Notes under the pieces: model-generated
Seen by the model: the letters and a program-made list of their open reading frames with translations, nothing else
Told to the model about the DNA's origin: nothing
The model's database searches: none
Shown: piece by piece, positions 1 through 64,000 of the stretch
Layout of the letters: every line of letters begins with the position of its first letter
How positions within the stretch are numbered: the stretch's first letter is position 1
Made by a program: the position numbers and the translations under genes
From: Thermoanaerobaculia bacterium
GTDB taxonomy: Bacteria > Acidobacteriota > Thermoanaerobaculia > UBA5066
Reading direction: 5' to 3'
Assembly: GCA_038245905.1 (NCBI GenBank)
Contig: JBBRRY010000001.1
Coordinates: 282,951-346,950, forward strand
Length of the DNA: 64,000 nt

Positions 1-220
1 TCGCGACCGACGCGAGGTCCGTGGTCCAGCGGATGTCCCCGAGGTCCGCGTCGCGCATCTCCTCGGCCCGGCGTGTCCCGATCGCTGCGATCTTCAGTCT
101 CACGGCGCGCCGGAGCGCGAGATCGGGCGCCTCGCGCACGAGGAGCTTCGCGAACGCACGTCCCACGGTCCCGAAACCGATCAGGCCGACGCGGACGATC
201 GAGGCAGGATCGCTCTTCAT
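1..220 (-). CDS. hom: Homoserine dehydrogenase, 5' part (runs off the left edge)
   Basis: Manual translation from ATG 220 gives MKSDPASIVRVGLIGFGTVGRAFAKLLVREAPDL...RLKIAAIGTR, a Rossmann GxGxVG start typical of HSDH. Not in the ORF track because it is truncated. Confidence 0.75.
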   Translation of the reverse strand, partial: MKSDPASIVRVGLIGFGTVGRAFAKLLVREAPDLALRRAVRLKIAAIGTRRAEEMRDADLGDIRWTTDLASVA

Positions 221-342
221 CGGCGCGCAATCTACGGTAAGCGCCCGTCCCGGTCAAAGACCAGAGCGAGCTGCGCGCAGCCCTGAAGGCTCCGGGAACC
301 GAATCTCCGCACACGGGTCCAAACGTGCGAAAGGAGATTCTC

Positions 343-1200
343 ATGCGCCACCAGGTTCTCACCGCCCTGCTCCTCGCCGCCGGGGCCGCAAACGCCGCCT
401 CTCCATCGGGTTTCGGTCTCGATGTTCTCGTGAACGGGAGCCCCCGCCCCGAATTCGCCGCGCGGGGCACCGTCTACGTGGAGGCGCTGAAGGGGCACGA
501 CTTCTCGCTGAGGGTCACGAACCCCCTCGGAGTCCGGGTGGCCGTCGCGCTCTCCGTGGACGGCCTCAACACGATCGACGCGAAGCACACGTCCGCGATT
601 GACGCCCGCAAGTGGGTCCTCGACCCGTACCAGACGGTCGTGATTCCCGGCTGGCAGGTCTCCGGCGAGACGAGCCGGAAGTTCTTCTTCACGGGCGAAA
701 AGGGCTCGTACGGTGCGAAGCTGGGCGAGACGTCGAATCTCGGGGCGATCGAGGCGGTGTTCTTTCGGGAGAGGCTCCCGTACAGGGCTCAGCGGCCGTG
801 GAGCGGGGGAAAAGAGGAAGACAAGATTTCTTCGAATGAAAGAGGAAAAGGCGCCGGACGACTCGACGAGCCTCGGGTCGAGGCGGCCGCCGGCGCGGCG
901 CAGCTTCCCGCCCCGAGCGAGAGCGTCGCCCGCGACCATTCAAAGAAATCCTCTTCTCCCCCCCCCTCTTCTCTCGCCGACGAGATGGCCGCCACCGGCA
1001 TCGGCAGCCGGACGCGCTTTGACGTCACGCGCGTCAACCTCGACCTCGAGGATTCGCCGGCCGCGTCCGTGCGCCTTCGTTACGAGTTCCGGCCGCAGCT
1101 CGTCGCGCTGGGCGTCCTGCCCAGCGACCCGGATCCCGCCCGGATCGCCCGCCGCGAGCGTGCCCGCGGCTTCGAGGACTTCTGCCCCGAACCCCGCTGA
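343..1200 (+). CDS. Exported conserved hypothetical protein
   Basis: SD AAGGAG at 331-336, ATG 343, signal peptide MRHQVLTALLLAAGAANA; conserved-looking core VALSVDGLN...IPGW...FFFT...NLGAIEAVFFRE. Confidence 0.8.
   Translation: MRHQVLTALLLAAGAANAASPSGFGLDVLVNGSPRPEFAARGTVYVEALKGHDFSLRVTNPLGVRVAVALSVDGLNTIDAKHTSAIDARKWVLDPYQTVVIPGWQVSGETSRKFFFTGEKGSYGAKLGETSNLGAIEAVFFRERLPYRAQRPWSGGKEEDKISSNERGKGAGRLDEPRVEAAAGAAQLPAPSESVARDHSKKSSSPPPSSLADEMAATGIGSRTRFDVTRVNLDLEDSPAASVRLRYEFRPQLVALGVLPSDPDPARIARRERARGFEDFCPEPR
824..951. repeat. Dispersed motif pair (reverse copy 824-838, forward copy 937-951)
   Basis: AGATTTCTTCGAATG in a purine tract and CATTCAAAGAAATCC followed by a pyrimidine tract, both inside CDS 343-1200. 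Confidence 0.7.
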
Positions 1201-1216
1201 GCCCCGAAACTCTCCC

Positions 1217-1266
1217 GGCTCTCCTTCGTATGCGTAAAGGATAGATTCCGCTTACGAAGGAGAGCC
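1217..1266 (+). promoter_or_regulatory. 18-bp stem-loop covering the SD of the M16 peptidase gene
   Basis: GGCTCTCCTTCGTATGCG (1217-1234) pairs with CGCTTACGAAGGAGAGCC (1249-1266), one mismatch, 14-nt loop. The right arm contains GAAGGAG just upstream of ATG 1272. Confidence 0.6.
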
Positions 1267-1271
1267 CTCGA

Positions 1272-4121
<2,850 letters not shown>

Positions 4122-4141
4122 CACTGGCCATCCCGGCCCGC

Positions 4142-4178
4142 TTGACGGTCTTGTGGGTATGACCTAGAGTCATACCCA
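4142..4178 (+). promoter_or_regulatory. Sigma70-type promoter and palindromic operator of the TA operon
   Basis: TTGACG 4142-4147, 17-bp spacer, TAGAGT 4165-4170. Perfect inverted repeat TGGGTATGAC (4154-4163) / GTCATACCCA (4169-4178) overlaps the -10 and the start codon. Confidence 0.8.
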
Positions 4179-4417
4179 TGAGGACCGCCAAGGTTGCCGT
4201 TTCCCTTCAGCAACGCACGCTGACGCGGGTTGACAGGCTCGTCCGGCGGGGCGTGTTCCCGAGCCGGAGCCGCCTCGTGCAGGACTCGGTCGAAGACAAG
4301 CTCCGCCGGATCGAGGGCGCGTCCCTCGCGCGCGAGTGCGCGAAGCTGGAGCGGCGCCTCGAGCGCGCTCTGGCCGAGGAAGGCCTCGAGCCGGTCGCCG
4401 AATGGCCGCCGTACTGA
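4178..4417 (+). CDS. Ribbon-helix-helix (CopG-like) antitoxin
   Basis: 79 aa, N-terminus KVAVSL...VDRLV...PSRSRLVQ fits the RHH pattern; overlaps the downstream toxin gene. Confidence 0.85.
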   Translation: MRTAKVAVSLQQRTLTRVDRLVRRGVFPSRSRLVQDSVEDKLRRIEGASLARECAKLERRLERALAEEGLEPVAEWPPY

Positions 4418-4740
4418 GGGGCGACATCGTGTGGGCGGACCTGAACCCGGTCCGCGGGAGCGGGCAGGCTGGAATCCGGCCGGTCCTCGTCCTGAGCGCC
4501 GACGTCTTCAACCGTCATTCCGGCACCGTCGTCGCGGCCACAATCACGAGCCAGGCGCCAAAGGCCGGCTTTCCTCTCACGCTGGCCCTCTCCGACCCGA
4601 AGCTTCCCAAGAAATCCTGGGTCAAGATCGGCCAGGTCCGGACGCTCTCGACGGAAAGGCTCGGAAAGCGCCTTGGGCGCGCGACGGCCGACGAATTGGA
4701 GCAGGTCCTCGAGGGCCTGAACGAGATTCTCGGCGGGTGA
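4402..4740 (+). CDS. mazF: PemK/MazF family endoribonuclease toxin
   Basis: RGDIVWADLNPVRGSGQAGIRPVLVLS...QVRTLSTERL signature; ATG 4402, 112 aa. Confidence 0.92.
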   Translation: MAAVLRGDIVWADLNPVRGSGQAGIRPVLVLSADVFNRHSGTVVAATITSQAPKAGFPLTLALSDPKLPKKSWVKIGQVRTLSTERLGKRLGRATADELEQVLEGLNEILGG

Positions 4741-4742
4741 GC

Positions 4743-5054
4743 ATGGCGATCGACAACATGTACCGCCGGCGGCGGCTCGGGCCGCCGCTCGGCGTGCGCA
4801 TGGCGTTGTCGGTCCCGCCGTCGGTGTTCTTCCCGGTGCTCGGGTTCCTCTACATGGCCTTCCTCGACCACCCGCGCCGCCCGCGCCCGGCGCTGCTCTA
4901 TGTCTTCGCGCCGCTGACGGCGCTCAGCGCCACGAAGGACATCGGCCTCGCGGCGATGCTCGTCGTCCTCGATATGCTGCTTTGGATGGCCGCGCTCAAC
5001 GCGCTCTTCACCTTGATCGTCTGGCTGTTTGAGAGACCTGATTCCAATACCTGA
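4743..5054 (+). CDS. Small hydrophobic membrane protein
   Basis: ATG 2 nt after the toxin stop; about three hydrophobic segments. Confidence 0.55.
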   Translation: MAIDNMYRRRRLGPPLGVRMALSVPPSVFFPVLGFLYMAFLDHPRRPRPALLYVFAPLTALSATKDIGLAAMLVVLDMLLWMAALNALFTLIVWLFERPDSNT

Positions 5055-5064
5055 AGGAGGATTC

Positions 5065-5379
5065 ATGTACGTCTGCCAGTGGCACCTCGACCTGAAGTAC
5101 GGAACCCAGGCGGAGGCGCTCAAGGCGATGAAAGCCTGGGGCGCAGAGAAGATGCGGTCGTCGGAGTTCAAGCGCGTGAAGTCGACGCGCCTCCTCGTCG
5201 GACACGTCGGGCCATCTGCCTCGCACGTCGTGGACGAGTACGTCTTCGAGAACCTCGCCGATTTCGAGACCGCCCTCGCCGGGATGCCGCAGCCCCAGTT
5301 CAAGCCCCTCTCCGACGCCCTCGCTCCCTTCGTCGTCTCCGGCTCGCAGCACTGGGAGATCCTGCGAATCGTCGGATGA
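5065..5379 (+). CDS. Small hypothetical protein, probable dimeric alpha/beta-barrel (NIPSNAP/Dabb-like)
   Basis: Strong SD AAGGAGG 5054-5060, ATG 5065; pattern VVDEYVFENLADFE...FVVSGSQHWEILR. Confidence 0.7.
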   Translation: MYVCQWHLDLKYGTQAEALKAMKAWGAEKMRSSEFKRVKSTRLLVGHVGPSASHVVDEYVFENLADFETALAGMPQPQFKPLSDALAPFVVSGSQHWEILRIVG

Positions 5380-5431
5380 GCCTTGCCCCGGCTCCCGCCG
5401 TGGCCCATATTCGGATTGAGGCGGAGGTCCC

Positions 5432-6517
5432 GTGAACGCACCGAACGCCTTTCACCCCACGACCCACTGGCATTCCGTCGCAGACGACCGGATCCAGTGT
5501 GACGTCTGCCCGCGGGAGTGCCGCCTCAAGGAAGGCCAGGACGGCCACTGCTTCGTGCGGGCCGCGCGGGGAGGAGCGATCGTTCTGACGACTTACGGGC
5601 GCAGCAGCGGCTTCTGCGTCGACCCGATCGAAAAAAAGCCGCTGAACCACTTCCTCCCGGGCACGTCCGTCCTCTCATTCGGCACCGCCGGCTGCAACCT
5701 CGCCTGTCGTTTCTGCCAGAACTACGACATTTCGAAATCCCGCGAGACGGACACACTCGCTGACTCGGCCTCCCCCGAACGCATCGCGCGCGCGGCCGTC
5801 GAGCACGGCTGCCGGAGCGTCGCCTTCACGTACAACGACCCGGTCGTCTTCATGGAGTACGCGATCGACGTGGCTGCCGCTTGCCGCGACGGTGGCGTCA
5901 AGACGGTGGCCGTGACAGCGGGCTACATCTCGCCGAAGGCCCGCGCGGAGCTCTTCGCGGTGATGGACGCCGCAAACGTCGACCTCAAGGCGTTCACGGA
6001 GGACTTCTACGCAAAGACGTGCGGCGCGCACCTCGCGCCCGTCCTCGACACGCTCGAGTATCTCGTGAAGGAGACGAAGGTCTGGGTCGAGATCACGACT
6101 CTCCTCATCCCCGGTCTGAACGACTCCAACGCCGAGATCGACGCGATGACGCGCTGGATTGGGGAGTGCCTCGGTCCGGACGTTCCGCTCCACTTCACGG
6201 CGTACCACCCCGACTGGAAGATGCGCGACCGGGAGGCCACGCCGACGGCGACGCTGCGGCGGGCGCGCGGGATCGCACAGAGGAACGGCCTGAATTACGT
6301 CTACACCGGCAACGTCCACGACCCCGACGGCCAGAGCACGGTCTGCCACGAATGCGGCACGACGCTCATCGAAAGGGACGGATACGAAATCGGCGCGTGG
6401 CGGATTCGCTCCGGCGGTTTCTGCACGATGTGCGGGAGCCAGTGTCCGGGACTGTTCGAGGAAATCCCCGGTACCTGGGGCGCTCGGCGCCTTGCCGTCC
6501 ATCTGGCGGCGTCGTGA
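5432..6517 (+). CDS. amrS: AmmeMemoRadiSam system radical SAM enzyme
   Basis: CDVCPREC N-terminal cluster, DPIEKKPLNHF, CNLACRFC SAM motif, C-terminal CHEC/CTMC. Confidence 0.93.
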   Translation: MNAPNAFHPTTHWHSVADDRIQCDVCPRECRLKEGQDGHCFVRAARGGAIVLTTYGRSSGFCVDPIEKKPLNHFLPGTSVLSFGTAGCNLACRFCQNYDISKSRETDTLADSASPERIARAAVEHGCRSVAFTYNDPVVFMEYAIDVAAACRDGGVKTVAVTAGYISPKARAELFAVMDAANVDLKAFTEDFYAKTCGAHLAPVLDTLEYLVKETKVWVEITTLLIPGLNDSNAEIDAMTRWIGECLGPDVPLHFTAYHPDWKMRDREATPTATLRRARGIAQRNGLNYVYTGNVHDPDGQSTVCHECGTTLIERDGYEIGAWRIRSGGFCTMCGSQCPGLFEEIPGTWGARRLAVHLAAS

Positions 6518-7329
6518 CGGCGAGACGCGTACGCCCGCCTGCCGTCGCCGGGACGTTCTACCCCGGCCGCCCCAGTGATCTCGCCCGAACCGTCGACGAC
6601 CTGCTCGCCGAAGCCGGTCATCCGCCGGACGGGCCTCCGCCCGTCGCGCTCGTGGTCCCGCACGCCGGCTTCGTCTACTCGGGGCCTGTCGCCGCGAGCG
6701 CGTACGCGCGCTTGAAGACTCACGCGGCCTCGATCGCCCGCGTCGTCGCGTTCGGTCCGGTGCACCGCGTGCCGGTGCGCGGCGCGGCCGTTCCGGCTGC
6801 CGATGCGTGGGCAACACCCCTCGGCGAGGTGCCGATCGACGCCGGCCTGCGCGCACGGGCGGTCGCGCGCGGCGCCGTCGTGGACGACAGGCCTCACGCT
6901 CCCGAGCACGCGCTGGAGGTGCAGCTCCCCTTCCTCCAGCGCATCCTCGACGAAGGGTTCACGTTCCTTCCTGTCGCGGTCTCGGAGCTGTCCGCGCGGG
7001 CCGCGGCCGACCTCGTCGACGAATTTCTCGGCGAGACAGGCACGCTCGTCCTCGTGAGCACGGACCTGAGCCATTACCACGACCTCGTCACGGCGCGCCG
7101 CCGCGACAGGTGCACGGCGGACTCGATCCTCGCGCGCGAGCCCGAAAAGCTCTCCGGCGAAGACGCGTGCGGTTTCTATCCGCTGAGGGGCCTCATGGAG
7201 CTGGCAAGGCGAAAAGGCCTCCCGGTGACTCTCCTCGACCTGAGGACCTCAGGCGACACCGCCGGGGACCCGGAAAGTGTCGTCGGCTATGGGGCGTTCG
7301 CAATTCCTAGTCTCATTAACCCATTCTAA
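6514..7329 (+). CDS. amrB: AmmeMemoRadiSam protein B (MEMO1 family)
   Basis: GTG 6514 overlaps the amrS stop; [43 protein letters not shown]...VVGYG. Confidence 0.92.
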
Positions 7330-7347
7330 GTAAATCTGTTACCTCTC

Positions 7348-7394
7348 TTGACTGTATCGGTCCTATTTTATATCGTACCAATTCGGTTCGATAT
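7348..7394 (+). promoter_or_regulatory. suf operon promoter with putative Rrf2 operator
   Basis: TTGACT 7348-7353, 17-bp spacer, TATCGT 7371-7376. Inverted repeat ATATCGTACC-N5-GGTTCGATAT (7370-7394, one mismatch) lies over the -10/+1. Confidence 0.75.
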
Positions 7395-7425
7395 CGATCA
7401 CTGTACTCGAACCCGGGAGACCGCG

Positions 7426-7911
7426 ATGTTCCGAATGACGAAGATGACCGACTACGGGATCGTGCTTCTGACGCACTACGCGGCGCACGACGACCAGGTG
7501 GCGCACACGGCGCGCGAGCTGGCGCTCGAGACGCGGCTCCCCCTCCCCACCGTGGGCAAGCTCCTGAAACAGCTTTCCCGCGGCGGGCTTCTCGCCTCGC
7601 AGCGCGGCACGAAGGGCGGCTACGTCCTCTCGCGGCCACCGCGGGAGATCACGATTTCCGCGATCATCGCGACGCTCGAGGGCCCGGTCGCGATCACCGA
7701 GTGCAATACGGCAGAGAGCCACAGCCGGTGCGAGCACGAGAGCTTCTGCTCGGTGCGCCCCAACTGGCAGATCATCAACGACACGATCCGCGGCGCCCTC
7801 GAGGGCCTGACTCTCGCGGACATGACCCGTCCGCTCGCGCCCCGGTCCCGGCCGCCTGCGTTCTCTTCCGGCCTTCCCGTGCGCGCGCCGGAAGGAAGGA
7901 GCGCGCTGTGA
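7426..7911 (+). CDS. Rrf2 family SUF system transcriptional regulator
   Basis: [11 protein letters not shown], w[16 protein letters not shown], three Cys (EC...C...C); first gene of the suf operon. Confidence 0.92.
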
Positions 7912-9349
7912 GCGACGCCGTCCTCGACGCCCTCACCCAGCAGGAATACCAGCACGGCTTCGTCACGGACATCGACACCGAGAGCATCCCGGCCGGCCTC
8001 TCCGAAGACGTCGTGCGCCTCATCTCGAAGAAGAAGGGTGAGCCCGAGTGGCTGCTCGAATGGAGGCTCAAGGCCTACCGGCATTGGCTCACGATGACCG
8101 AGCCGACGTGGGCGCGTGTCACCTACCCCGCGATCGACTACCAGAAGATCGTCTATTACGCCGCACCGAAGTCCGCGAAGGACGGGGCGCCGAAAAGCCT
8201 CGCCGACGTGGATCCCGAGCTGATCGCCATGTACGAGAAGCTCGGCGTGCCGCTGAAAGAGCGGGAGATTCTCGCCGGGGTCGCCGTGGACGCCGTCATC
8301 GACAGCGTGTCGGTGGCGACCACCTTCAAGGACAAGCTTGCGTCCCTCGGCATCATCTTCTGTTCCTTCTCCGAGGCCGTGCGCGAGCATCCCGACCTCG
8401 TGAAGAAGTACCTCGGCAGCGTCGTGCCGTCGAGCGACAACTTCTTCGCGGCGCTGAATTCGGCGGTTTTCTCGGACGGCTCGTTCTGCTTCATTCCGAA
8501 GGGCGTGCGCTGCCCGATGGAGCTGTCGACGTACTTCCGCATCAACCAGGCCGACACGGGCCAGTTCGAGAGAACGCTCATCGTCGCGGAGACGGGCGCG
8601 GTTGTGTCGTATCTGGAAGGATGTACGGCTCCGAAGCGGGACGTGAACCAGCTCCACGCCGCGGTCGTCGAGCTCGTCGCGCTGGACGACGCCCAGATCA
8701 AGTACTCGACCGTCCAGAACTGGTATCCGGGCGACAAGAACGGAAAGGGCGGCATCTACAACTTCGTGACGAAGCGCGGCAAGTGCGCCGGAAGGAACTC
8801 GCGCATCTCCTGGACGCAAGTCGAGACCGGCTCGGCCATCACGTGGAAGTACCCGAGCTGCATCCTCCTCGGCGACGGCTCGGTCGGCGAGTTCTATTCC
8901 GTGGCGCTTGCGAACAACTACCAGCAGGCCGACACGGGCACGAAGATGATCCACATCGGGAAAAACACACGCTCGACGATCGTGTCCAAGGGCATCTCCG
9001 CGGGGCACGGGCAGAACACGTACCGCGGCGCCGTGACGATCATGAAAAATGCCGAGGGCGCGCGGAACTATTCCCAATGCGACTCGCTCCTCATCGGCGA
9101 CCAGTGTGGCGCCCACACCTTTCCTTACATCGAGGTCAAAAACAGCTCGGCCACGCTCGAGCACGAGGCGTCCACGTCGAAAATCGGCGAGGATCAGCTC
9201 TTCTACTGCCGCCAGCGCGGCCTCTCGGCGGAGGACGCCGTGTCGCTCATCGTCAACGGATTCGCCAAGCGCGTCCTCAAGGAGCTCCCCATGGAGTTCG
9301 CCGTCGAGGCGCAGAAGCTGCTCGGCGTGTCACTCGAAGGATCAGTCGG

Positions 9350-9353
<4 letters not shown>
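7908..9353 (+). CDS. sufB: Fe-S assembly protein SufB
   Basis: GTG 7908; [54 protein letters not shown]. Confidence 0.97.
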
Positions 9354-10143
<790 letters not shown>

Positions 10144-10147
<4 letters not shown>

Positions 10148-11526
10148 CGCGTCCCGCTCCGTCGACGGCCCTTCGTGAGGGGATTCCCACGCTCGCCGCG
10201 AGCGCCAGGGAACTCGCGGCGCGGCGGCCGAGCCCGCCCTGGCTGCAGAAGCTGCGGACGTCCGCCCTCGCCGAGTTCGAGGCGCTCGGCTTCCCGTCGA
10301 CGAACGACGAGGACTGGCGCTTCACGAACCTGGCACCCCTGGCCCGGACCGCCTTCGCGCTTTCTCACGACGACGTCTCCCTCGCCGAGCGGACCGCGGC
10401 GCTCGAATTGGAAGCGCGGCTTGGACCGTTGGGACTCTCGTCGCCGGAGCCCCGGATCGTGTTCGTGAACGGGCGTCTTCTGAGGCGATCTCCGGGCAAT
10501 CTCACCGCCGCGATTCTCTTCGAGTGTATGAAGGACGTTCTCGCGAGATCGCCGGAGCTTGTCGAACGCGCCCTCGTTGCGCACGCGGCCGAGAGAGACT
10601 CTTCGAAGGACTTCTTTGGCGCTCTCTCTGATGCTTTTCTCGACAACGGCGCGGTCCTGCACGTGCCGGCCGGCGCCCATCTCGAAGAACCTCTCTTCAT
10701 CCTCCATGTCGCAACGCCGCCGGGCTCCTCGGAAGCGCCCCGAATGGTGCATTCACGCAGTCTCTTCACATTCGAAGAAAACTCTTCCGCAACCGTGATC
10801 GAGGCGTATCTGGGATCGAGCGGCTCGAGCTTCACGAACAGCCGCACCGACGTCACGCTCGCGAGGGGCGCCCGCCTCCAACACGTCACGCTTCAGCTGG
10901 AGGGCCCCGACGCGTTTCACGTCGGCCGGCTCGCCGTGACGCAGGCAGCGGCCTCCCACTCCACGTCTCATGTCTTCTCGTTCGGGGGAAAGCTCGCCCG
11001 GAACGAAGTCGCCATCACCCTCTCGGGCGAGGGCGCCTTTGGGGAGCTGAACGGCCTGTTCTGCGCCGCCTCTTCCCAGCACGTCGACTGCCATACGCTC
11101 ATCGACCACGCCCTGCCCCGCGCCTCGAGCGTCGAGCTGTACAAGGGCGTCCTCGACGGCACGGGCCGCGGCGTCTTCGACGGCAAGATCCTCGTGCGCG
11201 CCGGCGCCGCCCGCACGGACGCGCGCCAGACGAATCGCAACCTCGTCCTCTCCGACAGCGCCCTCGTCGACAGCAAGCCCCAGCTCGAGATCCACAACAA
11301 CGACGTCCGCTGCACGCACGGCTCGACGACCGGGCGCCTCGACGCCGACGCCGTGTTCTACCTGCGCTCGCGCGGCCTCTCGCCCGAGGCGGCTCGGGCG
11401 CTCCTCACATACGCGTTCGGCAGCGAGCTGATCGAGAAAGTGCCGTCCGCCGACGTGCGGGCTTTTCTCGAAAACCATCTGCGCGCCTGGCTGCCCGCGA
11501 ACCTCGCCGCTCCGGAGGCCCGATGA
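10144..11526 (+). CDS. sufD: Fe-S assembly protein SufD
   Basis: [39 protein letters not shown]. Confidence 0.95.
10596..10783. repeat. Dispersed motif pair inside sufD (reverse 10596-10609, forward 10769-10783)
   Basis: AGACTCTTCGAAGG and CATTCGAAGAAAACT, degenerate copies; the DNA between them is visibly richer in A/T-ending codons. Confidence 0.5.
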
Positions 11527-12788
11527 GCGCCATCCCGCGACTTTCCCCTGAAATCAGCGCCCCTGCCGGCGCTTACGACGTGAAAGGCCTCCGCGCCCAG
11601 TTCCCGATCCTCTCGCGCACGGTCCATGGCAAGCCGCTTGTGTACCTCGACAACGCGAATACCACCCAGAAGCCGCGCGTCGTCATCGACGCGGACCGCC
11701 TCTACTACGAGGAATTGAACGCGAACATCCACCGCGGCACGCACTGGCTCTCCGAGAAGGCTACCGAGGCCTACGAGGGCGCGCGCGCGAAGGTGGCGCG
11801 CTTCCTCGGAGCCGCCTCGCCGAAGGAAATCGTCTTCACGCGCGGCACGACGGAGGCGATCAATCTCGTCGCCTCGAGCTTTTCGCAGGCATTCCTGAAG
11901 GCGGGCGACGAGATTCTCATCACGGGCCTCGAGCACCACTCGAATATCGTTCCCTGGCAGCTCGCCTGCGAGCGAACGGGCGCGAAGCTCGTCGTCGTCC
12001 CGATCACGGACGACGGTGAAGTGCCCGTCGACGAGTTCGCGAAGCGGTTGACTCCGCGGACGAAGCTCGCGGCCGTGTCGCACGTGTCGAACGCGCTCGG
12101 GACGATCAACGCCGTGCGGGATTTCGTGCGCCTGGCGCACGAGAGGGACGTGCCCGTCCTCGTGGACGGCGCGCAGGCGGCTCCGCACCTGCCGATCGAC
12201 GTGAAGGATCTCGGCTGCGATTTCTACGCCGTGTCGGCGCACAAGATGTACGGCCCCACGGGCATCGGCGCGCTCTACGGCCGCGAGGAATGGCTCGAGA
12301 AGCTGCCCCCGTATCAGGGCGGTGGCGACATGATCTCGTCCGTCACGTTCGAGAAGACGACGTACAACGAGCTCCCGTGGAAATTCGAGGCGGGCACCGC
12401 GAACATCGCGGGCGGCATCGTCTTCGGTGTGGCGGTCGACTGGCTGTCCGGTGTCGGCCTCCCGGCCGTGGCCGCGCACGAGCACGAGCTGCTCGTACAT
12501 GGCACCGCGAGACTTTCCGCGATCCCGGGCCTGACAATCGTGGGACGGGCCCGGGAGAAGGCGGGCGTGATTTCCTTCACGCTCGAAAACGTCCACCCGC
12601 ACGACATCGGCACGATCCTCGACCGCGAAGGAATCGCCATCCGCACGGGTCAGCACTGCGCACAGCCGGTCATGGATCGCTTCGGCATTCCGGCGACGGC
12701 CCGCGCGTCCTTCGGGCTCTACAACACGCGCGGTGAGGTCGATGCGCTCGCGGCCGGCCTCGGGAAGGTCTCGGAGATGTTCTCGTGA
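11523..12788 (+). CDS. sufS: Cysteine desulfurase SufS
   Basis: YLDNANTTQKP, EHHSNIVPWQ, SAHKMYGPTG (PLP Lys), RTGQHCAQP. Confidence 0.96.
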   Translation: MSAIPRLSPEISAPAGAYDVKGLRAQFPILSRTVHGKPLVYLDNANTTQKPRVVIDADRLYYEELNANIHRGTHWLSEKATEAYEGARAKVARFLGAASPKEIVFTRGTTEAINLVASSFSQAFLKAGDEILITGLEHHSNIVPWQLACERTGAKLVVVPITDDGEVPVDEFAKRLTPRTKLAAVSHVSNALGTINAVRDFVRLAHERDVPVLVDGAQAAPHLPIDVKDLGCDFYAVSAHKMYGPTGIGALYGREEWLEKLPPYQGGGDMISSVTFEKTTYNELPWKFEAGTANIAGGIVFGVAVDWLSGVGLPAVAAHEHELLVHGTARLSAIPGLTIVGRAREKAGVISFTLENVHPHDIGTILDREGIAIRTGQHCAQPVMDRFGIPATARASFGLYNTRGEVDALAAGLGKVSEMFS

Positions 12789-13237
12789 CGGAGCTTCGCG
12801 ACCTCTATCAGGAGGTCATCCTGGATCACAACAAGTCGCCCCACAACTACCGGGAGATGCCGGACGCGTCCCGTATCGCGCTCGGACACAACCCGCTCTG
12901 CGGCGACAAGCTGAAGCTCTACGTGAGGATCGAGGACGACCGGGTCCTCGACGTCGCGTTTCAAGGCTCGGGCTGCGCCATCTCCAAGGCGTCGGCCTCG
13001 ATCATGACGGACGCAGTCAAGGGAAAGACGCTCGCCGAAGCCGAGACACTCTACGGGCAATTTCGCGAGCTCCTCACCGGGCCGCCGGACGTCAAGGCGG
13101 ACGGCGCCGGGCTCGGCAAGCTCGCTGTGTTCTCCGGTGTCCGTGAATTCCCCGCCCGAGTGAAGTGCGCGACACTCGCGTGGCACACGCTCGAAACCGC
13201 ATTGAAGGGCGCACCGGAAGTCGCGAAAACGGAATAG
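12785..13237 (+). CDS. sufU: SUF NifU-like protein SufU
   Basis: LYQEVILDH, NPLCGD, GCAISKASAS, RVKCATLAWH. Confidence 0.95.
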   Translation: MTELRDLYQEVILDHNKSPHNYREMPDASRIALGHNPLCGDKLKLYVRIEDDRVLDVAFQGSGCAISKASASIMTDAVKGKTLAEAETLYGQFRELLTGPPDVKADGAGLGKLAVFSGVREFPARVKCATLAWHTLETALKGAPEVAKTE

Positions 13238-13247
13238 AGAGAGACAG

Positions 13248-13598
13248 ATGGCTGAAGAGAAGATTTTCTTAGAGGGTAATAAGGGCGAGAGCGCATCCCC
13301 TCTCGAGCAAAAGGTCATCGACGAAGCGCTGAAGAAGTGCTTCGACCCAGAGATCCCGGTCAACATCTGGGAGCTGGGGTTGATCTATTCGGTTGCCGTG
13401 TCGCCCGAAGGCGCCGCCGACGTGAAGATGACGCTGACGGCGCCCGCGTGCCCCGTCGCGGGATCCCTTCCCGGCGAGGTCGAGACGAAGATCAAGGCCG
13501 TTCCGGGCATCACGGACGCGAAGGTAGAGCTCGTCTGGGACCCGCCCTGGACGGCCGGAATGATGTCCCGCGTGGCGCGCGTCATGCTCGGGATGTAG
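13248..13598 (+). CDS. sufT: DUF59/SufT Fe-S assembly protein
   Basis: DPEIPVNIWELGLIY, MTLTAPACP, VWDPPW. Confidence 0.9.
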   Translation: MAEEKIFLEGNKGESASPLEQKVIDEALKKCFDPEIPVNIWELGLIYSVAVSPEGAADVKMTLTAPACPVAGSLPGEVETKIKAVPGITDAKVELVWDPPWTAGMMSRVARVMLGM

Positions 13599-15087
13599 CG
13601 GGCTCCGGTCTCCGCAGAGACAGCAGCCATCCTGTTCCGAACGCGATCGTGGAGCCGATGAGGGAGTACCAGGGCCACGCGATCGCCTTGCCGAGCGGGA
13701 ACGGGATCCAGCCCTTCGAGCCGAGCCACAAGACGAACATGAAGACGGCGGATGTTGCGATGCCGATCATCGCGTCTGTCTGAGTCGCCTTCTTCGCCCA
13801 GAGGGCAAGGAGGAAGCCTCCGAGGAGTCCGCCCGCGGTGACGCTCGCGAGACCGAGCGCGACCTGCACGGCCGGGACGTTCTGCGGCAGGCGCGAGAAC
13901 CCGACGGCGAGAGCGGCGAGAACGATCGTCCAGAAGAGGGTGAGCAGCTTGCCGAGAACGAGCCCGCGCCTTCCCTCCACGTGCTTCCTACCCATTAGGG
14001 GCGCGACGATGTCCATCGCGAGGGCCGACGCGAGCGAGTTGAGCGCGGACGACTCCGAGCACATCGCGGCAGAGAAGATCCCGGCGACGAGCCAGGCAGA
14101 GACGAACGGCGGCAGGCTCGTCACGATGAACGTCGGCAGGATCGCGTCCGAGGACGCGAACCCGCCCGGCCCGACGACGCGCCCGCCGTAGAACGCGAAC
14201 ATCCCGACGCCGAGCGCGAGGAACAGCGTGAACTGCAGGATCACGAGGACGCCTGAGCCGATGAGGGCCTTCTGCGCGTCGCGCAGGCCGCGGCACGCCA
14301 ACAATCTCTGGACGATCAGCTGGTCGGCGCCGTGGGACGCCATGGCGAGGACTGCCCCACCTATGATTCCGGCCCACAGCGTGTACGGTTCGGAAAGATT
14401 CTTTGAAAGGTTAAAGAGCGAGACGGGTCTGCCGAGCTCCGAACACCTTCTAAGAATCTCCTCCCATCCCCCTCCGAATGAATGGAGGAGCACCCAAAGA
14501 GCCATCGTCGCGCCCGAGATGTACACGAAGACCTGGATGAGGTCGATCCAGATCACGGCCTTGATGCCGCCGACGTACGTGTAGAGCGCCGTCGCGGCCG
14601 CGAGAATCAGGATGGCGACCCAGACGGGGATCCCGAGGATAAGGGCGATTGGGATCGCGGGCACCGCGAGGCGGACGCTCGCGGCCATCACCCGCGTGAC
14701 CATGAAGATGACGGACGTGAACCGCCGCGCGCCGACACCGAAGCGGCGCTCGAGGAGCGCGTACGCCGTCGTAATCTCTCCGTGGAAGTATCCAGGCAGG
14801 AGCAGGAACGACACGGCGATCCGCCCGATCAGGTAGCCGAACGCGAGCTGCAGGAACGTGAAGCCGGTCCGGTACGCGTCGCCCGGCACGGAGAGAAAAG
14901 TCAGGGCCGATGTCTCCGTCGCGACGATGGACGCCATGACGGCCCACCACGGCATGGCGTGGCCGCCCAGGAAATAGTCCTTCGCGTCCTTCTGGCCCTT
15001 TCCGAGCCAGGCGCCGAGCACGTTGATACCGGCGAGGTACAGCGCGATCGCGATGAGCGTCGGCAGCCCGAGGGAAATCCCTTCCAT
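13582..15087 (-). CDS. Sodium:solute symporter (SSS/SLC5 family)
   Basis: ATG 15087; DYFLGG...SIVATETSALTFLSVPG, GGIKAVIWID, GADQLIVQRLLAC; about 13 TM segments. Confidence 0.92.
   Translation of the reverse strand: MEGISLGLPTLIAIALYLAGINVLGAWLGKGQKDAKDYFLGGHAMPWWAVMASIVATETSALTFLSVPGDAYRTGFTFLQLAFGYLIGRIAVSFLLLPGYFHGEITTAYALLERRFGVGARRFTSVIFMVTRVMAASVRLAVPAIPIALILGIPVWVAILILAAATALYTYVGGIKAVIWIDLIQVFVYISGATMALWVLLHSFGGGWEEILRRCSELGRPVSLFNLSKNLSEPYTLWAGIIGGAVLAMASHGADQLIVQRLLACRGLRDAQKALIGSGVLVILQFTLFLALGVGMFAFYGGRVVGPGGFASSDAILPTFIVTSLPPFVSAWLVAGIFSAAMCSESSALNSLASALAMDIVAPLMGRKHVEGRRGLVLGKLLTLFWTIVLAALAVGFSRLPQNVPAVQVALGLASVTAGGLLGGFLLALWAKKATQTDAMIGIATSAVFMFVLWLGSKGWIPFPLGKAIAWPWYSLIGSTIAFGTGWLLSLRRPEPATSRA
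14396..14459. repeat. Dispersed motif pair inside the SSS gene (reverse 14396-14410, forward 14446-14459)
   Basis: AGATTCTTTGAAAGG and CCTTCTAAGAATCT followed by a C/T tract. Confidence 0.7.
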
Positions 15088-15135
15088 GTGGGCGGGATGA
15101 TCACACAGGGGCCTCGCTTCGCTTAAGCTCGCGGA

Positions 15136-18100
15136 GTGACCCCGACTGTCGAACGCAACCGGCTCCTTCAGGAGCTCGCCGCGTTCTGCGAGGCTCACCC
15201 CGTAGACGAGAAGATCCTCCTCGTCCCGTCCTTCCCGGTTGGCCAGCAGATCCTCGACTCGCTCGCGCGCTCCGGCTGCGCCCACCTGAATCTCCGGCCC
15301 GCGACCGTCTTCTCGCTGGCGCACGGGATCGCGGGTCCGTCGCTCGCGGCGGAAGGCAAGCGCCTCCTCTCGCGCGCGCAGCTCCTCTCCGTGGTGGAGT
15401 CGGCCTGCGACGAGGTCCTGAAGGAAGGTTCTTATTTCGGGAAGCTCCGCGAGCGCGTGGGCCTCCACCGCGCACTCCAGCGCACGCTCGACGAGCTGCG
15501 GCGGGCGGGGCTCGGCGCGGCGCCGCTGCCCGTGTCCGCTTTCGAGGAGCCGCGAAAGGGCCGCGAGCTCGCCGCGCTCGCCCGGGCGTACGCAAAGGCG
15601 CTCGCCGCGCTGGGTGCGGCGGACTCTGCGGATGTGCTGCACAGGGCCGTCTCGCTTTGCGCGGCCGGATCTCGTCTCTCGGAGTCCGCGCACCTGCTCC
15701 GCCCCTCGGGCCTCGAGCCCGCCACGCTCGAAGAAACGTTTCTCGCCGCCTTCGCCCGGCAGATCGTGACGCTCGTCGAGGATTCTCCGGAATATGGAGC
15801 GCAGTCCGTGGACGTGATGTTCACGCAGGCGCTCGGCGAGGAAAACGAGGTGCGCGCCGTATTCCGGATGCTCGCAGCGGGAATTTGCGTGGCCGATTCC
15901 GTCGAGATCGTCTTCGAGGACGACGCCACCTACCGGCCGCTCGTCTACGAGCTCGCCTCGCAGTACGGCGTCCCGTGCACGTTTGCCGAGGGCATTCCGG
16001 TCGCCTACACGCTCCCGGGGCAGGGGATCCTCGACCTTCTCGACTGGGTCGCGACCGACTTCGCGTCCGCGCCGATCGAACGGCTCCTCGCCGAGGGTCG
16101 TGCCGACCTGCGTTCTTTCACGCCGAAGGGCACGCGGCCGTCGGGCCTTCGCGCGGCCCGCCTGCTCAGGCGCGCGCGGATATTCTCGGGAGCATCGCGA
16201 TGGGCGCCGCGCCTCGATGCGCTCGCCGCGCGTGAGAACGCTGCTCCCGAAGGCGACGACGCGGACGGTCTCGCCGAGAGGGCGCGGCTCGAAAGGCACG
16301 GGACGGCCATCACGCTGCGGGACTTCGCGGCGAGTCTTTTCACGCTCGTTCCGCCACCCTCACGCGGACGGATCTCCCTGCCCGCTCTCGCGCGAGCGTG
16401 TCACGCGCTGACGGGGACGCTGCTGCGTCGACGCGGCCCTCTCGACGCGGCAGCGGTGGAGGCTCTCACCGGCCTCTTCGCAGAGCTCGGCGACCTGCCG
16501 GAACGCACGCTTCCGCCGCGCGAAGCGGCCGACCGCCTGAAGGAAGCCGTTCGCAGTCTCGCTGTCGATTCCTCCACTCCGTTCCCGGGGTGCGTTCATG
16601 TTTCCCGCCTGCGGCGAGGCGGCTACGCCGCCCGCGCGCGGACCTTCGTGCTCGGACTCGACGAGGCACGCTTTCCGGGGCCTCCGCGGCAGGATCCCGT
16701 CCTCCTGGACTCGGAGAGAAGGGCCTTGAACGACGCTCTGCCCGCCGCTCACCTGACGATCCGCGGCGTCCGCGGCCCCGACGAAAGCCGGCGCGCGCTC
16801 CGCGCGGCCCTGGCGCGGGGACGCGGCCACGTATTCCTGAGTTTTTCGAACCGCGACTTTCTTCGGGACGCCGAGCGCTTCCCGTCGCCCGTGCTTCTCG
16901 ACCTCTTCCGCGAGTGCGAACGCCGGCCCGATGCGTCCTGGAGTGATTTCACGACCTCCCTGCCGCCTTCGGAGACGTTCGTTCCCTCCGGCAAGCCCCT
17001 CGACGGCTCGGAGTGGTGGCTCGCGCGTGTTCGCGAGACGCCCGGCGCGCGGGGCCTCGCGGACGAGGTGGACTCCGCCTACTCATGGCTCGCCGCCGGC
17101 ACGCGTGCGGAAGGAAAAAGATCCGGCCCGCTCTTCACGGCATGGGACGGTGCGATCCGTGCGGACGCGTCGGCGCTCGACCCGCGCCTGACGAAAGAGC
17201 CTCTCTCGGCGTCGCGCCTCGAAAAGCTCGGCCAGTGTCCGCGAAGGTTTTTTCTTCAATACGTCCTCGAGCTCACTCCGCCGGAAGAGCCCCGCGCCGA
17301 AGACGTGTGGCTGAGTGCGAGTGAGTACGGGAATCTCCTTCACCAGACGCTCTACGACTTCATGTCGGGCCTGCGCGACGAGGGACTGCGCCTCGACCCC
17401 GTTCGCGACACCGCGACGCTGAAGGCCGCCGCCGGGAGACGCCTCGGGCGCTGGCGCGAGATCGTCCCACCGCCGACGCCCGCGGCCTACCGCGCGCAGG
17501 AAGACGATCTTCTCGCGGCGTGCGACATCTTCCTGAAATCCGAGGCGGAGAACCCCGGCGCGCGCCCGCTCTATTTCGAAGTGCCGTTCGGGTTGTCACG
17601 CGGCAGTGCGTCCGAGCCTCTCGCCTCGCGCGAGCCCGTCGAGATCCGCACGAAGCGCGGCTCGTTCCTGCTGCAGGGACAGATCGACCGCATCGACGAG
17701 ACCGGACCCGGCCGCTACGCCGTCTGGGACTACAAGTCCGGCAGCGACTGGGCGTTCAAGGAGGACGACCGGCGCAGGCACCCGCTCCGCGGCGGGCGGC
17801 TCCTTCAGCACGCGCTCTACCGGCGCGCTGCGGCGACCCTTCTCGCGCGCGCGGGAACGTCCGCCGAGGAGATCGTCTCCGGATACTTCCTCCCGACGCG
17901 AAAGGGCCGCATGCAGCGCTTCCCGCTGGAAGCCCGCGACGAGGACGTGGACAGGACGCTGGACGATCTCTTCGACCTCGTGGCATCCGGAGCCTTCCCA
18001 CACACGGCCGACGAGGGTGACTGCCGCTTCTGCCCCTACACATCCATTTGCGGCGACGTCGCCGAGGCGGCCGCGCGCGCCGCCCTTAAACGCGACGCCG

Positions 18101-18156
18101 CAGGCTCCGACGCTCGACTCGAGCCTTTGCGCCGGATTCTGACGAGGGACGTGTGA
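15136..18156 (+). CDS. addB: AddB-like inactive-helicase/PD-(D/E)XK nuclease subunit
   Basis: C-terminal SASRLEKLGQCP...GQIDRID...WDYKSG...Q..LY...CRFCPYTSIC (four-Cys Fe-S staple); directly upstream of addA. Confidence 0.85.
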   Translation: MTPTVERNRLLQELAAFCEAHPVDEKILLVPSFPVGQQILDSLARSGCAHLNLRPATVFSLAHGIAGPSLAAEGKRLLSRAQLLSVVESACDEVLKEGSYFGKLRERVGLHRALQRTLDELRRAGLGAAPLPVSAFEEPRKGRELAALARAYAKALAALGAADSADVLHRAVSLCAAGSRLSESAHLLRPSGLEPATLEETFLAAFARQIVTLVEDSPEYGAQSVDVMFTQALGEENEVRAVFRMLAAGICVADSVEIVFEDDATYRPLVYELASQYGVPCTFAEGIPVAYTLPGQGILDLLDWVATDFASAPIERLLAEGRADLRSFTPKGTRPSGLRAARLLRRARIFSGASRWAPRLDALAARENAAPEGDDADGLAERARLERHGTAITLRDFAASLFTLVPPPSRGRISLPALARACHALTGTLLRRRGPLDAAAVEALTGLFAELGDLPERTLPPREAADRLKEAVRSLAVDSSTPFPGCVHVSRLRRGGYAARARTFVLGLDEARFPGPPRQDPVLLDSERRALNDALPAAHLTIRGVRGPDESRRALRAALARGRGHVFLSFSNRDFLRDAERFPSPVLLDLFRECERRPDASWSDFTTSLPPSETFVPSGKPLDGSEWWLARVRETPGARGLADEVDSAYSWLAAGTRAEGKRSGPLFTAWDGAIRADASALDPRLTKEPLSASRLEKLGQCPRRFFLQYVLELTPPEEPRAEDVWLSASEYGNLLHQTLYDFMSGLRDEGLRLDPVRDTATLKAAAGRRLGRWREIVPPPTPAAYRAQEDDLLAACDIFLKSEAENPGARPLYFEVPFGLSRGSASEPLASREPVEIRTKRGSFLLQGQIDRIDETGPGRYAVWDYKSGSDWAFKEDDRRRHPLRGGRLLQHALYRRAAATLLARAGTSAEEIVSGYFLPTRKGRMQRFPLEARDEDVDRTLDDLFDLVASGAFPHTADEGDCRFCPYTSICGDVAEAAARAALKRDAAGSDARLEPLRRILTRDV

Positions 18157-21100
18157 CGCCGAAGCGCTCGGACCTGGCGCCGGACGCGGCCGCGCGCGAT
18201 CTGGTTCGCACGTCGCTCGATACGACGCTTCTCGTGGAGGCCGGGGCGGGCTCCGGCAAGACGACGATGCTCGTGGAACGCATCCTGGCGCTCCTCCTGA
18301 GCGGAACCGCGGAGCCGGAGAACATCGCGGCCGTGACCTTCACGCGAAAGGCGGCGTCGAACCTCAGGCGCCGGTTCCAGACGGCCCTGGAGGAGGCCGC
18401 TCGCCTCGAGCCAAACCCGGAGCGCCGCGCGCGTGCCGCGTCGGCGCTCTCCGCCCTCGACCGCGTCACCGTCGGCACGATCGACTCCTTCTGCGCGACG
18501 CTCCTTGGCGAGCGCCCTCTCGAGGCGGGCGTCGATCCTGCCGCGCTCAGGGTCGAGCTTCAGGAGGCGAAGGAATTCCGCGCGCGGTTCTTTCGCGAGT
18601 ACGCGGGGCGTGCCGCGGAATCGGGCGGGCTCCTGACCGACCTCCTCCGGCTCGGCGTCCGGATGCGGGAGCTCGAGGAGACGTTCGATCTCCTTGCCGA
18701 GTATCGCGACGTCACCGTGGTCAAGGCGGATCCGCTTCCCCTGCCCGACTTCGTGATGGAACGCGCCGTGGTCGAGGACTATCTCGATCGGACGTTGCCC
18801 TGGGTGCCTCCGGTGCCGCTCGCGGCCGGGCGGGACGACCTGCAGAACGCTCTCATCAAGGCCCGTGAAGCCCGCGAGCTCCCCGAGTATCAGACGCCGG
18901 TCGGCTTCACGCGGCTCCTCGTCGAGCTGCGCAAGGCGACGAAGGGAACTCACTACAAGTGGGGCGACTCGGCGCTCGGAAAAAGGGTGAGCGACGAGTT
19001 CGTGATCCTGCGACGCGACGTCATCAAGCCCGCACTCACCGAGTGGCAGGTCGCGCTGCACGAACGGATGATGGGCGTGCTCGAACCGGGCCTTCAGGAG
19101 CTCGCGCAGGCCCTTCCCCGCGAGGGACGCTACACATATGCCGACCTCCTTCTCGCCACGCGCGATCTCCTCCGCGACTTCCCCGCCGTGCGTCGCGCGT
19201 TCTCGGCGCGCTTCACGCGAATCCTCGTGGACGAGTTCCAGGACACCGACCCGCTCCAGGCGGAGGTCCTCCTCTATCTTTCGAGCGACGATTCGGAAGA
19301 GAAAGACACGTCCCGTCTGATCCCGAGGCCTGGCGCTCTCTTCGTCGTGGGAGACCCGAAACAATCGATCTACCGCTTCCGCCGCGCCGACATCTCCGCC
19401 TACATGGACTTTCGCCGGCGCATCACGGCCGCGGGCGGTCGCGTGGTTCTCCTGACGGCGAACTTTCGCTCCGTGCCGGCGCTGACCGCCGCTGTGAACG
19501 CCGCGTTCCGGCCGCCCGTCTTTCCGAACGTGCCCGACGATCGCCAGGCCGCCTATGCCGAGCTGATGCCGGCGCGGGCCGACGCTCGACCGACTTCAGG
19601 CGTGTTTCATCTGATCTCCCGCCCGGGCGCTGACGAAGGCTCGGAAGGAGGCAACGCCGTCGACGTCGCGCGGTTCGTGCGCTGGGCCGTGGACGCGGAA
19701 TGGAAGATCTCGCCGGACGGGAAGGAGCAACCCGCTCGTTTCCGCGACTTTCTCATCCTGACTCGGGCGCGCGAGCATATCGACGAGTACGCGCGCGCGA
19801 TGGAAGACCTCGGCATTCCGGTGGACGTTTCGGGGAGCCGCGCTCTCCCGATCTCGCGCGGTCTTGCAGTTCTGCGTCCCCTCCTTGCTGCGGCGCAGGA
19901 CCCGGACGACTCCGTCGCGATCGTGGCGTTCCTTGCGGGCCCTCTGTGTGGCGTCGACGACGACGCCCTCTACGCTTTCCGCAGGGCGGGCGGCCGCTTC
20001 TCGTACCTCGCGCCGCCGCCTTCGGGCTCCGATCCGCGCATCCTTCAGGGCCTCGATCTCCTTTCCAGAGCCCGCACCGATGTTCGCGCGCTGCCCGCAG
20101 GCGCCGCCCTCGGCTCGATCGCAGACCGGATGGGCCTCGTCGCGCGGCTCGCGGCCGGGCGCCAGGGCCGAACGGCGAGCGGGAATCTCCTCAAGGTGCT
20201 CGCCCTCGCGCGCCGCCTCTCGGGCAACGGCCTGTCCTTCGGAGACGTCGTGGCGAGGCTCGCGGAGGACGCTCCCGACCTCGACCTCGAGGAAATGAGC
20301 GTCGAGCCTGTCGACGGGGACTCCGTTCGCCTCATGAACCTCCACCGCGCCAAGGGGCTCGAGGCGCCGATCGTCATCCTCGCCGAGCTGTCGAACTGGA
20401 GGAAGGCCGACCCGCGGCGGCACGTCGCACGCGGAGTCTCCGGATCGCGCGGCTGGTTCACGGCCGGGTACAACGCGCTCCTGCCCGGACGACAGAACGT
20501 CTGGATGGTCACGGCCGCACCCCGTGACTGGGACAGCCGGAAGGCCGAGGAAATCGCGTTCGAGAACGCGGAGAAGACCCGTCTCCTCTATGTCGCGGCC
20601 ACACGCGCGCGCGACACGCTCGTGGTCAGCCTGCGCGGCGTGAAGCCGGAGCTGGGAGCCTGGGGTGCGCTCCGAGGAATCACGAGGGAGCTGCCGCACG
20701 CGGTGGCGGACTTCCGTCCGTCCGCACCTTCTAAGGCGCCGGGGCTCGCGGCGGCTTTCAAGGAGGTCCCGTCCCGTGTCGCCGCCGCCCGCGCCGCAGC
20801 CTCGGCGCCGTCCTTCGGCGTCACGACCGTCACCGCTCTCGCGAAGAAGGAAGGTCCCCGCGCGCCTTCGCCCGCCGAGGAGGCGCGTGGCTCGGCGTGG
20901 GGACGCGTGCTTCACCAGATTCTCGAGGCGGCGATGCGGACGTCGGGCCTCGACCTCGAGCCCCTCGCGACGAACCTGATGAGAGACGAGGAAGTCGCGC
21001 CGGACCGCCTCGACGACGTGCTGCGCGTCGCGGCGTCGGTCACGGAGTCCGATCTCTGGGCGCGCGCCTTGAAATCGCCGAAGCGCTTCGTCGAGGTGCC

Positions 21101-21455
21101 GTTCGAGATGGTCGTGCCGTCGAAGGACCTCGGCCGGACCGACGGCCCCGCCGAGACGCTCCTCAAGGGCACGATGGACCTCGTCTTCGAGGAGGACGGC
21201 GTCTGGTACATCGTCGACTGGAAGTCCGACGTCGTCGGCGACGGCCTCGCGGGCCTCGTCGCGCACTACGCGCCGCAGGTTCGGCACTATCGGCGCGCCT
21301 GGGAGCGCCTCACCGGGCAGAGGGCCAAGGCCGGACTCTTCTTCATGGACACGGGGCACCTCGAGTGGCTGGTCGAAGAAGGAAAAGGAGAAGAGGAGAC
21401 TTCTTTGAAGGTGAAGAGGGACGGGCCCCGGCAAGGCTCGCTGTTCGGCGAATGA
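18153..21455 (+). CDS. addA: AddA-like UvrD helicase-nuclease
   Basis: AGAGSGKT, VTFTRKAA, VDEFQDT, VGDPKQSIYRFRRAD, HRAKGLE, YVAATRA; C-terminal GTMDLV...VDWKS nuclease. Confidence 0.9.
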   Translation: MTPKRSDLAPDAAARDLVRTSLDTTLLVEAGAGSGKTTMLVERILALLLSGTAEPENIAAVTFTRKAASNLRRRFQTALEEAARLEPNPERRARAASALSALDRVTVGTIDSFCATLLGERPLEAGVDPAALRVELQEAKEFRARFFREYAGRAAESGGLLTDLLRLGVRMRELEETFDLLAEYRDVTVVKADPLPLPDFVMERAVVEDYLDRTLPWVPPVPLAAGRDDLQNALIKAREARELPEYQTPVGFTRLLVELRKATKGTHYKWGDSALGKRVSDEFVILRRDVIKPALTEWQVALHERMMGVLEPGLQELAQALPREGRYTYADLLLATRDLLRDFPAVRRAFSARFTRILVDEFQDTDPLQAEVLLYLSSDDSEEKDTSRLIPRPGALFVVGDPKQSIYRFRRADISAYMDFRRRITAAGGRVVLLTANFRSVPALTAAVNAAFRPPVFPNVPDDRQAAYAELMPARADARPTSGVFHLISRPGADEGSEGGNAVDVARFVRWAVDAEWKISPDGKEQPARFRDFLILTRAREHIDEYARAMEDLGIPVDVSGSRALPISRGLAVLRPLLAAAQDPDDSVAIVAFLAGPLCGVDDDALYAFRRAGGRFSYLAPPPSGSDPRILQGLDLLSRARTDVRALPAGAALGSIADRMGLVARLAAGRQGRTASGNLLKVLALARRLSGNGLSFGDVVARLAEDAPDLDLEEMSVEPVDGDSVRLMNLHRAKGLEAPIVILAELSNWRKADPRRHVARGVSGSRGWFTAGYNALLPGRQNVWMVTAAPRDWDSRKAEEIAFENAEKTRLLYVAATRARDTLVVSLRGVKPELGAWGALRGITRELPHAVADFRPSAPSKAPGLAAAFKEVPSRVAAARAAASAPSFGVTTVTALAKKEGPRAPSPAEEARGSAWGRVLHQILEAAMRTSGLDLEPLATNLMRDEEVAPDRLDDVLRVAASVTESDLWARALKSPKRFVEVPFEMVVPSKDLGRTDGPAETLLKGTMDLVFEEDGVWYIVDWKSDVVGDGLAGLVAHYAPQVRHYRRAWERLTGQRAKAGLFFMDTGHLEWLVEEGKGEEETSLKVKRDGPRQGSLFGE

Positions 21456-21845
21456 GAAGGGCCACCGTTCTCGCCGTGATTCTCGCGGCCGGCTGCGCGT
21501 CGTCCGACTGGGCGAAGACCGAGAGCGTGCCGGGCGGCAAGCTCTACCTCCCAAAGCTCTACGCTCCGCTCCTCCCCGGCTCGATCTATCCAGACAGGAA
21601 GACGCCCCTACCGCCGAAGGGCCGCCCGGCGATCGTCGTCGTCTGCCCGGCGAAAGGCGACTGCCGGAAGAGAGAGATCCTCGATCAGGCGGCGCAACGT
21701 GGCCTCGTCGTCCTCGTCACCCGGAGAGCCGACGCCGCAATTGCCGCCCGGCCCGAGGTGGATGTCGCGCGGACCGGGATTCTCATCGTAGCCGCCGCTT
21801 CGCTGAAGGCTGAGCCCTCTCCCTCTTCCCCTTGTAAGAAAATCT
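21397..21845. repeat. Dispersed motif pair (reverse 21397-21411 at the addA 3' end, forward 21830-21845)
   Basis: AGACTTCTTTGAAGG in a long purine tract; CCTTGTAAGAAAATCT in a pyrimidine tract. Confidence 0.65.
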
Positions 21846-21994
21846 TCCTTGCTGCCCTGCTCGACAGAGAACCGCCGGAGGCCAGCGACGCGACGGCTCT
21901 CAGGCTCTATTCTCCGAACAAAAAGGGCCTTCTTCCGAACGAAGCGTTTCGCGACGCCGTCGAGTGGCTTGCAGGTGAGCTCGATGCTCGCTGA
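21452..21994 (+). CDS. Putative lipoprotein with a reduced alpha/beta-hydrolase-like pattern
   Basis: ATG 21452 overlaps the addA stop; lipobox-like LAAGC; RPAIVVV...QRGLVVLV...RPEVDVARTG...AFRDAVEWL. Confidence 0.65.
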   Translation: MRRATVLAVILAAGCASSDWAKTESVPGGKLYLPKLYAPLLPGSIYPDRKTPLPPKGRPAIVVVCPAKGDCRKREILDQAAQRGLVVLVTRRADAAIAARPEVDVARTGILIVAAASLKAEPSPSSPCKKIFLAALLDREPPEASDATALRLYSPNKKGLLPNEAFRDAVEWLAGELDAR

Positions 21995-22024
21995 GACGTG
22001 CTCTCGGCGCTAGAATTCGCGCCA

Positions 22025-24823
22025 ATGAAGACCCGGAACGAGGGCGCGGTTCGCGCGAAGGGCGTCCTTCACCCGTGGCAGAGGCGTCTCTACGTGTTGC
22101 TGCTCGTGCCTCTCGGGCTGATGGCGGCGAACTCGATCTATCTCGTCGCCTTCACGAAGTACTCCTCGTTCTTCATGGCGATGCTGCTCATGCACCTGGT
22201 GCTGGGCCTCCTCATCGCGATTCCGTTCCTCGTCTTCGCCTTCACGCACGGGGCGCGGATGCTGGCAAACATCCGGAACCGGAAGGCGAAGGCCGCGGGA
22301 ATCACGATCGTCTGCCTGGCGCTCCTGTGTATCGGCTCAGGGATCACGATGGCGTGGAAGGGCGCGACGCTTACGAATCGCCCGATCTATTTCGCGCACG
22401 TCTTGGCGATCCCGGTCGCCCTCGTCGCGTTCATCCTCCACCGCCGCGCGGCCGTCCACAAGCTGCACCTCCGGCGCCTCTTCCAGTGGGGCGGCGCGGT
22501 GGCCGCGTTTCTCGCCGGCATGGCGGTGCTCCACAAGCTGGAGAAGCCGCCGCAGCGCATCGTGAACCGGGAAGGCGACACGCAGTTCTTCCTCTCGTCC
22601 GCCGAGACGTTCGATCAGGGCCTTCTGGACGGGAAGAAGCTCGCCGCGAACACATACTGCCAGGACTGCCACCCCGACTCCTTCAAGCGCTGGGAGAAGT
22701 CCGCCCACCGCTTCTCGTCTTTCAACAACCCGTTCTACCGCCGCTCCGTCGAGCTGATGGCCGACCGCGTGGGCCGCGAGAAGACGAAGTGGTGCGCCGG
22801 CTGCCACGACCCCGTCGTCCTGTTCACCGGCCAGATGGGAAAGGCCACGATGGCCTCGTTCTCGTACGACCAGTTCGAGGCGCAGCAGGGGCTGACGTGC
22901 ATGGCTTGCCACTCGATCGCCGAGGTCAAGGATGTCCGCGGGAACGGCGGGTACGTGGTGGAGGAGAGCAAGCAGTACCCCTTTGCCTTTGCGGACAGCA
23001 AGGTCCTGAAAGAGGTCAACAAGCTCCTCATCCGCATGGAGCCGTCGCTCCATCGGCAGACGTTCATGAAACCGTTCATGCGCACGCCCGAGTTCTGCGC
23101 GACGTGCCACAAGGTCAGCCTCCTTCCGCCGATGAACGAGTACCGCTGGCTGCGCGGCCAGAACCATTTCGATTCGTGGCAGGACTCGGGCGTGTCCGGC
23201 TACGCCGTGCGCTCCTTCTACGACCCGCTGAAGGCGAAGGCCTGCCGCGACTGCCACCTGCCGCTCATGCCCTCCCAGGAATTCGGGAACCAGGCTGGCA
23301 TGCTCCACGACCACCTCTTCCCCGCCGCGAACACGGCCCTTCCCGCGATAAGGGGAGACAAGGAAACCGTCGAAGAGATTCGTAGAAAGGTATTGGTCGG
23401 ATCGCTTTCCATCGATGTCTTCGGTTTGAAGCGAGGCAACGAGGTCGTTCCGCTTGGGCCGGCTCTGCCCTCACTTCGCCCCGGGGAGATGGTGGACGTC
23501 GAAGTCGTCGTGAGGACGCGCACGCTCGGGCACCCCTATACGAACGGCACGGCCGACAGTAACGAGTCCTGGGTCGAGTTTCACGCGAAGAACGGCGAGC
23601 GGAGCCTCATGGAGTCCGGCACGCTCGACGCCGCGAGGCGGCTCGATCCGGCATCCAGCAAGCTGAATCAGCTCGTGATCGCCCACGACGGGACGCCGAT
23701 GGACCGCCGCCAGCCGCAGGACATTCACGTCCCGCTCTACAACAACGCGATCGGACCCGGCGCCGCGCGCGTCGTCCACTACCGCTTCAAGGTGCCGACC
23801 GACGCGAAGGGATCCGTGACGCTTTCGGCATCGGCGAACTACCGCAAGTTCTCGCGCGACTACTCGATCTTCGTCCACGGCAAGGACGCGATCGACCTTC
23901 CCGTCACGCGCATCTCGACGGACTCGGTCACGCTCCCTGTCGCGCCGGCTCCCGAAGGGACTCTCGCGGCCGACGTGAAGCGCGGAAACCCCGACTGGCC
24001 CGAGAAGGGCTGGATCCGCTGGAACGACTACGGCATCGGGCTTCTCCTGCAGGGAGACCTCAGGGGCGCATCCCAGGCCTTCGCGAAAGTTGCGGAGCTC
24101 GCGAAAGACAAGCCGGATGGTCCGCTGAACCTTGCCCGCGCGAAAATCCAGGAAGGCGACCTGCCCGCCGCGAAAGCCGCGCTCGCCGAAGCCGAGACGC
24201 GCCGCCCGGGATGGCCGAAGACGGCCTACTTCCGATCTCTCGCTTCCAAGGAAGAGGGCCGTCTCGACGACGCCCTCGCGGACCTCGAACACGTGGACCA
24301 GAAGTTCCCGAAGGACCGTGTCGTCCTGAACCAGAGGGCGCGCGTCCTCTATCTCGCGGGCCGTTACGCCGACGCTCTCCCCTTCATCGACCGTGTCCTC
24401 GCGATCGACGGCGAGGACCTGGCCGCTCACTACAACGCGATGCTCTGCCTCAGGGCCCTCGGCCGCGCCACCGAAGCCGCCGCCGAGGAGAAGTGGTACC
24501 GCTACTTCAAGGACGACGAGTCGTCACGGGCCGTTCTCGCCGACTACCGAAGAACGCATCCGTTCGACAACCGCGAATCCCTCCCGGTGCACGTCCACGA
24601 CGAGCCTCTTCCGGCGAAGGCCGGGGAGCCGTCCTGGATCGCGGAGATCGGACCGAAAGGCTACGAGTACAAGGGCTACGCGCCGAAGAACGAGATGGTC
24701 CTGAAGGACGATCGGCCCGTCGGCGCCCCGCGCCCGTTCGCGCGCCCGGAGACGCCGAAAACGGCGACGGGAAAGAAGGCCGCGGGGTCGGTTCCCGTCG
24801 CCGTCATCCAGATTCCCGAGTGA
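22025..24823 (+). CDS. Membrane-anchored pentaheme cytochrome c with C-terminal TPR repeats
   Basis: About five N-terminal TM helices; CQDCH, CAGCH, CMACH, CATCH, CRDCH; TPRs begin at WNDYGIGLL. Confidence 0.88.
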   Translation: MKTRNEGAVRAKGVLHPWQRRLYVLLLVPLGLMAANSIYLVAFTKYSSFFMAMLLMHLVLGLLIAIPFLVFAFTHGARMLANIRNRKAKAAGITIVCLALLCIGSGITMAWKGATLTNRPIYFAHVLAIPVALVAFILHRRAAVHKLHLRRLFQWGGAVAAFLAGMAVLHKLEKPPQRIVNREGDTQFFLSSAETFDQGLLDGKKLAANTYCQDCHPDSFKRWEKSAHRFSSFNNPFYRRSVELMADRVGREKTKWCAGCHDPVVLFTGQMGKATMASFSYDQFEAQQGLTCMACHSIAEVKDVRGNGGYVVEESKQYPFAFADSKVLKEVNKLLIRMEPSLHRQTFMKPFMRTPEFCATCHKVSLLPPMNEYRWLRGQNHFDSWQDSGVSGYAVRSFYDPLKAKACRDCHLPLMPSQEFGNQAGMLHDHLFPAANTALPAIRGDKETVEEIRRKVLVGSLSIDVFGLKRGNEVVPLGPALPSLRPGEMVDVEVVVRTRTLGHPYTNGTADSNESWVEFHAKNGERSLMESGTLDAARRLDPASSKLNQLVIAHDGTPMDRRQPQDIHVPLYNNAIGPGAARVVHYRFKVPTDAKGSVTLSASANYRKFSRDYSIFVHGKDAIDLPVTRISTDSVTLPVAPAPEGTLAADVKRGNPDWPEKGWIRWNDYGIGLLLQGDLRGASQAFAKVAELAKDKPDGPLNLARAKIQEGDLPAAKAALAEAETRRPGWPKTAYFRSLASKEEGRLDDALADLEHVDQKFPKDRVVLNQRARVLYLAGRYADALPFIDRVLAIDGEDLAAHYNAMLCLRALGRATEAAAEEKWYRYFKDDESSRAVLADYRRTHPFDNRESLPVHVHDEPLPAKAGEPSWIAEIGPKGYEYKGYAPKNEMVLKDDRPVGAPRPFARPETPKTATGKKAAGSVPVAVIQIPE

Positions 24824-26910
24824 AGCGTGCTCGTCCGGGAGCCGTCGATTTTCTCGTCTGTCTGATCGTCACCGCGGCGTGGGCGGCGCGCGTCCTGCCC
24901 CGCCTCGACACGCACCTGCGCGATGCTTACGACGCGCAGTTCCAAGCGTGGGGCGTTGCCTGGGTCGGGCACGCGCTGGTCTCCGCTCCGCTCCGCGTTT
25001 TCGACGCGAACATCTTCGCCCCATACCCGAATGCGCTCACCTTCACCGAGCCTCTCATCGGCTACGGGCTCCTCGGGCTTCCGCTGGGTCTCCTCGGGCT
25101 CTCCCCGGTCGCCGTCTTCAACGTCCTCTGTCTCCTCGGGACGGCATTCTCGACCTGGGCGATCTCGCGCCTCGCGATGGCGCACGGCGCCCCGCGCGCC
25201 CCGGCCCTCCTCGGCGCCGCGGCCGCGGTGCTTGGCGCCTCGGCCACTTCGAACTTCGGATACGTCTCGTTCGTCGCCTTTGGGGGTATCGCGCTCCCTC
25301 TCGTCGCCTGGAAGAGCCTCCGTGAGAACGGTCGATGGGGATCCGCCGCCGCCCTCGCCGGCGCCCTCGCCGGACTCGCGTGGTTTTCCCTCCAGCTCTT
25401 CGCGTTCGGACTCGCGGCCCTCGCCGCCGTCGTCGCCGCCGACGCGGTGACGCAGCGGGAGACGCGCCGCCTCTCTCTTCTCAAAAAGCTGGCTGCTTCG
25501 CTCGCGCTCGCGGCCTTACTCATCGCCCCGCTCGCGTTTCACATGCTCGAGGCGCGGCGGGATCACGGCTTCCAGCGGGACGACGCGGAGAGCCGCCTCT
25601 TCTCCGCGTCGCCGAAGGACTGGCTCACGACGACGAACGAGAATCCGGGGCAATCGTTCCTGACGTGCCGCAGCGACTCCGAGAGGAGCCTGTATCCGGG
25701 GACGGTCGCGCTTCTTTTGAGCGCTCTCGGTTTTCTTGCGTTTTTCGGAACAAAGAGAAACGTCCGCAACGGAAGTCTCATTGCCGCGGGTGCGCTCCTC
25801 GCGGCGCTCGGCATCGCGGGCTCGTTCGGCCCCGCGGGCCCCGCCGTCCCCGTCCTCAAGGTCGTCTTTCCGTTCGTCTTCTCGGGCATCCGGGGATTCA
25901 CGCGCTTCGCGATGGTCGCCCAGATCGGTTTCGGCCTCCTCGCCGCCGCGGGCTGCGCCGCAGTGCTCGACCGGGCGCGCACCCGCGGCGTTCGCGCCGC
26001 CGTCGCTACGGCGCTCGCTCTCGGAATCGCATGTGACGTGCGACAGACCGTACGCTGGACGACTCGGCCCGAGCTGCCGCAGGCGCCGGTCGATCAGTTC
26101 CTCGCTCGTTCGGACACGGGCGGGCCGATTCTCCACGTGCCGCTGTACCACTCGCCGGGCGACACGCGATGGGTGTTCTCCAGCCTCGCGCACTTCAAAC
26201 CGATCGTGAACGGGTACGCGAGCTACGTGCCCCGGCGAAGCCAGGAGCTCGCCGCGACCCTCGCCGGCGGGAACATTCCGGAGTCCACACTCGCCCGTCT
26301 CAGGGCCTGGCCGGTCGGGACCCTCGTCGTCCACGAGCACGCGCTTCCCCTCGAGCGCCTCGGCCCGACCATGGCGTTCGTCGCACAGGCGCTTCGGTCC
26401 GGCGCGCTCCCCTCACCTCTCCATTTCGACCACCGAGGTGGAGACGACTGGGTCTTCAGTCTGGCCTCAGCGGCCGCGGCATCAAGCACCGGAAAGGAGG
26501 CGCGCCTTTTTCTCGAGCATGCCGACGCGACCCCGGCGATCGGGCGTTTCGAGGAATCGGACTTCCCCGCCTCGATAGACGGGCCGGCCGAAGGCCAGGC
26601 CGTTCACGGTGCCCTCACCGTGCGCGGCTGGAGCCAGGCGCCGGGAGCAATCGGAGCTCCCGCAGCCGCCGCCAAGATCGTCGAGATCCGGATCGACCGC
26701 GACCGGCGAGCCCACGCATCCTTCGCGCGCGCCCCGCGCCCGGACGTCGCCGCCGCGCTCCCCGCGCTCGGGAGCTGCGAGGGGGCCGGCTATGCGGCGG
26801 TATTTCCGATGCTCCCCGGCGACGACGGCCGGCACGACATCCGCGTCGTCTTTCGCGCGGCCGACGGCCGCATGCGCACGCTCAGCCGCACGTTCGAATG
26901 GGAGCCCTAG
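24820..26910 (+). CDS. Polytopic membrane protein, GT-C/YfhO-like glycosyltransferase candidate with a C-terminal Ig-like domain
   Basis: GTG 24820 overlaps the previous stop; FDANIFAPYPNALTFTE, about 11 TMs, HFKPIVNGYASY, IDGP...TVRGW...RPDVAA. Confidence 0.7.
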   Translation: MKRARPGAVDFLVCLIVTAAWAARVLPRLDTHLRDAYDAQFQAWGVAWVGHALVSAPLRVFDANIFAPYPNALTFTEPLIGYGLLGLPLGLLGLSPVAVFNVLCLLGTAFSTWAISRLAMAHGAPRAPALLGAAAAVLGASATSNFGYVSFVAFGGIALPLVAWKSLRENGRWGSAAALAGALAGLAWFSLQLFAFGLAALAAVVAADAVTQRETRRLSLLKKLAASLALAALLIAPLAFHMLEARRDHGFQRDDAESRLFSASPKDWLTTTNENPGQSFLTCRSDSERSLYPGTVALLLSALGFLAFFGTKRNVRNGSLIAAGALLAALGIAGSFGPAGPAVPVLKVVFPFVFSGIRGFTRFAMVAQIGFGLLAAAGCAAVLDRARTRGVRAAVATALALGIACDVRQTVRWTTRPELPQAPVDQFLARSDTGGPILHVPLYHSPGDTRWVFSSLAHFKPIVNGYASYVPRRSQELAATLAGGNIPESTLARLRAWPVGTLVVHEHALPLERLGPTMAFVAQALRSGALPSPLHFDHRGGDDWVFSLASAAAASSTGKEARLFLEHADATPAIGRFEESDFPASIDGPAEGQAVHGALTVRGWSQAPGAIGAPAAAAKIVEIRIDRDRRAHASFARAPRPDVAAALPALGSCEGAGYAAVFPMLPGDDGRHDIRVVFRAADGRMRTLSRTFEWEP

Positions 26911-26989
26911 CGTCGACGCCTCCCTGGCCATCGGCGCCAGGCCTTCCCCCGAACGAGCGCTGATCCCCGCGCGCTGATATCTTTTGCGG

Positions 26990-27616
26990 ATGAAGAATCA
27001 CCTGATCGTCGCGCTGGCCTGCCTTCTCCCGGCGGGCGGGGCCCTCCCGCAGGGGGACCCGGCCGCCATGGAGAAGTGGACGAAGCAGAAGACGATCTTC
27101 TACCACGTGGACGGCGCGTACTCGGGCAAGGCGCTGATCTCGGATCCGAACGGCGGAGCGTGGGCGGACGTCACGGACCGCGTCGTCATGGACTTCGAGT
27201 GGGACTTCATCAACATGAAGCTCGGGCGCGTCCTCAAGCTCGAGAACTTCCCGACAAAGACGGCGAACGTACGGCAGGGCGAGTCAAAGTGCGCACCCCC
27301 GGTCCCGCGCGGCGCGTACGAGCACTGGACGGTCCTCGCGCTCGCCGACGGGCTCTCGGGTCAGGCCGAGATGAAGGTCGAGACGACGATCCCCGACGTC
27401 GACACCCCCCAGCTCTGCACCGGGAAGCCGAAGCTCTTCAAGGGCAAGAAGGCGGTCCATCCCGAAGAGCTCAACGTCCTCTCCCCCGTCCTCTTCACGA
27501 TGCCGTTCTCCGCTTCGAGCGGCATGGCGGTCTCCGCCGACAAGAAGTCCCTCATCCTGAAGAAGAACGGCTGGACCTGGACGTTCACGCCGACCCTGAC
27601 GAAGCCGCCGGCCTGA
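26990..27616 (+). CDS. Exported hypothetical protein
   Basis: Signal-peptide-like MKNHLIVALACLLPAGGA; typical codon usage; two Cys in the mature part. Confidence 0.75.
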   Translation: MKNHLIVALACLLPAGGALPQGDPAAMEKWTKQKTIFYHVDGAYSGKALISDPNGGAWADVTDRVVMDFEWDFINMKLGRVLKLENFPTKTANVRQGESKCAPPVPRGAYEHWTVLALADGLSGQAEMKVETTIPDVDTPQLCTGKPKLFKGKKAVHPEELNVLSPVLFTMPFSASSGMAVSADKKSLILKKNGWTWTFTPTLTKPPA

Positions 27617-28514
27617 CACCCGTTGCCTGGCGCGGTCCTTGCGCCGCGCGCCGCCGCAGGTTCGCCGCGAGCGCGATTCCGCCCACGCACCAGACGCCCA
27701 TCGCGATCTGCCAGAGGTCGCCTTCGACGTCGGCGTGGGCGCCGAGAAGCTCCCGGAGGGCGGGAACGAGGAACCACAGCGCGACGACCGCGGCGATCGC
27801 CGAGGCCCAGAGCGGCGGGACGAGCCGCCACGGATCCTCGCCGGCGGGGCGGTTCCGCGCGCTCCGCGGGCACGCGATGCCCGCGACGAGAGGGACGAGC
27901 ACGATGAGGACGACGGCCGCGAACGGCACCTCGTACCAGACCTTCCAGAACCAGCCCGCGAAACCCGATGGCGCGACGTCGCCGAGCGAGTTCATCGCGG
28001 CGCGCGACGACGCGTCGGGCGGTGAACGGCGCGCGAGCTTCTCGAGGGCGGTCACGGCCGGAGCAGCTGCCATCCCGATGTCGCCGAGCGCAAAGGCCGC
28101 CTGCTGACGAACCCTTTCCACCTCGTGGTCCAGCAGGCCCGTCAGGAGAGGGACCGCGGGAGCGCCGACGAGGCCGAGCATGTACGAAGCAGGGGTCCGC
28201 CCCGTCCAATGCTGAAAGCGCTCGACCACGACCTCCCGGACGACGGTCTCCGGCGTGGACCCGATCGCCTGCCGGAACGCGGCCGCGGCCTTCCCGCTCG
28301 GCCCCTCGTCGAGGAACCTGCCGAGGGCCTCCGCACTCAGCGGCGCTCCCCCTTTTCTCGGAGTCGCGTTCCCGGTCCCGCCCCAGGCCTCGGCCAGGCC
28401 CAGGAGCATGAGGAGGGCGAGATACGGGGTCCAGACGACGAACCAGGGCCTGTCCTCGGCCGGCTGAGGTCGCCGGACACGCGCGGGCTTCGAAGCGGGC
28501 GTTTTGCGCGGCAT
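27585..28514 (-). CDS. Membrane protein with HEAT/PBS-lyase-like repeats
   Basis: AVPLLTGLLDHEVERVRQQAAFALGDIG...AVTALEKL...AAMNSLG; one N-terminal and three C-terminal TMs; SD GAGGAG. Confidence 0.65.
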   Translation of the reverse strand: MPRKTPASKPARVRRPQPAEDRPWFVVWTPYLALLMLLGLAEAWGGTGNATPRKGGAPLSAEALGRFLDEGPSGKAAAAFRQAIGSTPETVVREVVVERFQHWTGRTPASYMLGLVGAPAVPLLTGLLDHEVERVRQQAAFALGDIGMAAAPAVTALEKLARRSPPDASSRAAMNSLGDVAPSGFAGWFWKVWYEVPFAAVVLIVLVPLVAGIACPRSARNRPAGEDPWRLVPPLWASAIAAVVALWFLVPALRELLGAHADVEGDLWQIAMGVWCVGGIALAANLRRRAAQGPRQATGVRPAASSGSA

Positions 28515-28584
28515 CCGGGGCTCCTCTCACGGAAGACGGCGGAAGACGCGCGTCAGCATAGATTGCGGCGACAATATCGGCGCC

Positions 28585-29475
28585 ATGCAGATCCACACTC
28601 TCGACCTCGACTTCTTCCGCGCCGGAACGATCGCTGCGTACCTCGTCGAGTCGGACGGGAATTTCGCGCTCATCGAGACCGGACCCGAGTCCACCTGGCC
28701 GCACCTCGTCGCGGCGCTCGCGAAGCTCGGCGTCAGACCCTCCGACGTGAAAAACGTCCTCGTGACGCACATCCATCTCGACCACGCGGGAGCGGCCTGG
28801 CGGATGGCGCGCGCGGGCGCGAACGTCTGGGTCCACCCGCGCGGCGCGCCACACATGGCCGACCCCTCGAAGCTCCTCGCGTCGGCGAAGCGAATCTACA
28901 AGGACCAGATGGACTCCCTCTGGGGGACGCTCGAGCCCATCCCCGCCGACCGGCTGAGGATCACCGAGGACGGCGCCGACATCCCCGTGGGCAACGCGCG
29001 GATTCGCGTGCTCGAGACGCCGGGGCACGCGATCCACCACAACGCCTACCTCCTCGAGGGGAAGGTCTTCACGGGCGACGTGGGCGGCGTCGCGATCGGC
29101 GACGGCCCGAATCTCCCGCCCACGCCGCCGCCCGACATCGACCTCCCGACGTGGACCCGCTCGATCGAGCGCATCAAGGCCGCGCGCCCGGACGGTTTCT
29201 ACCCGACGCACTTCGGTCTCCACCTCGACGTTGCGCGCCGGATGGACGAGATGATGGAGGAGCTCCACGTGTGGGCGGAATTTGTCCGCGCGCTCCTCGA
29301 CGAAGGCAAGGATGAGGCCGCGATCGTGCCTCTCTTCGAGGCGTGGCTCTCGGCGCGGCTCCTCGCGGCCGGCGTCGGCGAGGACAGCCTCGAGGCCTAC
29401 AGGACCGCGCTCCCCTTCGCGATGAACGTCACGGGGCTCGTGCGGTACTGGAAAGCGGCCGGCAAGGCCGCCTGA
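28585..29475 (+). CDS. MBL-fold metallo-hydrolase
   Basis: THIHLDHAG, TPGHAIHH, FTGD, PTHFG. Confidence 0.92.
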   Translation: MQIHTLDLDFFRAGTIAAYLVESDGNFALIETGPESTWPHLVAALAKLGVRPSDVKNVLVTHIHLDHAGAAWRMARAGANVWVHPRGAPHMADPSKLLASAKRIYKDQMDSLWGTLEPIPADRLRITEDGADIPVGNARIRVLETPGHAIHHNAYLLEGKVFTGDVGGVAIGDGPNLPPTPPPDIDLPTWTRSIERIKAARPDGFYPTHFGLHLDVARRMDEMMEELHVWAEFVRALLDEGKDEAAIVPLFEAWLSARLLAAGVGEDSLEAYRTALPFAMNVTGLVRYWKAAGKAA

Positions 29476-29489
29476 AGCCCGGCGCGACC

Positions 29490-32174
29490 CTACATCCCCG
29501 CCTGCGGCCGGAGGTCGATCGTCGGCTTCGGCTCGTAGTGATTCAGGAAGTCGTTCACGCTCTCCTGCTGCGCGGCCTTGAAGGCGCCGCGAAGCTGGAT
29601 CTGTTCGAGCGACTGCGCGAGATAGCGCGAGCCTCCCATGTACTTCGGCGACTTGTCCTTGAAGAACGCCTCGACCTCCGCCCGGTGAGCGGCGTCGCTG
29701 AAGCCCGAAGCGAGCATCGGGAAGCGGGCGGGCGACTCGCGCGGGAGACGCGCGACGATCCGGTCGAAATTCGCCTGCAGGAACGTCCACGCCTGCCCTC
29801 GCGTTTCCCGGTCCGTCGCGATCTCCCGGAGGATCGCGTTCGACTCGCGCGCGTCGAAGTCCTCCGACAGCGTCGCGTTGAGCGCGGCCGGGACGACCGT
29901 CGGGTCGTGGAATCGGCCGAGCGCCGAAAGGAGGCGCACGCGCTCGCGGCGGTCCACGGCCTTCTTCGCCTGGGCGCGAAACTCCTGGAAAAGCTCCATG
30001 TCGCCGTGCCGCGCGGCGACGTCGAGGACGGAGGGCGCCATCAGAGCGTCGACCGCGCCCCGGTCCTTCAACCAGGCGTTCGCGAGGCGCATCGCGTCGG
30101 CCACGAGAGCCGGCTCGTCGCCCTCGTTCGCGACGAAGGGGACGAGCTCCCCGCGCAGAAGTTGCGTGTCCTCGTCCTCTCCAGGCTTCGCTTTCCAGCC
30201 GAGGGCGTGCGCGCGCGCGCCGAAGACATCGCTCACGAACCGGCGATACCGCGGGCGCATCGCATCGGTGACGAGAAGATCGCGCGGCGCTGCGGCAATC
30301 TTCTGGATCGCCTCGACGACCGGCCGGTCGGGGTCGTTCGCGAACACCGGCACGAGCGCGAGCGCCGTCGCCATCGGGACGTCGCCGCTTCGCGCGAGGG
30401 CGGCCACGTCCGAAAGCGTCGCGACGCGCTCCGACACGGTCAGGTGCCTGCCGCTGTCGGCGAGGATCTTTCCGAGCATGCTGCCCGCGTAGAGAACGCG
30501 GTAGTAACCCGCACCGGCATTCGCGAAGACACGCGCGGGGCAGGCGCCCGGAAGCGCCATCTCGCCCGCTGGCTCCATGAGGAGCATGCAGGTCTTCTCG
30601 GACCCGGGGTCCCCGGTGCGCGCGCAGACGGGCACCCGCCATGTCTCCTTCGTCGATCCCGTCGAACCGGTCGGGAGGAAGCGCTTCTGCGAGAGGAGGA
30701 GCTTCGGCGCGCCGCCCGTGCACACGAGCTCGGCCGTCACGAGAGGGACGCCCGGCTGGTCGAGGAACGAGCGGAAAGCCGGAATGACCGCGGGCGTCTG
30801 CGTCGCCTCCGCGATCGCGGCCACGAAGTCGTCGGCCGTCGCCGTCCCCCAGGCGTAGGCCCTCAGGTAGCGCTGGATACCCTTCCGGAAGCCCTCCTCG
30901 CCGACCCAGCCCTCGAACATCTCGATGACGGCGGCGCCCTTCTGATACGTGATTCCATCGAACGCGCTCACGATGTCGTCGTCTCCTTCGATCGGCTGAC
31001 GGATGCGCCGCGCCGTGACGAGCGAGTCCTGGTCCATCGCGCCCGTCCGCGACGCCGCGCGCTGGACCGCCCAGCTCCATTCGGGCTTCCAGCGATCGAC
31101 GATCTTCGAGCCCATCCACGTCGCGAACGCCTCGTTGAGCCAGATGTCGTTCCACCACGCCGTCGTGACGTAGTCGCCGAACCACTGGTGTGCCGTCTCG
31201 TGCGCGCAGACGCTCGCGTACGCGCGGCGGAAGCGGATCGTCTCGTCGGCGGGCTTCGCGAGGAGGAGGCTCGAGGAATACGTCACGAGCCCCGCGTTCT
31301 CCATGGCGCCGAAGCCGACGGTCTGCGGGATCACGAGGTGGTCGAGCTTCTCGTAGGGATACGGGATGTCGAAGTACGTCTCGAGCACCTCGAGGATCGG
31401 GCCCGTGGAGGCGGCGGCCCAGCGAGCCTCGGCCGCGCGGCCCTTCGGGACGATCATCCTCACCGGCGTCTTGTTGCGGCCGGCGACACCCGCGTTCACG
31501 ACGTCGAAGGGGCCGACGCCGAACGCGACGAGATAGCTCGGGAGAGGCTTCGTCTCGCCGAAGACGAACTTCCGCCCGCCGTCCGCATCAGCGGCCTCCG
31601 ACACGACCGGCGTGTTCGCGACCGCGATCGCTCCCTTCGGGGCGTGGATCGTGAGCTGCCAGGGCGTCTTGTATGAGGGCTCGTCGAAGCAGGGAAACAC
31701 GCGCCGCGCGTAGATCGCCTCGAAGTGGCTGAAGGCGTACCAGTCGGCGCCTTCCTTCTGGCGAAACATGCCTTCCGTGTCCTTCGACTCGATGCGTCCC
31801 GAATACCTGAGGTCGATCTGCCAGAGACCGGGAGAAAGACTTCTTTGAAAGGTGAGACCGACGTAGTTGCTGCCACTCGCGGCCGCGGCGGCGGGGACCG
31901 CCTCGCCCCCTCCCACGGGGTGCGCGGACGCCGACTTCACGTCCAGCTCCTTTGCGTTCAACCAGACCGCGCCCGTCTCCACTTTCAAAGAAATCTCTAT
32001 CGCGATCTTCCCTTCGAACGACTCCTTCGCCGGGTCGATCCACAGCTCGGCGGCGTAGCGCACGGGCGCGGCGCCAGCAGGGAGTCTGAGCTTCGGAGGC
32101 GCGGGGGACTCCGCGTGGACGAGAGCGCTGAATCCGAGCACGGCGGAGAGAAAGACCGAGCCGAGTCTGCTCAT
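29490..32174 (-). CDS. M1 family aminopeptidase with ERAP1-like C-terminal domain, exported
   Basis: GAMEN, HETAH-x18-E (WLNE), YQKG; signal peptide. Confidence 0.94.
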   Translation of the reverse strand: MSRLGSVFLSAVLGFSALVHAESPAPPKLRLPAGAAPVRYAAELWIDPAKESFEGKIAIEISLKVETGAVWLNAKELDVKSASAHPVGGGEAVPAAAAASGSNYVGLTFQRSLSPGLWQIDLRYSGRIESKDTEGMFRQKEGADWYAFSHFEAIYARRVFPCFDEPSYKTPWQLTIHAPKGAIAVANTPVVSEAADADGGRKFVFGETKPLPSYLVAFGVGPFDVVNAGVAGRNKTPVRMIVPKGRAAEARWAAASTGPILEVLETYFDIPYPYEKLDHLVIPQTVGFGAMENAGLVTYSSSLLLAKPADETIRFRRAYASVCAHETAHQWFGDYVTTAWWNDIWLNEAFATWMGSKIVDRWKPEWSWAVQRAASRTGAMDQDSLVTARRIRQPIEGDDDIVSAFDGITYQKGAAVIEMFEGWVGEEGFRKGIQRYLRAYAWGTATADDFVAAIAEATQTPAVIPAFRSFLDQPGVPLVTAELVCTGGAPKLLLSQKRFLPTGSTGSTKETWRVPVCARTGDPGSEKTCMLLMEPAGEMALPGACPARVFANAGAGYYRVLYAGSMLGKILADSGRHLTVSERVATLSDVAALARSGDVPMATALALVPVFANDPDRPVVEAIQKIAAAPRDLLVTDAMRPRYRRFVSDVFGARAHALGWKAKPGEDEDTQLLRGELVPFVANEGDEPALVADAMRLANAWLKDRGAVDALMAPSVLDVAARHGDMELFQEFRAQAKKAVDRRERVRLLSALGRFHDPTVVPAALNATLSEDFDARESNAILREIATDRETRGQAWTFLQANFDRIVARLPRESPARFPMLASGFSDAAHRAEVEAFFKDKSPKYMGGSRYLAQSLEQIQLRGAFKAAQQESVNDFLNHYEPKPTIDLRPQAGM

Positions 32175-32250
32175 TCGCGGACTTTACGATGAAATTTGCC
32201 ACGCCCCTATTGCGATAGCATCGTCGGCCAATGACCATTCAAAGAAATCT
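31837..32250. repeat. Dispersed motif cluster (reverse 31837-31852; forward 31982-31996 and 32236-32250)
   Basis: AGACTTCTTTGAAAGG, CTTTCAAAGAAATCT, and CATTCAAAGAAATCT followed by CCCTTTCTTCTCCTCC. Confidence 0.75.
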
Positions 32251-33985
32251 CCCTTTCTTCTCCTCCGCGTTCCTGGCCATCCTCGCGGCCGCCTGCAGCA
32301 AGCCCGCGCCCGCGCCGGTCTCCCCCACGCCCGCCCCCGAGCCGACGAAAGTCGCCTCGTCGATCCGGTTCGAGGACGTGACGAAGGCCTCGGGTGTCTC
32401 GTTCGTCCACGTAAACGGCGCCGCCGGGAAGAAGTGGATGCCCGAGACCATGGGCTCCGGCATCGCGGCGTTCGACGCTGACGGCGACGGCCGCGTCGAC
32501 CTTCTCTTCGTGAACGGCCGGTACTGGCCGGGAGACCCGAAGGCCGCGAGGCAACCCACGCTCTCGTTCTGGCGAAACGTCACCGAGCCGGGGGGACCGA
32601 TCCGGTTCGAGGACCGTACGCGCGACGCCGGCTTCGCTGTTTCGCTCTATGGCATGGGTGTGGCCGTCGGCGACGTGAATGACGACGGGTTCCCCGATGT
32701 CGTCGTCACGGGCCTCGACGACATCCGCCTCTTTCTCAACGACGGCAAGGGCCGCTTCCGTGACGCGACAAAGGGGTCGGGTCTCGTCGGATCCGGCTGG
32801 GGCTCGTCCGCGGCCTTCGCCGACTTCGACGGCGACGGAGTCCTCGACCTCTTCGTCGGCCAATACGTGAATTGGACTCCGAAGACGGACATGTACTGCT
32901 CGCTGGACGGTAAGACGAAGTCCTACTGCACGCCCGAGCGCTACAACGGCGTCTCATCCCGCCTCTACAAAGGCCTCGGTGGCGGAAAGTTCAAGGACAT
33001 CACGAAAGAAGCCGGCCTCCTGAACCCTCTCGGCAAGGCGCTGGGCGTGGCCGTCCGCGACATCGACGGCGACGGCCGCATGGACCTCGTCGTCTCGAAC
33101 GACACGTCGCCCAACAACCTGTACCGGAACGAAGAGACCGTGAACGGCGTCCCCGTCTTTCGCGACATGGCCGTCGAAGCCGGCGTTGCCGTGGGAGAGG
33201 ACGGCCGCGCGCGCGGCGCGATGGGCGTCGCGTTCGGCGACACGAAGAACGACGGCGGCACTTCCCTCGTGATCGGCAACTTCTCGAACGAGATGTGGTC
33301 CGTGTTCGCCGCGGGCCCGAAGGGCGACTTCTTCGTGGATGAATCCATCCAGAGCGGAATCGGGCGGACGTCTCTTCTTCCGCTCACGTTCGGCGTCGCC
33401 TTCGCGGACTTCGACCTCGACGGCGTTCTGGACCTCGTGGGCGTCAACGGCCACGTCGAGACTTCCGTCCAGAGCGTTCAGCCCACGGTGACCTATCGCC
33501 AGGCGCCGCTCCTCTATCGCGGCCTCGGCGCGGGCAAGTTCGCCGACGCTTCGTCCCAGGCGGGCGCGGGCTTCCTCGCGCCGATCGTCGGACGCGGGCT
33601 GGCCCTCGCCGACCTGGACGGAGACGGCAGGCCCGATCTCGTCGTGACCGAGAACGGCGGCCCTGCTCACGTCTTCCGCAACGTGACGGAGACGCCGGCG
33701 AAAGCCGTGCGTCTCCAACTTGCAACGAACGGCAAGAACCGCGACGCGATCGGCGCGCGCGTGACCTGCTCGATGGGCGGAAAGAAGCGCGTCGACGAGG
33801 TCTCGGGCGGCGACGGCTACCTCTCCGTCAGCGAGAGGACGATCACGATCGGGCTCGGCGCCGCGCCGAAGCTCGACGGGGTCGACGTCCGCTGGCCGGA
33901 CGGCACGACCGCCTCCGCGAAGGACCTCGCTCCGGGACTCTACAAATGGGTCGAGGGCGGAGCACCGGAACCCGCAAAACGCTAG
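32231..33985 (+). CDS. CRTAC1-like lipoprotein (FG-GAP/VCBS repeats + ASPIC/UnbV)
   Basis: Lipobox LAAAC; repeated DxDGDG motifs; NRDAIGARV...GYLS...GLG...VRWPDG. Confidence 0.9.
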   Translation: MTIQRNLPFFSSAFLAILAAACSKPAPAPVSPTPAPEPTKVASSIRFEDVTKASGVSFVHVNGAAGKKWMPETMGSGIAAFDADGDGRVDLLFVNGRYWPGDPKAARQPTLSFWRNVTEPGGPIRFEDRTRDAGFAVSLYGMGVAVGDVNDDGFPDVVVTGLDDIRLFLNDGKGRFRDATKGSGLVGSGWGSSAAFADFDGDGVLDLFVGQYVNWTPKTDMYCSLDGKTKSYCTPERYNGVSSRLYKGLGGGKFKDITKEAGLLNPLGKALGVAVRDIDGDGRMDLVVSNDTSPNNLYRNEETVNGVPVFRDMAVEAGVAVGEDGRARGAMGVAFGDTKNDGGTSLVIGNFSNEMWSVFAAGPKGDFFVDESIQSGIGRTSLLPLTFGVAFADFDLDGVLDLVGVNGHVETSVQSVQPTVTYRQAPLLYRGLGAGKFADASSQAGAGFLAPIVGRGLALADLDGDGRPDLVVTENGGPAHVFRNVTETPAKAVRLQLATNGKNRDAIGARVTCSMGGKKRVDEVSGGDGYLSVSERTITIGLGAAPKLDGVDVRWPDGTTASAKDLAPGLYKWVEGGAPEPAKR

Positions 33986-36369
33986 CGCGCGTACGGCAGG
34001 TTCATCTTCCGGAGTAGGTCCTGGAAGCGCGGGTCGCTCCGGAACACGTCGAAAAGCGGGTCGACTCCCATCCCGTCGATGATCCAGGCCCGGTCGTTCC
34101 ACGACTGCTCGAGCCAGGCCCAGGCCGTCGCCTTCTCTCCGAGGCCCGCGTAGACGAGCGCGATCTGGGTGGGTGGAAGGAAAGCGGACTTGCGCTTCTC
34201 GAGAAGCTTGTTCAGGACCTTCCGCGCCTCGTCCTTCCGGCCCGCGAGGCCGTATGTGAGGCCAACCGCGAAATTCGAGCCGGGATCCGGCACCTTGCGG
34301 GAAAGGAAGACCTCGATCGCCGCGTCATAGAGCTTGAGGCCCGTGAGGGCATTCGCAAGCTGGAACTTCGCGAAGACCGACTCGGGGTGGATTCCGAGCA
34401 CTTTGTGGTACTGCTGGACGGCTTCCTCGAACCGCCGGGCGTAGGTGAGGCGCATCCCGCAGAAGACGCCTATTTCCTCCGAGAGCGGGTCGAGCTGTTC
34501 GGCCGTGCGACTCTCGCGAATTGCCTCCTCGTGCCGCCCGAGAGTGGACGCGAGATAGGCGGCCTCGTTGTGGACGTTGGCCGAGCCCGGCGAGAGCTCC
34601 AGCGCCCGCCGGATGTCCCTCTCGGCCCCCACCCAGTCGAAGTCGCAGGAGCGCCTGAGGCTCGCGAGGAGAGAGAAGGCCTCGCCGTTGGCGGGATCGA
34701 GTTCGGTCGCCTTTTCGACCTCGGTGCGCGTCTCCGAGCACGATTCCGACATCGGCCGATAGCCGGCGGAGCCGCCCCAGCGAAGCGCGATCGCGAGGCG
34801 AAGATGCGCGAGGGCAAACTTGGGATCGGCCTCGATCGCCTTCCGGTACAGTTCCGTCGCCTTCTCGATTCCCGCCCGTTGCGTGAGGGACTGATTCATC
34901 GCGTACGTCCCGAGAAGGACGAGCCGGTGCGCTTCTGGGTCCACGGACCTACCGACCTTCAGGCGGTCCCGCTCCTCCGGGCTCACGGCGACACGGACCG
35001 CGCGCGCGATGGCGGATGCGACCTCACTCTGGAGGGACAGGACGTTGCGGTCTTCGCGCGTGTAGCTCTCGGTCCAGAGGTGCCGGTCGGAGCTTCCGTC
35101 GATGAGCTGGACCGTGATCCGGACCGACTTCCCGTCGCGCATGACGGAGCCCTCGACGACGCCTTTCACACCGAGCGCCTTCGCGATCTCGGGGAGGGAC
35201 TGCGTCGTGTTCTTGTACCGCATGACGGACGTCCGCGAGATGACCTTGAGGGCCTTTAGCCGCGAAAGCTCGGCGATTACAGCCTCCGTCATCCCGTCCG
35301 CGAAGTACTCCTGTTCGGGGTCCTTCGAGAGGTTCGCAAGGGGCAGGACCGCGATCGAGTCGATGCGCCTCGGCGCGAAGAGCGCCGCGATGCGCCCACG
35401 AAGGCCGCCGAGGTCCGCCGCGACGGCGAGCGCGAGGATTGCCGCGAGGCCGAGGCCGGCGCCTGCGATCAGCCGGCGATTTCCGCCCGGCGCCGTCCGG
35501 ACCTCCGGGATCGCCGCCTTCGGCGACGTCCGCAGCGTCTCGAGATCCGCCTTCAGATGCGCGGCGCCGGCGTAACGGTCTTCCGGGTACTTCCGCAGGC
35601 AGTTGCGGATGACGGCCTCGAGCCCTTTCGAGAGGCTGCCGTCCGTGGGCAGCTGCGGCTCGCCGTTCAGGATCGCGTCCATGAGGCGCGCGGCGACGGG
35701 TCCGTCGAACGGCCGCTTCCCCGTGGACATCTCGCACAGGACCACGCCCGCGGCCCAGATGTCCGTCCGCGCGTCGACGGGATCGGCCCGAAGCTGCTCC
35801 GGAGCCATGTAGGGCAACGTGCCCACGACTTCGCGGACGGTGGCGGTGAGCGTCTCGAGGACGGCCTCCGCGTCCGCCTCCGGCGCGTGGCGCAGCTTCG
35901 CGATCCCGAAATCGAGGATTCGGAGGTCGCCGCCCGGAGGGAGCTTGACGTTCGCGGGCTTGAGGTCGCAATGCACGACGCCCTCGGCGTGCGCCGCGGC
36001 AAGGCCGTCCGCGAGCTGAATCCCGAGCCGCGCGGCCTCGGCCTCCGGAAGCGGGCCCTCCCTGAGCCGCTCGGCGAGAGTCGGCCCCTCGACGAGCTCC
36101 ATGACGAGCGCCTCGGTCCCCGAGACCGCGAGGACGTCGTAGAGGTGCGCGATGTTCCGGTGCTTGAGCTTCGCGAGGACGACCGCTTCCTTGTGGACGC
36201 GGGCCCGGGCCGATTCGTCCGCGAGGAGCGCCGCCGAGAGCACCTTGATCGCGACGTCGCGCTCGAGGCGCGTGTCGCGGGCGCGGAACACCTGTCCCAT
36301 GCCGCCCGTCCCGAGCGTGCCGACGATTTCGTACGGCCCCAGCCGGAATCCAGGCCCCAGATCCGTCAC
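33982..36369 (-). CDS. Hanks-type Ser/Thr kinase with TM-like segment, TolB-N-like domain and TPRs
   Basis: GTGGMG, VAIK, HCDLKPAN, DFG, APE; SIAVLPLANLS...YFADGMTE; TPRs. Confidence 0.93.
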   Translation of the reverse strand: MTDLGPGFRLGPYEIVGTLGTGGMGQVFRARDTRLERDVAIKVLSAALLADESARARVHKEAVVLAKLKHRNIAHLYDVLAVSGTEALVMELVEGPTLAERLREGPLPEAEAARLGIQLADGLAAAHAEGVVHCDLKPANVKLPPGGDLRILDFGIAKLRHAPEADAEAVLETLTATVREVVGTLPYMAPEQLRADPVDARTDIWAAGVVLCEMSTGKRPFDGPVAARLMDAILNGEPQLPTDGSLSKGLEAVIRNCLRKYPEDRYAGAAHLKADLETLRTSPKAAIPEVRTAPGGNRRLIAGAGLGLAAILALAVAADLGGLRGRIAALFAPRRIDSIAVLPLANLSKDPEQEYFADGMTEAVIAELSRLKALKVISRTSVMRYKNTTQSLPEIAKALGVKGVVEGSVMRDGKSVRITVQLIDGSSDRHLWTESYTREDRNVLSLQSEVASAIARAVRVAVSPEERDRLKVGRSVDPEAHRLVLLGTYAMNQSLTQRAGIEKATELYRKAIEADPKFALAHLRLAIALRWGGSAGYRPMSESCSETRTEVEKATELDPANGEAFSLLASLRRSCDFDWVGAERDIRRALELSPGSANVHNEAAYLASTLGRHEEAIRESRTAEQLDPLSEEIGVFCGMRLTYARRFEEAVQQYHKVLGIHPESVFAKFQLANALTGLKLYDAAIEVFLSRKVPDPGSNFAVGLTYGLAGRKDEARKVLNKLLEKRKSAFLPPTQIALVYAGLGEKATAWAWLEQSWNDRAWIIDGMGVDPLFDVFRSDPRFQDLLRKMNLPYAR

Positions 36370-36424
36370 GCGCTCGTTGTCCTCCGCGATTGCGTCCCAG
36401 TATAGGACGCGCCGTCCGCGCCCC

Positions 36425-37996
36425 TCAGCGCATCCGCACGTCTTCGAGGTCCAGCTCGTGCTGCAGGCGGTGGAGGACGTCGTCGCCGATCACTTCCTCT
36501 TTCCAGAGCCTGAGAAGCTCCTTCCGCTGAACGTCGAGCGTCTCCTTCCGAAGGGCGTTCGAAGTGCGGGCCGTGGCAAGACCGCGGTTCGACGCCTCCC
36601 CGTCCAGGCCCTTGAGGGCCCGGACCCTCTGGACGTACTCGTTCTGGACCGGATGGACCTGATGCGCATGCAGGACGCCGTCGTCGAGCTTTCCGTCGAG
36701 ATGGCCGATCGCCGCCTCCGCGAGCGCGAGCCGGGCGTGCCGTTCCTCGCGCTCGGCCGACCGGTCTTCCTCCACGCGCAGCCACCGGATGAGAGGCGGC
36801 AGCGTGAGGCCCTGGATGACGAGCGTGCCGAGAATCAGCGAGAACGTGATGAAGATGAGGAAATTGCGAGCCGGGAACGGCTGCCCGGATGCCAGGGTCA
36901 GCGGCAGGGAGAGCGCGGCCGCCAGCGAGACGACGCCGCGCATCCCGGCCCAGCCGACGATCGTCACGGACTGCCAAGGTGGATAGGGATGGGTCGCCCG
37001 GAACTTAGGCGAGAGAAGGCGCGGCAGGTACGCGCCCGGAAACATCCAGAGCATGCGAACCACGACCATCGCCGAGAACGCCGCGAAGATTCCGTCCACC
37101 ACGGCCGGCCACGGGCGGTCCAGCCCGCGCAGGATCATCGGAAGCTGGAGGCCGATCAGGACGAATACGAGCGCGTTCAGAATGAAGACGAGCGTCTGCC
37201 AGACGGCCTCGCCGTCCACTCGGGTCTCCGCCTTCCAGATGTGGGGCACGTAGCGGCCCTGAAGCAGGCCGGCCACGACCACGGCGAGAACTCCCGACAC
37301 GTGCAGACGCTCGGCCACGATGTACACGAGGAAGGAGAAGAGGATGGACGCCGTCGTCGTCAGGATGGCGTCGTCGATGAAGCGCTGGAGCCAGATGAAG
37401 GCGAGGCTCATCGCGATCCCCACGGCGATGCCGCCCGCGACGAGAAGGAAGAACTCCAGAACGCCGGACGCGATCGAGAAGGACCCCGTGACGACCGCGG
37501 CGGTCGCGAACTTCAGGAGGACGAGGCCCGTCGCATCGTTCACGAGACTCTCGCCCTCGAGAATGGTCACGATCTGCCTGGGAAGGCGGAGCCGCTGCGC
37601 GATCGCCGAGGCGGCAATCGCGTCCGGCGGCGAAACGATCGCGCCGAGAACGAGGGCGACGGGCCACGCGATGCCGGGCACGAGCAGGTGAACCGCGGCG
37701 GCGACGCCGGTCGTCGTCGCGACGACCAGGCCCACGGCGAGGAGCGTGATCGAGAAGAGATTCGACCGGAAGTCGCGCCAGGAGGTGAAGTACCCGGCGG
37801 CGAAGAGGATCGGCGGGAGAAAAAGGAGAAAGACGAGCTGGGGGTCGAGCATGACCTCGGGGAGACCGGGGATGAACCCCAGCCCCATTCCCGCGACGAC
37901 GAGAAAAATGGGGTAGGGCACGTCGGCCTTCCGCGCCAGGAACGCGAGCAGCGTCGTGAGACCCAGGAGGGTCAGGATCGTCTCGACCGTCTGCAC
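36425..37996 (-). CDS. Na+/H+ antiporter (CPA1 family)
   Basis: GTG 37996; LFLPPILF, GAIVSPPDAIA, LEGESLVNDA, WAGMRGVVSLAAAL. Confidence 0.93.
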   Translation of the reverse strand: MQTVETILTLLGLTTLLAFLARKADVPYPIFLVVAGMGLGFIPGLPEVMLDPQLVFLLFLPPILFAAGYFTSWRDFRSNLFSITLLAVGLVVATTTGVAAAVHLLVPGIAWPVALVLGAIVSPPDAIAASAIAQRLRLPRQIVTILEGESLVNDATGLVLLKFATAAVVTGSFSIASGVLEFFLLVAGGIAVGIAMSLAFIWLQRFIDDAILTTTASILFSFLVYIVAERLHVSGVLAVVVAGLLQGRYVPHIWKAETRVDGEAVWQTLVFILNALVFVLIGLQLPMILRGLDRPWPAVVDGIFAAFSAMVVVRMLWMFPGAYLPRLLSPKFRATHPYPPWQSVTIVGWAGMRGVVSLAAALSLPLTLASGQPFPARNFLIFITFSLILGTLVIQGLTLPPLIRWLRVEEDRSAEREERHARLALAEAAIGHLDGKLDDGVLHAHQVHPVQNEYVQRVRALKGLDGEASNRGLATARTSNALRKETLDVQRKELLRLWKEEVIGDDVLHRLQHELDLEDVRMR

Positions 37997-38030
37997 ACCC
38001 GATTCTCGCCTACAATCACGGGACACTCTC

Positions 38031-38699
38031 ATGTCGGCACGCATGGCCATCGTGGCGGGAGCCAGCGGTCTGGTGGGCGGGCATTGCCTGCGCCGCCTTC
38101 TGGCCAGCGGTCTGCATGAGCAGGTCGTCGCGTTCGTACGCGGGCCGCTCAACGTCACGCACAAGCGCCTCCAGCAACGCACGGTCGATTTCGACCGCCT
38201 CGGCCGCATGTCGGCTTTCCCGCGCGCGCAGGACGTCTTCTGCTGCCTGGGCACCACGATGAAGAAGGCCGGCTCCGAGGAGGCCTTCCGGAAAGTCGAC
38301 TACGAGTACGTCGTGCGACTCGCCGAGTCCTCGCTCCGAACGGGTGCCGACCGTTTCTACCTCGTAAGCTCCGTCGGCGCCGACCGGAAATCGCGCGTCT
38401 TCTATAGCCGCGTAAAGGGCGAAGTGGAAGACGCGGTCACCCAGATGGGCTTCTCCGGACTTCACGTCTTCCGGCCATCGCTTCTCCTGGGCGGCCGGCC
38501 GGAAAAGCGGCCGGGCGAACAGGCCGGAATCGTCCTCGCGCAGCTTGCTTCCGGACTTTTCCTCGGGCCCATACGCAAGTACCGGCCGATCAAGGCCGAC
38601 AACGTGGCCAAGGCGATGGTCGTCATCGCGCGCGAGGGATCGCCCGGCGCGCACGTGTACGCCTCCGAGGAGATGGAAGGGCTGGCTTCGCTGTATTGA
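38031..38699 (+). CDS. NAD(P)H-binding oxidoreductase (YraR/TIP30-like)
   Basis: GASGLVG, FCCLGTT, FRKVDY, FYSRVKGE, FRPSLLLG. Confidence 0.9.
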   Translation: MSARMAIVAGASGLVGGHCLRRLLASGLHEQVVAFVRGPLNVTHKRLQQRTVDFDRLGRMSAFPRAQDVFCCLGTTMKKAGSEEAFRKVDYEYVVRLAESSLRTGADRFYLVSSVGADRKSRVFYSRVKGEVEDAVTQMGFSGLHVFRPSLLLGGRPEKRPGEQAGIVLAQLASGLFLGPIRKYRPIKADNVAKAMVVIAREGSPGAHVYASEEMEGLASLY

Positions 38700-38721
38700 G
38701 TATTGAAAATCGCGCCGTTCT

Positions 38722-39312
38722 CTACTTCAGCTTCACGAGCTCCCCGGCAATGCGCTTCTTCTGGTCCTCGGGAGCCATCGAAAGCGCCTTCTCGTAGTTC
38801 TCGCGTGCGCCCTTCTTGTCGCCGGACTTGTCGAGGCCCTCGGCGAGGCTGTCCCAGACGTTCCACGACTTCGGATGGTCGGCGGCGTTCTTGCGGAAGG
38901 CGGCGATCGCCTCGTCCGTCTTGCCCTCGCCGAGAAGCGTGTAGCCCTGGAGGTTAGTGTCCACCTCGGTTGCGAGAGGCTGGGCCCGTTTACGCGCCCC
39001 GGCGGCGCCGGCCGCGTCGCCCTTCAGCTCGAGGAGGTCCGCCTTCGTTCGGAGATTCTGGTAATTCGCCTGCATCGAGATCGATCGGTCGGCCCAGGCG
39101 ATCCCCTCGTCGACGTTCGTCTTGTTGCGCAAGCACCAGCCGGCCGCGCCATTCCAGCCTTGCCAGGAGAACCGCGGCAGGCCGCGGGGCTGCTCCCGGA
39201 TGCTGGCGAGCGTGACAGCCTTCGTGTCGACGCCAATCGGGACGCTGACCTTCAGCTTCTCCCAGCGGGAGCCCGAAGGCGACCGTACGAAGCAAAGGAA
39301 GACCGGACGCAT
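38722..39312 (-). pseudogene. 5'-truncated remnant of a DUF2911-TPR protein
   Basis: Recognisable sequence begins abruptly at RWEKLKVSVPIGVDT (end of a DUF2911-like domain) and continues into TPRs. No signal peptide or N-terminal domain; the first ~15 codons look non-homologous. Confidence 0.6.
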
Positions 39313-39341
39313 TTCATGTGATGCCTCCCTGAAGGAAATGC

Positions 39342-39458
39342 AGACTTCTTAGATGGTGAATACGGAAAAAGGCACAGACGGGTTTCCTTCTCGGCGGCCC
39401 CTGTTCCTTTCTAAGAAATCCCCTCTTCTCTTTCCCCTCTTTACCTTTTAAGAAATCT
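39342..39458. repeat. Dispersed motif cluster (reverse 39342-39356; forward 39407-39421 and 39444-39458)
   Basis: AGACTTCTTAGATGG, CTTTCTAAGAAATCC and CCTTTTAAGAAATCT; each forward copy is followed by CCTCTTCTC. Confidence 0.75.
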
Positions 39459-41129
39459 CCTCTTCTCCGCGAGCGTCCCGTCGCGGAGCGTGTAAAGCCG
39501 ATCGGCCGCAACGCCTTCGAACGCTGCGGAGGGCGCGGTCTGGCCCGGGGCGACGATCTCGACCTTCGCCGCCGTGGCGGTCCCGAGCCCGAAGTGCAAA
39601 GGCACCCAGGCGCCCGAGGCGTAGGAGGGACGAAGGATGAACTCCTGGACCTGACGGACGCCGCCCGTCGTGACGACGACCTTCGTTCCGAGGACAGTGC
39701 GGCGATCCGCTCCCGCCACCGGCAGGATCTCGAGCGCGTGGCCCGTCGCCGCGGTCGCGTTGCGCATAACACGGACGCCGCCGGCGACAGAGGCGATCAC
39801 GAGGTCGACGCGGCCATCGCCGTCGAGGTCCCCCGCCGCGAGCCCGCGGGCCGTGAGGCGCAAACCGGCGAAATCCCCCGAAGACGCCGTTGCGTCGGAA
39901 AGCCGCCCTCCGCCCTCGTTGCGGTAGAGAACCGGCGGCTGCCTGTAGCTCCGGTCCCCGCGCACGTACGGACCGAGACCCTTGCTGTTCCCGAAGAGCC
40001 TCGCCATCGACATGATGAACTTGGGAATGAGATGCCCGGAGACCATGACGAGGTCTGGCCGCCCGTCGTCGTCGAAGTCGGCGATGTCGGTCCCCCACTG
40101 GACGTACGGGAGCGACGCGCGCTCGACGCCGGAGGACTCCGTCGCGTCGTCAAAGAGCGCGCCCTCCAGGTTGCGATAGAGCGTTTTCGGCTCGCCCGCG
40201 AAATTCGTCACGAAGATCTCCGGCCGACCATCGCCGTCGAGGTCGCCGATCGCGACACCCATGCCGGCGCGGGCCTCCTTGTGGTCGCGCCTGCCGGCGC
40301 CGGCTTCGACCGTCACGTCCTCGAACGTGCCGTCGCCCCGGTTGCGATAGAGGACGTTCGTCGTCCGGTCGTTCGCGACGTAGAGGTCGGGTTTGCCGTC
40401 GCCGTCGTAGTCGAAGAAGACGGCCGAGAGGCCGCGCCCGCCCGCGTTCGGAACACCGGCCTGTTTCGCGCGCTCGACGAAACGTCCGTCCACGCCTTGG
40501 ACGTTCAGCTTCGCCTCCTGGCCCTCGTAGTCCTCGGGGACCCGGACCTCGAACTGCCGGAATGCGTTCTCCTTCCCGTAATCCGTGTCGAGGTAACCGA
40601 CGACGTAGAGATCGACGCGCCCGTCTCCGTTCACGTCCCCTGCCGCGAGGCCGACCGCGTAGCCGGGCGCGGCGAGGCCGCGCTCGACCCCGACCTCGCG
40701 GAATTTCCCGTTGCCGAGGTTCTTCCATATCTCGGTCCTCCCAACTCCCGTCACGACGAGGTCGATTTGCCCTTCGCCGTCGAGGTCCACCCAGGAGGCA
40801 CCCATCTTCCAGCCGCAGGAGTGAATGCTCGAGCGCCCCGTCACGTCCTCGAACGTCCCGTCGCCCCGATTCCGATAGAGAACGCCGCAGGGGCCAGCCT
40901 CCGGCTTGCTGCCGTTCGCCACGGAGCCCGTGAAGAAGAGGTCAAGGAATCCATCTCCGTCGAAGTCCCCCGCCGCGACGCCCCCGCCCATGGTCGCGAG
41001 ATTTCGCCCGCGCCTGAGGTCGGTGTCGAACTTGAAAGTCACCCCCGAGCGCTTTGTGACGTCCGTGAAGCGGATCGGGGGGTGAGGCGAGAGGAGAAGC
41101 GCGGCGAGAAATGCGGCGGCGAATCTCAT
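39441..41129 (-). CDS. CRTAC1-like exported protein (FG-GAP + ASPIC/UnbV)
   Basis: ATG 41129 in an ATGA overlap with the upstream gene; IRFTDVT, several DxDGDG repeats, SYASG...LHFGLG. Confidence 0.9.
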   Translation of the reverse strand: MRFAAAFLAALLLSPHPPIRFTDVTKRSGVTFKFDTDLRRGRNLATMGGGVAAGDFDGDGFLDLFFTGSVANGSKPEAGPCGVLYRNRGDGTFEDVTGRSSIHSCGWKMGASWVDLDGEGQIDLVVTGVGRTEIWKNLGNGKFREVGVERGLAAPGYAVGLAAGDVNGDGRVDLYVVGYLDTDYGKENAFRQFEVRVPEDYEGQEAKLNVQGVDGRFVERAKQAGVPNAGGRGLSAVFFDYDGDGKPDLYVANDRTTNVLYRNRGDGTFEDVTVEAGAGRRDHKEARAGMGVAIGDLDGDGRPEIFVTNFAGEPKTLYRNLEGALFDDATESSGVERASLPYVQWGTDIADFDDDGRPDLVMVSGHLIPKFIMSMARLFGNSKGLGPYVRGDRSYRQPPVLYRNEGGGRLSDATASSGDFAGLRLTARGLAAGDLDGDGRVDLVIASVAGGVRVMRNATAATGHALEILPVAGADRRTVLGTKVVVTTGGVRQVQEFILRPSYASGAWVPLHFGLGTATAAKVEIVAPGQTAPSAAFEGVAADRLYTLRDGTLAEKRRFLKR

Positions 41130-44100
41130 CTTTCCCCGAGCGCTTTCCGGAATCGCTCGGGCCCGACTTCGCGCGTGAGGGTGCGTTCCAGAAAACCCGG
41201 GTCCGGATGATGCTCGGTCTCGGGATACGGATACGCCGACATCGCGTGGAACGGCCAGGGACCGTAGGACTGCCCCGTCACGGTGTTCTTGTCGAAGTCC
41301 TTGTCCCAGCCGTCGGAGACGAGGATCCAGTCCCGGTGCCACCCCGCTGCGAGCGGCGGCAGCTTCGAGGCGTCGTACGTGATCCGGATCGCATCGCCTC
41401 CCTTGAACGCGACCCAGCGGTCGTCGGCCTTCGAGAGGAATTCCATCACGTCGCCGAGGCGCGTCACCCGGCCCGGAATGTCCTCCCAGCGGGGCCGCGT
41501 CGAGACGTCGCCGTGGTCGAAGACTTCGGGGCCGTCCGGTGTCTCACGATACCCCTGCGGGAATCCGCGCTCGGAAAGCACGGCGGCCACCGGGGAGAGA
41601 AGCGTCGTGACGACGTCCACGGCCGGGTCGTTCACCGTGACGAGCGCCTCGTCCCAGAAGATCGCCATCGTCGTCCGGATGCGCACGCGCGGGTCGTTCG
41701 GATCGAAGAGGCCCGTGAGGTCGACCGGCATCGTCTTCGTCTTCCCGGCGGGGAACCCGAACGATTCCATCGCGACCTTCCAGCCGCCCCGACCGTCCGG
41801 CACTTCGAGGACCGGCGGGAAATGCGCGAGGTCCTTCCTCTGCGAGAGCGAGACGTTGATCGACGTGTCCGTGTAGAAGATCCAGCCCGAGAGGAAGAGG
41901 ACCACGCGATCCCCCGCCGCCACGTCCCCGAGATCGAGAACGAGGGCATGCTCCTTTCGGACGCCCTGATAGAACGTTTCGGGCCCGGGTCCCACGTACA
42001 CCTGATCGCGGCTGGCCAACCGGGCGGTCACGTCTTCAATGCGGCCCGAGGCGTCGGAGAATGCGGCGCGCACGGGGCGCGGATGCGTGACGGTGAAGAG
42101 CTTCTTCTCCGTCACGCCCGGAATCGTCCGCTCATTCGGCACGACGACCGTGCCCTCGGGATGATCGACCGCCATCAGCGTGGCCTCGTCGAGGAATGCG
42201 ACCTCCCACAGCTCCTCGGTGTAGTCGATCTCGAGCCGGCCGGCGGCGTCCGGCCGAAGCGCCGCGCCGTCGATGAACAGCCACTCGCGCGCGTCCCAGC
42301 CCGCGAGGTGGACGCCGTCATAAAGGAGTCCGATCGGAGAACGTCCGAGCGCGTCGGAAATGAAGCTCCAGACGCCGGTCTCGCCGTTCCGCGCGTAGAC
42401 GAACGGACACGAGCCCTTGAGCTGCTGGACTTCCCTGACGACCGACCTCGCCTTCTGGTCGAAGAGGTTCTGGGGTACGCCGTTCGTCCAAGTAACCCGT
42501 ACGACGTCCGCTTTCGCGTGCGGACCGAGGCCGACGTGTGTCGGCAGGAGGCTCGCGAGACGCACCACGTAGAGGTTCCCCGCCTTCACCTCGACGAGAC
42601 TTCCGACGCCCTGCCTGTTCACCTTTCCCGAACCGGTGGGCAGGCCTTCGAGAACGACCACCAGCCAGCCGTTCGCGTTCCCGCCGTCGTTCAGGAGGAC
42701 GCTCGTCTTTCCGCCGGCCGAGACGAGGAGGTCGAGATCTCCGTCCTTGTCGACGTCGAGGGCGAGGAGCGCGTCGACTGCTGCCAGGTTTGAGGAGAGG
42801 GAATAAGAAGAAGATTTCTTTGAAGGTGAAGAGAAGACAGGCCAGTCCGCGAACTTTCCGCCTCCGAGATTCCTGAACGCGTGGAGGCCGTCCGAAGAGG
42901 CCGCGACGACGTCCGGGAATCCGTCGTTGTCGAAATCGGCGAGGACAACCGCCCGCATCGCGGCCGAAGCGCCCGCAGCATCGAGCCCGCTCCCCGCGCC
43001 TTCAAAGAAATTCCCATCTCCATTTCCGATCAACAGCCGGAGCCCTTTGGACGTCGCAACGACGATGTCCGGAATCCCGTCCGCGTTCACGTCCTCGACC
43101 GCGACGTCCGTCGCGCCCGAGACGTGGAGGGGCACGTTCCTGAGGACGCCCGAGCGCAGATTGAGGCGCAGAACAAGATCGCCCTTCGCGTCGATCGTCA
43201 CGAGATCAGGATCGCCGTCCCGGTCGACGTCGAAGACGACAACCTTCTTCGAATGGAACGTGGCATCGCCCGTCTTCGCCGTCACGTCGGAAAATGTTCC
43301 GTCGAGATTGTTGCGGAGAAGCTGATCGGGCTTGCTCCCACCATAAAGGTAGACGTCGAGATCGCCGTCGAGGTCGTAGTCGAAGAAGACAGCGGAGACG
43401 AAGGGCGCCGGAACTGGATACTGCGCAGCCGCTCCCGAGTTGGCGAGGTCCACCCTTCTCAGAAGTCTTTCCACGCTCTCCTCGGACCCGGCGGGCGCGC
43501 GAAACGTCACCGGAATCGCGGCGGCCGGTCCCGAGCGAAGCCCCTCTTCGACCTTCGAAGCAAATCTCTCGATCGGCAGGCCCACGACCTGCGTGAAGAC
43601 CTCGGCGAGCGATTGCTGGTACCGGGGCGTGACCCGAAGGACGTTCTCGAGAACGCGGACCTTGACCGTCGCGCCTTTCACGTCGCCTCTCCCCGCGAGC
43701 GTCCGGGCCTCGGAGAGAAACTGGCGGGCGCGCGCGTCGCCGTCGGAGATGAGAGGGTCCAGCTCGGTGACGCCCTTCGACAAGGCAGCCGCGTCTCCCG
43801 CCTCGCCCTCGAGGACGAGAAGCTTCAACCGCGCCGGCAGATTCGAGGGCGCACGGCCGACGATCTCGGCGAGGCGTGTCTTCCGGGCGGCCTTCTCGGC
43901 GGGCGAAGAGGACGAGTCCGTCTCGACGCTTCGCGCGAATCGCCAGCGCGACTCGAGATCGCGCGGGTTCAGGGCGGCCGCCTTCTCGAGGGCGGCGCGG
44001 ACGCCGGCGGGACGGTTCCGTTCGTTCTCGAGAGCCGCGCGAATCGCGTACAGATCCGCCCGCTCACCGAGGGCCAGCGCCTTGCCGAGGAGAGACTCGG

Positions 44101-44398
44101 CGCCCGCAAGATCCTTCTCACGCAAGGCCGCGACGGCGCCGTTCGCGAGAGGCAGGGCTTCTCCGGGCAGGAGCTCGGCGAGACGCGCGAACGTCGCGCG
44201 GGCTTCTTTCGGCTTGTCCTCCTCGAGCTGCGCAAGGCCGACGTTCCGGAGAGACAGGATCTTCGAAGAAGAAGATATTTCTGCTGAAGAGGAGGACCAA
44301 GAGAACGCGATCGCGGCGGCGAGTGCGATGGCGGCCCAGCGGCAACGTTCGAAGAGAAACCTTTTCTTAGAAAGGGACTGAAAAAGGAGGAGGTTCAT
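41126..44398 (-). CDS. Large TPR + FG-GAP/VCBS + ASPIC/UnbV protein with an extra C-terminal domain
   Basis: N-terminal hydrophobic segment and TPRs, DYDLDGD/DVDRDGD/DFDNDG repeats, HVGLG...WTNG, then KGSCPFVY...GWDKDFD domain. Confidence 0.88.
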   Translation of the reverse strand: MNLLLFQSLSKKRFLFERCRWAAIALAAAIAFSWSSSSAEISSSSKILSLRNVGLAQLEEDKPKEARATFARLAELLPGEALPLANGAVAALREKDLAGAESLLGKALALGERADLYAIRAALENERNRPAGVRAALEKAAALNPRDLESRWRFARSVETDSSSSPAEKAARKTRLAEIVGRAPSNLPARLKLLVLEGEAGDAAALSKGVTELDPLISDGDARARQFLSEARTLAGRGDVKGATVKVRVLENVLRVTPRYQQSLAEVFTQVVGLPIERFASKVEEGLRSGPAAAIPVTFRAPAGSEESVERLLRRVDLANSGAAAQYPVPAPFVSAVFFDYDLDGDLDVYLYGGSKPDQLLRNNLDGTFSDVTAKTGDATFHSKKVVVFDVDRDGDPDLVTIDAKGDLVLRLNLRSGVLRNVPLHVSGATDVAVEDVNADGIPDIVVATSKGLRLLIGNGDGNFFEGAGSGLDAAGASAAMRAVVLADFDNDGFPDVVAASSDGLHAFRNLGGGKFADWPVFSSPSKKSSSYSLSSNLAAVDALLALDVDKDGDLDLLVSAGGKTSVLLNDGGNANGWLVVVLEGLPTGSGKVNRQGVGSLVEVKAGNLYVVRLASLLPTHVGLGPHAKADVVRVTWTNGVPQNLFDQKARSVVREVQQLKGSCPFVYARNGETGVWSFISDALGRSPIGLLYDGVHLAGWDAREWLFIDGAALRPDAAGRLEIDYTEELWEVAFLDEATLMAVDHPEGTVVVPNERTIPGVTEKKLFTVTHPRPVRAAFSDASGRIEDVTARLASRDQVYVGPGPETFYQGVRKEHALVLDLGDVAAGDRVVLFLSGWIFYTDTSINVSLSQRKDLAHFPPVLEVPDGRGGWKVAMESFGFPAGKTKTMPVDLTGLFDPNDPRVRIRTTMAIFWDEALVTVNDPAVDVVTTLLSPVAAVLSERGFPQGYRETPDGPEVFDHGDVSTRPRWEDIPGRVTRLGDVMEFLSKADDRWVAFKGGDAIRITYDASKLPPLAAGWHRDWILVSDGWDKDFDKNTVTGQSYGPWPFHAMSAYPYPETEHHPDPGFLERTLTREVGPERFRKALGER
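42812..43567. repeat. Dispersed motif cluster (reverse 42812-42826; forward 42999-43013, 43454-43468, 43552-43567)
   Basis: AGATTTCTTTGAAGG (perfect consensus), CCTTCAAAGAAATTC, CCTTCTCAGAAGTCT, CCTTCGAAGCAAATCT. Confidence 0.7.
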
Positions 44399-44526
44399 CA
44401 GAAGGGATTATGGCCGGAACGCGGCTACCCGACTCGCGCCGGGAATTCGTGCGTCACGCCGGGCGAGTCGGCCCTCTTCACCTTCTAAGCAAGTCCTTCT
44501 TCCCTTCCGTATTCCTAAGCAGATCT
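44358..44526. repeat. Dispersed motif cluster (reverse 44358-44375; forward 44481-44496 and 44511-44526)
   Basis: TTTCTTAGAAAGG, CCTTCTAAGCAAGTCC and ATTCCTAAGCAGATCT with C/T tracts; they bracket the intergenic hairpin 44429-44471. Confidence 0.65.
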
Positions 44527-46715
44527 CTCCTCTCTTCTCTTCCCTCGACCAGCGTGACGAGCGTGCCGCCTGGCACGTCATGGAGCGTGTCGCGGCGGCC
44601 GTCCGGCCAGCGAATCTCGATGGAGTCCGCCATTTTCGCGCCTCCGAGACCAAACAGAAGATCGTGGGAGGACTGCGACAGGAACGAGGATCCGGCGCGC
44701 ACCTCGCGGAGCTGCACCTTCCCGTTCACGCGGAGTTTCACGACGGCGCCGAGCGCGTCTCGGTTCATGCCGTGATCCACAGAAAGCCGGACGACGACGC
44801 GGCCCCCGCCCTCTCCCCATGCGTTCCGATAGAGATGGAGGGGCCCGCGGAAGCACGAGAGCACGATCTCCGGAGCCCCGTCGCCGTCGAGGTCCGCGTA
44901 TGCGAGGCCGCGCGTGTCCTCGAGCGTGTCGAAACCTTCCACGAACGCCCGCTCCTCGAACGTGCCGTCGCCGCGGTTCCAGAAGAGCTTCTTCGGCGTC
45001 CGGGACGCCATGCCGTTCGCCCCGAAGTCGATTCCGCCCCAGACGCCGTCGTGGAAGTTCACACCGTCGCGGCCCATCGCGTTCCAGAAGGCGATCTCGT
45101 CGTCTTTCCCGGTCGTCGCCCGGAACATTCCGTTCACGACGAGAAGGTCCTCGCGGCCCTTGCCGGCGAGGTCCACGAACTCCGTGCCCCACGCCCATCC
45201 GCCGTCCGCGACGCCCGCCGCCTCCGACGTGCGCTCGAACTTCAGGCCGCCGAGATTGCGAAAGAGCCCGTCCCCGCGCGACCTTCGCCCCATGACCTTC
45301 GCCATGTGGGGGCGCACGAGGCCGGCCAGCGGCACGGGCGGCATCGGCCACCGGGAATCCCGGAGAATCCACTGATAGGGCGTCCAGTAGTCGGCCACGT
45401 GGAGGTCCCACCTGCCGTCGCCGTCGTAGTCGCCCCAGGCGACGCCCATCCCGTAACCTTCGTCTTCGGTGCCGCTCGTCTTCGCGATGTCCACGAACTT
45501 CGGATGCCCAGGCGTCGAGCGGTTCTCGAAAAACGCGTTTCGCCCGAAGTCGTTCGCGACGTAGAGATCGTCGTCCCCGTCGTCGTCGGCGTCGCAGGCC
45601 TCCGCGGCGAAGCCCCATCCCGCATCGCCGAGGCCCGAAGCCGCCGTCTCGTCCACGAAGAAGGGATGCCCGGCTCGTTCGACGTTCCGGAAGAAGCGGC
45701 TGCCTCCCCCGTTCCGACCGTCGTACGCAGGCCCGGTCGCGCGCGCGTCGCCGTAGGCCGCCACGAAGAGATCCACGCGCCCGTCGCGGTCGGCGTCGAA
45801 GAACACGGCGGACGTGAACGGTCCCGAGAGGCCGGCGAGGCCCCAGGCCTCCGTGACGTCGCAGAATTTCCCGTGGCCGAGGTTCTTCAGGACGCGGCTC
45901 GGAGAGACGTGGTTCGAGAGGAACAGCTCCGGCAACCCGTCGCCGTCCAGGTCGGCGGCGACCCCGCCCGACGCCTCCATCTCCGGCAGGAGGTCGAGCC
46001 CGGAGCCCGCGGTCGCGTCGCGAAAGTGTCCGGTCCCGTCGTTCAGGAACAGCCTTGGGTGCCTGTTCGGGACGATCACGTCCACGAAGCCATCTCCGTC
46101 GACGTCCACGAGGACGACGCCGGGGTGGTGATGCGTCGCGGGCAGGCAGAAGTTCGTCGCCTCCACGGGATCGAGGGACTCGTGCCGCGCGACGAGGCCG
46201 CGAGCCGCGGCTTCCTCGAAGAGGTGAGGGACTCCGCGCTGGATGGCGGCGGGCCCGTTCACCGCGAGGGCCGAGCGCAACTGCCAGCTCCCAGCCGGAG
46301 AAGACTCGGAGGGATTTCTGCGAAAGAAAACGAGATCGAAGAGTAGCCTCGCGGCCACGCGTTCGGACGAATCCGCGCGCGCCCAGCCCTGCAGGCGGAA
46401 TTCGACCCGAACGAGGATGTCCGATGAGGACTTCTTCTGAAGGTCGATGATTCGGACGGCCGAGTCACACCGAAAGGCGCATGCGCTCCGCAACGCTTCC
46501 GAAAGCTGCCATAAGGACGGCTCCTCAGCCGAGTCCGAAGTCCCGGCGCTCCTCTCCCTCTTCCCCCCAAAGAATTCTTCTCTCAGCTCTTCGACCTTCG
46601 CCGATACGTCGTGGGAGTAGTCCTCGAGGCTGGGCATCGGCCGCGTGCCGCCGCAACCCGCGGCAAGAGTCGCCACGGCGATGAGCTCGAACAAGGCGAT
46701 GGGGTGCCGTGCCAC
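44478..46715 (-). CDS. CRTAC1-like lipoprotein (N-terminal extra domain + FG-GAP + ASPIC/UnbV)
   Basis: GTG 46715; lipobox LAAGC; DxDGDG repeats; NRDALGA...AGSSFLSQ...FGLG...IRWPDG. Confidence 0.88.
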   Translation of the reverse strand: MARHPIALFELIAVATLAAGCGGTRPMPSLEDYSHDVSAKVEELREEFFGGKRERSAGTSDSAEEPSLWQLSEALRSACAFRCDSAVRIIDLQKKSSSDILVRVEFRLQGWARADSSERVAARLLFDLVFFRRNPSESSPAGSWQLRSALAVNGPAAIQRGVPHLFEEAAARGLVARHESLDPVEATNFCLPATHHHPGVVLVDVDGDGFVDVIVPNRHPRLFLNDGTGHFRDATAGSGLDLLPEMEASGGVAADLDGDGLPELFLSNHVSPSRVLKNLGHGKFCDVTEAWGLAGLSGPFTSAVFFDADRDGRVDLFVAAYGDARATGPAYDGRNGGGSRFFRNVERAGHPFFVDETAASGLGDAGWGFAAEACDADDDGDDDLYVANDFGRNAFFENRSTPGHPKFVDIAKTSGTEDEGYGMGVAWGDYDGDGRWDLHVADYWTPYQWILRDSRWPMPPVPLAGLVRPHMAKVMGRRSRGDGLFRNLGGLKFERTSEAAGVADGGWAWGTEFVDLAGKGREDLLVVNGMFRATTGKDDEIAFWNAMGRDGVNFHDGVWGGIDFGANGMASRTPKKLFWNRGDGTFEERAFVEGFDTLEDTRGLAYADLDGDGAPEIVLSCFRGPLHLYRNAWGEGGGRVVVRLSVDHGMNRDALGAVVKLRVNGKVQLREVRAGSSFLSQSSHDLLFGLGGAKMADSIEIRWPDGRRDTLHDVPGGTLVTLVEGREERRDLLRNTEGKKDLLRR
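46312..46578. repeat. Degenerate motif cluster (reverse 46312-46326 and 46428-46443; forward 46565-46578)
   Basis: GGATTTCTGCGAAAG, GGACTTCTTCTGAAGG, and CCCCAAAGAATTCT in a C/T tract. Confidence 0.45.
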
Positions 46716-46739
46716 CCGGCAATGGTAAAACACGGGGTC

Positions 46740-48188
46740 ATGACGAGATCCGTCGTTCGCGTTCTCGGCGCCGTCGGCCTCGCGGCGCTCCTCTCGGGGC
46801 ACGCGCATGCGGAGTCCGACACGCCGCGTGCGCCCGAAGCGCGATGGCAACCGCCGAAGGAAGCCCTTCCGCCCGCGCGCCCCCCGGCCAAACTGCCGGA
46901 GGGCATGACGCCCGAGGCGCTGACCGGCCGCACGATCTCGCTGGCCGAGGCCATCGACGTGTCTCTCCGCAACAGCCCGCTGACGCGTCAGAGCTGGCTC
47001 CTGACGCAGGCCGCCGCGGCCGACCTGGGCAGCCGTCGCTCGGCGTATTACCCGTCGATCGAGGCCGACTTCTCGGCGCAGCGCCAGAAGCTGTCGTCAA
47101 TCGGCGGAAGCGTCACGACGCTGACGACCACCTACACTCCGTCCGCCAGCCTGAGCTGGCTGCTTCTCGACTTTGGCGGAAGATCCGCCGACATCGAGGA
47201 AGCCCGGCGGCGCCTCTGGGCGGCCGACTTCACGCACGACGCGACGATGAACGATCTCGTCCTCGGGGTCGCGCAGGCCTACTACTCGTATCAGGGCGCG
47301 CGCGCCCTCCTCGTGGCGCAGGAAGCGAACGTGAAGCAGGCGGACACGAACTACAAGGCGGCCGGCGCGCGGCACGACGCGGGCGTCGCGACGATCGCGG
47401 ACGTCCTCCAGGCACGGACACAGCTCTCCCAGCAGCGCCTCCTGTACGACACGGTGCGCGGCCAGATCGAGACGTATCGCGGCCAGCTCGCGACCGCGCT
47501 CGGTGTGCCCGTCAACCTCCCCGTCGACGCCGCGGCCCTGCCGGAGTCGGTGAACGAAGATGCGACCATCGCCTCCGTGGACCGGCTCATCGCCGAGGCC
47601 GAGAGCATCCGGCCCGACCTCGCGGCCGCCCGCTCCCGGGCTGCGGCGGTTCGCGCGCACGTGGGCTCCGTCCAGGCGGCCGGCCTCCCCACGCTCGCGG
47701 CCTCGGCCTCCGCGAGCCGCCCGTATTACGACAATGCGAGCGCAGCCAATCCCTACGCGAACAATTATTCGTTCGGGCTGTTCCTCCGCGTCCCGCTCTT
47801 CACGGGATTCAAGACGCTTTACGACACGAAGGGCGCCGAGGCGTCGGCGGACGCCGCGGACGCGAGCGCCGAAACCACCGCGCAGCTCGTTATTTTCCAG
47901 GTGTGGAGCAGCTACTACGGCCTCACGACCGCCGCGGAGCAGGTGCGGGCCTCCCGCGATCTCCTCGAGAGCGCACGGGAGTCCGCGGAAGTCGCCCGCG
48001 GCCGCTACCGCGAGGGCGTCGGAAGCATCCTCGACCTGCTCACCGCCGAGAGCGCCTTCGCAAGCGCGCTCGCCCAGGATGTGAAGAGCCGCGCCGGCTT
48101 CCTCCTCGCCATGGCTCAGCTCGCGCACGACACGGGCCGCGTCGACACGAGCGTTCAGGCGGCCTCTCCCAGGAAGGACACTCCATGA
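46740..48188 (+). CDS. TolC family outer membrane efflux protein
   Basis: Signal peptide; ISLAEAIDVSLRNSP, VAQAYY, RYREGVGSILDLL; first gene of the efflux operon. Confidence 0.9.
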   Translation: MTRSVVRVLGAVGLAALLSGHAHAESDTPRAPEARWQPPKEALPPARPPAKLPEGMTPEALTGRTISLAEAIDVSLRNSPLTRQSWLLTQAAAADLGSRRSAYYPSIEADFSAQRQKLSSIGGSVTTLTTTYTPSASLSWLLLDFGGRSADIEEARRRLWAADFTHDATMNDLVLGVAQAYYSYQGARALLVAQEANVKQADTNYKAAGARHDAGVATIADVLQARTQLSQQRLLYDTVRGQIETYRGQLATALGVPVNLPVDAAALPESVNEDATIASVDRLIAEAESIRPDLAAARSRAAAVRAHVGSVQAAGLPTLAASASASRPYYDNASAANPYANNYSFGLFLRVPLFTGFKTLYDTKGAEASADAADASAETTAQLVIFQVWSSYYGLTTAAEQVRASRDLLESARESAEVARGRYREGVGSILDLLTAESAFASALAQDVKSRAGFLLAMAQLAHDTGRVDTSVQAASPRKDTP

Positions 48189-49294
48189 CGCCGAGGTTCC
48201 CTTCGCCCCGCCTTCGCGCCCTCGCCATGCTTCCCTTCTTCGTGCTTGCCTCGTGCGGCAAGGGAAAGAAGACTTCGGCGCCGCCGGCCGTGCCCATCCT
48301 CGCCGCGACCGTCGAGACGCGCGACGTCCCGCTCGAGGCGAGTGCCGTCGGCCGCGTCGACCCCTTCGCGACCGTCGCCGTTCGTTCGCGCGTCGGCGGT
48401 CCGATCGTGCGCGTCACGTTCCGGGAGGGCCAGGACGTGCGACAGGACGAGCTTCTCTTCGAGATCGACCGGAAAGGGTTCGAGGTCGCCCTCCAGGTGT
48501 CCCTCGCGAATCTCGAGCGCGACCGCGCCCGCGCCCGTGAAGCCGAGGAGAACTCGAAGCGCTACGAGGAGCTGGTCAAGAAGGACTACGTCACGAAGGA
48601 ACAGGCCTCGCAGACGATGTCCAACGCCGAGGCACTCAGAGCTATCGTGAAGGCCGACGAAGCGGACGTCGCGAACGCGCGCCTCAACCTCTCCTATTGC
48701 TCGATCACGGCTCCGATGCCGGGCCGCACGGGCTCGCTCCTCGTGAACGTGGGAAACCTCGTGAAGGCGAACGACGACAAACCTCTCGTCGTGATCAACC
48801 AGATCGAGCCCGTCTTCGTCACGTTCGCCGTGCCCGAGGGCGCCCTCTCCGATGTGAAGAAGCGTTTCGCGTCCGGAAAGCTGGCGGTCCTCGCGACGCC
48901 GAATGGCACGAGCGCCACGGCTTCCACAGGAGAGCTGACGTTCATCGACAACGCCGTCGACACGACGACCGGGACGATCAACCTGAAGGCGACGTTCCCG
49001 AACCGTGATCACGCTCTCTGGCCGGGACAGTTCGCGAACGTCGCGCTCCGCCTCGCGAACGAAGCGGGAGCCCTCGTCGTCCCGACCGAGGCCGTCCAGA
49101 CGGGCCAGGCCGGCGCCTTCGTCTACGTCATCGGACCCGACGACACAGTCGCCGTGCGGCCGGTCGCCGTGCGCCGCACGTATCGCCAGTGGTCCGTCCT
49201 CGAGAAGGGCGTCGCCGTTGGAGAACGCGTCGTGACCGACGGCCAGCTCCGCCTCGCCCCGGGCGTGAAGGTCGCGATCAAGAAGGCAGGCTGA
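48185..49294 (+). CDS. RND efflux periplasmic adaptor (MdtA-like lipoprotein)
   Basis: Lipobox LASC; VRSRVGG, ITAPMPGRTG, IDNAVDTTTGTI, LWPGQF. Confidence 0.93.
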   Translation: MTPRFPSPRLRALAMLPFFVLASCGKGKKTSAPPAVPILAATVETRDVPLEASAVGRVDPFATVAVRSRVGGPIVRVTFREGQDVRQDELLFEIDRKGFEVALQVSLANLERDRARAREAEENSKRYEELVKKDYVTKEQASQTMSNAEALRAIVKADEADVANARLNLSYCSITAPMPGRTGSLLVNVGNLVKANDDKPLVVINQIEPVFVTFAVPEGALSDVKKRFASGKLAVLATPNGTSATASTGELTFIDNAVDTTTGTINLKATFPNRDHALWPGQFANVALRLANEAGALVVPTEAVQTGQAGAFVYVIGPDDTVAVRPVAVRRTYRQWSVLEKGVAVGERVVTDGQLRLAPGVKVAIKKAG

Positions 49295-49299
49295 CGTCG

Positions 49300-52200
49300 A
49301 TGAACATCTCCGAGATCTTCATCCGGCGCCCGGTCGCCACGACGCTCATCATGCTCGCGATCCTGTTCTTCGGGATCGTCGGCTATCGGCTCCTCCCCGT
49401 GTCGGACCTGCCGAGCGTGGACTTCCCCACGATCCAGGTCACGGCCGCCCTCCCGGGCGCCAGTCCGGAAACGATGGCCGCTGCTGTCGCGACGCCGCTC
49501 GAGCGCCAGTTCACGACGATCGCGGGACTCGACTCCATGAACTCCGCGAGCATCCTCGGCGTCACGCAGATCAGCCTGCAGTTCAACCTGAGCCGGAGCC
49601 TCGACGCCGCCGCACAGGACGTACAGGCCGCGATCGGCGCCGCCTCGCGTCAGCTGCCGCCCGGGATGCCGAGCCCGCCGACGTACCAGAAGGTGAATCC
49701 GGCGGACCAGCCGGTCCTCTACATCGCGCTGACCGGACCGACGCTGACGCTCTCGGCTCTCGACGAATACGCCGAGACTCTCATCGCCCAACGCATCTCG
49801 ACGGTTTCGGGCGTTGCGCAGGTCCAGGTCTTCGGAGCCCAGAAGTTCGCCGTGAGGGTCCAGCTCGACCCGCACGCGCTCGCGTCGCGCGGCATCGGGA
49901 TCGACGAGGCCGCAGCCGCGGTCGCCGGCGCGAACGTGAACCTGCCCACGGGAACGCTCTGGGGCGCGAACACGGCGTTCACCGTCCTCGCGACGGGACA
50001 GCTCAACGAGGCCTCCGCGTATGGCCCGCTCATCGTCGCCTACCGGAACGGGTCGCCCGTCCGCGTGAAGGACATCGGACGCGCGATCGACAGCGTCGAG
50101 AACGACAAGACGGCCTCCTGGTTCTACACGAAGTCGGGCGCGAGCCGCGCGATCATCCTCGCGATCCAGAAGCAGCCCGGTGAGAACACCGTCGAGGTCG
50201 TTTCGAACATCCGCAAGCTCATCCCCGTGTTCGAGTCGCAGCTTCCCGGCTCGGCGCGGCTGAACGTGATCTACGACCGCTCGCAGTCGATCCGCGAATC
50301 CGTGGCGGACGTGAAGTTCACTCTCTGGCTCACCCTCGCACTCGTCGTCCTCGTGATCTTCCTCTTCCTGCGCAATCTCTCCGCTACGGTGATTCCGTCC
50401 CTCGCTCTGCCGCTGTCCATCGCGGGTACGTTCGCGGCGATGTACGTCCTCGGGTACAGCATGGACAACCTGTCCCTGATGGCGCTCACGCTGTCGGTCG
50501 GATTCGTCGTCGACGACGCGATCGTCGTCCTCGAGAACATCGTCCGCCACATCGAGATGGGCGAAGACCCGTTCGAGGCGGCGCTCAAGGGCACGAAGGA
50601 GATCGGATTCACGATCGTGACCATGACGCTGTCGCTGACAGCCGTCTTCATTCCGCTCCTCTTCATGGGCGGCATCGTGGGCCGCCTGTTCCGCGAGTTC
50701 GCGGTGACGATCGCCGTCGCGATCCTCGTCTCGGGATTCGTTTCCCTGTCGCTGACGCCAATGCTCTGCGCGCGCTACCTGAGAGGGCACGACGCGGCCA
50801 AGAAGCATGGCCGCATCTATCTGGCGTCCGAAAGTGTCTTCGACGCCTCGCTGCGCTTTTATGAGCGCGGGCTCCGGTGGGTCCTTTCGCACCAGCGGGC
50901 CACCGTCGTGTTCTCGGGGGTCGTGCTGGCGGGCACCGCGGCTCTCTTCGTCGTCATCCCGAAAGGATTTCTCCCGAGCGACGACATCGGCCAGATCTTC
51001 GCTCCCACGAAGGCCGCGCAGGGTATCTCGTTCGAGTCGATGGTGGAGCACCAGAAGAAGCTCGCCGCGATCGTGAACGAGGATCCGGACATCGAGACCT
51101 TCATGTCGAGCGCGGGCAACCGCGGCAACAACGCGAGCGGCGGCAACACGGGCACCCTCTTCATGAAGCTCAAGCCTCGCGGCGAGAGGCACTCGACCGT
51201 CGATCAGATCATCCAGCGCCTCCGGCCGAAGCTGCTGCAGGTGCCGGGCATCCTCGCGTTCCCGCAGAACCCGCCGCCCATCCGGCTCGGCGGACAGCTG
51301 ACGCAGGCGCAATACCAGTTCACGATGCAGGCGTCCGACACGAAAGATCTCTACTCGCGCGCACCCGAGATGGAGAAGAAGATGCGCGGCGTCCGCGGCC
51401 TCACGGACATCGTGAGCGACCTCCAGCTCGCGAACCCCACGGCCTATCTCACGATCGACCGCGACCGCGCGGCGTCCCTCGGGATCTCGCCCGAAAAGAT
51501 CGAGACCGCGCTCTACACGGCCTACGGCTCCAGGCAGGTGTCGACGATCTTCTCGCCGAACAACGAGTATCAGGTGATCATGGAGCTCCTCCCGCAGTTC
51601 CAGCGTGACCCATCCGCCCTCCAGGCGCTTTACGTGAGAGGCCTCAAGGGCGATCTCGTGCCGCTCGCGGCGGTCACGCGGTTCGAGCAGACGGTCGGGC
51701 CGCTGGCCGTGAATCACGCCGGACAGCTTCCGTCGGTCACCGTGTCCTTCAACCTGCAGCCCGGCATCGCGCTGGGCGATGCGGTCACCGAGATCAACAG
51801 GATCGCGCGCGAGACGCTTCCCGCCAGCGTCACGACGGTCTTCCAGGGCACGGCGCAGGCTTTTCAGGACTCGCAGAAAGGCCTCGGCCTCCTCCTGCTC
51901 ATCGCGATCCTCGTAATTTATGGCGTTCTCGGAATCCTCTACGAGGATTTCCTGCACCCGATCACGATTCTCTCGGCGCTCCCCTTCGCCGGATTCGGCG
52001 CCCTCATCACGCTTCTCCTGTTCAAGACGGAGCTCTCGATCTACGCTTTCGTCGGCGTCATCCTGCTCGTCGGGCTCGTCAAGAAGAACGGCATCATGAT
52101 GGTGGACTTCGCCGTCGAGGCGCGTCGCGCGGGAAAGAGCGCGCCGGACGCGATCTACGAGGCCTGCGTCGTGCGCTTCCGCCCGATCATGATGACGACC

Positions 52201-52434
52201 ATGGCGGCGCTGATGGGCACGCTGCCAATCGCGCTCGGCCTCGGCGCCGGCGCCCAATCGCGGCGCCCTCTCGGCCTCGCGGTCGTCGGCGGTCTGCTGT
52301 TCTCACAGATGATCACGCTCTACGTCACACCGGTCTTCTACGTCACCATGGACCGGCTCGGCGCGCGGATCGGGCGCAAGAAGCACGCCGCCGCGGTGAG
52401 CGCGATCGACTCACCGGCCCCTGCAGGCGGCTGA
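49300..52434 (+). CDS. RND efflux permease (MdtB/MdtC-like)
   Basis: FIRRPVATTL, GFVVDDAIVVLENI, GLVKKNGIMMVDFA, RFRPIMMTT. Confidence 0.96.
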   Translation: MNISEIFIRRPVATTLIMLAILFFGIVGYRLLPVSDLPSVDFPTIQVTAALPGASPETMAAAVATPLERQFTTIAGLDSMNSASILGVTQISLQFNLSRSLDAAAQDVQAAIGAASRQLPPGMPSPPTYQKVNPADQPVLYIALTGPTLTLSALDEYAETLIAQRISTVSGVAQVQVFGAQKFAVRVQLDPHALASRGIGIDEAAAAVAGANVNLPTGTLWGANTAFTVLATGQLNEASAYGPLIVAYRNGSPVRVKDIGRAIDSVENDKTASWFYTKSGASRAIILAIQKQPGENTVEVVSNIRKLIPVFESQLPGSARLNVIYDRSQSIRESVADVKFTLWLTLALVVLVIFLFLRNLSATVIPSLALPLSIAGTFAAMYVLGYSMDNLSLMALTLSVGFVVDDAIVVLENIVRHIEMGEDPFEAALKGTKEIGFTIVTMTLSLTAVFIPLLFMGGIVGRLFREFAVTIAVAILVSGFVSLSLTPMLCARYLRGHDAAKKHGRIYLASESVFDASLRFYERGLRWVLSHQRATVVFSGVVLAGTAALFVVIPKGFLPSDDIGQIFAPTKAAQGISFESMVEHQKKLAAIVNEDPDIETFMSSAGNRGNNASGGNTGTLFMKLKPRGERHSTVDQIIQRLRPKLLQVPGILAFPQNPPPIRLGGQLTQAQYQFTMQASDTKDLYSRAPEMEKKMRGVRGLTDIVSDLQLANPTAYLTIDRDRAASLGISPEKIETALYTAYGSRQVSTIFSPNNEYQVIMELLPQFQRDPSALQALYVRGLKGDLVPLAAVTRFEQTVGPLAVNHAGQLPSVTVSFNLQPGIALGDAVTEINRIARETLPASVTTVFQGTAQAFQDSQKGLGLLLLIAILVIYGVLGILYEDFLHPITILSALPFAGFGALITLLLFKTELSIYAFVGVILLVGLVKKNGIMMVDFAVEARRAGKSAPDAIYEACVVRFRPIMMTTMAALMGTLPIALGLGAGAQSRRPLGLAVVGGLLFSQMITLYVTPVFYVTMDRLGARIGRKKHAAAVSAIDSPAPAGG

Positions 52435-52438
52435 GCTC

Positions 52439-53503
52439 ATGGCCCTCCTCTTCGAGCCCCTCCGCCTTCGCGGCGTCGCTTTCCAGAACCGGATCTTCGT
52501 GTCGCCGATGTGCATGTATTCCGCCGAGGACGGCGTGCCGAACGACTGGCATCTCGTGCATCTCGGCAGCCGCGCGGTGGGCGGGGCCGCGCTCGTCATG
52601 GCCGAGGCGACGGGCGTCTCGCCCGAGGGCCGGATCTCGCCCGGCGACACGGGACTCTGGAACGGCCTGCAGGTGGACGCGTTCCGACGGATCACCCGGT
52701 TCGTGACCGCCCGCGGTGCCGTGCCCGGTCTCCAGCTCGCGCACGCGGGGCGCAAAGCCTCGACGCACGTGCCCTGGAAGGGCGGGCGCGCGCTCGCGAC
52801 GGGAGAGGGCGCCTGGACGACCTTGGGGCCGAGCCCGGTCCCGTTCGACGCCGGATCTCCGCCCCCAAGGGAGATGTCGCTCCTCGACATGGACCGCGTG
52901 ACGGGCGAGTTCGCCTCCGCCGCGCTTCGCGCCGACGACGCGGGCTTCCGCGTCGTCGAGGTGCATGCCGCGCACGGCTATCTGCTTCACGAGTTCCTGT
53001 CGCCGCTCTCGAACAGGCGCACGGACGCGTGCGGGGGCTCGCTCGAGAACCGGATGCGCTTCCCGCTGCGTGTCGTCCGCGCCGTGCGCGAAGCGTTTCC
53101 CGAAGGTCGGCCCGTACTCGTGCGCATCTCGGCGACGGACTGGGCCGACGGCGGCTGGGACCTCGCCCAGTCGATCGAATTTTCGAAGCGCCTGAAGGCG
53201 GAGGGCGTGGACCTCGTCGACTGCTCAAGCGGCGGCCTCGTCCCCTATGCGAAGGTCGCGGTGGGACCGGGCTATCAGGTCCCCTTCGCCGAGGCGATCC
53301 GCCGGGACGCCGGGATCCCGACCGCGGCCGTCGGGATGATCACGGAACCGAAGCAGGCCGAGGCGATTCTTCAGGCCGGACAGGCCGACGTCATCGTGAT
53401 GGCGCGCGCGTTCCTGCGCGATCCCTACTGGCCGCTCCACGCCGCGAAGGAGCTGGGCGCGGACGTCGACTGGCCGATGCCATACGGCCGCGCGAAGGCG
53501 TGA
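52439..53503 (+). CDS. NADH:flavin oxidoreductase, Old Yellow Enzyme (YqjM/NamA-like)
   Basis: SPMCMYS, QLAHAGRKAS, HAAHGYLLHEFLSP, LRDPYWP. Confidence 0.94.
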   Translation: MALLFEPLRLRGVAFQNRIFVSPMCMYSAEDGVPNDWHLVHLGSRAVGGAALVMAEATGVSPEGRISPGDTGLWNGLQVDAFRRITRFVTARGAVPGLQLAHAGRKASTHVPWKGGRALATGEGAWTTLGPSPVPFDAGSPPPREMSLLDMDRVTGEFASAALRADDAGFRVVEVHAAHGYLLHEFLSPLSNRRTDACGGSLENRMRFPLRVVRAVREAFPEGRPVLVRISATDWADGGWDLAQSIEFSKRLKAEGVDLVDCSSGGLVPYAKVAVGPGYQVPFAEAIRRDAGIPTAAVGMITEPKQAEAILQAGQADVIVMARAFLRDPYWPLHAAKELGADVDWPMPYGRAKA

Positions 53504-53525
53504 GCGTGGGACTCCCGGCTGGCTC

Positions 53526-54956
53526 CTACGAGGCGACTTCGAGCAGCCGCGCGACGACGTCCGCGGCGCCGTAGGACTCCGCGCCGGGCTGCATGAAGCG
53601 TGCGACGTCGGAGACGTCGTCGCCCGAGGTGACGAGCGTCTTCTCGCCGATCCCCCCGGCCCGCGTCTGTCCGATCCCGATGTCCGCCATGAGCGCGTTG
53701 CAGAGGCACTTGCGTCCCCGCGCGTTCTCTTCCGTGCCGCCCTTCTTGAGGTATTGGGCGACAGGCTCGGACGCGCAGCGGTACCCGGTCGTGCCGTCTT
53801 CCTTGCGGAACGGCTCGCGGAGGTATCCGAGGTCGCAGATGCGCGTCCTCTTGAGGTACTCGACTTCGTCCGACATTGTGCCCTCGAGCTGGACGACCTT
53901 GAACGGGAACCCTGTGGGCGAAGCGATGGGATCCGTGAAGACGCGCGCCCCACCGGAGGCCGCGAGGCGAAGGACGCGCCCCTTCGTCGCGACGTCCAGC
54001 CCGGACTCCGCGCAGTAGGCGAACGCCGTGCCAACCTGAATGCCCGCGGCCCCGTTCGCGAGCGCGTCGCGCAGGCCCTCGGCCGTGCCGCGCCCGCCCG
54101 CCAGCCAGAACGGGAGGCCGAGCTCGAGCATCTTCGCGAGGTCCACGGCGTCGCGCTCTCCGTACACGGGCTCGCCCGCCGCCGAGAGGGGCGGCTTGCC
54201 GCGCGGCGGCGCGTTGTGTCCGCCCGCCGTGGGACCTTCGATGATGAAGCCGTCGACGCGCCCGTTCGCCTTGCGCACGAGCGTGATCGCGAGCGTGTTC
54301 GACGCGATGATCGCGTAGAAAGCAGGCCTCGCGAGCGGAGCCGGCGCGCCCTCGAAGTAGTCGGATGGGGAGAACCGCATCATCGTGTCCTCACCCGCGA
54401 GAGAGCCTGTCACGCTCAGCGGATACTCCGCCGGCCCATGGAGGACGAAGGCGTCGAGGATGCCCGGAACGCGGATCGGGATGCCGGCGCCAATGAGGAC
54501 GGCCGTCACGCCCGCGAGCATCGCCCCGTAAACCGAAGGCAAGATCGGCAGCTGGATCTTCTCGAGATAGTTGATCCCGACGGGGCCGTCGTGCCCCTCG
54601 CGCGCGAGAAAGACCTCCACGAAGTTCGCGACGATGCAGAGCTCGATCAGCTCGCGCGCGGAGCCTGTCCGCGCGTACATCGGGATCGCCCGGTAAGGCG
54701 TGCCCTCGTCCCGCCCTCCCTCGACGAAATGGCGCGCGAGAACGCGCCCCGCCATCTCCCGGAAGGGGAAGCGGGCGATCGCGCGGCGCATGTGTCCGCC
54801 CGCGTCACCGTCCTGCAGCCGCCTCGAGACGATCACGTCGATCGCGGTCCCCGAGACGACACCGAGCTGCCCGAGGCGCGACACGGCGTTCGCGAGCGTC
54901 CAGTTCGAGACGCCGGCGCCCATTCCGCCCTGGATGATCTTCGGCAATACCGGCAC
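53526..54956 (-). CDS. Nitronate monooxygenase/FabK-like flavoprotein with a Cys-rich C-terminus
   Basis: IIQGGMG, EGPTAGGH, GIQVGTAF, SPTGFPFK; start uncertain (GTG 54956 chosen). Confidence 0.85.
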   Translation of the reverse strand: MPVLPKIIQGGMGAGVSNWTLANAVSRLGQLGVVSGTAIDVIVSRRLQDGDAGGHMRRAIARFPFREMAGRVLARHFVEGGRDEGTPYRAIPMYARTGSARELIELCIVANFVEVFLAREGHDGPVGINYLEKIQLPILPSVYGAMLAGVTAVLIGAGIPIRVPGILDAFVLHGPAEYPLSVTGSLAGEDTMMRFSPSDYFEGAPAPLARPAFYAIIASNTLAITLVRKANGRVDGFIIEGPTAGGHNAPPRGKPPLSAAGEPVYGERDAVDLAKMLELGLPFWLAGGRGTAEGLRDALANGAAGIQVGTAFAYCAESGLDVATKGRVLRLAASGGARVFTDPIASPTGFPFKVVQLEGTMSDEVEYLKRTRICDLGYLREPFRKEDGTTGYRCASEPVAQYLKKGGTEENARGRKCLCNALMADIGIGQTRAGGIGEKTLVTSGDDVSDVARFMQPGAESYGAADVVARLLEVAS

Positions 54957-55016
54957 AAGGTCTTTCCGGCCAAAGAATCGGCCAGCGTCAGGATATACCG
55001 GCTTCCGGGCGCCCAA

Positions 55017-55085
55017 TGACGCAATGAGTTGACGCAATGCGTAATCTACCTTATATTGTCCGCGGGGATCCCGCCCAGCGGAGGT
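55017..55085 (+). promoter_or_regulatory. Sigma70-type promoter with tandem direct repeat and SD
   Basis: TTGACG 55029-55034, 17-bp spacer, TATATT 55052-55057; TGACGCAATG at 55017-55026 and 55030-55039; GGAGGT 55080-55085. Confidence 0.7.
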
Positions 55086-55090
55086 GACCA

Positions 55091-55309
55091 GTGAACCGAA
55101 CGCCGAATCCAGCCCCGAGCCTCAAAAAATCGAGGCCGGTCGCTCCGGCCCCGTCCGGCAACCACACGTGTCTCCAATGTCCCGCCTGCGGCAGCGAAGC
55201 CTGCCGCACGATGCAGGATCTCGGGATGTACTGCGACACCGCCCTTGCCGCATGGGAATCCATGCGGGTCGAAAAGCACCCGAAGAAGAAACCCCCGAAC
55301 GCCGCCTGA
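55091..55309 (+). CDS. Small Cys-rich protein (72 aa)
   Basis: Own promoter and SD; CLQCPACGSEAC...YC; fills the gap between two minus-strand genes. Confidence 0.7.
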   Translation: MNRTPNPAPSLKKSRPVAPAPSGNHTCLQCPACGSEACRTMQDLGMYCDTALAAWESMRVEKHPKKKPPNAA

Positions 55310-55324
55310 CCGGACGGCCCGGGT

Positions 55325-57217
55325 TCAGCCCAGGAAGAGCGTGACGAGCCGGTTCGCGACGAATGCACCGGAGTAGGCGAGAAGGCCCATGTACGCGAAC
55401 TGGATGGCCGGCCACCTCCAGCCGCCCGTCTCGCGTCGCACGACCGCCACCGTCGAGAGGCACTGCATCGCGAACGCGAAGAAGACGAGGAGCGCGACCG
55501 CTCCGCCCGGCGTGAGGTCGTGCCGGAGCGCGGCCTGGAGACCCTCGCTGCCGGCCTTCGGGTCCATGCCGTAGAGCGTGCCGAGCGTTCCGACGATGAC
55601 CTCGCGAGCCGCGAGAGACATCACGATCCCGATGCCGATCCGCCAGTCGAATCCGAGCGGCCTCACGAATGGCTCGATCGCGCGGCCGATCGTGCCGGCC
55701 ACGCTGTTCGCGATCTCGGGCATCTTCCCTCCCGAGAGCGGGAGGTGCGCGAGGATCCAGAGCACGACCGCGACGCCGAGAATCACCGTGCCGGCGCGGC
55801 GAAGAAAGATTTTCGCGCGGTCGTACATCCTCAGGCTGATCTGGCGGAGCGTGGGGCGCCGGTAAGGCGGCATCTCGAGCAGGAACGGCGCCCCGTCGCT
55901 CTTCAGGACCGACGATTTCAGAAGGCGTGCCGTCCCGAAAGCGGCGAGAAAGCCGAGGAGATAGAGGCCGAGCATCGCCGCCGCGCGCGTGCCGAGAAAC
56001 GGCCCCAGAATCGGCCGCTCCGGAATGAAGGCCGCGATGATGAGCGTGTAGACGGGCAGACGCGCCGAGCACGTCATGAAAGGCGCGATGAGAATCGTCG
56101 CGATTCGATCCCGCTTGTTCTCGATCGTCCGGGCCGCGAGAACCGCGGGCACGGCACAGGCGTAGGCGGAAAGGAGAGGCAGGAACGACTTTCCCTGCAG
56201 GCCCGCCTTCCGCATCGTCCGGTCGGCGATCAGGGCGGCGCGGGCGAGATACCCCGAGTCCTCGAGAATGCCGATGAAGAGGAAGAGCAGCAGGATCTGC
56301 GGAAGGAACACGACGACGGAACCAACGCCGCCCCACACCCCTTCGATGAGGAGCGACTTGAGCAAGGAGGCGGGCAGAACCGCCGAGAGCCAGGAGCCCG
56401 AGGCCGATACGGCGTGGTCCACGGCGTCCATGAGAGGCCGCGCCGCCGAGAAGATCGTCTGGAACACCGCGACCACGACGGCGAAAAAAATGAGCGGTCC
56501 CGCGACGGGGTGCAGGAAGACGGCGTCCAGCCGGCGCGTCCAGAGAGGGGGCGCGGGCGCGGCGTAGCCCGCCCTGTCGCCGACGCCGACGGCCCACTGG
56601 CGGCACTTCGGGATGTCGGCGAGCGTGGGCAGGTCGAGCGCGCGCGGTACGCCGACGGCGCCGTTGAGGAAGTCGAGGACCGTCTGGATGCCCTCACCCT
56701 TCGCCGCGCTCACGAGGGCGACGGGCGCGCCGAGCTGCTCGGCGAGCGCCGTGGGGTCGACGGAGCCGCCGCGGGACTCGAGCTCGTCGGCCATGTTCAG
56801 GACGACGAGCGTGGGCAGGCCCAGAGCGAGGATGGGCGCCGCGAGGACGAGGTGGCGCTTCAGGTTGGTCGAGTCGAGGATCAGGAGGATCGCGTCGGGC
56901 TTCCTCTGCCCCGCCATCTCTCCCGCGAGGACGTCGCGCGTCACGCGTTCGTCCTCCGAGCGGGGGGTCAGGCTGTAGACGCCCGGCAGGTCGATCAGGA
57001 CGACTTCGGTATCGCCGTCGAGCCGCGCGCGGCCGCGCCGCTCCTCGACCGTGACGCCCGGGTAGTTCGCGACCTTCTGGCGGAGCCCGGTGAGCCGGTT
57101 GAACAGCGTCGACTTCCCGGAGTTCGGCGGGCCCACGAGGCCGACAAGCCGAGGGTGTCGGCGGACGGGAAGAGCGGCGACCGGGCAGCCGTCACAGGAC
57201 GTGTGGAATGCGCTCAC
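55325..57217 (-). CDS. feoB: Ferrous iron transporter FeoB
   Basis: GTG 57217 overlaps the feoA stop; GPPNSGKS, NYPGVTVE, DLPG, NMAD, PFMTCSARLPVY. Confidence 0.96.
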   Translation of the reverse strand: MSAFHTSCDGCPVAALPVRRHPRLVGLVGPPNSGKSTLFNRLTGLRQKVANYPGVTVEERRGRARLDGDTEVVLIDLPGVYSLTPRSEDERVTRDVLAGEMAGQRKPDAILLILDSTNLKRHLVLAAPILALGLPTLVVLNMADELESRGGSVDPTALAEQLGAPVALVSAAKGEGIQTVLDFLNGAVGVPRALDLPTLADIPKCRQWAVGVGDRAGYAAPAPPLWTRRLDAVFLHPVAGPLIFFAVVVAVFQTIFSAARPLMDAVDHAVSASGSWLSAVLPASLLKSLLIEGVWGGVGSVVVFLPQILLLFLFIGILEDSGYLARAALIADRTMRKAGLQGKSFLPLLSAYACAVPAVLAARTIENKRDRIATILIAPFMTCSARLPVYTLIIAAFIPERPILGPFLGTRAAAMLGLYLLGFLAAFGTARLLKSSVLKSDGAPFLLEMPPYRRPTLRQISLRMYDRAKIFLRRAGTVILGVAVVLWILAHLPLSGGKMPEIANSVAGTIGRAIEPFVRPLGFDWRIGIGIVMSLAAREVIVGTLGTLYGMDPKAGSEGLQAALRHDLTPGGAVALLVFFAFAMQCLSTVAVVRRETGGWRWPAIQFAYMGLLAYSGAFVANRLVTLFLG

Positions 57218-57513
57218 CGCCGTTCCTCCGCCGCGCGGACGACCGAGGAGGCGTCGAGCCGAATGTGCTTCGCCGTCTCGCCGCGCAGTGCGAACTCGGT
57301 CCCCTCCACCCGATAGACGCGCGGATCGCCCCCCGGGGCGCTCCGGGCCGCCACGATCACGCTGCCCGGCAGGAACCCGAGCTCCATGAGACGCTGAGCG
57401 TCGCCTTCGGGCAGGTCGATCGAGGAAAGCACGCCCGATTCGCCGATCTCGAGATCGTCGAGGTTCGCAGGGCTCCGCAGGGCGGCAGGGGCAGCTCTGA
57501 GACTGAGTCGCAT
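57214..57513 (-). CDS. feoA: FeoA family protein
   Basis: RLMELGFLPG...APGGDP...ALR; directly upstream of feoB. Confidence 0.92.
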   Translation of the reverse strand: MRLSLRAAPAALRSPANLDDLEIGESGVLSSIDLPEGDAQRLMELGFLPGSVIVAARSAPGGDPRVYRVEGTEFALRGETAKHIRLDASSVVRAAEERR

Positions 57514-57526
57514 CGTCAAGAGTATA
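57498..57526 (-). promoter_or_regulatory. feoAB -10 element and Fur-box-like 7-1-7 palindrome
   Basis: TATACT (57526-57521) lies 7 nt before ATG 57513; TGAGACT-G-AGTCGCA (57498-57512) covers the first codons. Confidence 0.55.
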
Positions 57527-57616
57527 CCCCCAACCGGACCGGTCCTGTCGATGATGCGGATGTCTCATCCGGTAGTGCGTGGTTCCATCGGACGACGTTG
57601 AAATAGGATCCTCCCC

Positions 57617-58054
57617 ATGGCTGGCGTCGGGCTCTCTATCCTCGTGCCCGTGGACTTCTCGCCCACCTCCCTGAAGGCGCTGCGGGAAGCCAGACGGCTG
57701 GCGGACCGAATGGGCGCGTCGCTCACGCTCCTCCACGTCCGGCCGATCTCGGACGTCCGCGCCGCCATCGCCGAAGGGCGGGACGACCTCCTCAAAGGGC
57801 CGTCGCGCGCGCTTGCCTCCGCGATGAAGAGCCACTACGCCGTCCGTCTCGCAGGGCTCGTCGCGCGCTCGGGGGCGCTCGAGACGCGCCTCGTTTCCGG
57901 CCGCGCGAGCCGTGAGATCCTGCGCGCCGCGAAGGGCTTCGACCTCGTCGTCATGGGCCGCACGGGCCGCGGCGGGCTCTCCGGCCTCCTCGGCGGCACG
58001 ACCCAGAAGGTGCTCGCCGCCTGCACCCTCCCCGTCGCCGTCGTCCCGGCCTGA
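57617..58054 (+). CDS. Universal stress protein
   Basis: ILVPVDFS, LTLLHV, DLVVMGRTG...LLGGTTQKVL...PVAVV. Confidence 0.92.
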   Translation: MAGVGLSILVPVDFSPTSLKALREARRLADRMGASLTLLHVRPISDVRAAIAEGRDDLLKGPSRALASAMKSHYAVRLAGLVARSGALETRLVSGRASREILRAAKGFDLVVMGRTGRGGLSGLLGGTTQKVLAACTLPVAVVPA

Positions 58055-58117
58055 GCCCGAGAGAAGCCCCGGACCGCCGTTGAGAACCCGTCGCGCCGAG
58101 AGGCGTAGAATTGACCT

Positions 58118-59044
58118 ATGGCACTTCGACCGAACGGCACGGCCACGATCTCCTTCGGCCTCGTTTCGATCCCGGTGAACCTGTTTTCGGCCAGCGAGTC
58201 GAAGGCGGCAATCTCTTTCAACATGCTTCACGACGAGGACCACGCCCGAGTAAAACAGCAGCTCGTGTGCAGCAAGGACGGCGAGGTCGTCGAGCGCGAC
58301 CGCATCGTCAAGGGCTACGAGTTCGAGAAGGGCCAGTACGTGGTCTTCACGCCGGCCGAGCTGAAGGCCCTCGAAGAGCAGGCGAACCAGGTCATGGAGA
58401 TCATGGAGTTCGTCCCGCTCGCGAAGATCGACCCCGTCTATTTCGACAAGGGCTACTACCTGTCGCCGGGCAAGGGCGGCGACAAGGCGTACGGCCTCCT
58501 CGCGAAGGCGATGACCGATACGGGCCGTTGCGGCCTCGCGAAGTACGCGGCGCGCGGCAAGCAGTACCTCGTGGTCGTGCGTCCCGTGACCGGCCACGAG
58601 GGCGGGCTCATGATGCAGCAGCTGAACTACGCGGACGAAGTCCGCTCCTTCGCCGACGTCGGCGTTCCCGAGGTTGCCGTGAAGGACGCCGAGCTGAAGC
58701 TCGCGATCATGCTCACGGACCAGATCGCGACCGACGAGTTCCACCCCGAGAACTACAAGGACGAGGTCAAGGAGCGCGTCGAGGGCCTGATCCGCAGGAA
58801 GATCGACGGGCAGGAAATCTCCGAGTCGGCGCCCGAGGCGCCACGGACGCAGGTCATCGACCTGATGGAGGCCCTCAAGGCGAGCCTCGCGGCGCGCGGC
58901 GGCCGAAAGGGCGCTTCGAAACCCGAGATGGCCTCACGTGCCGCGAAGCCCGAGCGCAAGCCCGCGGCGCGCGCGGATGCGGGCGAAGCGAGGCCCCGGG
59001 CCCTCCGTGCCGTGAGCAACGGGAAGAAGGCGTCTCGGGGCTGA
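58118..59044 (+). CDS. ku: Prokaryotic Ku (NHEJ DNA end-binding protein)
   Basis: ISFGLVSIPV, IVKGYE, YFDKGYYL, VIDLMEALKASL, basic C-terminal tail. Confidence 0.95.
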   Translation: MALRPNGTATISFGLVSIPVNLFSASESKAAISFNMLHDEDHARVKQQLVCSKDGEVVERDRIVKGYEFEKGQYVVFTPAELKALEEQANQVMEIMEFVPLAKIDPVYFDKGYYLSPGKGGDKAYGLLAKAMTDTGRCGLAKYAARGKQYLVVVRPVTGHEGGLMMQQLNYADEVRSFADVGVPEVAVKDAELKLAIMLTDQIATDEFHPENYKDEVKERVEGLIRRKIDGQEISESAPEAPRTQVIDLMEALKASLAARGGRKGASKPEMASRAAKPERKPAARADAGEARPRALRAVSNGKKASRG

Positions 59045-59054
59045 AGGCCTCACC

Positions 59055-59885
59055 ATGCCGCATGCAAACGGCTACGCCGCGCGCGACGCCGCCGCGATGC
59101 TGGGAGTTTCTCTCGCGCGCGTGAAGGCCTGGGCGGAATGGATGGACCTCGAGGTCTCCCCCGCCCTGCGCTTCGGCTTCCAGGATCTCGTCCTCCTCCG
59201 CACGGCGAAAGGGCTTTCGGAGGCGCACGTTCCGGCTGCCACGGTGCGGCGGGCGCTGAAGAAGCTTCGCGGCCAGCTTCCCGAGGGCCGGCCGCTCACG
59301 GGTGTCCGCATCGCCGCCGACGGCAGGCGCGTCGTCGTGCAGGACGGCGCAGCAGCCTGGAATCCGGAGTCCGGGCAGACGCTCTTCGACTTCGCGGTCG
59401 CCGACATCGCGACGGCCGCCGCCCCGCTCGCGAAGCGGGCGGCCGAGGAGGCGCGGCAGGACGGAGAACGGCTGAGCGCCGAGGACTGGTATCGCCTCGG
59501 CTGCGACGTGGAGGCGTCCTCACCCGCCGATGCGCGCGACGCGTACCGCCGGGCCGTCGAGCTGGAGCCGCATCACGCCGACGCGCACGTAAACCTCGGC
59601 CGCCTCCTCCACGAAGAAGGAAAGACCGGCGCGGCCGAGGTGCACTACCGGATCGCCCTCACGTCGAAGCCGAAGCACGCGGCAGCGGCGTTCAATCTCG
59701 GCGTCGTGCTGGAGGATCGCGGCCACCTCGAGGAGGCTGTCGGCGCTTACGAGCGCGCGCTCGCGTCCGACGCCGGCTTCGCCGACGCCCACTACAACCT
59801 CGGGCTCCTGTATGAGAAGCTCGGAAAGGGCTCAGCCGCCATCCGGCACCTCTCGGCCTACAAGAAGGCCGTAGACGGGCGCTGA
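59055..59885 (+). CDS. MerR-like HTH + TPR protein
   Basis: N-terminus Y..RDAAAMLG...FGFQDLVLLRTAKGL, linker WNPESGQTLFDF, four TPRs; 10 nt after ku. Confidence 0.85.
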   Translation: MPHANGYAARDAAAMLGVSLARVKAWAEWMDLEVSPALRFGFQDLVLLRTAKGLSEAHVPAATVRRALKKLRGQLPEGRPLTGVRIAADGRRVVVQDGAAAWNPESGQTLFDFAVADIATAAAPLAKRAAEEARQDGERLSAEDWYRLGCDVEASSPADARDAYRRAVELEPHHADAHVNLGRLLHEEGKTGAAEVHYRIALTSKPKHAAAAFNLGVVLEDRGHLEEAVGAYERALASDAGFADAHYNLGLLYEKLGKGSAAIRHLSAYKKAVDGR

Positions 59886-60826
59886 GTCTCCTCGAGGAGT
59901 CTCACGAGCGAGGCGAGCGTGCGGTTCACCGGCGCCGGAACGCCGAGCGCCTCCCCGCGGCGCGCGACGAAGCCGTTCAGGTCCTCGATCTCCGTGCGGC
60001 GCCCCCGGGCGAGGTCCTGCGCCGTCGAGGAGGTCGCCTGCGGCATCGTGGTTCCCAGCCGCCACGCGTCGCCGAAGACGTCGCGTCCCGAGAGGTCGAC
60101 GCCGCTCGCCGCGGCCACGGCGAGGACCTCACCGACGATGTCCTCGAGGAGACGGCGGCGGTCCGGAGCCGCCGTGAGGCGCGAATACCGTGCGCGGCCG
60201 AGTGCCGAGACGGCGTTGAACGCGCAATTCGCCGCGAGCTTCGCCCACAGCTCCCCCACGACGTTCTCCGCCACGAGGCATGGGACGCCCGCACGCGCGA
60301 AAAGCGCGGACGTGGCGACCAGGGCCGATCTTCTCTGCGCCGCCCCGGGCGCGGCCGGCGTCTCGTCGCCGATCACGAGGTCGCCGCGGCCCGCGTGCGT
60401 GAGAGTCCCCGGCGCCGTCAGCTCGGCCGCGACCCAGACCACCGCCGGGAATGCGTCGCGGCCGGTTCCGGCCCGAAGGCGCGCCGCGTTCTCGACGCCG
60501 TTCTGGAGGCTGAGGACCGTCGCACCTTCGTCGAGGTGGGGCGCGAGCGCGAGCGCCGCCTCGTCCGTGTCCCAGGACTTCACGGCGACGAGGACGAGGC
60601 TCGCGCCCCGCGCCGCGCCTGCGTCCGTCGAGGCCGCGACGCGCACGCGCTCAGTGAACGTGGTGGTCTCGAGCAGAAGGCCATCGCCGGATATCGCGTC
60701 GACGAGGAGTGGCCTTCCGATGAGCGTGACGGGAACGCCGGCGCGCGCCAGCATCGCGCCGAAGTAGCACCCTACCGCGCCCGCGCCGAAGACGGCAACC
60801 GCGTTTCCTTCTCGAGCTCCCACCAC
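59858..60826 (-). CDS. panE: 2-dehydropantoate 2-reductase
   Basis: GAGAVG, VKS, LQNG, WAKLAAN, SSTAQD...TEIEDLNG; start uncertain (60826 or 60823). Confidence 0.9.
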   Translation of the reverse strand: MVGAREGNAVAVFGAGAVGCYFGAMLARAGVPVTLIGRPLLVDAISGDGLLLETTTFTERVRVAASTDAGAARGASLVLVAVKSWDTDEAALALAPHLDEGATVLSLQNGVENAARLRAGTGRDAFPAVVWVAAELTAPGTLTHAGRGDLVIGDETPAAPGAAQRRSALVATSALFARAGVPCLVAENVVGELWAKLAANCAFNAVSALGRARYSRLTAAPDRRRLLEDIVGEVLAVAAASGVDLSGRDVFGDAWRLGTTMPQATSSTAQDLARGRRTEIEDLNGFVARRGEALGVPAPVNRTLASLVRLLEETQRPSTAFL

Positions 60827-60867
60827 GCGGCATTCTCCCCCGCCCGCGGCGGCCGACGCGACCGCGC

Positions 60868-60896
60868 TTGACGAACCTCGCGGCGGCAAGTACTTT
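60868..60896 (+). promoter_or_regulatory. tRNA promoter
   Basis: TTGACG 60868-60873, 17-bp spacer, TACTTT 60891-60896. Confidence 0.7.
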
Positions 60897-60919
60897 CGTT
60901 CCCGCCACAGCCACCGCGA

Positions 60920-60994
60920 GCGGGTGTAGTTCAGTGGTAGAACGTCAGCTTCCCAAGCTGAATGTCGTGGGTTCGATCCCCATCACCCGCTCCA
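60920..60994 (+). tRNA. tRNA-Gly (anticodon CCC)
   Basis: GCGGGTG acceptor stem pairs with CACCCGC; anticodon arm TCAGC-TTCCCAA-GCTGA; GTTCGAT T-loop; encoded CCA. Confidence 0.97.
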
Positions 60995-61048
60995 TTGTTG
61001 CTCTCCAAGTCCGACGTGTACGATCCGAGGGCCGTCAAGGAGGTGACC

Positions 61049-61303
61049 GTGAGCATCGCGGAATCATTCGGCCGATCGGCTTTCGCTCGGTTCATCAGCA
61101 GCCCCGCCGGTCGCATCGCGCGCCTCGTCGTCGGGATCGCCCTCATCGCCTGGGGCTACACGCAGCGCGGCAGCGGCACCGGGCTCGTCCTCATCGCGGT
61201 CGGATTCCTTCCGCTGATCACCGGCGCCTTCAACTTGTGCCTGATCAGCGCCCTCCTGGGCGGTCCCATCAGCAGCGCGCGCGTTGGAAAGGGCAGTCCA
61301 TAA
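61049..61303 (+). CDS. YgaP/DUF2892-like small membrane protein
   Basis: SD AAGGAGGT, GTG 61049; GRIARLVVG...GAFNLCLISALLG. Confidence 0.8.
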   Translation: MSIAESFGRSAFARFISSPAGRIARLVVGIALIAWGYTQRGSGTGLVLIAVGFLPLITGAFNLCLISALLGGPISSARVGKGSP

Positions 61304-62190
61304 GGCCCGGCGGAGCTCTCGTCCTCGGCACAGCGCTCGCGTCCGGCCTCGCTTCCGCCCAGCCGCTCGCGGAGCGCTACGCCGACATCGGGACGATGAT
61401 CGTGACGACGTCACGCTTCACGATGTTTCCGCACGAGAAGCGCGCGAAGGGGCACACGTACGACGGAAAATCGTATCCCGCCGACGTCCACTACAGCGAC
61501 AGCACCGTCGCGATCTTCGTCCCGAAGGGCTTCCGCGCCGGTAAGACCACCGACCTCATCTTCTACTTTCACGGCTGGCGCAACAACGTGGACGACACCT
61601 TCGCCAGGTTCCACGTCGCCGAGCAGCTCGCGGCGAGCGGCGTGAACGCGGTTCTCGTCCTCGCCGAGGGACCGAAGAACGCGCCCGACTCCTTCGGGGG
61701 GAACCTGGAGGAGACAGGCGTCTTCTCGAGCCTCGTCTCCGACGTTCTCGGGGCGCTGAAGGCGCGCGGCGTGATCGAGCAAACGCGGCCCGGGTCGATC
61801 GTCCTGGCCGGACACAGCGGCGCGTACCGGGTGATGGCGTTCATCCTGACGAGGGGCGGCCTGACCGCGAACATCCGCGAGGTCTACCTCTTCGACGCCC
61901 TTTACGGACAGACGGAGAAGTTCGCCCACTGGATCGACCGCTTTTCGGGGAAGCTCGTCGACATCCACACCGCGGAGGGGGGCACGCGAGCGCAGACGAT
62001 GGACCTGATGGACGATCTCCGCGCGTGGAATATCCCGTTCGTGGCGGTTCCGGAAGACGCCGTCACGCAGGATGTCCTTCGGAAGAACCGGCTCGTCTTC
62101 ATCGAGTCCCCGCTCGAGCACGACGACGTCGTCGCCGGCAAAGAGCAGTTCCGGGCCTTCCTGACGGCCAGCGCGCTCAGCCGCCGGTGA
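61300..62190 (+). CDS. Putative exported alpha/beta-hydrolase-fold protein (start codon uncertain)
   Basis: YFHGW, LAGHSGAY nucleophile elbow, LFDALYG, C-terminal H. A signal-like segment starts at ATA 61300; the first ATG is 61396. Confidence 0.75.
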   Translation: MRPGGALVLGTALASGLASAQPLAERYADIGTMIVTTSRFTMFPHEKRAKGHTYDGKSYPADVHYSDSTVAIFVPKGFRAGKTTDLIFYFHGWRNNVDDTFARFHVAEQLAASGVNAVLVLAEGPKNAPDSFGGNLEETGVFSSLVSDVLGALKARGVIEQTRPGSIVLAGHSGAYRVMAFILTRGGLTANIREVYLFDALYGQTEKFAHWIDRFSGKLVDIHTAEGGTRAQTMDLMDDLRAWNIPFVAVPEDAVTQDVLRKNRLVFIESPLEHDDVVAGKEQFRAFLTASALSRR

Positions 62191-63724
62191 GCGCGAACGA
62201 TGGCGCGAGCCCGGAGGTCCGGTAGCAGCCGCGGCAGAAGGCCGGGGAGGAGCCGTCGAACATCGCATCGCGGACGATTCGAGCCCTCTTTCCATTCCAG
62301 ATCTGCTCGAGAGAATCGTCCGGCGACCGGCCGAGAGAGACCTCGTTCACCATCTGGGTACAGCAGACGAATGCGTCGCCGCGAACATTGAAGAGCAGCC
62401 TCTCCCACGGCTCCCCGCACGCTGGAGGCTGCGGACCCTCGCATCGAGTCCCGATCCCTCCTGCGGCCTCCGCCGCCTCCAGCACCTCCGCCGGGACGGT
62501 CGAACCGTAAAGTATCTCGTAGGAAAATTGCACGCCCAGCGACTGGGCACGTGCGCGGGCCTTGCCCAGAACGTCCTCGCGCCTGGTATCCCCCGTCAGC
62601 TCCTGCTCGCGGTAGTCGAAGAGGAAGCCGTCGGGCGCCACGACTCGCTGTGATCCGCCCGGCTGAATTTCCTGGAACATCACACGGTCCAGGCCGAGGC
62701 GAGCCGCCAGATCGACAAAGGCCGGAGCCTCGGGCAGGTTCAATTTCATGAGGGTCATGTTGATCTCGATCTGCGGCCGCTTGCTGCCGGCGGCGTCCCG
62801 GATTTCGCGGAGGGCCTGGATCTTCGAGAGGAGGGCGTCGAAGTCCGGGCGCCGCCGTATCCGGAGATATGTCCGGGCGGTCGCCGCGTCGAGAGAGATC
62901 GAGATCCAGCCGAGACGCTCGACGAGGCGGCGGCTCACGGCCGCGGTCAGAAGATGCCCGTTCGAGTTGAAGCCCACGACCGCGGGGGACGCAGAGAGAG
63001 CCTCCATGAGGTCCTCGAGGAAGGGGTAAAGAAGCGGCTCCCCTGCCCCGTGAAGACCGATGCGACGAGCCTGGCGGAGAAGAGGAAGGAGACTGCGCCA
63101 CGTCTCCGGATCCATGTCACGACGAGGCGAAGAGGAGTCGGCGCTCGCGTAGCCGCACATCACGCACGCGGGAACGATGTTGCAGCGCGTCGTAAGCTCC
63201 AGCCAGACCTCCTTCGGAAGCGAACCGGCGAGGCTCCGGTCCGTGACAGTCGCCGGATCGTGCCGAGTGCGGTATTCGATTCCCTCGCGGACTTCACGCT
63301 CCAGGACAACCCGGTCCTGGTCGGCGGCAATCAGGAGCCGCGCGCCCTTCCTCTCCTCCGCCCCCGTCGCGTCGCGGCCGAGAAGCTCGCGGTAACTCTC
63401 CCGCGTCGTGGTCAGGGCCCGATACTCGGAGGACGAAGCAATGTATCGCCGGAGGTGGCCGCGACGCATGAGGCCGAGGCCGAGATTTCTGGTTCCCTCT
63501 GAGAGCCCAACGAAATCGGCGCGGCGGCCGAGCAGCTCGTCGTAAAGATGGACAATGAACTCTTCGTCGCTCTCGGCCGACGCGAAGCGCCTGACCGAGG
63601 AATCGAGCCGGTTCAAGGAGCGCTTCCAGAGAGGAGCCGAGAAGCGGACTGTCGTCGAGGGCTCCTTCGACATCGACGTGTGCCTCGTCCTTCTGATCAT
63701 CTTCATGCGGGCCCATGCGCTCAA
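62177..63724 (-). CDS. Radical SAM/SPASM-twitch protein with an N-terminal DUF4214-like domain
   Basis: SDEEFIVHLYDELLGRRAD repeat; CNIVPACVMC; GAGEPLL; ISLDAAT; C...PW...CC...IWNG...CRGC. Confidence 0.85.
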   Translation of the reverse strand: MSAWARMKMIRRTRHTSMSKEPSTTVRFSAPLWKRSLNRLDSSVRRFASAESDEEFIVHLYDELLGRRADFVGLSEGTRNLGLGLMRRGHLRRYIASSSEYRALTTTRESYRELLGRDATGAEERKGARLLIAADQDRVVLEREVREGIEYRTRHDPATVTDRSLAGSLPKEVWLELTTRCNIVPACVMCGYASADSSSPRRDMDPETWRSLLPLLRQARRIGLHGAGEPLLYPFLEDLMEALSASPAVVGFNSNGHLLTAAVSRRLVERLGWISISLDAATARTYLRIRRRPDFDALLSKIQALREIRDAAGSKRPQIEINMTLMKLNLPEAPAFVDLAARLGLDRVMFQEIQPGGSQRVVAPDGFLFDYREQELTGDTRREDVLGKARARAQSLGVQFSYEILYGSTVPAEVLEAAEAAGGIGTRCEGPQPPACGEPWERLLFNVRGDAFVCCTQMVNEVSLGRSPDDSLEQIWNGKRARIVRDAMFDGSSPAFCRGCYRTSGLAPSFALTGG

Positions 63725-63867
63725 TCCGCGGACTCGAGGATCCCGAAGTCCACCATCCGGCGGACGAGCGCCGGGGTCAAGGCGAGATTCCGTTCACGTC
63801 GAATCGCGGCCAGGGCGTCGTCGATCGGCCGGCCGTCGAAGTATCGCAACGCGTCGACGAGCCCTAG
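63721..63867 (-). pseudogene. 3' remnant of a gene interrupted by the IS insertion
   Basis: Frame ...LGLVDALRYFDGRPIDDALAAIRRERNLALTPALVRRMVDFGILESAD* has host-like codon usage up to CTAG 63864-63867, where IS sequence begins. Its stop overlaps the radical SAM start. Confidence 0.6.
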
Positions 63868-64000
63868 CAGGCTGCTGAAAAAGTCGGATGAGTTAGCTTT
63901 CGAAGTCTTGAAGAGAGCGAAGTGCGGAAGCACCTTGTTGGGATGCGTGGAGACAGAGAGCAGCAGCCCGACCTCGTTGTGACGATGACGCCCGAGGAGC
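63868..64000 (+). mobile_element. Left end of an IS5/IS1182-type insertion sequence
   Basis: CTAG target followed by CAGGCTGCTGAAAAAGTC, which resembles the terminal IR of this IS group; GC drops; a transposase-like start follows. Confidence 0.8.
63943..64000 (+). CDS. Transposase N-terminus (partial)
   Basis: MRGDREQQPDLVVTMTPEE matches the MRGxxxxQxxL...xPEE(RVPxDHPLR) start of DUF772-type transposases. Confidence 0.7.
   Translation, partial: MRGDREQQPDLVVTMTPEE

Follow-up and report, generated by a model that had tools for sequence, protein, structure and literature searches.

A short AT-rich word is written again and again over unrelated genes in the window, the whole 64,000-nucleotide stretch of DNA that was analysed, and the question is what kind of signal it is and what could read it. 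The motif was shown to be a DNA recognition site of about 25–40 bp that is specific to its lineage and asymmetric between strands. It is a word of 25–40 bases, present in hundreds of copies per genome and often over protein-coding sequence, and no described system accounts for its reader.

Results and Discussion

Enrichment and Definition of the Motif

The core TTCWAAGAA had 11 exact matches in the window, the number and places given by the first-pass annotation, compared with a mean of 0.26 in dinucleotide shuffles; none of 100 shuffles reached 11. The 15-mer consensus with up to three mismatches gave 22 matches against 3.03 expected. In the whole genome (3.8 Mb), the core occurred 268 times, with 129 copies on the plus strand and 139 on the minus strand, and a 23-nt weight matrix (PWM) was derived from these copies. 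At 10 bits or more, the PWM marked 25 sites in the window, all within 820–46582, and none between 46.6 and 64 kb. Among the 27 coordinates reported earlier, 24 were on a PWM site within 6 nt, but 44511 (plus), 10596 (minus) and 46428 (minus) were too degenerate to score; the PWM added one weak site, at 43245 (minus). Arms, as the single copies of the motif are called here, occurred about once in 7 kb with a threshold of 16 bits, and the exact core was found once per 14 kb. In the reversed-matrix control at 16 bits, 108 hits were obtained compared with 523 with the true matrix, so up to about one-fifth of the counted arms may be false.

The enrichment survived a codon-aware background. Within rough gene calls made in this analysis, 189 copies of the core were counted, compared with 11.8 ± 3.3 (maximum 18) in 20 within-gene synonymous-codon shuffles, a 16-fold excess, and with 5.0 ± 2.8 in 20 codon-order shuffles. 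Moreover, 58 of the genome's 60 most enriched 10-mers under an order-3 Markov model belonged to the motif, and the remaining two were CTAGCAGGCT and its complement. The ideal core was shown to be a 9-bp palindrome, TTCTAAGAA, embedded in a tract nearly without G on one strand, roughly CTCTTCACC-TTCTAAGAA-ATCTTC... The frequency of G on the motif strand was at most 0.10 from −10 to +15 and at most about 0.2 until about +26, in agreement with the pyrimidine or purine tract described before. The GC content of the window was 64–70%, and the earlier estimate by eye (about 69%) was fair.

Action at the DNA Level and Avoidance of Stop Codons

With respect to gene strand, the arms divided into 181 sense and 175 antisense ones, with copies in each of the six frames. 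Together with the codon-shuffle excess, this indicates that the signal acts at the DNA level and is neither a peptide nor an mRNA signal; the same view had been taken at first reading, and codon choice is indeed overridden. In the SSS transporter gene, all three codon positions of the arm were conserved at about 0.90, compared with 0.93, 0.98 and 0.77 elsewhere in the gene.

Of 167 non-coding arms, 113 had T as the fourth core base. Where a T would create an in-frame TAA or TAG, it was carried by 2 of 70 and 0 of 46 arms, respectively. Similarly, A was found at this position in none of the 61 arms in which it would create an in-frame TGA. The W of the core is stop-codon avoidance around a palindromic ideal core, with the fourth base changed only at would-be in-frame stops. 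Arms inside genes were shown to be tolerated through rare codons, altered residues in variable loops and a one-base core swap at in-frame stops; in the cases examined, they occupied poorly conserved loops.

Arms in the Window and Their Host Genes

The host genes named by the first-pass annotation were recovered with Pfam (SufB/C/D/S, NifU-like, SSF transporter, Peptidase_M1 and FG-GAP/ASPIC), and its addA host was an AddA-like gene with UvrD helicase and PD-(D/E)XK. The arm at 820–842 (minus, PWM 21.3), in ORF 325–1200 with no Pfam family, was paired with the arm 111 bp away at 933–955 (plus, exact core, PWM 28.0). A single arm was located at the 3′ end of a Memo-like gene (Pfam Memo, 6652–7326) at 7318–7340 (plus, PWM 21.9), and the arm inside sufD (SUFBD_core, 10144–11523) at 10765–10787 (plus, PWM 26.7) had a sub-threshold candidate partner at 10596. 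Another single arm, at 13258–13280 (minus, PWM 27.5), was antisense in the first codons of a FeS_assembly_P gene (Pfam). Within the SSS transporter gene, two arms with exact cores formed a pair: arm B at 14391–14413 (minus), which was sense and read LSKNLS, and arm A at 14442–14464 (plus), which was antisense and read EILRRC. The C-terminal codons of the AddA-like gene (Pfam) carried an antisense arm with the exact 15-mer consensus at 21393–21415 (minus, PWM 30.8), in a wide pair of 431 bp with the arm at 21826–21848 (plus, PWM 28.6) in ORF 21476–21994, which had no Pfam family. Further, a multihaem cytochrome/TPR gene (Pfam) held a single antisense arm at 23371–23393 (minus, PWM 19.3).

The N-terminal part of the M1 peptidase gene contained a sense left arm at 31833–31855 (minus, exact core, PWM 30.5), with an antisense right arm in the gene 143 bp away at 31978–32000 (plus, PWM 33.0). 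Codons 2–8 of an FG-GAP/ASPIC lipoprotein-like gene (MTIQRNLPFF..., ORF 32231–33985) were covered by the arm at 32232–32254 (plus, exact core, PWM 28.6). In the spacer upstream of a TPR gene, a left arm at 39338–39360 (minus, PWM 21.8) was followed after 63 bp by a right arm at 39403–39425 (plus, exact core, PWM 28.3), and a second right arm at 39440–39462 (plus, PWM 28.7) covered the stop codon of the FG-GAP/ASPIC gene 39441–41129. The best arm of the window (PWM 37.9, exact 15-mer) was the sense left arm at 42808–42830 (minus, PSKKSSS) in a 1090-aa FG-GAP/ASPIC gene; its antisense right partner, 185 bp away at 42995–43017 (plus, exact core), covered the FG-GAP repeat GNGDGNFFEG in AT-rich codons. 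A weak arm at 43237–43259 (minus) reached a PWM of 10.3 only, and degenerate arms at 43450–43472 (plus, PWM 18.8) and 43548–43570 (plus, PWM 15.5) had better copies in the genomes G014 and G001, for the former at the same site. In addition, the signal-peptide n-region of the 1090-aa gene (LSKKR) carried a left arm at 44356–44378 (minus, exact core), whose right partner at 119 bp, 44477–44499 (plus, PWM 22.9), was a TTCTAAGCA variant at the stop codon of gene 44478–46808. Two degenerate arms at 46308–46330 (minus, PWM 16.6) and 46560–46582 (plus, PWM 14.3) formed the last pair, of 250 bp.

Pair Architecture

Across the whole genome, 145 pairs within 300 bp were outward-facing, compared with 4 convergent and 26 tandem ones. 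The unit of the motif is two arms pointing apart with their CACC sides facing each other, and most arms are so paired. Even among the arms scored as single, 90 of 225 had a weaker partner on the inner side, compared with 10 on the outer side. The spacing between core starts was 28–290 bp with a median of 113 (one overlapping hit at 4 bp); it was broad, and no 10.5-bp phasing was found. In 11 of the 145 pairs it was below 56 bp, with inner segments down to 19, 28, 35 and 40 nt. The inner segments consisted of host sequence with no relation to one another; they had an ordinary composition (66% GC) and varied widely in length.

No arm-to-arm covariation was detected, the identity being 0.435 for partners and 0.431 ± 0.005 for non-partners, and there was none at the fourth core base. 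Furthermore, arm A of the SSS gene survived in lineages where arm B had decayed. Given the lack of covariation and phasing and the persistence of arm A, the arms look independent of each other. Pairs spanned open reading frames in 38% of cases, compared with 42% for random spans. The motif was not confined to promoters: 113 of the 145 pair centres were inside called genes, evenly distributed along them. Intergenic centres amounted to 22%, compared with 8% of random positions, and 15.9% of centres were 50–150 bp upstream of the nearest called start, compared with 6.6%.

Distribution and Origin of the Arms

All 26 genomes of the genus carried the exact word, which was weak in the sister genus and near-absent in the other genera searched, as had been suspected of a lineage-specific signal. 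The exact 12-mer ranged from 37 to 260 copies among congeners, a 7-fold range. The carriers were uncultured sediment and soil Acidobacteria, and the genus records found were uncultured MAGs only. Arm density differed 25-fold between contigs of equal GC and GC3. The sparse stretches C18 and C10 equalled the dense C14 in their conservation across the genus; sparse stretches are thus conserved core, and recent acquisition does not explain their sparseness. In contig C2 of genome G020, three successive parts had 5.5, 1.4 and 3.6 copies per 100 kb. The sparse region begins at dnaA and extends to one side only, and is therefore not symmetric about the origin.

Arm A of the SSS gene was kept in 22 of 22 genus orthologs (at least 82% identity), and arm B reached at least 14 bits in 11 of 22; both were missing in 32 of 32 more distant orthologs (at most 73% identity). 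Nine orthologs outside the genus (67–75% amino-acid identity) had a loop of the same length with other residues and GC-rich codons, so nothing was inserted and the motif replaced existing codons. Indels of 9–12 nt flank the SSS arms. For the M1 arm at 31833–31855, three genomes gave alignments across the site, in which G004 and G001 had a close copy and G003 a degenerate one; no such alignment was found in G014 or G057. The M1 arm at 31978–32000 aligned in four of four genus genomes, with a GC-richer proto-site in G057 of the sister genus. The arm at 42808–42830 was missing through a gap in G004. At the few sites examined, arms were shown to arise in place by point substitution and not by insertion, and their positions were conserved across the genus. 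Outward pairing, substitution in place and positional conservation are absent from the first-pass annotation.

Alternative Explanations

A transposable origin would have the arms as relics or domesticated ends of mobile elements (MITE, REPIN or Correia type), or as in-frame inserts like Rickettsia palindromic elements. Inverted arms spanning 100–250 bp in hundreds of copies, a copy number that varies among congeners and some indels beside arms (the 42816 gap in G004 and the 9–12 nt at the SSS arms) are consistent with it. However, the interiors are unrelated host sequence (66% GC, very variable length), the SSS loop does not differ in length from that of outgroups, partner arms resemble each other no more than non-partners do, the sites are positionally stable across the genus, and no Y1 (RAYT/IS200) transposase was found in the genome (PF01797, 0 matches in G000, 96% complete; the control matched 6 of 14 genomes). 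A mobile element is therefore improbable and, with interiors not conserved and no insertion in the SSS gene, largely refuted for the sites examined. REP and REPIN were rejected in particular, as 113 of 145 pair centres were not extragenic and no Y1 transposase matched. Alternatively, the purine and pyrimidine arms might pair in RNA or single-stranded DNA and close a large stem-loop recognised by a factor. Every strand does read purine arm, inner segment, pyrimidine arm, and when 128 elements were folded to minimum energy, 79% had half or more of the left-arm bases paired to the right arm, which results from the inverted consensus itself. This hairpin is very improbable, because partner arms do not covary at any variable position, fourth core base included, one arm persists after the other decays, folding of the elements is less stable (−60.2 kcal/mol) than that of length-matched random pieces of the genome (−66.4 kcal/mol), and no bias towards sense arms is seen. 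A global dimeric transcription factor with the arms as its operators would suit the palindromic core and the modest intergenic (22% vs 8%) and upstream (15.9% vs 6.6%) excess of pair centres. Yet 113 of 145 centres are spread evenly inside called genes, and pairs are conserved mid-gene in loops of the SSS transporter, SufD and the M1 peptidase; promoter operators were rejected since most sites are away from promoters, and little likelihood is left to operators generally. It is even harder to credit intragenic invertons, with the arms as recombinase sites that flip the inner segment. Inverted arms do flank a short segment, sometimes inside genes, but inner segments down to 19 nt are very short for synapsis, and pairs occur within sufD and the well-conserved transporter gene. 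Among 15 of the 330 joints in the contigs of four DNA runs, none linked an arm pair on opposite strands, but this counts for little, as contigs drop rare forms. The least credible reading is that AddAB or FtsK uses the word as a polar guide in the manner of Chi or KOPS. The word is over-represented and an AddAB-like operon is located in the window, but the site is far longer than the Chi and KOPS words of 5–8 nt, and unpaired arms showed no dependence of orientation on the sign of local GC skew (plus and minus arms numbered 21 and 30 in regions with a C-rich plus strand, and 24 and 32 in regions with a G-rich one). As orientation follows neither GC skew nor gene strand, these precedents, suggested at first reading, were excluded, and the reading was rejected for want of strand skew.

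A signal of chromosome architecture ranks closely behind the preferred reading given below. Each arm would bind, stop or load a nucleoid or SMC-type factor in an orientation-dependent way, and a pair would be a two-sided boundary or a bidirectional loading point. This possibility is suggested by the strict orientation rule (145 vs 4), the broad unphased spacing, as if arms need only proximity, the independence of the arms, the lack of linkage to gene structure, the palindromic core, which suits a dimeric DNA binder, and the megabase-scale patchiness in conserved core DNA, including contig C2 of G020 (5.5, 1.4 and 3.6 per 100 kb). Against it, hundreds of amino-acid-changing sites of 25–40 bp in conserved genes demand sizeable selection per site, copy number swings 7-fold among congeners, and the sparse region of G020 is not symmetric about the origin. 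A more specific version, by analogy, is doubtful: the arms might block or anchor, according to their orientation, a machine that translocates DNA or extrudes loops, and the pairs might be two-sided boundaries dividing the chromosome of the genus into domains of about 10 kb. If true, this would be a bacterial counterpart of back-to-back CTCF domain-border logic, hard-wired even in essential coding sequence.

Possible Function as a Mark of Own DNA

The most likely reading, with a probability of only about 0.3, is a signal of "own DNA" like DUS or USS, kept under transmission bias for uptake or recombination machinery. Each arm would be bound on double-stranded DNA by a putative sequence-specific factor and would work alone, with polarity, and motif-bearing alleles would gain a transmission advantage, like DUS and USS. 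An arm may promote transfer of the DNA on its inner side only, so that two facing arms would promote each other; this would explain why the outward-facing arrangement alone accumulates, although the account is ad hoc. ComEC, DprA and ComEA-like genes were present in the genome. The same families also matched in 10–11 of 14 control genomes, and therefore these genes only permit the uptake idea.

As expected of an uptake word, the motif was strongly over-represented in both orientations and in genes as well as spacers, and at the few sites examined it was written by substitution at poorly conserved residues. The density near one per kb, the fairly even spread over core DNA and the absence from recently acquired genes that mark such words were not seen: arms occurred once per 7–14 kb, contigs differed 25-fold in density, and the sparse stretches were conserved core DNA. 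According to the abstract of PMC2817400, USS and DUS sit at poorly conserved residues, where they shift codon use and encoded peptides, and uptake sequences are sparse in recently acquired DNA. In H. influenzae, USS occur roughly once per kb, a second USS within 100 bp gives no gain in uptake, and close pairs of opposite orientation overlap or are within 14 bp, as stated in PMC7811141. Accordingly, outward-facing pairs of 110 bp are without known precedent in uptake sequences.

Comparison with Known Systems

The motif fits none of the known families tested, in line with the initial remark that its consensus matched no recognised precedent. Like USS of Pasteurellaceae and DUS of Neisseriaceae, it is a lineage-specific over-represented word, equal in both orientations, in coding and non-coding DNA, and, as PMC2817400 describes for those words, it is written by substitution at poorly conserved residues and shifts codons and peptides. 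Compared with the one-per-kb spacing of USS (PMC7811141), it is about 7–14 times sparser. The site is also longer than USS and DUS, strand-asymmetric and mostly in outward-facing pairs about 110 bp apart; its density is patchy within core DNA, and its host belongs to a different phylum.

REP, BIME and REPIN sequences resemble it in having two short inverted units, separated by a few tens of bases, and hundreds of copies in a genome. They are located outside genes, each unit forms a hairpin by itself, and RAYT transposases move the doublet together with its spacer, whereas here the arms form no hairpins, host gene sequence fills the spacer, and the sites evolve in place. Rickettsia palindromic elements (RPEs) are also repeats read through as protein inside conserved genes; they are insertions that add residues, whereas the SSS loop keeps its length and its codons are replaced. 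Chi, KOPS, matS and parS, which guide DNA-handling machines, share with the motif the property of a chromosomal word overriding codon use. Chi and KOPS are words of 5–8 nt with a strand skew that follows replication, which the word here lacks, and matS and parS are few, symmetric and limited to one region. To our knowledge, none of the four is built as outward-facing pairs. At animal domain borders, diverging asymmetric CTCF sites stand back to back with loose spacing, together with cohesin. These involve a eukaryotic protein and cohesin, and the analogy is one of logic only: in both, asymmetric sites stand back to back at loose spacing, and each site is meaningful on its own side.

Occurrence and Enrichment of the Motif

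The core TTCWAAGAA was found 11 times in the window, compared with 0.26 copies in dinucleotide shuffles, and the 15-mer consensus with no more than three mismatches gave 22 matches against 3.0 expected. A weight matrix of 23 nt was built from the genome's own motif copies, and the sites in the window were counted at 10 bits or more. The 25 sites obtained were all within 820–46582. Among the 27 coordinates proposed in the first-pass annotation, 24 fell on matrix sites, while 44511 (plus strand), 10596 and 46428 (both minus strand) were too degenerate to score. Between about −12 and +27 around the core, the motif strand contained almost no G, and the flank consensus was near CTCTTCACC-core-ATCTTC. 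One such strand-asymmetric copy of 25–40 bp is called an arm here.

The assembly holding the window (3.8 Mb, 67.8% GC, 113 contigs) contained 268 copies of the core. When genomic 10-mers were ranked by enrichment under an order-3 Markov model, 58 of the top 60 were pieces of the motif, enriched 32- to 448-fold and including the variant TTCTAAGCAAATC. The motif is the most over-represented word family of the genome. Furthermore, 189 cores were located in called genes, compared with 11.8 ± 3.3 after within-gene synonymous-codon shuffling and 5.0 ± 2.8 after codon-order shuffling. The gene calls were rough, consisting of 3115 ORFs picked by codon-usage score and over-called at 92% coding; the simple gene caller missed the SSS transporter, owing to a high-GC shadow ORF. 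The first-pass annotation had allowed that a codon-aware background might remove the enrichment. It did not, since the excess persisted under the codon-preserving null.

The host genes named earlier were recovered by Pfam as the suf operon, an SSF-family transporter, an AddA-like helicase-nuclease, an M1 peptidase and four FG-GAP/ASPIC proteins. The four paralogous FG-GAP/ASPIC (CRTAC1-like) genes were at 32231–33985, 39441–41129, 41126–44398 and 44478–46808, at least two of them with signal-peptide-like N-termini, and no other 5 kb of the genome was as rich in the motif as their cluster. Many joints between these paralogs were observed in contigs of related strains. The region 15136–21455 held an AddB-like gene (PD-(D/E)XK) and an AddA-like gene (UvrD helicase plus nuclease) in tandem with a 4-nt overlap, the latter with one arm within its last codons. 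The SSS transporter frame (13582–16299, minus strand) extended without a stop for about 430 codons ahead of the likely start, where it overlapped the AddB-like gene (15136–18156, plus strand) on the opposite strand; this upstream frame is a typical high-GC shadow ORF. In addition, an Rrf2-family regulator gene (7426–7911) was located directly upstream of sufBCDS, a NifU-like gene and a FeS_assembly_P gene, which is an ordinary IscR/SufR-type arrangement.

Relation of the Motif to Reading Frames

At 16 bits or more, the genome contained 523 arms, against 108 for a reversed-matrix control. Those in called genes were 181 in sense and 175 in antisense orientation. All six frames were occupied, with 36 to 75 arms per frame, and the encoded peptides varied with the frame (SKK, FKE, QRN, DFFE, ILRR and ISLK). 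The result was in agreement with the initial proposal that the signal acts at the DNA level rather than the protein level.

The fourth core base was T in 113 of the 167 non-coding arms. Where T would give an in-frame TAA or TAG, it was present in 2 of 70 and 0 of 46 arms, respectively, and none of the 61 arms in which A would produce an in-frame TGA had A. Since the fourth-base counts follow the avoidance of in-frame stops, the palindrome TTCTAAGAA is the ideal core, and the fourth base is where the DNA word adapts to the reading frame. The W of the originally proposed core reflects stop-codon avoidance around this palindrome.

Outward-Facing Pairs

For neighbouring arms no more than 300 bp apart, the minus-then-plus arrangement was found 145 times, the plus-then-minus arrangement 4 times and the tandem arrangement 26 times. 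Minus-then-plus pairs, in which two outward-facing arms turn their CACC sides to each other, accounted for 290 of the 523 arms. Moreover, the 225 remaining "single" arms had a weaker partner (at least 6 bits) on the inner side in 90 cases and on the outer side in 10. The core starts within pairs were 28–290 bp apart (median 113), with one overlapping match at 4 bp. No periodicity of arm spacing was detected at 10.5 bp (|z| 0.035) or 3 bp (0.072), the chance level being about 0.074.

In the window, the weight matrix gave minus/plus pairs with core starts at 828/939, 14399/14448, 31841/31984, 39346/39409, 42816/43001, 44364/44483 and 46316/46566, and wider or weaker minus/plus pairs at 21401/21832 and 43245/43456. 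The inner segments, that is, the DNA between two paired arms, were host sequence of ordinary composition (66% GC) and mutually unrelated. One pair, in the gene of the 1090-residue FG-GAP protein, encloses a segment that encodes a normal FG-GAP repeat. A search for a third element in the inner segments of 133 pairs of the window's own genome yielded only weak k-mer excesses. GAATTC was mildly in excess in these segments (22 versus 4.8 expected), which may be part of the degenerate inner flanks.

Origin and Conservation of the Arms

Arms A and B, which form the pair within the SSS transporter gene, were located in a loop of the protein and occurred at the identical position in 24 orthologous loci of the genus (80–86% DNA identity). 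Nine orthologs from other genera (67–75% amino-acid identity) had a loop of equal length with different residues and GC-rich codons, such as ALAAN where the genus has ILRRC. In a presence/absence series of 54 orthologs, arm A scored 14–28 bits in all 22 orthologs with at least 82% identity and arm B at least 14 bits in 11 of these 22, and neither arm exceeded 0.3 bits in any of the 32 orthologs with at most 73% identity. The close orthologs were all from MAGs, labelled as Thermoanaerobaculia bacterium or Acidobacteriota. The presence throughout the genus, the absence in distant orthologs and the unchanged loop length show that the SSS arms originated in situ through substitutions in the ancestor of the genus, altering the protein, and that they can decay independently of each other.

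In SSS arm A, all three codon positions were conserved at about 0.90, compared with 0.93/0.98/0.77 in the rest of the gene, the arm values coming from few columns. For most of the other arms at 28–48 kb, four congeners had an arm of variable quality at the corresponding site. The arm at 42816 was missing through a gap in one congener (G004), and in the sister genus, a proto-site richer in GC stood in place of the M1 peptidase arm. The site is a DNA-level, strand-asymmetric and matrix-like element that evolves in place and persists through the whole radiation of the genus, and its arms stand in outward-facing pairs yet behave independently.

Phyletic Range and Distribution along the Chromosome

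The 12-mer CCTTCWAAGAAA was present in all 26 genomes of the own genus (37–260 copies per genome), 7 of 8 genomes of the sister genus (1–17), 3 of 26 from the other eight genera of the family (0–1) and 3 of 16 from two other families of the order (0–2), while the word read backwards as a control gave 0–3 copies. Among these genomes, the exact word is confined to a single genus and, at a low level, to the sister genus; this distribution was unchanged without the unpublished genome G025 of the 16-genome set. In 400 kb of a sister-genus genome (G057), TTCTAAGAA occurred 12 times against 0.19 expected. Beside this weak signal, the 9-mers TTGTTGTAG/CTACAACAA and GCAACAGCA were also over-represented there (L061–L080). 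A genome from another family (G033, L125–L134) possessed a different repeat, namely runs of the heptamer GGTTTCA/GGTTCCA with convergent inverted copies about 45–55 bp apart, resembling REP-type hairpins. A scan of viral contigs for the motif 15-mer gave at least 120 loci, and the highest GC content of those contigs was 56%. The matches appear to be fortuitous ones in AT-rich DNA and, among those listed, show no phage of the lineage.

Between contigs of equal GC and GC3, arm density varied 25-fold, from 0.13 to 3.3 per 10 kb. The final 17.4 kb of the window (46583–64000) had no arm of at least 10 bits, compared with 25 in the first 46.6 kb, and is one case of a genome-wide, megabase-scale patchiness. 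The contig carrying dnaA was arm-sparse. The sparse stretches C18 and C10 equalled the dense stretch C14 in synteny and similarity across eight congeners, indicating that recent acquisition does not account for the sparseness. For the genome G020 (three contigs), the 148 copies of CCTTCWAAGAAA were tallied by region. The values per 100 kb were 7 on C1, 5.5, 1.4 and 3.6 on C2 at 0–0.8, 0.8–1.7 and 1.7–2.42 Mb, respectively, and 3 on C3. Its dnaA gene was at 839 kb on C2, with a weak GC-skew sign change nearby. An ori/ter macrodomain pattern was rejected for G020, as the sparse part starts at dnaA, the likely origin, and extends to one side only, and the GC skew is weak.

Possible Function of the Motif

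Each arm is probably polar and read on duplex DNA by a putative sequence-specific factor. Chi or KOPS was rejected because the orientation of unpaired arms was unrelated to local GC skew. A modest excess of pair centres was observed in spacers (22% versus 8%) and at 50–150 bp upstream of starts. A gene-boundary or promoter signal was discarded, as one open frame spanned 38% of pairs versus 42% of random spans, and pair centres were evenly distributed along genes. For a ribosome-binding (Shine–Dalgarno) mimic, with GAAGGTGA on the purine strand, a start codon was not consistently downstream, and the sense and antisense counts are also unfavourable. A role of the motif in Rho loading (rut sites) on antisense RNA would predict a strand bias, which was absent. 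A selected hairpin was not supported either, the identity between partner arms being 0.435, compared with 0.431 ± 0.005 for arms of different pairs. An insert of the MITE, REPIN or RPE type was rejected in view of the unconserved interiors and the SSS case without insertion, and no Y1 transposase was found. Inversion of the inner segment was assessed from contigs only. In those of four DNA runs over 28–48 kb, the best 15 of 330 joints included no arm-pair links; they consisted of skips and returns, together with a single opposite-strand joint between FG-GAP/ASPIC genes.

Two readings fit about equally. The motif may be a mark of "own DNA" under transmission bias, as in USS/DUS, to which we tentatively give a probability of roughly 0.3. 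Such a mark would best account for the hundreds of sites imposed on conserved genes where the residues are poorly conserved, a likeness to USS/DUS (compare PMC2817400), and for the equal orientations, lineage limits and copy-number swings. It would explain the pair rule only with the added assumption that an arm promotes the transfer of the DNA on its inner side only, in which case two facing arms so placed would help each other. The own-DNA mark seems strained by the low, patchy arm density and by Haemophilus influenzae, in which, according to PMC7811141, two USS within 100 bp did not raise uptake. Possibly, the motif is instead a chromosome-architecture signal with polar arms, which gives a more natural account of the pair rule and of the patchiness, although strong selection would be needed per site and a candidate protein is lacking. 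The other named alternatives are unlikely even when taken jointly, and the remaining probability goes to an explanation yet to be conceived.

Whichever reading is true, the protein that reads the motif would be a biological novelty. An own-DNA mark would represent an uptake-signal system outside Proteobacteria, and an architectural signal would represent a sequence-encoded chromosome boundary. The motif is also useful in practice, as a marker in the binning of these MAGs and in the recognition of foreign DNA within them. Its conservation extends to individual sites across a whole genus of abundant and uncultured Acidobacteria of sediments and soils, and to our knowledge there is almost no genetics in the phylum Acidobacteriota. 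Judged from titles, no published description of the motif was found in the literature searched. The strict outward-facing pairing has no counterpart among the families compared. We know of only a few genome-wide DNA words strong enough to prevail over codon usage and also over the sequence of the protein, namely uptake sequences, Chi and KOPS, and each of these revealed a chromosome-reading machine.

What the first reader, a model, noticed from the sequence alone, without database searches (positions are those of the whole stretch)
824..46578. Motif copies form reverse-then-forward pairs 35-420 bp apart
Seen: nine pairs share the geometry [purine tract AGATTTCTTWGAAGG]...[CCTTCWAAGAAATCT pyrimidine tract]: 824/937, 10596/10769, 14396/14446, 21397/21830, 31837/31982, 39342/39407, 42812/42999, 44358/44481 and 46428/46565. 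I found no forward-then-reverse pair at that range. The interiors are unrelated coding or intergenic DNA, often with more A/T-ending codons. Inference: fixed polarity with variable spacing suggests two oriented sites that loop, wrap or load a complex, or long-range pairing in ssDNA/RNA, rather than independent sites.
Basis: partly seen in the sequence, partly recalled or inferred. Interest (0 to 1): 0.8.

Follow-up and report, generated by a model that had tools for sequence, protein, structure and literature searches.

The report
Facing motif pairs written into genes
A genus of GC-rich soil and sediment bacteria keeps hundreds of copies of an AT-rich DNA word, nearly always as two copies facing each other about 60-300 bases apart, even inside essential genes, and no described repeat type explains it.

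Summary
In the whole 3.8 Mb genome, reverse-then-forward (facing) neighbour pairs 51-400 bp apart number 161, against 19 of the opposite polarity. The same geometry recurs in other genomes of the genus.

Each arm is a ~45 bp asymmetric unit: pyrimidine tract, CC-TTC-D-AAGAAATC, pyrimidine tract.

- **Arms:** the two arms of a pair match each other no better than arms of different pairs.
- **Spacing:** it shows no 10.5 bp phasing, drifts between species, and is the same inside and between genes.
- **Interiors:** they are unrelated host sequence.
- **Origin:** in one gene compared with motif-free orthologues, both arms replace ordinary codons with no length change. The pair persists at the same codons across 20 species.

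These results argue against RNA or ssDNA pairing, MITE, REPIN (no RAYT) and invertible switches. They favour two independently read duplex-DNA sites used together by an unknown factor.

This scan has flagged the same element before on other DNA of this genome and its relatives. New here are the polarity statistics and the tests for arm covariation, phasing and spacing drift. What reads the sites, and what they do, remains unknown.

The parts
825..836 (-). Left arm (core 12-mer) of facing pair 825/939, spacing 114. It has a purine tract on its outer side.
   Evidence: PWM score 30.0; sequence.
939..950 (+). Right arm of pair 825/939, followed by a pyrimidine tract.
   Evidence: PWM score 29.2.
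10596..10610 (-).
   Evidence: Scores below 10 in this orientation. Gene family.
10771..10782 (+). Right arm whose facing partner is weak.
   Evidence: PWM score 25.4.
14396..14407 (-). Left arm of pair 14396/14448, spacing 52, inside a sodium:solute symporter gene on the minus strand.
   Evidence: PWM score 13.8; Pfam SSF.
14448..14459 (+). Right arm of pair 14396/14448.
   Evidence: PWM score 13.0.
21398..21409 (-). Left arm of pair 21398/21832, spacing 434, at the 3' end of the AddA-like helicase-nuclease gene.
   Evidence: PWM score 26.1; Pfam.
21832..21843 (+). Right arm of pair 21398/21832, inside the next ORF.
   Evidence: PWM score 14.7.
31838..31849 (-). Left arm of pair 31838/31984, spacing 146, inside the M1 aminopeptidase gene (29490-32174, minus strand).
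   Evidence: PWM score 25.3. It sits at the same codons in 20 species. Orthologues from another family carry ordinary codons of the same length there.
31984..31995 (+). Right arm of pair 31838/31984.
   Evidence: PWM score 31.1.
32238..32249 (+). Strong arm at the start of the FG-GAP lipoprotein gene. Its facing partner is missing in this genome. In many congeners a matching unit sits in the aminopeptidase signal-peptide codons across the divergent spacer.
   Evidence: PWM score 29.3. First alignment block shows the unit in L004, L006, L011-L014 and L016.
39343..39354 (-). Left arm of intergenic pair 39343/39409, spacing 66.
   Evidence: PWM score 17.1.
39409..39420 (+). Right arm of pair 39343/39409. 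A second direct copy lies at 39446-39457.
   Evidence: PWM scores 28.8 and 25.4.
42813..42824 (-). Left arm of pair 42813/43001, spacing 188, inside an FG-GAP repeat gene (41126-44398, minus strand).
   Evidence: PWM score 32.5. Present in 19 of 20 aligned species.
43001..43012 (+). Right arm of pair 42813/43001.
   Evidence: PWM score 23.6.
43242..43253 (-).
   Evidence: PWM score 12.0.
43456..43467 (+). Right arm of pair 43242/43456. Another direct copy lies at 43554-43565.
   Evidence: PWM scores 19.5 and 13.6; partly conserved across species.
44361..44372 (-). Left arm of pair 44361/44483, spacing 122, straddling the junction of two minus-strand FG-GAP genes.
   Evidence: PWM score 16.3. 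This spacer is rich in indels between species.
44483..44494 (+). Right arm of pair 44361/44483.
   Evidence: PWM score 12.8.
46313..46324 (-). Left arm of pair 46313/46566, spacing 253, in a divergent spacer.
   Evidence: PWM score 21.8.
46566..46577 (+). Right arm of pair 46313/46566.
   Evidence: PWM score 13.5.

Best explanation
Each pair is a composite, two-fold symmetric site on double-stranded DNA. It consists of two independently specified copies of one asymmetric unit of about 45 bp.

- **Unit:** about 17 nt of pyrimidine tract, then C-C-TTC-[A/G/T]-AAGAAATC, then about 25 nt of pyrimidine tract.
- **Arrangement:** the copies are inverted, with the CTCTTCACC side inward and the longer tract outward, 31-434 bp apart (median 119).

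I infer that a sequence-specific factor, a protein or possibly a guide-RNA complex, recognises each arm on duplex DNA. I infer further that two bound arms work together, either as a symmetric dimer with a flexible connection or by sliding or tracking along the DNA between them. That would explain why orientation is strict while exact distance and helical phase are free.

The sites are kept at the same places across the genus, even at the cost of amino-acid changes. In the one gene compared with a motif-free outgroup they replace ordinary codons without a length change. I did not test whether host-level selection or a molecular drive maintains them.

Shown: geometry, independence of the arms, freedom of spacing, substitution in the tested gene, conservation, restriction to the lineage. 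Inferred: duplex-DNA reading by a factor and cooperation of the arms.

Function is open. I split it roughly evenly between two readings:
- a self-DNA signal of the DUS/USS type, spread by biased uptake or conversion;
- an architectural or roadblock site for a lineage-specific DNA-binding protein.
For: - **Polarity:** 161 facing against 19 back-to-back neighbour pairs (p = 3e-29). 236 of 320 strong units have a facing partner, against 28 of 320 with a back-to-back one. Among neighbours more than 1 kb apart, +- dominates (142, against 29 -+), as expected if the genome is tiled by facing pairs.
- **Replication elsewhere:** among 76 anchor units from other assemblies, 54 have a facing partner and 4 a back-to-back one.
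- **Arms independent:** identity between the two arms equals that of shuffled pairings (z = 0.9, -0.2, 0.7; variable core position z = 1.6).
- **Spacing free:** no 3-nt or 10.5-bp periodicity. The distribution is the same within genes (median 116.5, n = 100) and between genes (median 112.5, n = 42; p = 0.12). Spacing at orthologous loci differs between species, for example 138 against 84 and 141 against 112, while 28 of 32 loci keep both arms.
- **Not tied to transcription units:** intergenic pairs fall in tandem, divergent and convergent spacers as 29, 17 and 5, against 31.1, 14.6 and 5.3 expected from spacer length. Position along genes is even.
- **Substitution and conservation:** the aminopeptidase pair sits at the same codons in 20 species. 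In four orthologues of another family those codons are ordinary GC-rich ones of the same length. A second pair is kept in 19 of 20 species.
- **Lineage restriction:** the exact core occurs 56-277 times in 24 of 24 other genomes of the genus and 0-4 times in 16 genomes of other genera. The 21-mer is found almost only in Thermoanaerobaculia/Acidobacteriota assemblies.
Against: - No reader was identified.
- The lack of helical phasing argues against the simplest protein-bridged small loop.
- The arms are complementary through their shared consensus, so a hairpin can form. Structure-based roles are therefore disfavoured, not excluded.
- Some differences between species look like mobile or slippage events rather than substitution. 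One compact intergenic pair is present in one species and replaced by a shorter sequence here, and one locus has a tandemly duplicated arm.
- Copy number varies five-fold within the genus. That fits a spreading element better than a fixed set of host sites.
- No binding, expression or uptake data exist.
Confidence: 0.5

Rival explanations
1. DNA-uptake or other self-recognition signal spread by molecular drive, as for DUS and USS, but needing a facing pair. Fragments carrying the pair would be taken up or recombined preferentially, so motif-creating substitutions spread wherever proteins tolerate them. This is one of the two functional readings inside the best explanation. The confidence given here is for it alone.
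For: - The motif is over-represented on both strands and is genus-specific.
- In the tested gene it replaces ordinary codons and changes amino acids.
- Pairs are 5.6-fold enriched in spacers (42 observed against 7.4 expected) yet spread evenly along genes.
- Placement ignores transcription architecture.
- The unit has a strong core with weaker compositional flanks.
- ComEC is present in this genome and in 22 of 24 other genomes of the genus.
- Abstracts of PMC2817400 and PMC1939737 describe uptake sequences inside coding regions and their genomic over-representation (seen in the search listing).
Against: - No known uptake signal needs two copies in a fixed orientation (recalled, not tested).
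- Density is about one unit per 5-10 kb, several-fold below DUS and USS (their densities are recalled).
- ComEC is equally present in the motif-free genera, so it says nothing.
- Competence of these uncultured bacteria is unknown.
- A sister genus of the same family shows no comparable word in 400 kb, so no 'dialect' series was seen.
Confidence: 0.25
2. Long-range hairpin in RNA or single-stranded DNA. The purine arm would pair with the pyrimidine arm to form a 20-40 bp stem, which would act as an RNase III site, a bidirectional terminator or attenuator, or a replication-associated structure.
For: - The arms are inverted repeats, so any transcript carries the purine arm 5' and the pyrimidine arm 3'. 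Predicted folds of short pairs pair the arms (-25 to -64 kcal/mol).
- A pyrimidine-rich tail follows the 3' arm.
Against: - There is no excess complementarity between the arms of a pair over shuffled pairings in the core or either flank.
- A 12-16 nt specific sequence is conserved, where any complementary sequence would do.
- Intergenic pairs show no preference for convergent or tandem spacers.
- 100 of 169 pairs lie inside genes, including essential ones.
- No Rfam family matches the pairs; only one tRNA was found in the window.
Confidence: 0.1
3. Terminal inverted repeats of a miniature mobile element (MITE- or REPIN-like), or of a domesticated transposase system. The facing polarity and the 60-300 bp size range would then be the signature of transposon ends.
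For: - The same face always points inward, and the spacing range (5-95%: 54-293 bp) resembles MITE sizes (MITE sizes are recalled).
- One compact intergenic pair is present in one species and absent here, with about a 60 nt length difference. One locus has a tandem arm duplication.
- Copy number varies five-fold within the genus.
Against: - Interiors are unrelated host sequence; the only related ones among 156 belong to paralogous kinase genes.
- The arms in the aminopeptidase gene replace codons with no insertion relative to motif-free orthologues.
- The Y1/RAYT transposase was not found in this genome. It was found in 3 of 24 other genomes of the genus, against 8 of 9 in a motif-free family.
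- Only two IS-type rve genes and one DDE fragment are present, with no units at their ends within 4 kb apart from one unrelated unit.
Confidence: 0.08
4. Recombination sites of an invertase (inverton or shufflon type). The segment between the arms would flip and so recode or switch off genes.
For: - Inverted sites with fixed polarity flanking 30-430 bp segments, many of them intragenic, match the layout of invertons. Intragenic invertons are described in the abstract of 10.1101/2023.03.11.532203, seen in the search listing.
Against: - All 20 species are colinear across two intragenic pairs.
- Interiors encode conserved protein segments, such as the kinase catalytic core and the aminopeptidase N-domain.
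- The variable central base is not matched between arms (z = 1.6).
- Spacing inside genes shows no significant 3-nt preference: 44, 25 and 31 for mod 3 = 0, 1 and 2.
- Single contigs of the likely source run span four pairs in the reference orientation, and no strand-changing joint between arms appears among the 15 best-supported joints listed; 332 further joints were not shown. This point is weak, because contigs drop rare variants.
Confidence: 0.04
5. By-product of coding or composition: a recurrent peptide motif or low-complexity tracts, with no DNA-level function.
For: - TTCGAAGAAATC can encode F-E-E-I. Near-matches in other genera are mostly of this form and exceed the reversed-pattern control 2-4 fold.
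Against: - Units occur in all three frames and on both strands.
- They use codons that look rare for a 68% GC genome.
- They are 5.6-fold enriched in spacers.
- Synonymous positions are conserved across 20 species.
- The reversed-pattern control finds 0 exact cores in this genome against 135 real ones.
Confidence: 0.02

Closest known systems
DNA uptake sequences (DUS of Neisseriaceae, USS of Pasteurellaceae)
   Same: A lineage-specific word, hugely over-represented on both strands and placed inside coding regions with amino-acid cost. It is enriched where constraint is low and has a strong core with weaker flanks. Abstracts of PMC2817400 and PMC1939737 were seen in the listing.
   Different: It works as a facing pair 60-300 bp apart; 74% of strong units have such a partner. 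The unit is longer, and its density is several-fold lower. Uptake bias is untested. No dialect was seen in the sister genus sampled.
REPINs / REP-BIME elements with RAYT transposases
   Same: [quoted passage not shown]
   Different: REPs are extragenic and each arm is itself a hairpin. Here 100 of 169 pairs are intragenic and the spacers are arbitrary host sequence. The cognate RAYT was not found in this genome and was found in only 3 of 24 other genomes of the genus.
Rickettsia palindromic elements (RPE)
   Same: Palindromic repeats that lie in frame inside protein-coding genes and are translated. The description is recalled; papers holding the term are listed but were not read.
   Different: RPEs are whole elements inserted into genes, adding residues. 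In the gene compared here the arms replace existing codons with no length change, and the interior is the gene's own sequence.
Invertons and shufflons (invertase sites, including intragenic invertons)
   Same: Inverted asymmetric sites flanking short segments, some inside genes (abstract of 10.1101/2023.03.11.532203, listing).
   Different: No inversion was seen between 20 species or in contigs. Interiors are conserved coding sequence. About 170 pairs per genome is far more than known inverton sets (the comparison figure is recalled).
MITEs such as Correia elements
   Same: Terminal-inverted-repeat geometry and size range (sizes recalled).
   Different: There is no conserved interior. No insertion footprint appears in the gene tested. 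No candidate transposase is associated.
Type III restriction enzymes, which need two head-to-head sites at any distance (recalled, not tested)
   Same: Strict relative orientation of two asymmetric sites with free spacing and no helical phasing. This is explained there by one-dimensional communication along the DNA.
   Different: Those sites are 5-6 bp and are not enriched as pairs in the host genome. The likeness is only in how orientation without phasing could arise.

Membership tests
REPIN / REP-RAYT | A cognate single-copy RAYT (Y1 transposase, PF01797) in genomes that carry the repeats. | tested here: not met
   No match in this genome. Matches in 3 of 24 other genomes of the genus, against 8 of 9 in family f2, which lacks the motif. 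The f2 tally includes the unpublished genome G025.
REPIN / REP-RAYT | Extragenic location. | tested here: not met
   100 of 169 pairs lie wholly inside one predicted gene. Gene calls come from my own codon-usage caller.
MITE | Copies share a conserved interior between the terminal repeats. | tested here: not met
   Among 156 interiors, the only matches are 10 between six kinase paralogues and 3 short ones.
MITE | Presence is an insertion relative to empty sites. | tested here: inconclusive
   There is no length change at either arm in the aminopeptidase gene against four outgroup orthologues. However, one compact intergenic pair differs between species by an indel of about 60 nt.
Rickettsia palindromic element-like in-frame insert | The element adds residues to the host protein. 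| tested here: not met
   The codon alignment shows the arms replacing existing codons one for one.
DUS / USS uptake signal | Genome-wide over-representation on both strands, specific to a lineage. | tested here: met
   135 exact cores against 0 for the reversed control. 24 of 24 other genomes of the genus carry 56-277 copies; other genera carry 0-4. The out-of-genus counts include the unpublished genomes G025 and G030.
DUS / USS uptake signal | Motif-bearing DNA is taken up preferentially by competent cells. | not testable with these tools
   The bacteria are uncultured. ComEC is present but is equally present in motif-free genera.
DUS / USS uptake signal | A single copy is the functional unit. 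| tested here: not met
   74% of strong units have a facing partner, against 9% with a back-to-back one. 28 of 32 orthologous pairs keep both arms.
Inverton / shufflon | The segment between the inverted sites is found in both orientations. | tested here: inconclusive
   Twenty species are colinear at two pairs. Contigs of four runs show the reference orientation where they span pairs, and no strand-changing joint between arms appears among the 15 joints listed (332 not shown). Raw reads were not available.
Structured RNA / hairpin element | Compensatory changes keep the two arms complementary. | tested here: not met
   Arm-to-arm identity equals that of shuffled pairings (z = 0.9, -0.2, 0.7). 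No Rfam family matches.
Protein-bridged small DNA loop (operator pairs) | Spacing is phased with the helical repeat. | tested here: not met
   R = 0.086 (n = 169) and 0.041 (n = 96) at 10.5 bp. Spacing drifts between species.

The most novel reading that the evidence does not exclude
This would be a new class of bacterial genome signal. A whole genus has rewritten hundreds of places in its chromosome, including the coding sequence of conserved enzymes, to carry two facing copies of a 45 bp asymmetric word. An unknown, lineage-specific machine reads them on duplex DNA and communicates between the two copies along the DNA rather than by looping. If the machine is an uptake or recombination system, this would be the first uptake-type signal outside Proteobacteria and the first that needs an oriented pair. 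If it is a chromosome-bound factor, it would be a sequence-specific architectural or roadblock system placed inside genes.
Probability: 0.4. Interest if true: 0.88.

Novelty: new variant of a known kind. Interest (0 to 1): 0.74.

Why it matters
Bacterial genomes rarely tolerate long non-coding signals inside genes. The known exceptions, such as uptake sequences and Chi, each revealed a machine that reads the chromosome.

Here a 45 bp signal is forced into conserved proteins and must come as an oriented pair. It persists across at least 29 species. That implies a strong selective force or drive, and a reader not yet known.

The geometry rules worked out here are strict orientation, free phase, a 60-300 bp window and independent arms. 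They narrow the kinds of machine to look for and give clear designs for binding and uptake experiments.

Tried and rejected
- **RNA evidence:** no RNA holder was listed among 13 runs, so expression could not be examined.
- **Reads:** only assembled contigs were available. I laid four runs on window 29000-47000. Single contigs of the likely source run span the pairs at 31838/31984, 39343/39409, 44361/44483 and 46313/46566 in the reference orientation. No strand-changing joint between arms appears among the 15 best-supported joints; 332 more were not shown. One joint, 42836 to 44472 with 33 other letters, runs from just inside one left arm to just inside another right arm. I read it as a look-alike pair from another place or organism matching only at the arms.
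- **Rfam:** only a tRNA was found in the window.
- **Autonomous element bracketed by facing units 0.45-4 kb apart:** the 17 candidates were ordinary genes. The two I read through had degenerate nearer partners.
- **Dialects:**
  - A 400 kb sample of a sister genus (G086) shows no coherent AT-rich k-mer family, while the same test on this genome returns the motif at once.
  - G108, the non-genus genome with the largest excess over control, has scattered single near-matches and no pairs.
  - This conflicts with earlier scan notes calling the element class-wide. Other genera may carry a different core that I did not look for.
- **Phages:** the six viral contigs holding the 19-mer are 30-36% GC, so I read them as chance matches.
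- **Candidate readers:**
  - A T7-type RNA polymerase was not found, but the control genomes were silent too, so this says nothing.
  - H-NS and Lsr2 domains were not found.
  - Rho is present.
  - IS630-type DDE was not found. Two rve genes and one DDE_Tnp_1 fragment look like ordinary IS remnants, with no units at their ends.
- **Regional restriction:** the first 100 of 174 exact cores in a three-contig genome of the genus (G020) are spread along 1.3 Mb with no obvious empty domain. The list was cut off.
- **Depletion in foreign DNA:** only 8 of 336 ten-kb bins are below 65% GC, too few to judge.
- **Literature:** 0 papers hold 'Thermoanaerobaculia' with 'inverted repeat'. One unrelated paper holds 'Acidobacteria' with 'DNA uptake sequence'.
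- **Not attempted:** a whole-proteome comparison to find genes present in all genomes of the genus and absent from sister genera.

Full report
**What the window and genome are.** The window is G000:C1:282951-346950 of a 3.80 Mb assembly in 113 contigs with 67.8% GC. Record titles of look-alike loci and earlier scan notes place it in Thermoanaerobaculia, Acidobacteriota. Its genes are ordinary:
- an M16 peptidase;
- a suf iron-sulfur operon;
- an AddAB-like helicase-nuclease pair;
- an M1 aminopeptidase;
- four FG-GAP/ASPIC proteins;
- a Ser/Thr kinase;
- an RND efflux pump;
- FeoAB;
- Ku.

The 15-mer of the finding, with up to 2 mismatches, matches 12 times against 0.05 expected; 0 of 100 shuffles reach 12. 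All nine listed pairs are present. The left arms at 10596 and 46428 are eroded and score below 10 with my weight matrix. A better left arm for 46565 lies at 46313. At score 12 or more the window holds 9 facing pairs 30-450 bp apart, 3 direct pairs and 1 back-to-back pair, which lies between two facing pairs.

**The unit.** Aligning the 286 genome-wide matches to TTC[A/G/T]AAGAAATC with up to 1 mismatch shows an asymmetric unit.
- About 17 nt of pyrimidine-rich sequence ends in C-C; the best copies read CTCTTCACC.
- The 12-mer core follows. Its fourth base is A, G or T and almost never C (53, 41, 41 and 2 exact copies for A, T, G and C).
- About 25 nt of pyrimidine tract follows the core.

On the other strand this reads as a long purine tract interrupted by TTTCTT.

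**The polarity holds genome-wide.** With a weight matrix over core positions -4 to +14 and score 12 or more there are 707 units, against 122 in the reversed-sequence control.
- Neighbours 51-400 bp apart are facing in 161 cases, back-to-back in 19 and direct in 26 and 21. Facing against back-to-back gives p = 3e-29.
- Of 320 strong units, 236 have a facing partner within 30-450 bp and 28 a back-to-back one.
- Among neighbours more than 1 kb apart the order +- dominates (142 against 29), as expected if the chromosome is tiled by facing pairs.
- The arrangement reads the same on both strands: purine arm first, pyrimidine arm second, with the CTCTTCACC sides inward.
- In an independent set of 76 anchor units from other assemblies, found by a 21-mer scan of one genome per species, 54 have a facing partner and 4 a back-to-back one.

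**Spacing.** The 169 facing pairs span 31-434 bp, with median 119 and 5-95% range 54-293.
- There is no 3-nt periodicity (R = 0.098) and no 10.5-bp periodicity (R = 0.086, p about 0.29; R = 0.041 for the 96 strongest pairs).
- The distribution is the same within genes (median 116.5, n = 100) and in spacers (median 112.5, n = 42; p = 0.12).
- At 32 orthologous loci compared between another species and this genome, 28 keep both arms, 2 keep only the left arm, 1 only the right and 1 neither. Spacing often differs, for example 149/143, 82/70, 138/185, 141/112 and 138/84. Some of these loci are the same G000 locus seen from several species, so they are not all independent.

**The arms are independent instances of one word.** I put both arms in the same orientation and compared them, then repeated the comparison with arms dealt out among pairs 500 times. 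Identity within a pair is not higher than between pairs: inner flank z = 0.9, core z = -0.2, outer flank z = 0.7, variable core base z = 1.6. So there is no compensatory change and no sign of recent copying of one arm from the other. Predicted folds do pair the arms, but only through the shared consensus.

**Where the pairs lie.** I used my own codon-usage gene caller, which gives 3164 genes covering 91% of the genome.
- 100 pairs lie inside one gene (135 expected at random), 42 are wholly intergenic (7.4 expected) and 27 straddle a gene end.
- Position along genes is even.
- The 51 pairs centred in spacers fall in tandem, divergent and convergent spacers as 29, 17 and 5, against 31.1, 14.6 and 5.3 expected from spacer length. 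They are therefore tied neither to promoters nor to terminators.
- Units occur in all three frames and on both strands of genes.
- Interiors are unrelated to one another. Among 156 interiors the only similarities are between six paralogous kinase genes, which share a pair 96 bp apart, plus 3 short matches.
- Interior GC is slightly higher than outside (0.694 against 0.679). GC3 is slightly lower (0.810 against 0.845, n = 51, p = 0.02).
- Pairs are mildly clustered along the genome, with a dispersion index of 1.43 in 20 kb bins.

**Conserved, and replacing ordinary codons in the gene tested.**
- All 29 genomes of the genus match the aminopeptidase region. In the 20 aligned loci, at 69-86% identity, both arms sit at the same codons. 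Their AT-rich codons are kept where the surrounding synonymous sites vary. Both arms are eroded together in two species, L015 and L020.
- In four orthologues from another family of the order (51-56% protein identity), the same codons are ordinary GC-rich ones with no length difference at either arm. For example, ATC GAC CTC GAT CTG TCG stands where the genus has ATT CGG ATT TCT TTG AAA. In this gene the arms therefore replace existing codons and change the protein.
- A second intragenic pair, 42813/43001, is kept in 19 of 20 species.
- In spacers the picture is more fluid. One compact pair is present in another species and replaced here by a sequence about 60 nt shorter. One locus has a tandemly duplicated left arm.

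**Lineage range.**
- The exact core occurs 135 times here and 56-277 times in each of the 24 other genomes of the genus sampled. It occurs 0-4 times in 16 genomes of other genera of the order, and the reversed control gives 0-1.
- With 2 mismatches on a 15-mer the genus gives 285-631 matches, against about 25 for the control. The two other genera of the same family give 13 and 52, against 8 and 20.
- A 400 kb sample of one of these genera has no coherent AT-rich word family, whereas the same test here returns the motif.
- These out-of-genus counts include the unpublished genomes G025 and G030. Leaving them out changes nothing.
- Earlier scan notes called the element class-wide. With this core I see it only in the genus.

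**What it is not.**
- **Not REPIN/REP.** The RAYT transposase was not found here. It was found in 3 of 24 other genomes of the genus, against 8 of 9 genomes of a motif-free family. Most pairs are also intragenic.
- **Not a MITE or an RPE-type insert.** Interiors are host sequence and the arms in the tested gene are substitutions.
- **Not evidently an invertible switch.** Twenty species are colinear, and contigs spanning four pairs show the reference orientation. Only contigs were available, so rare variants cannot be excluded.
- **Not an RNA family in Rfam**.
- **Not carried by GC-rich viral contigs**.

**Most likely mechanism.** Strict relative orientation, independent arms, a preferred but unphased and drifting distance, indifference to gene architecture and a long specific core point one way. 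I conclude that two duplex-DNA recognition sites are read by a sequence-specific factor and used together. The connection would be either a flexible symmetric dimer or one-dimensional communication along the DNA. The second resembles, from memory, how Type III restriction enzymes need head-to-head sites at any distance.

What keeps the sites may be host selection or a drive. The cost to proteins, the enrichment where constraint is low and the five-fold variation in copy number lean towards a drive of the uptake-sequence kind. The pair requirement, the lower density and the lack of dialects do not fit known uptake signals. ComEC is present but is uninformative. I give the paired duplex-site reading 0.5. 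Within it I see no basis to prefer the uptake or drive function over the architectural or roadblock function.

**Standing of this finding in the scan.** The same element was noted before on other pieces of this genome and in related genomes. Those notes already gave the facing pairs, the substitution into genes and the DUS/USS and REPIN comparisons. I re-tested those points. This report adds:
- the genome-wide polarity statistics and their replication in other genomes;
- the arm-covariation test;
- the phasing test and the spacing drift between species;
- the equal spacing in coding and non-coding DNA;
- the neutrality towards spacer type;
- the RAYT anti-correlation;
- the genus-level range.

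Noticed in passing
genome contigs C11:59929, C24:11446, C24:27681, C24:31341, C25:29576, C35:12813: Six paralogous Ser/Thr kinase genes carry the facing pair at the same place in the catalytic domain, 96 bp apart. The arms encode D-F-L-E-G-E-E and F-E-E-I. The pair was evidently inherited through gene duplication.
   Followed up: partly
window 32150-32250 and loci L004, L006, L011-L014, L016: In many congeners the aminopeptidase signal-peptide codons carry a unit facing the strong unit at window 32238, across the divergent spacer. This genome has lost that arm, so it is a natural one-arm loss.
   Followed up: partly
L152 against G000:C5:~95000, and L155 against G000:C25:~42600: A compact intergenic pair (cores about 36 bp apart) is present in one species and replaced here by a sequence about 60 nt shorter. 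At another locus the left arm is tandemly duplicated in the other species. These are indel-type changes, unlike the substitutions seen inside the tested gene.
   Followed up: partly
window 39423: Contigs of two other runs carry an extra TTCT in the pyrimidine tract just after the arm at 39409-39420. The tract length therefore varies between related strains (table 4).
   Followed up: no
window 4253-4737: A MazF/PemK-type toxin gene (4402-4737) lies behind a small upstream ORF (4253-4414) that could be its antitoxin.
   Followed up: no
window 15136-21452: Two large adjacent genes have PD-(D/E)XK nuclease and UvrD helicase domains (AddB/AddA- or AdnAB-like). The left arm of a facing pair sits at the 3' end of the second gene.
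   Followed up: no
window 32231-46259: A cluster of four FG-GAP/ASPIC (UnbV) repeat protein genes holds five or six of the window's facing pairs, which is denser than the genome average.
   Followed up: no
window 24820-26907 and 26990-27613: ORFs of 696 and 208 residues have good coding signal but no Pfam family at E up to 1e-5.
   Followed up: no
window 58118-59041: A Ku homologue is present, suggesting non-homologous end joining. No LigD was looked for.
   Followed up: no
window 325-1200: My gene caller's ORF here has no Pfam match and contains the pair 825/939. A short ORF starting at 985 may be the real gene, in which case the pair would be intergenic.
   Followed up: no
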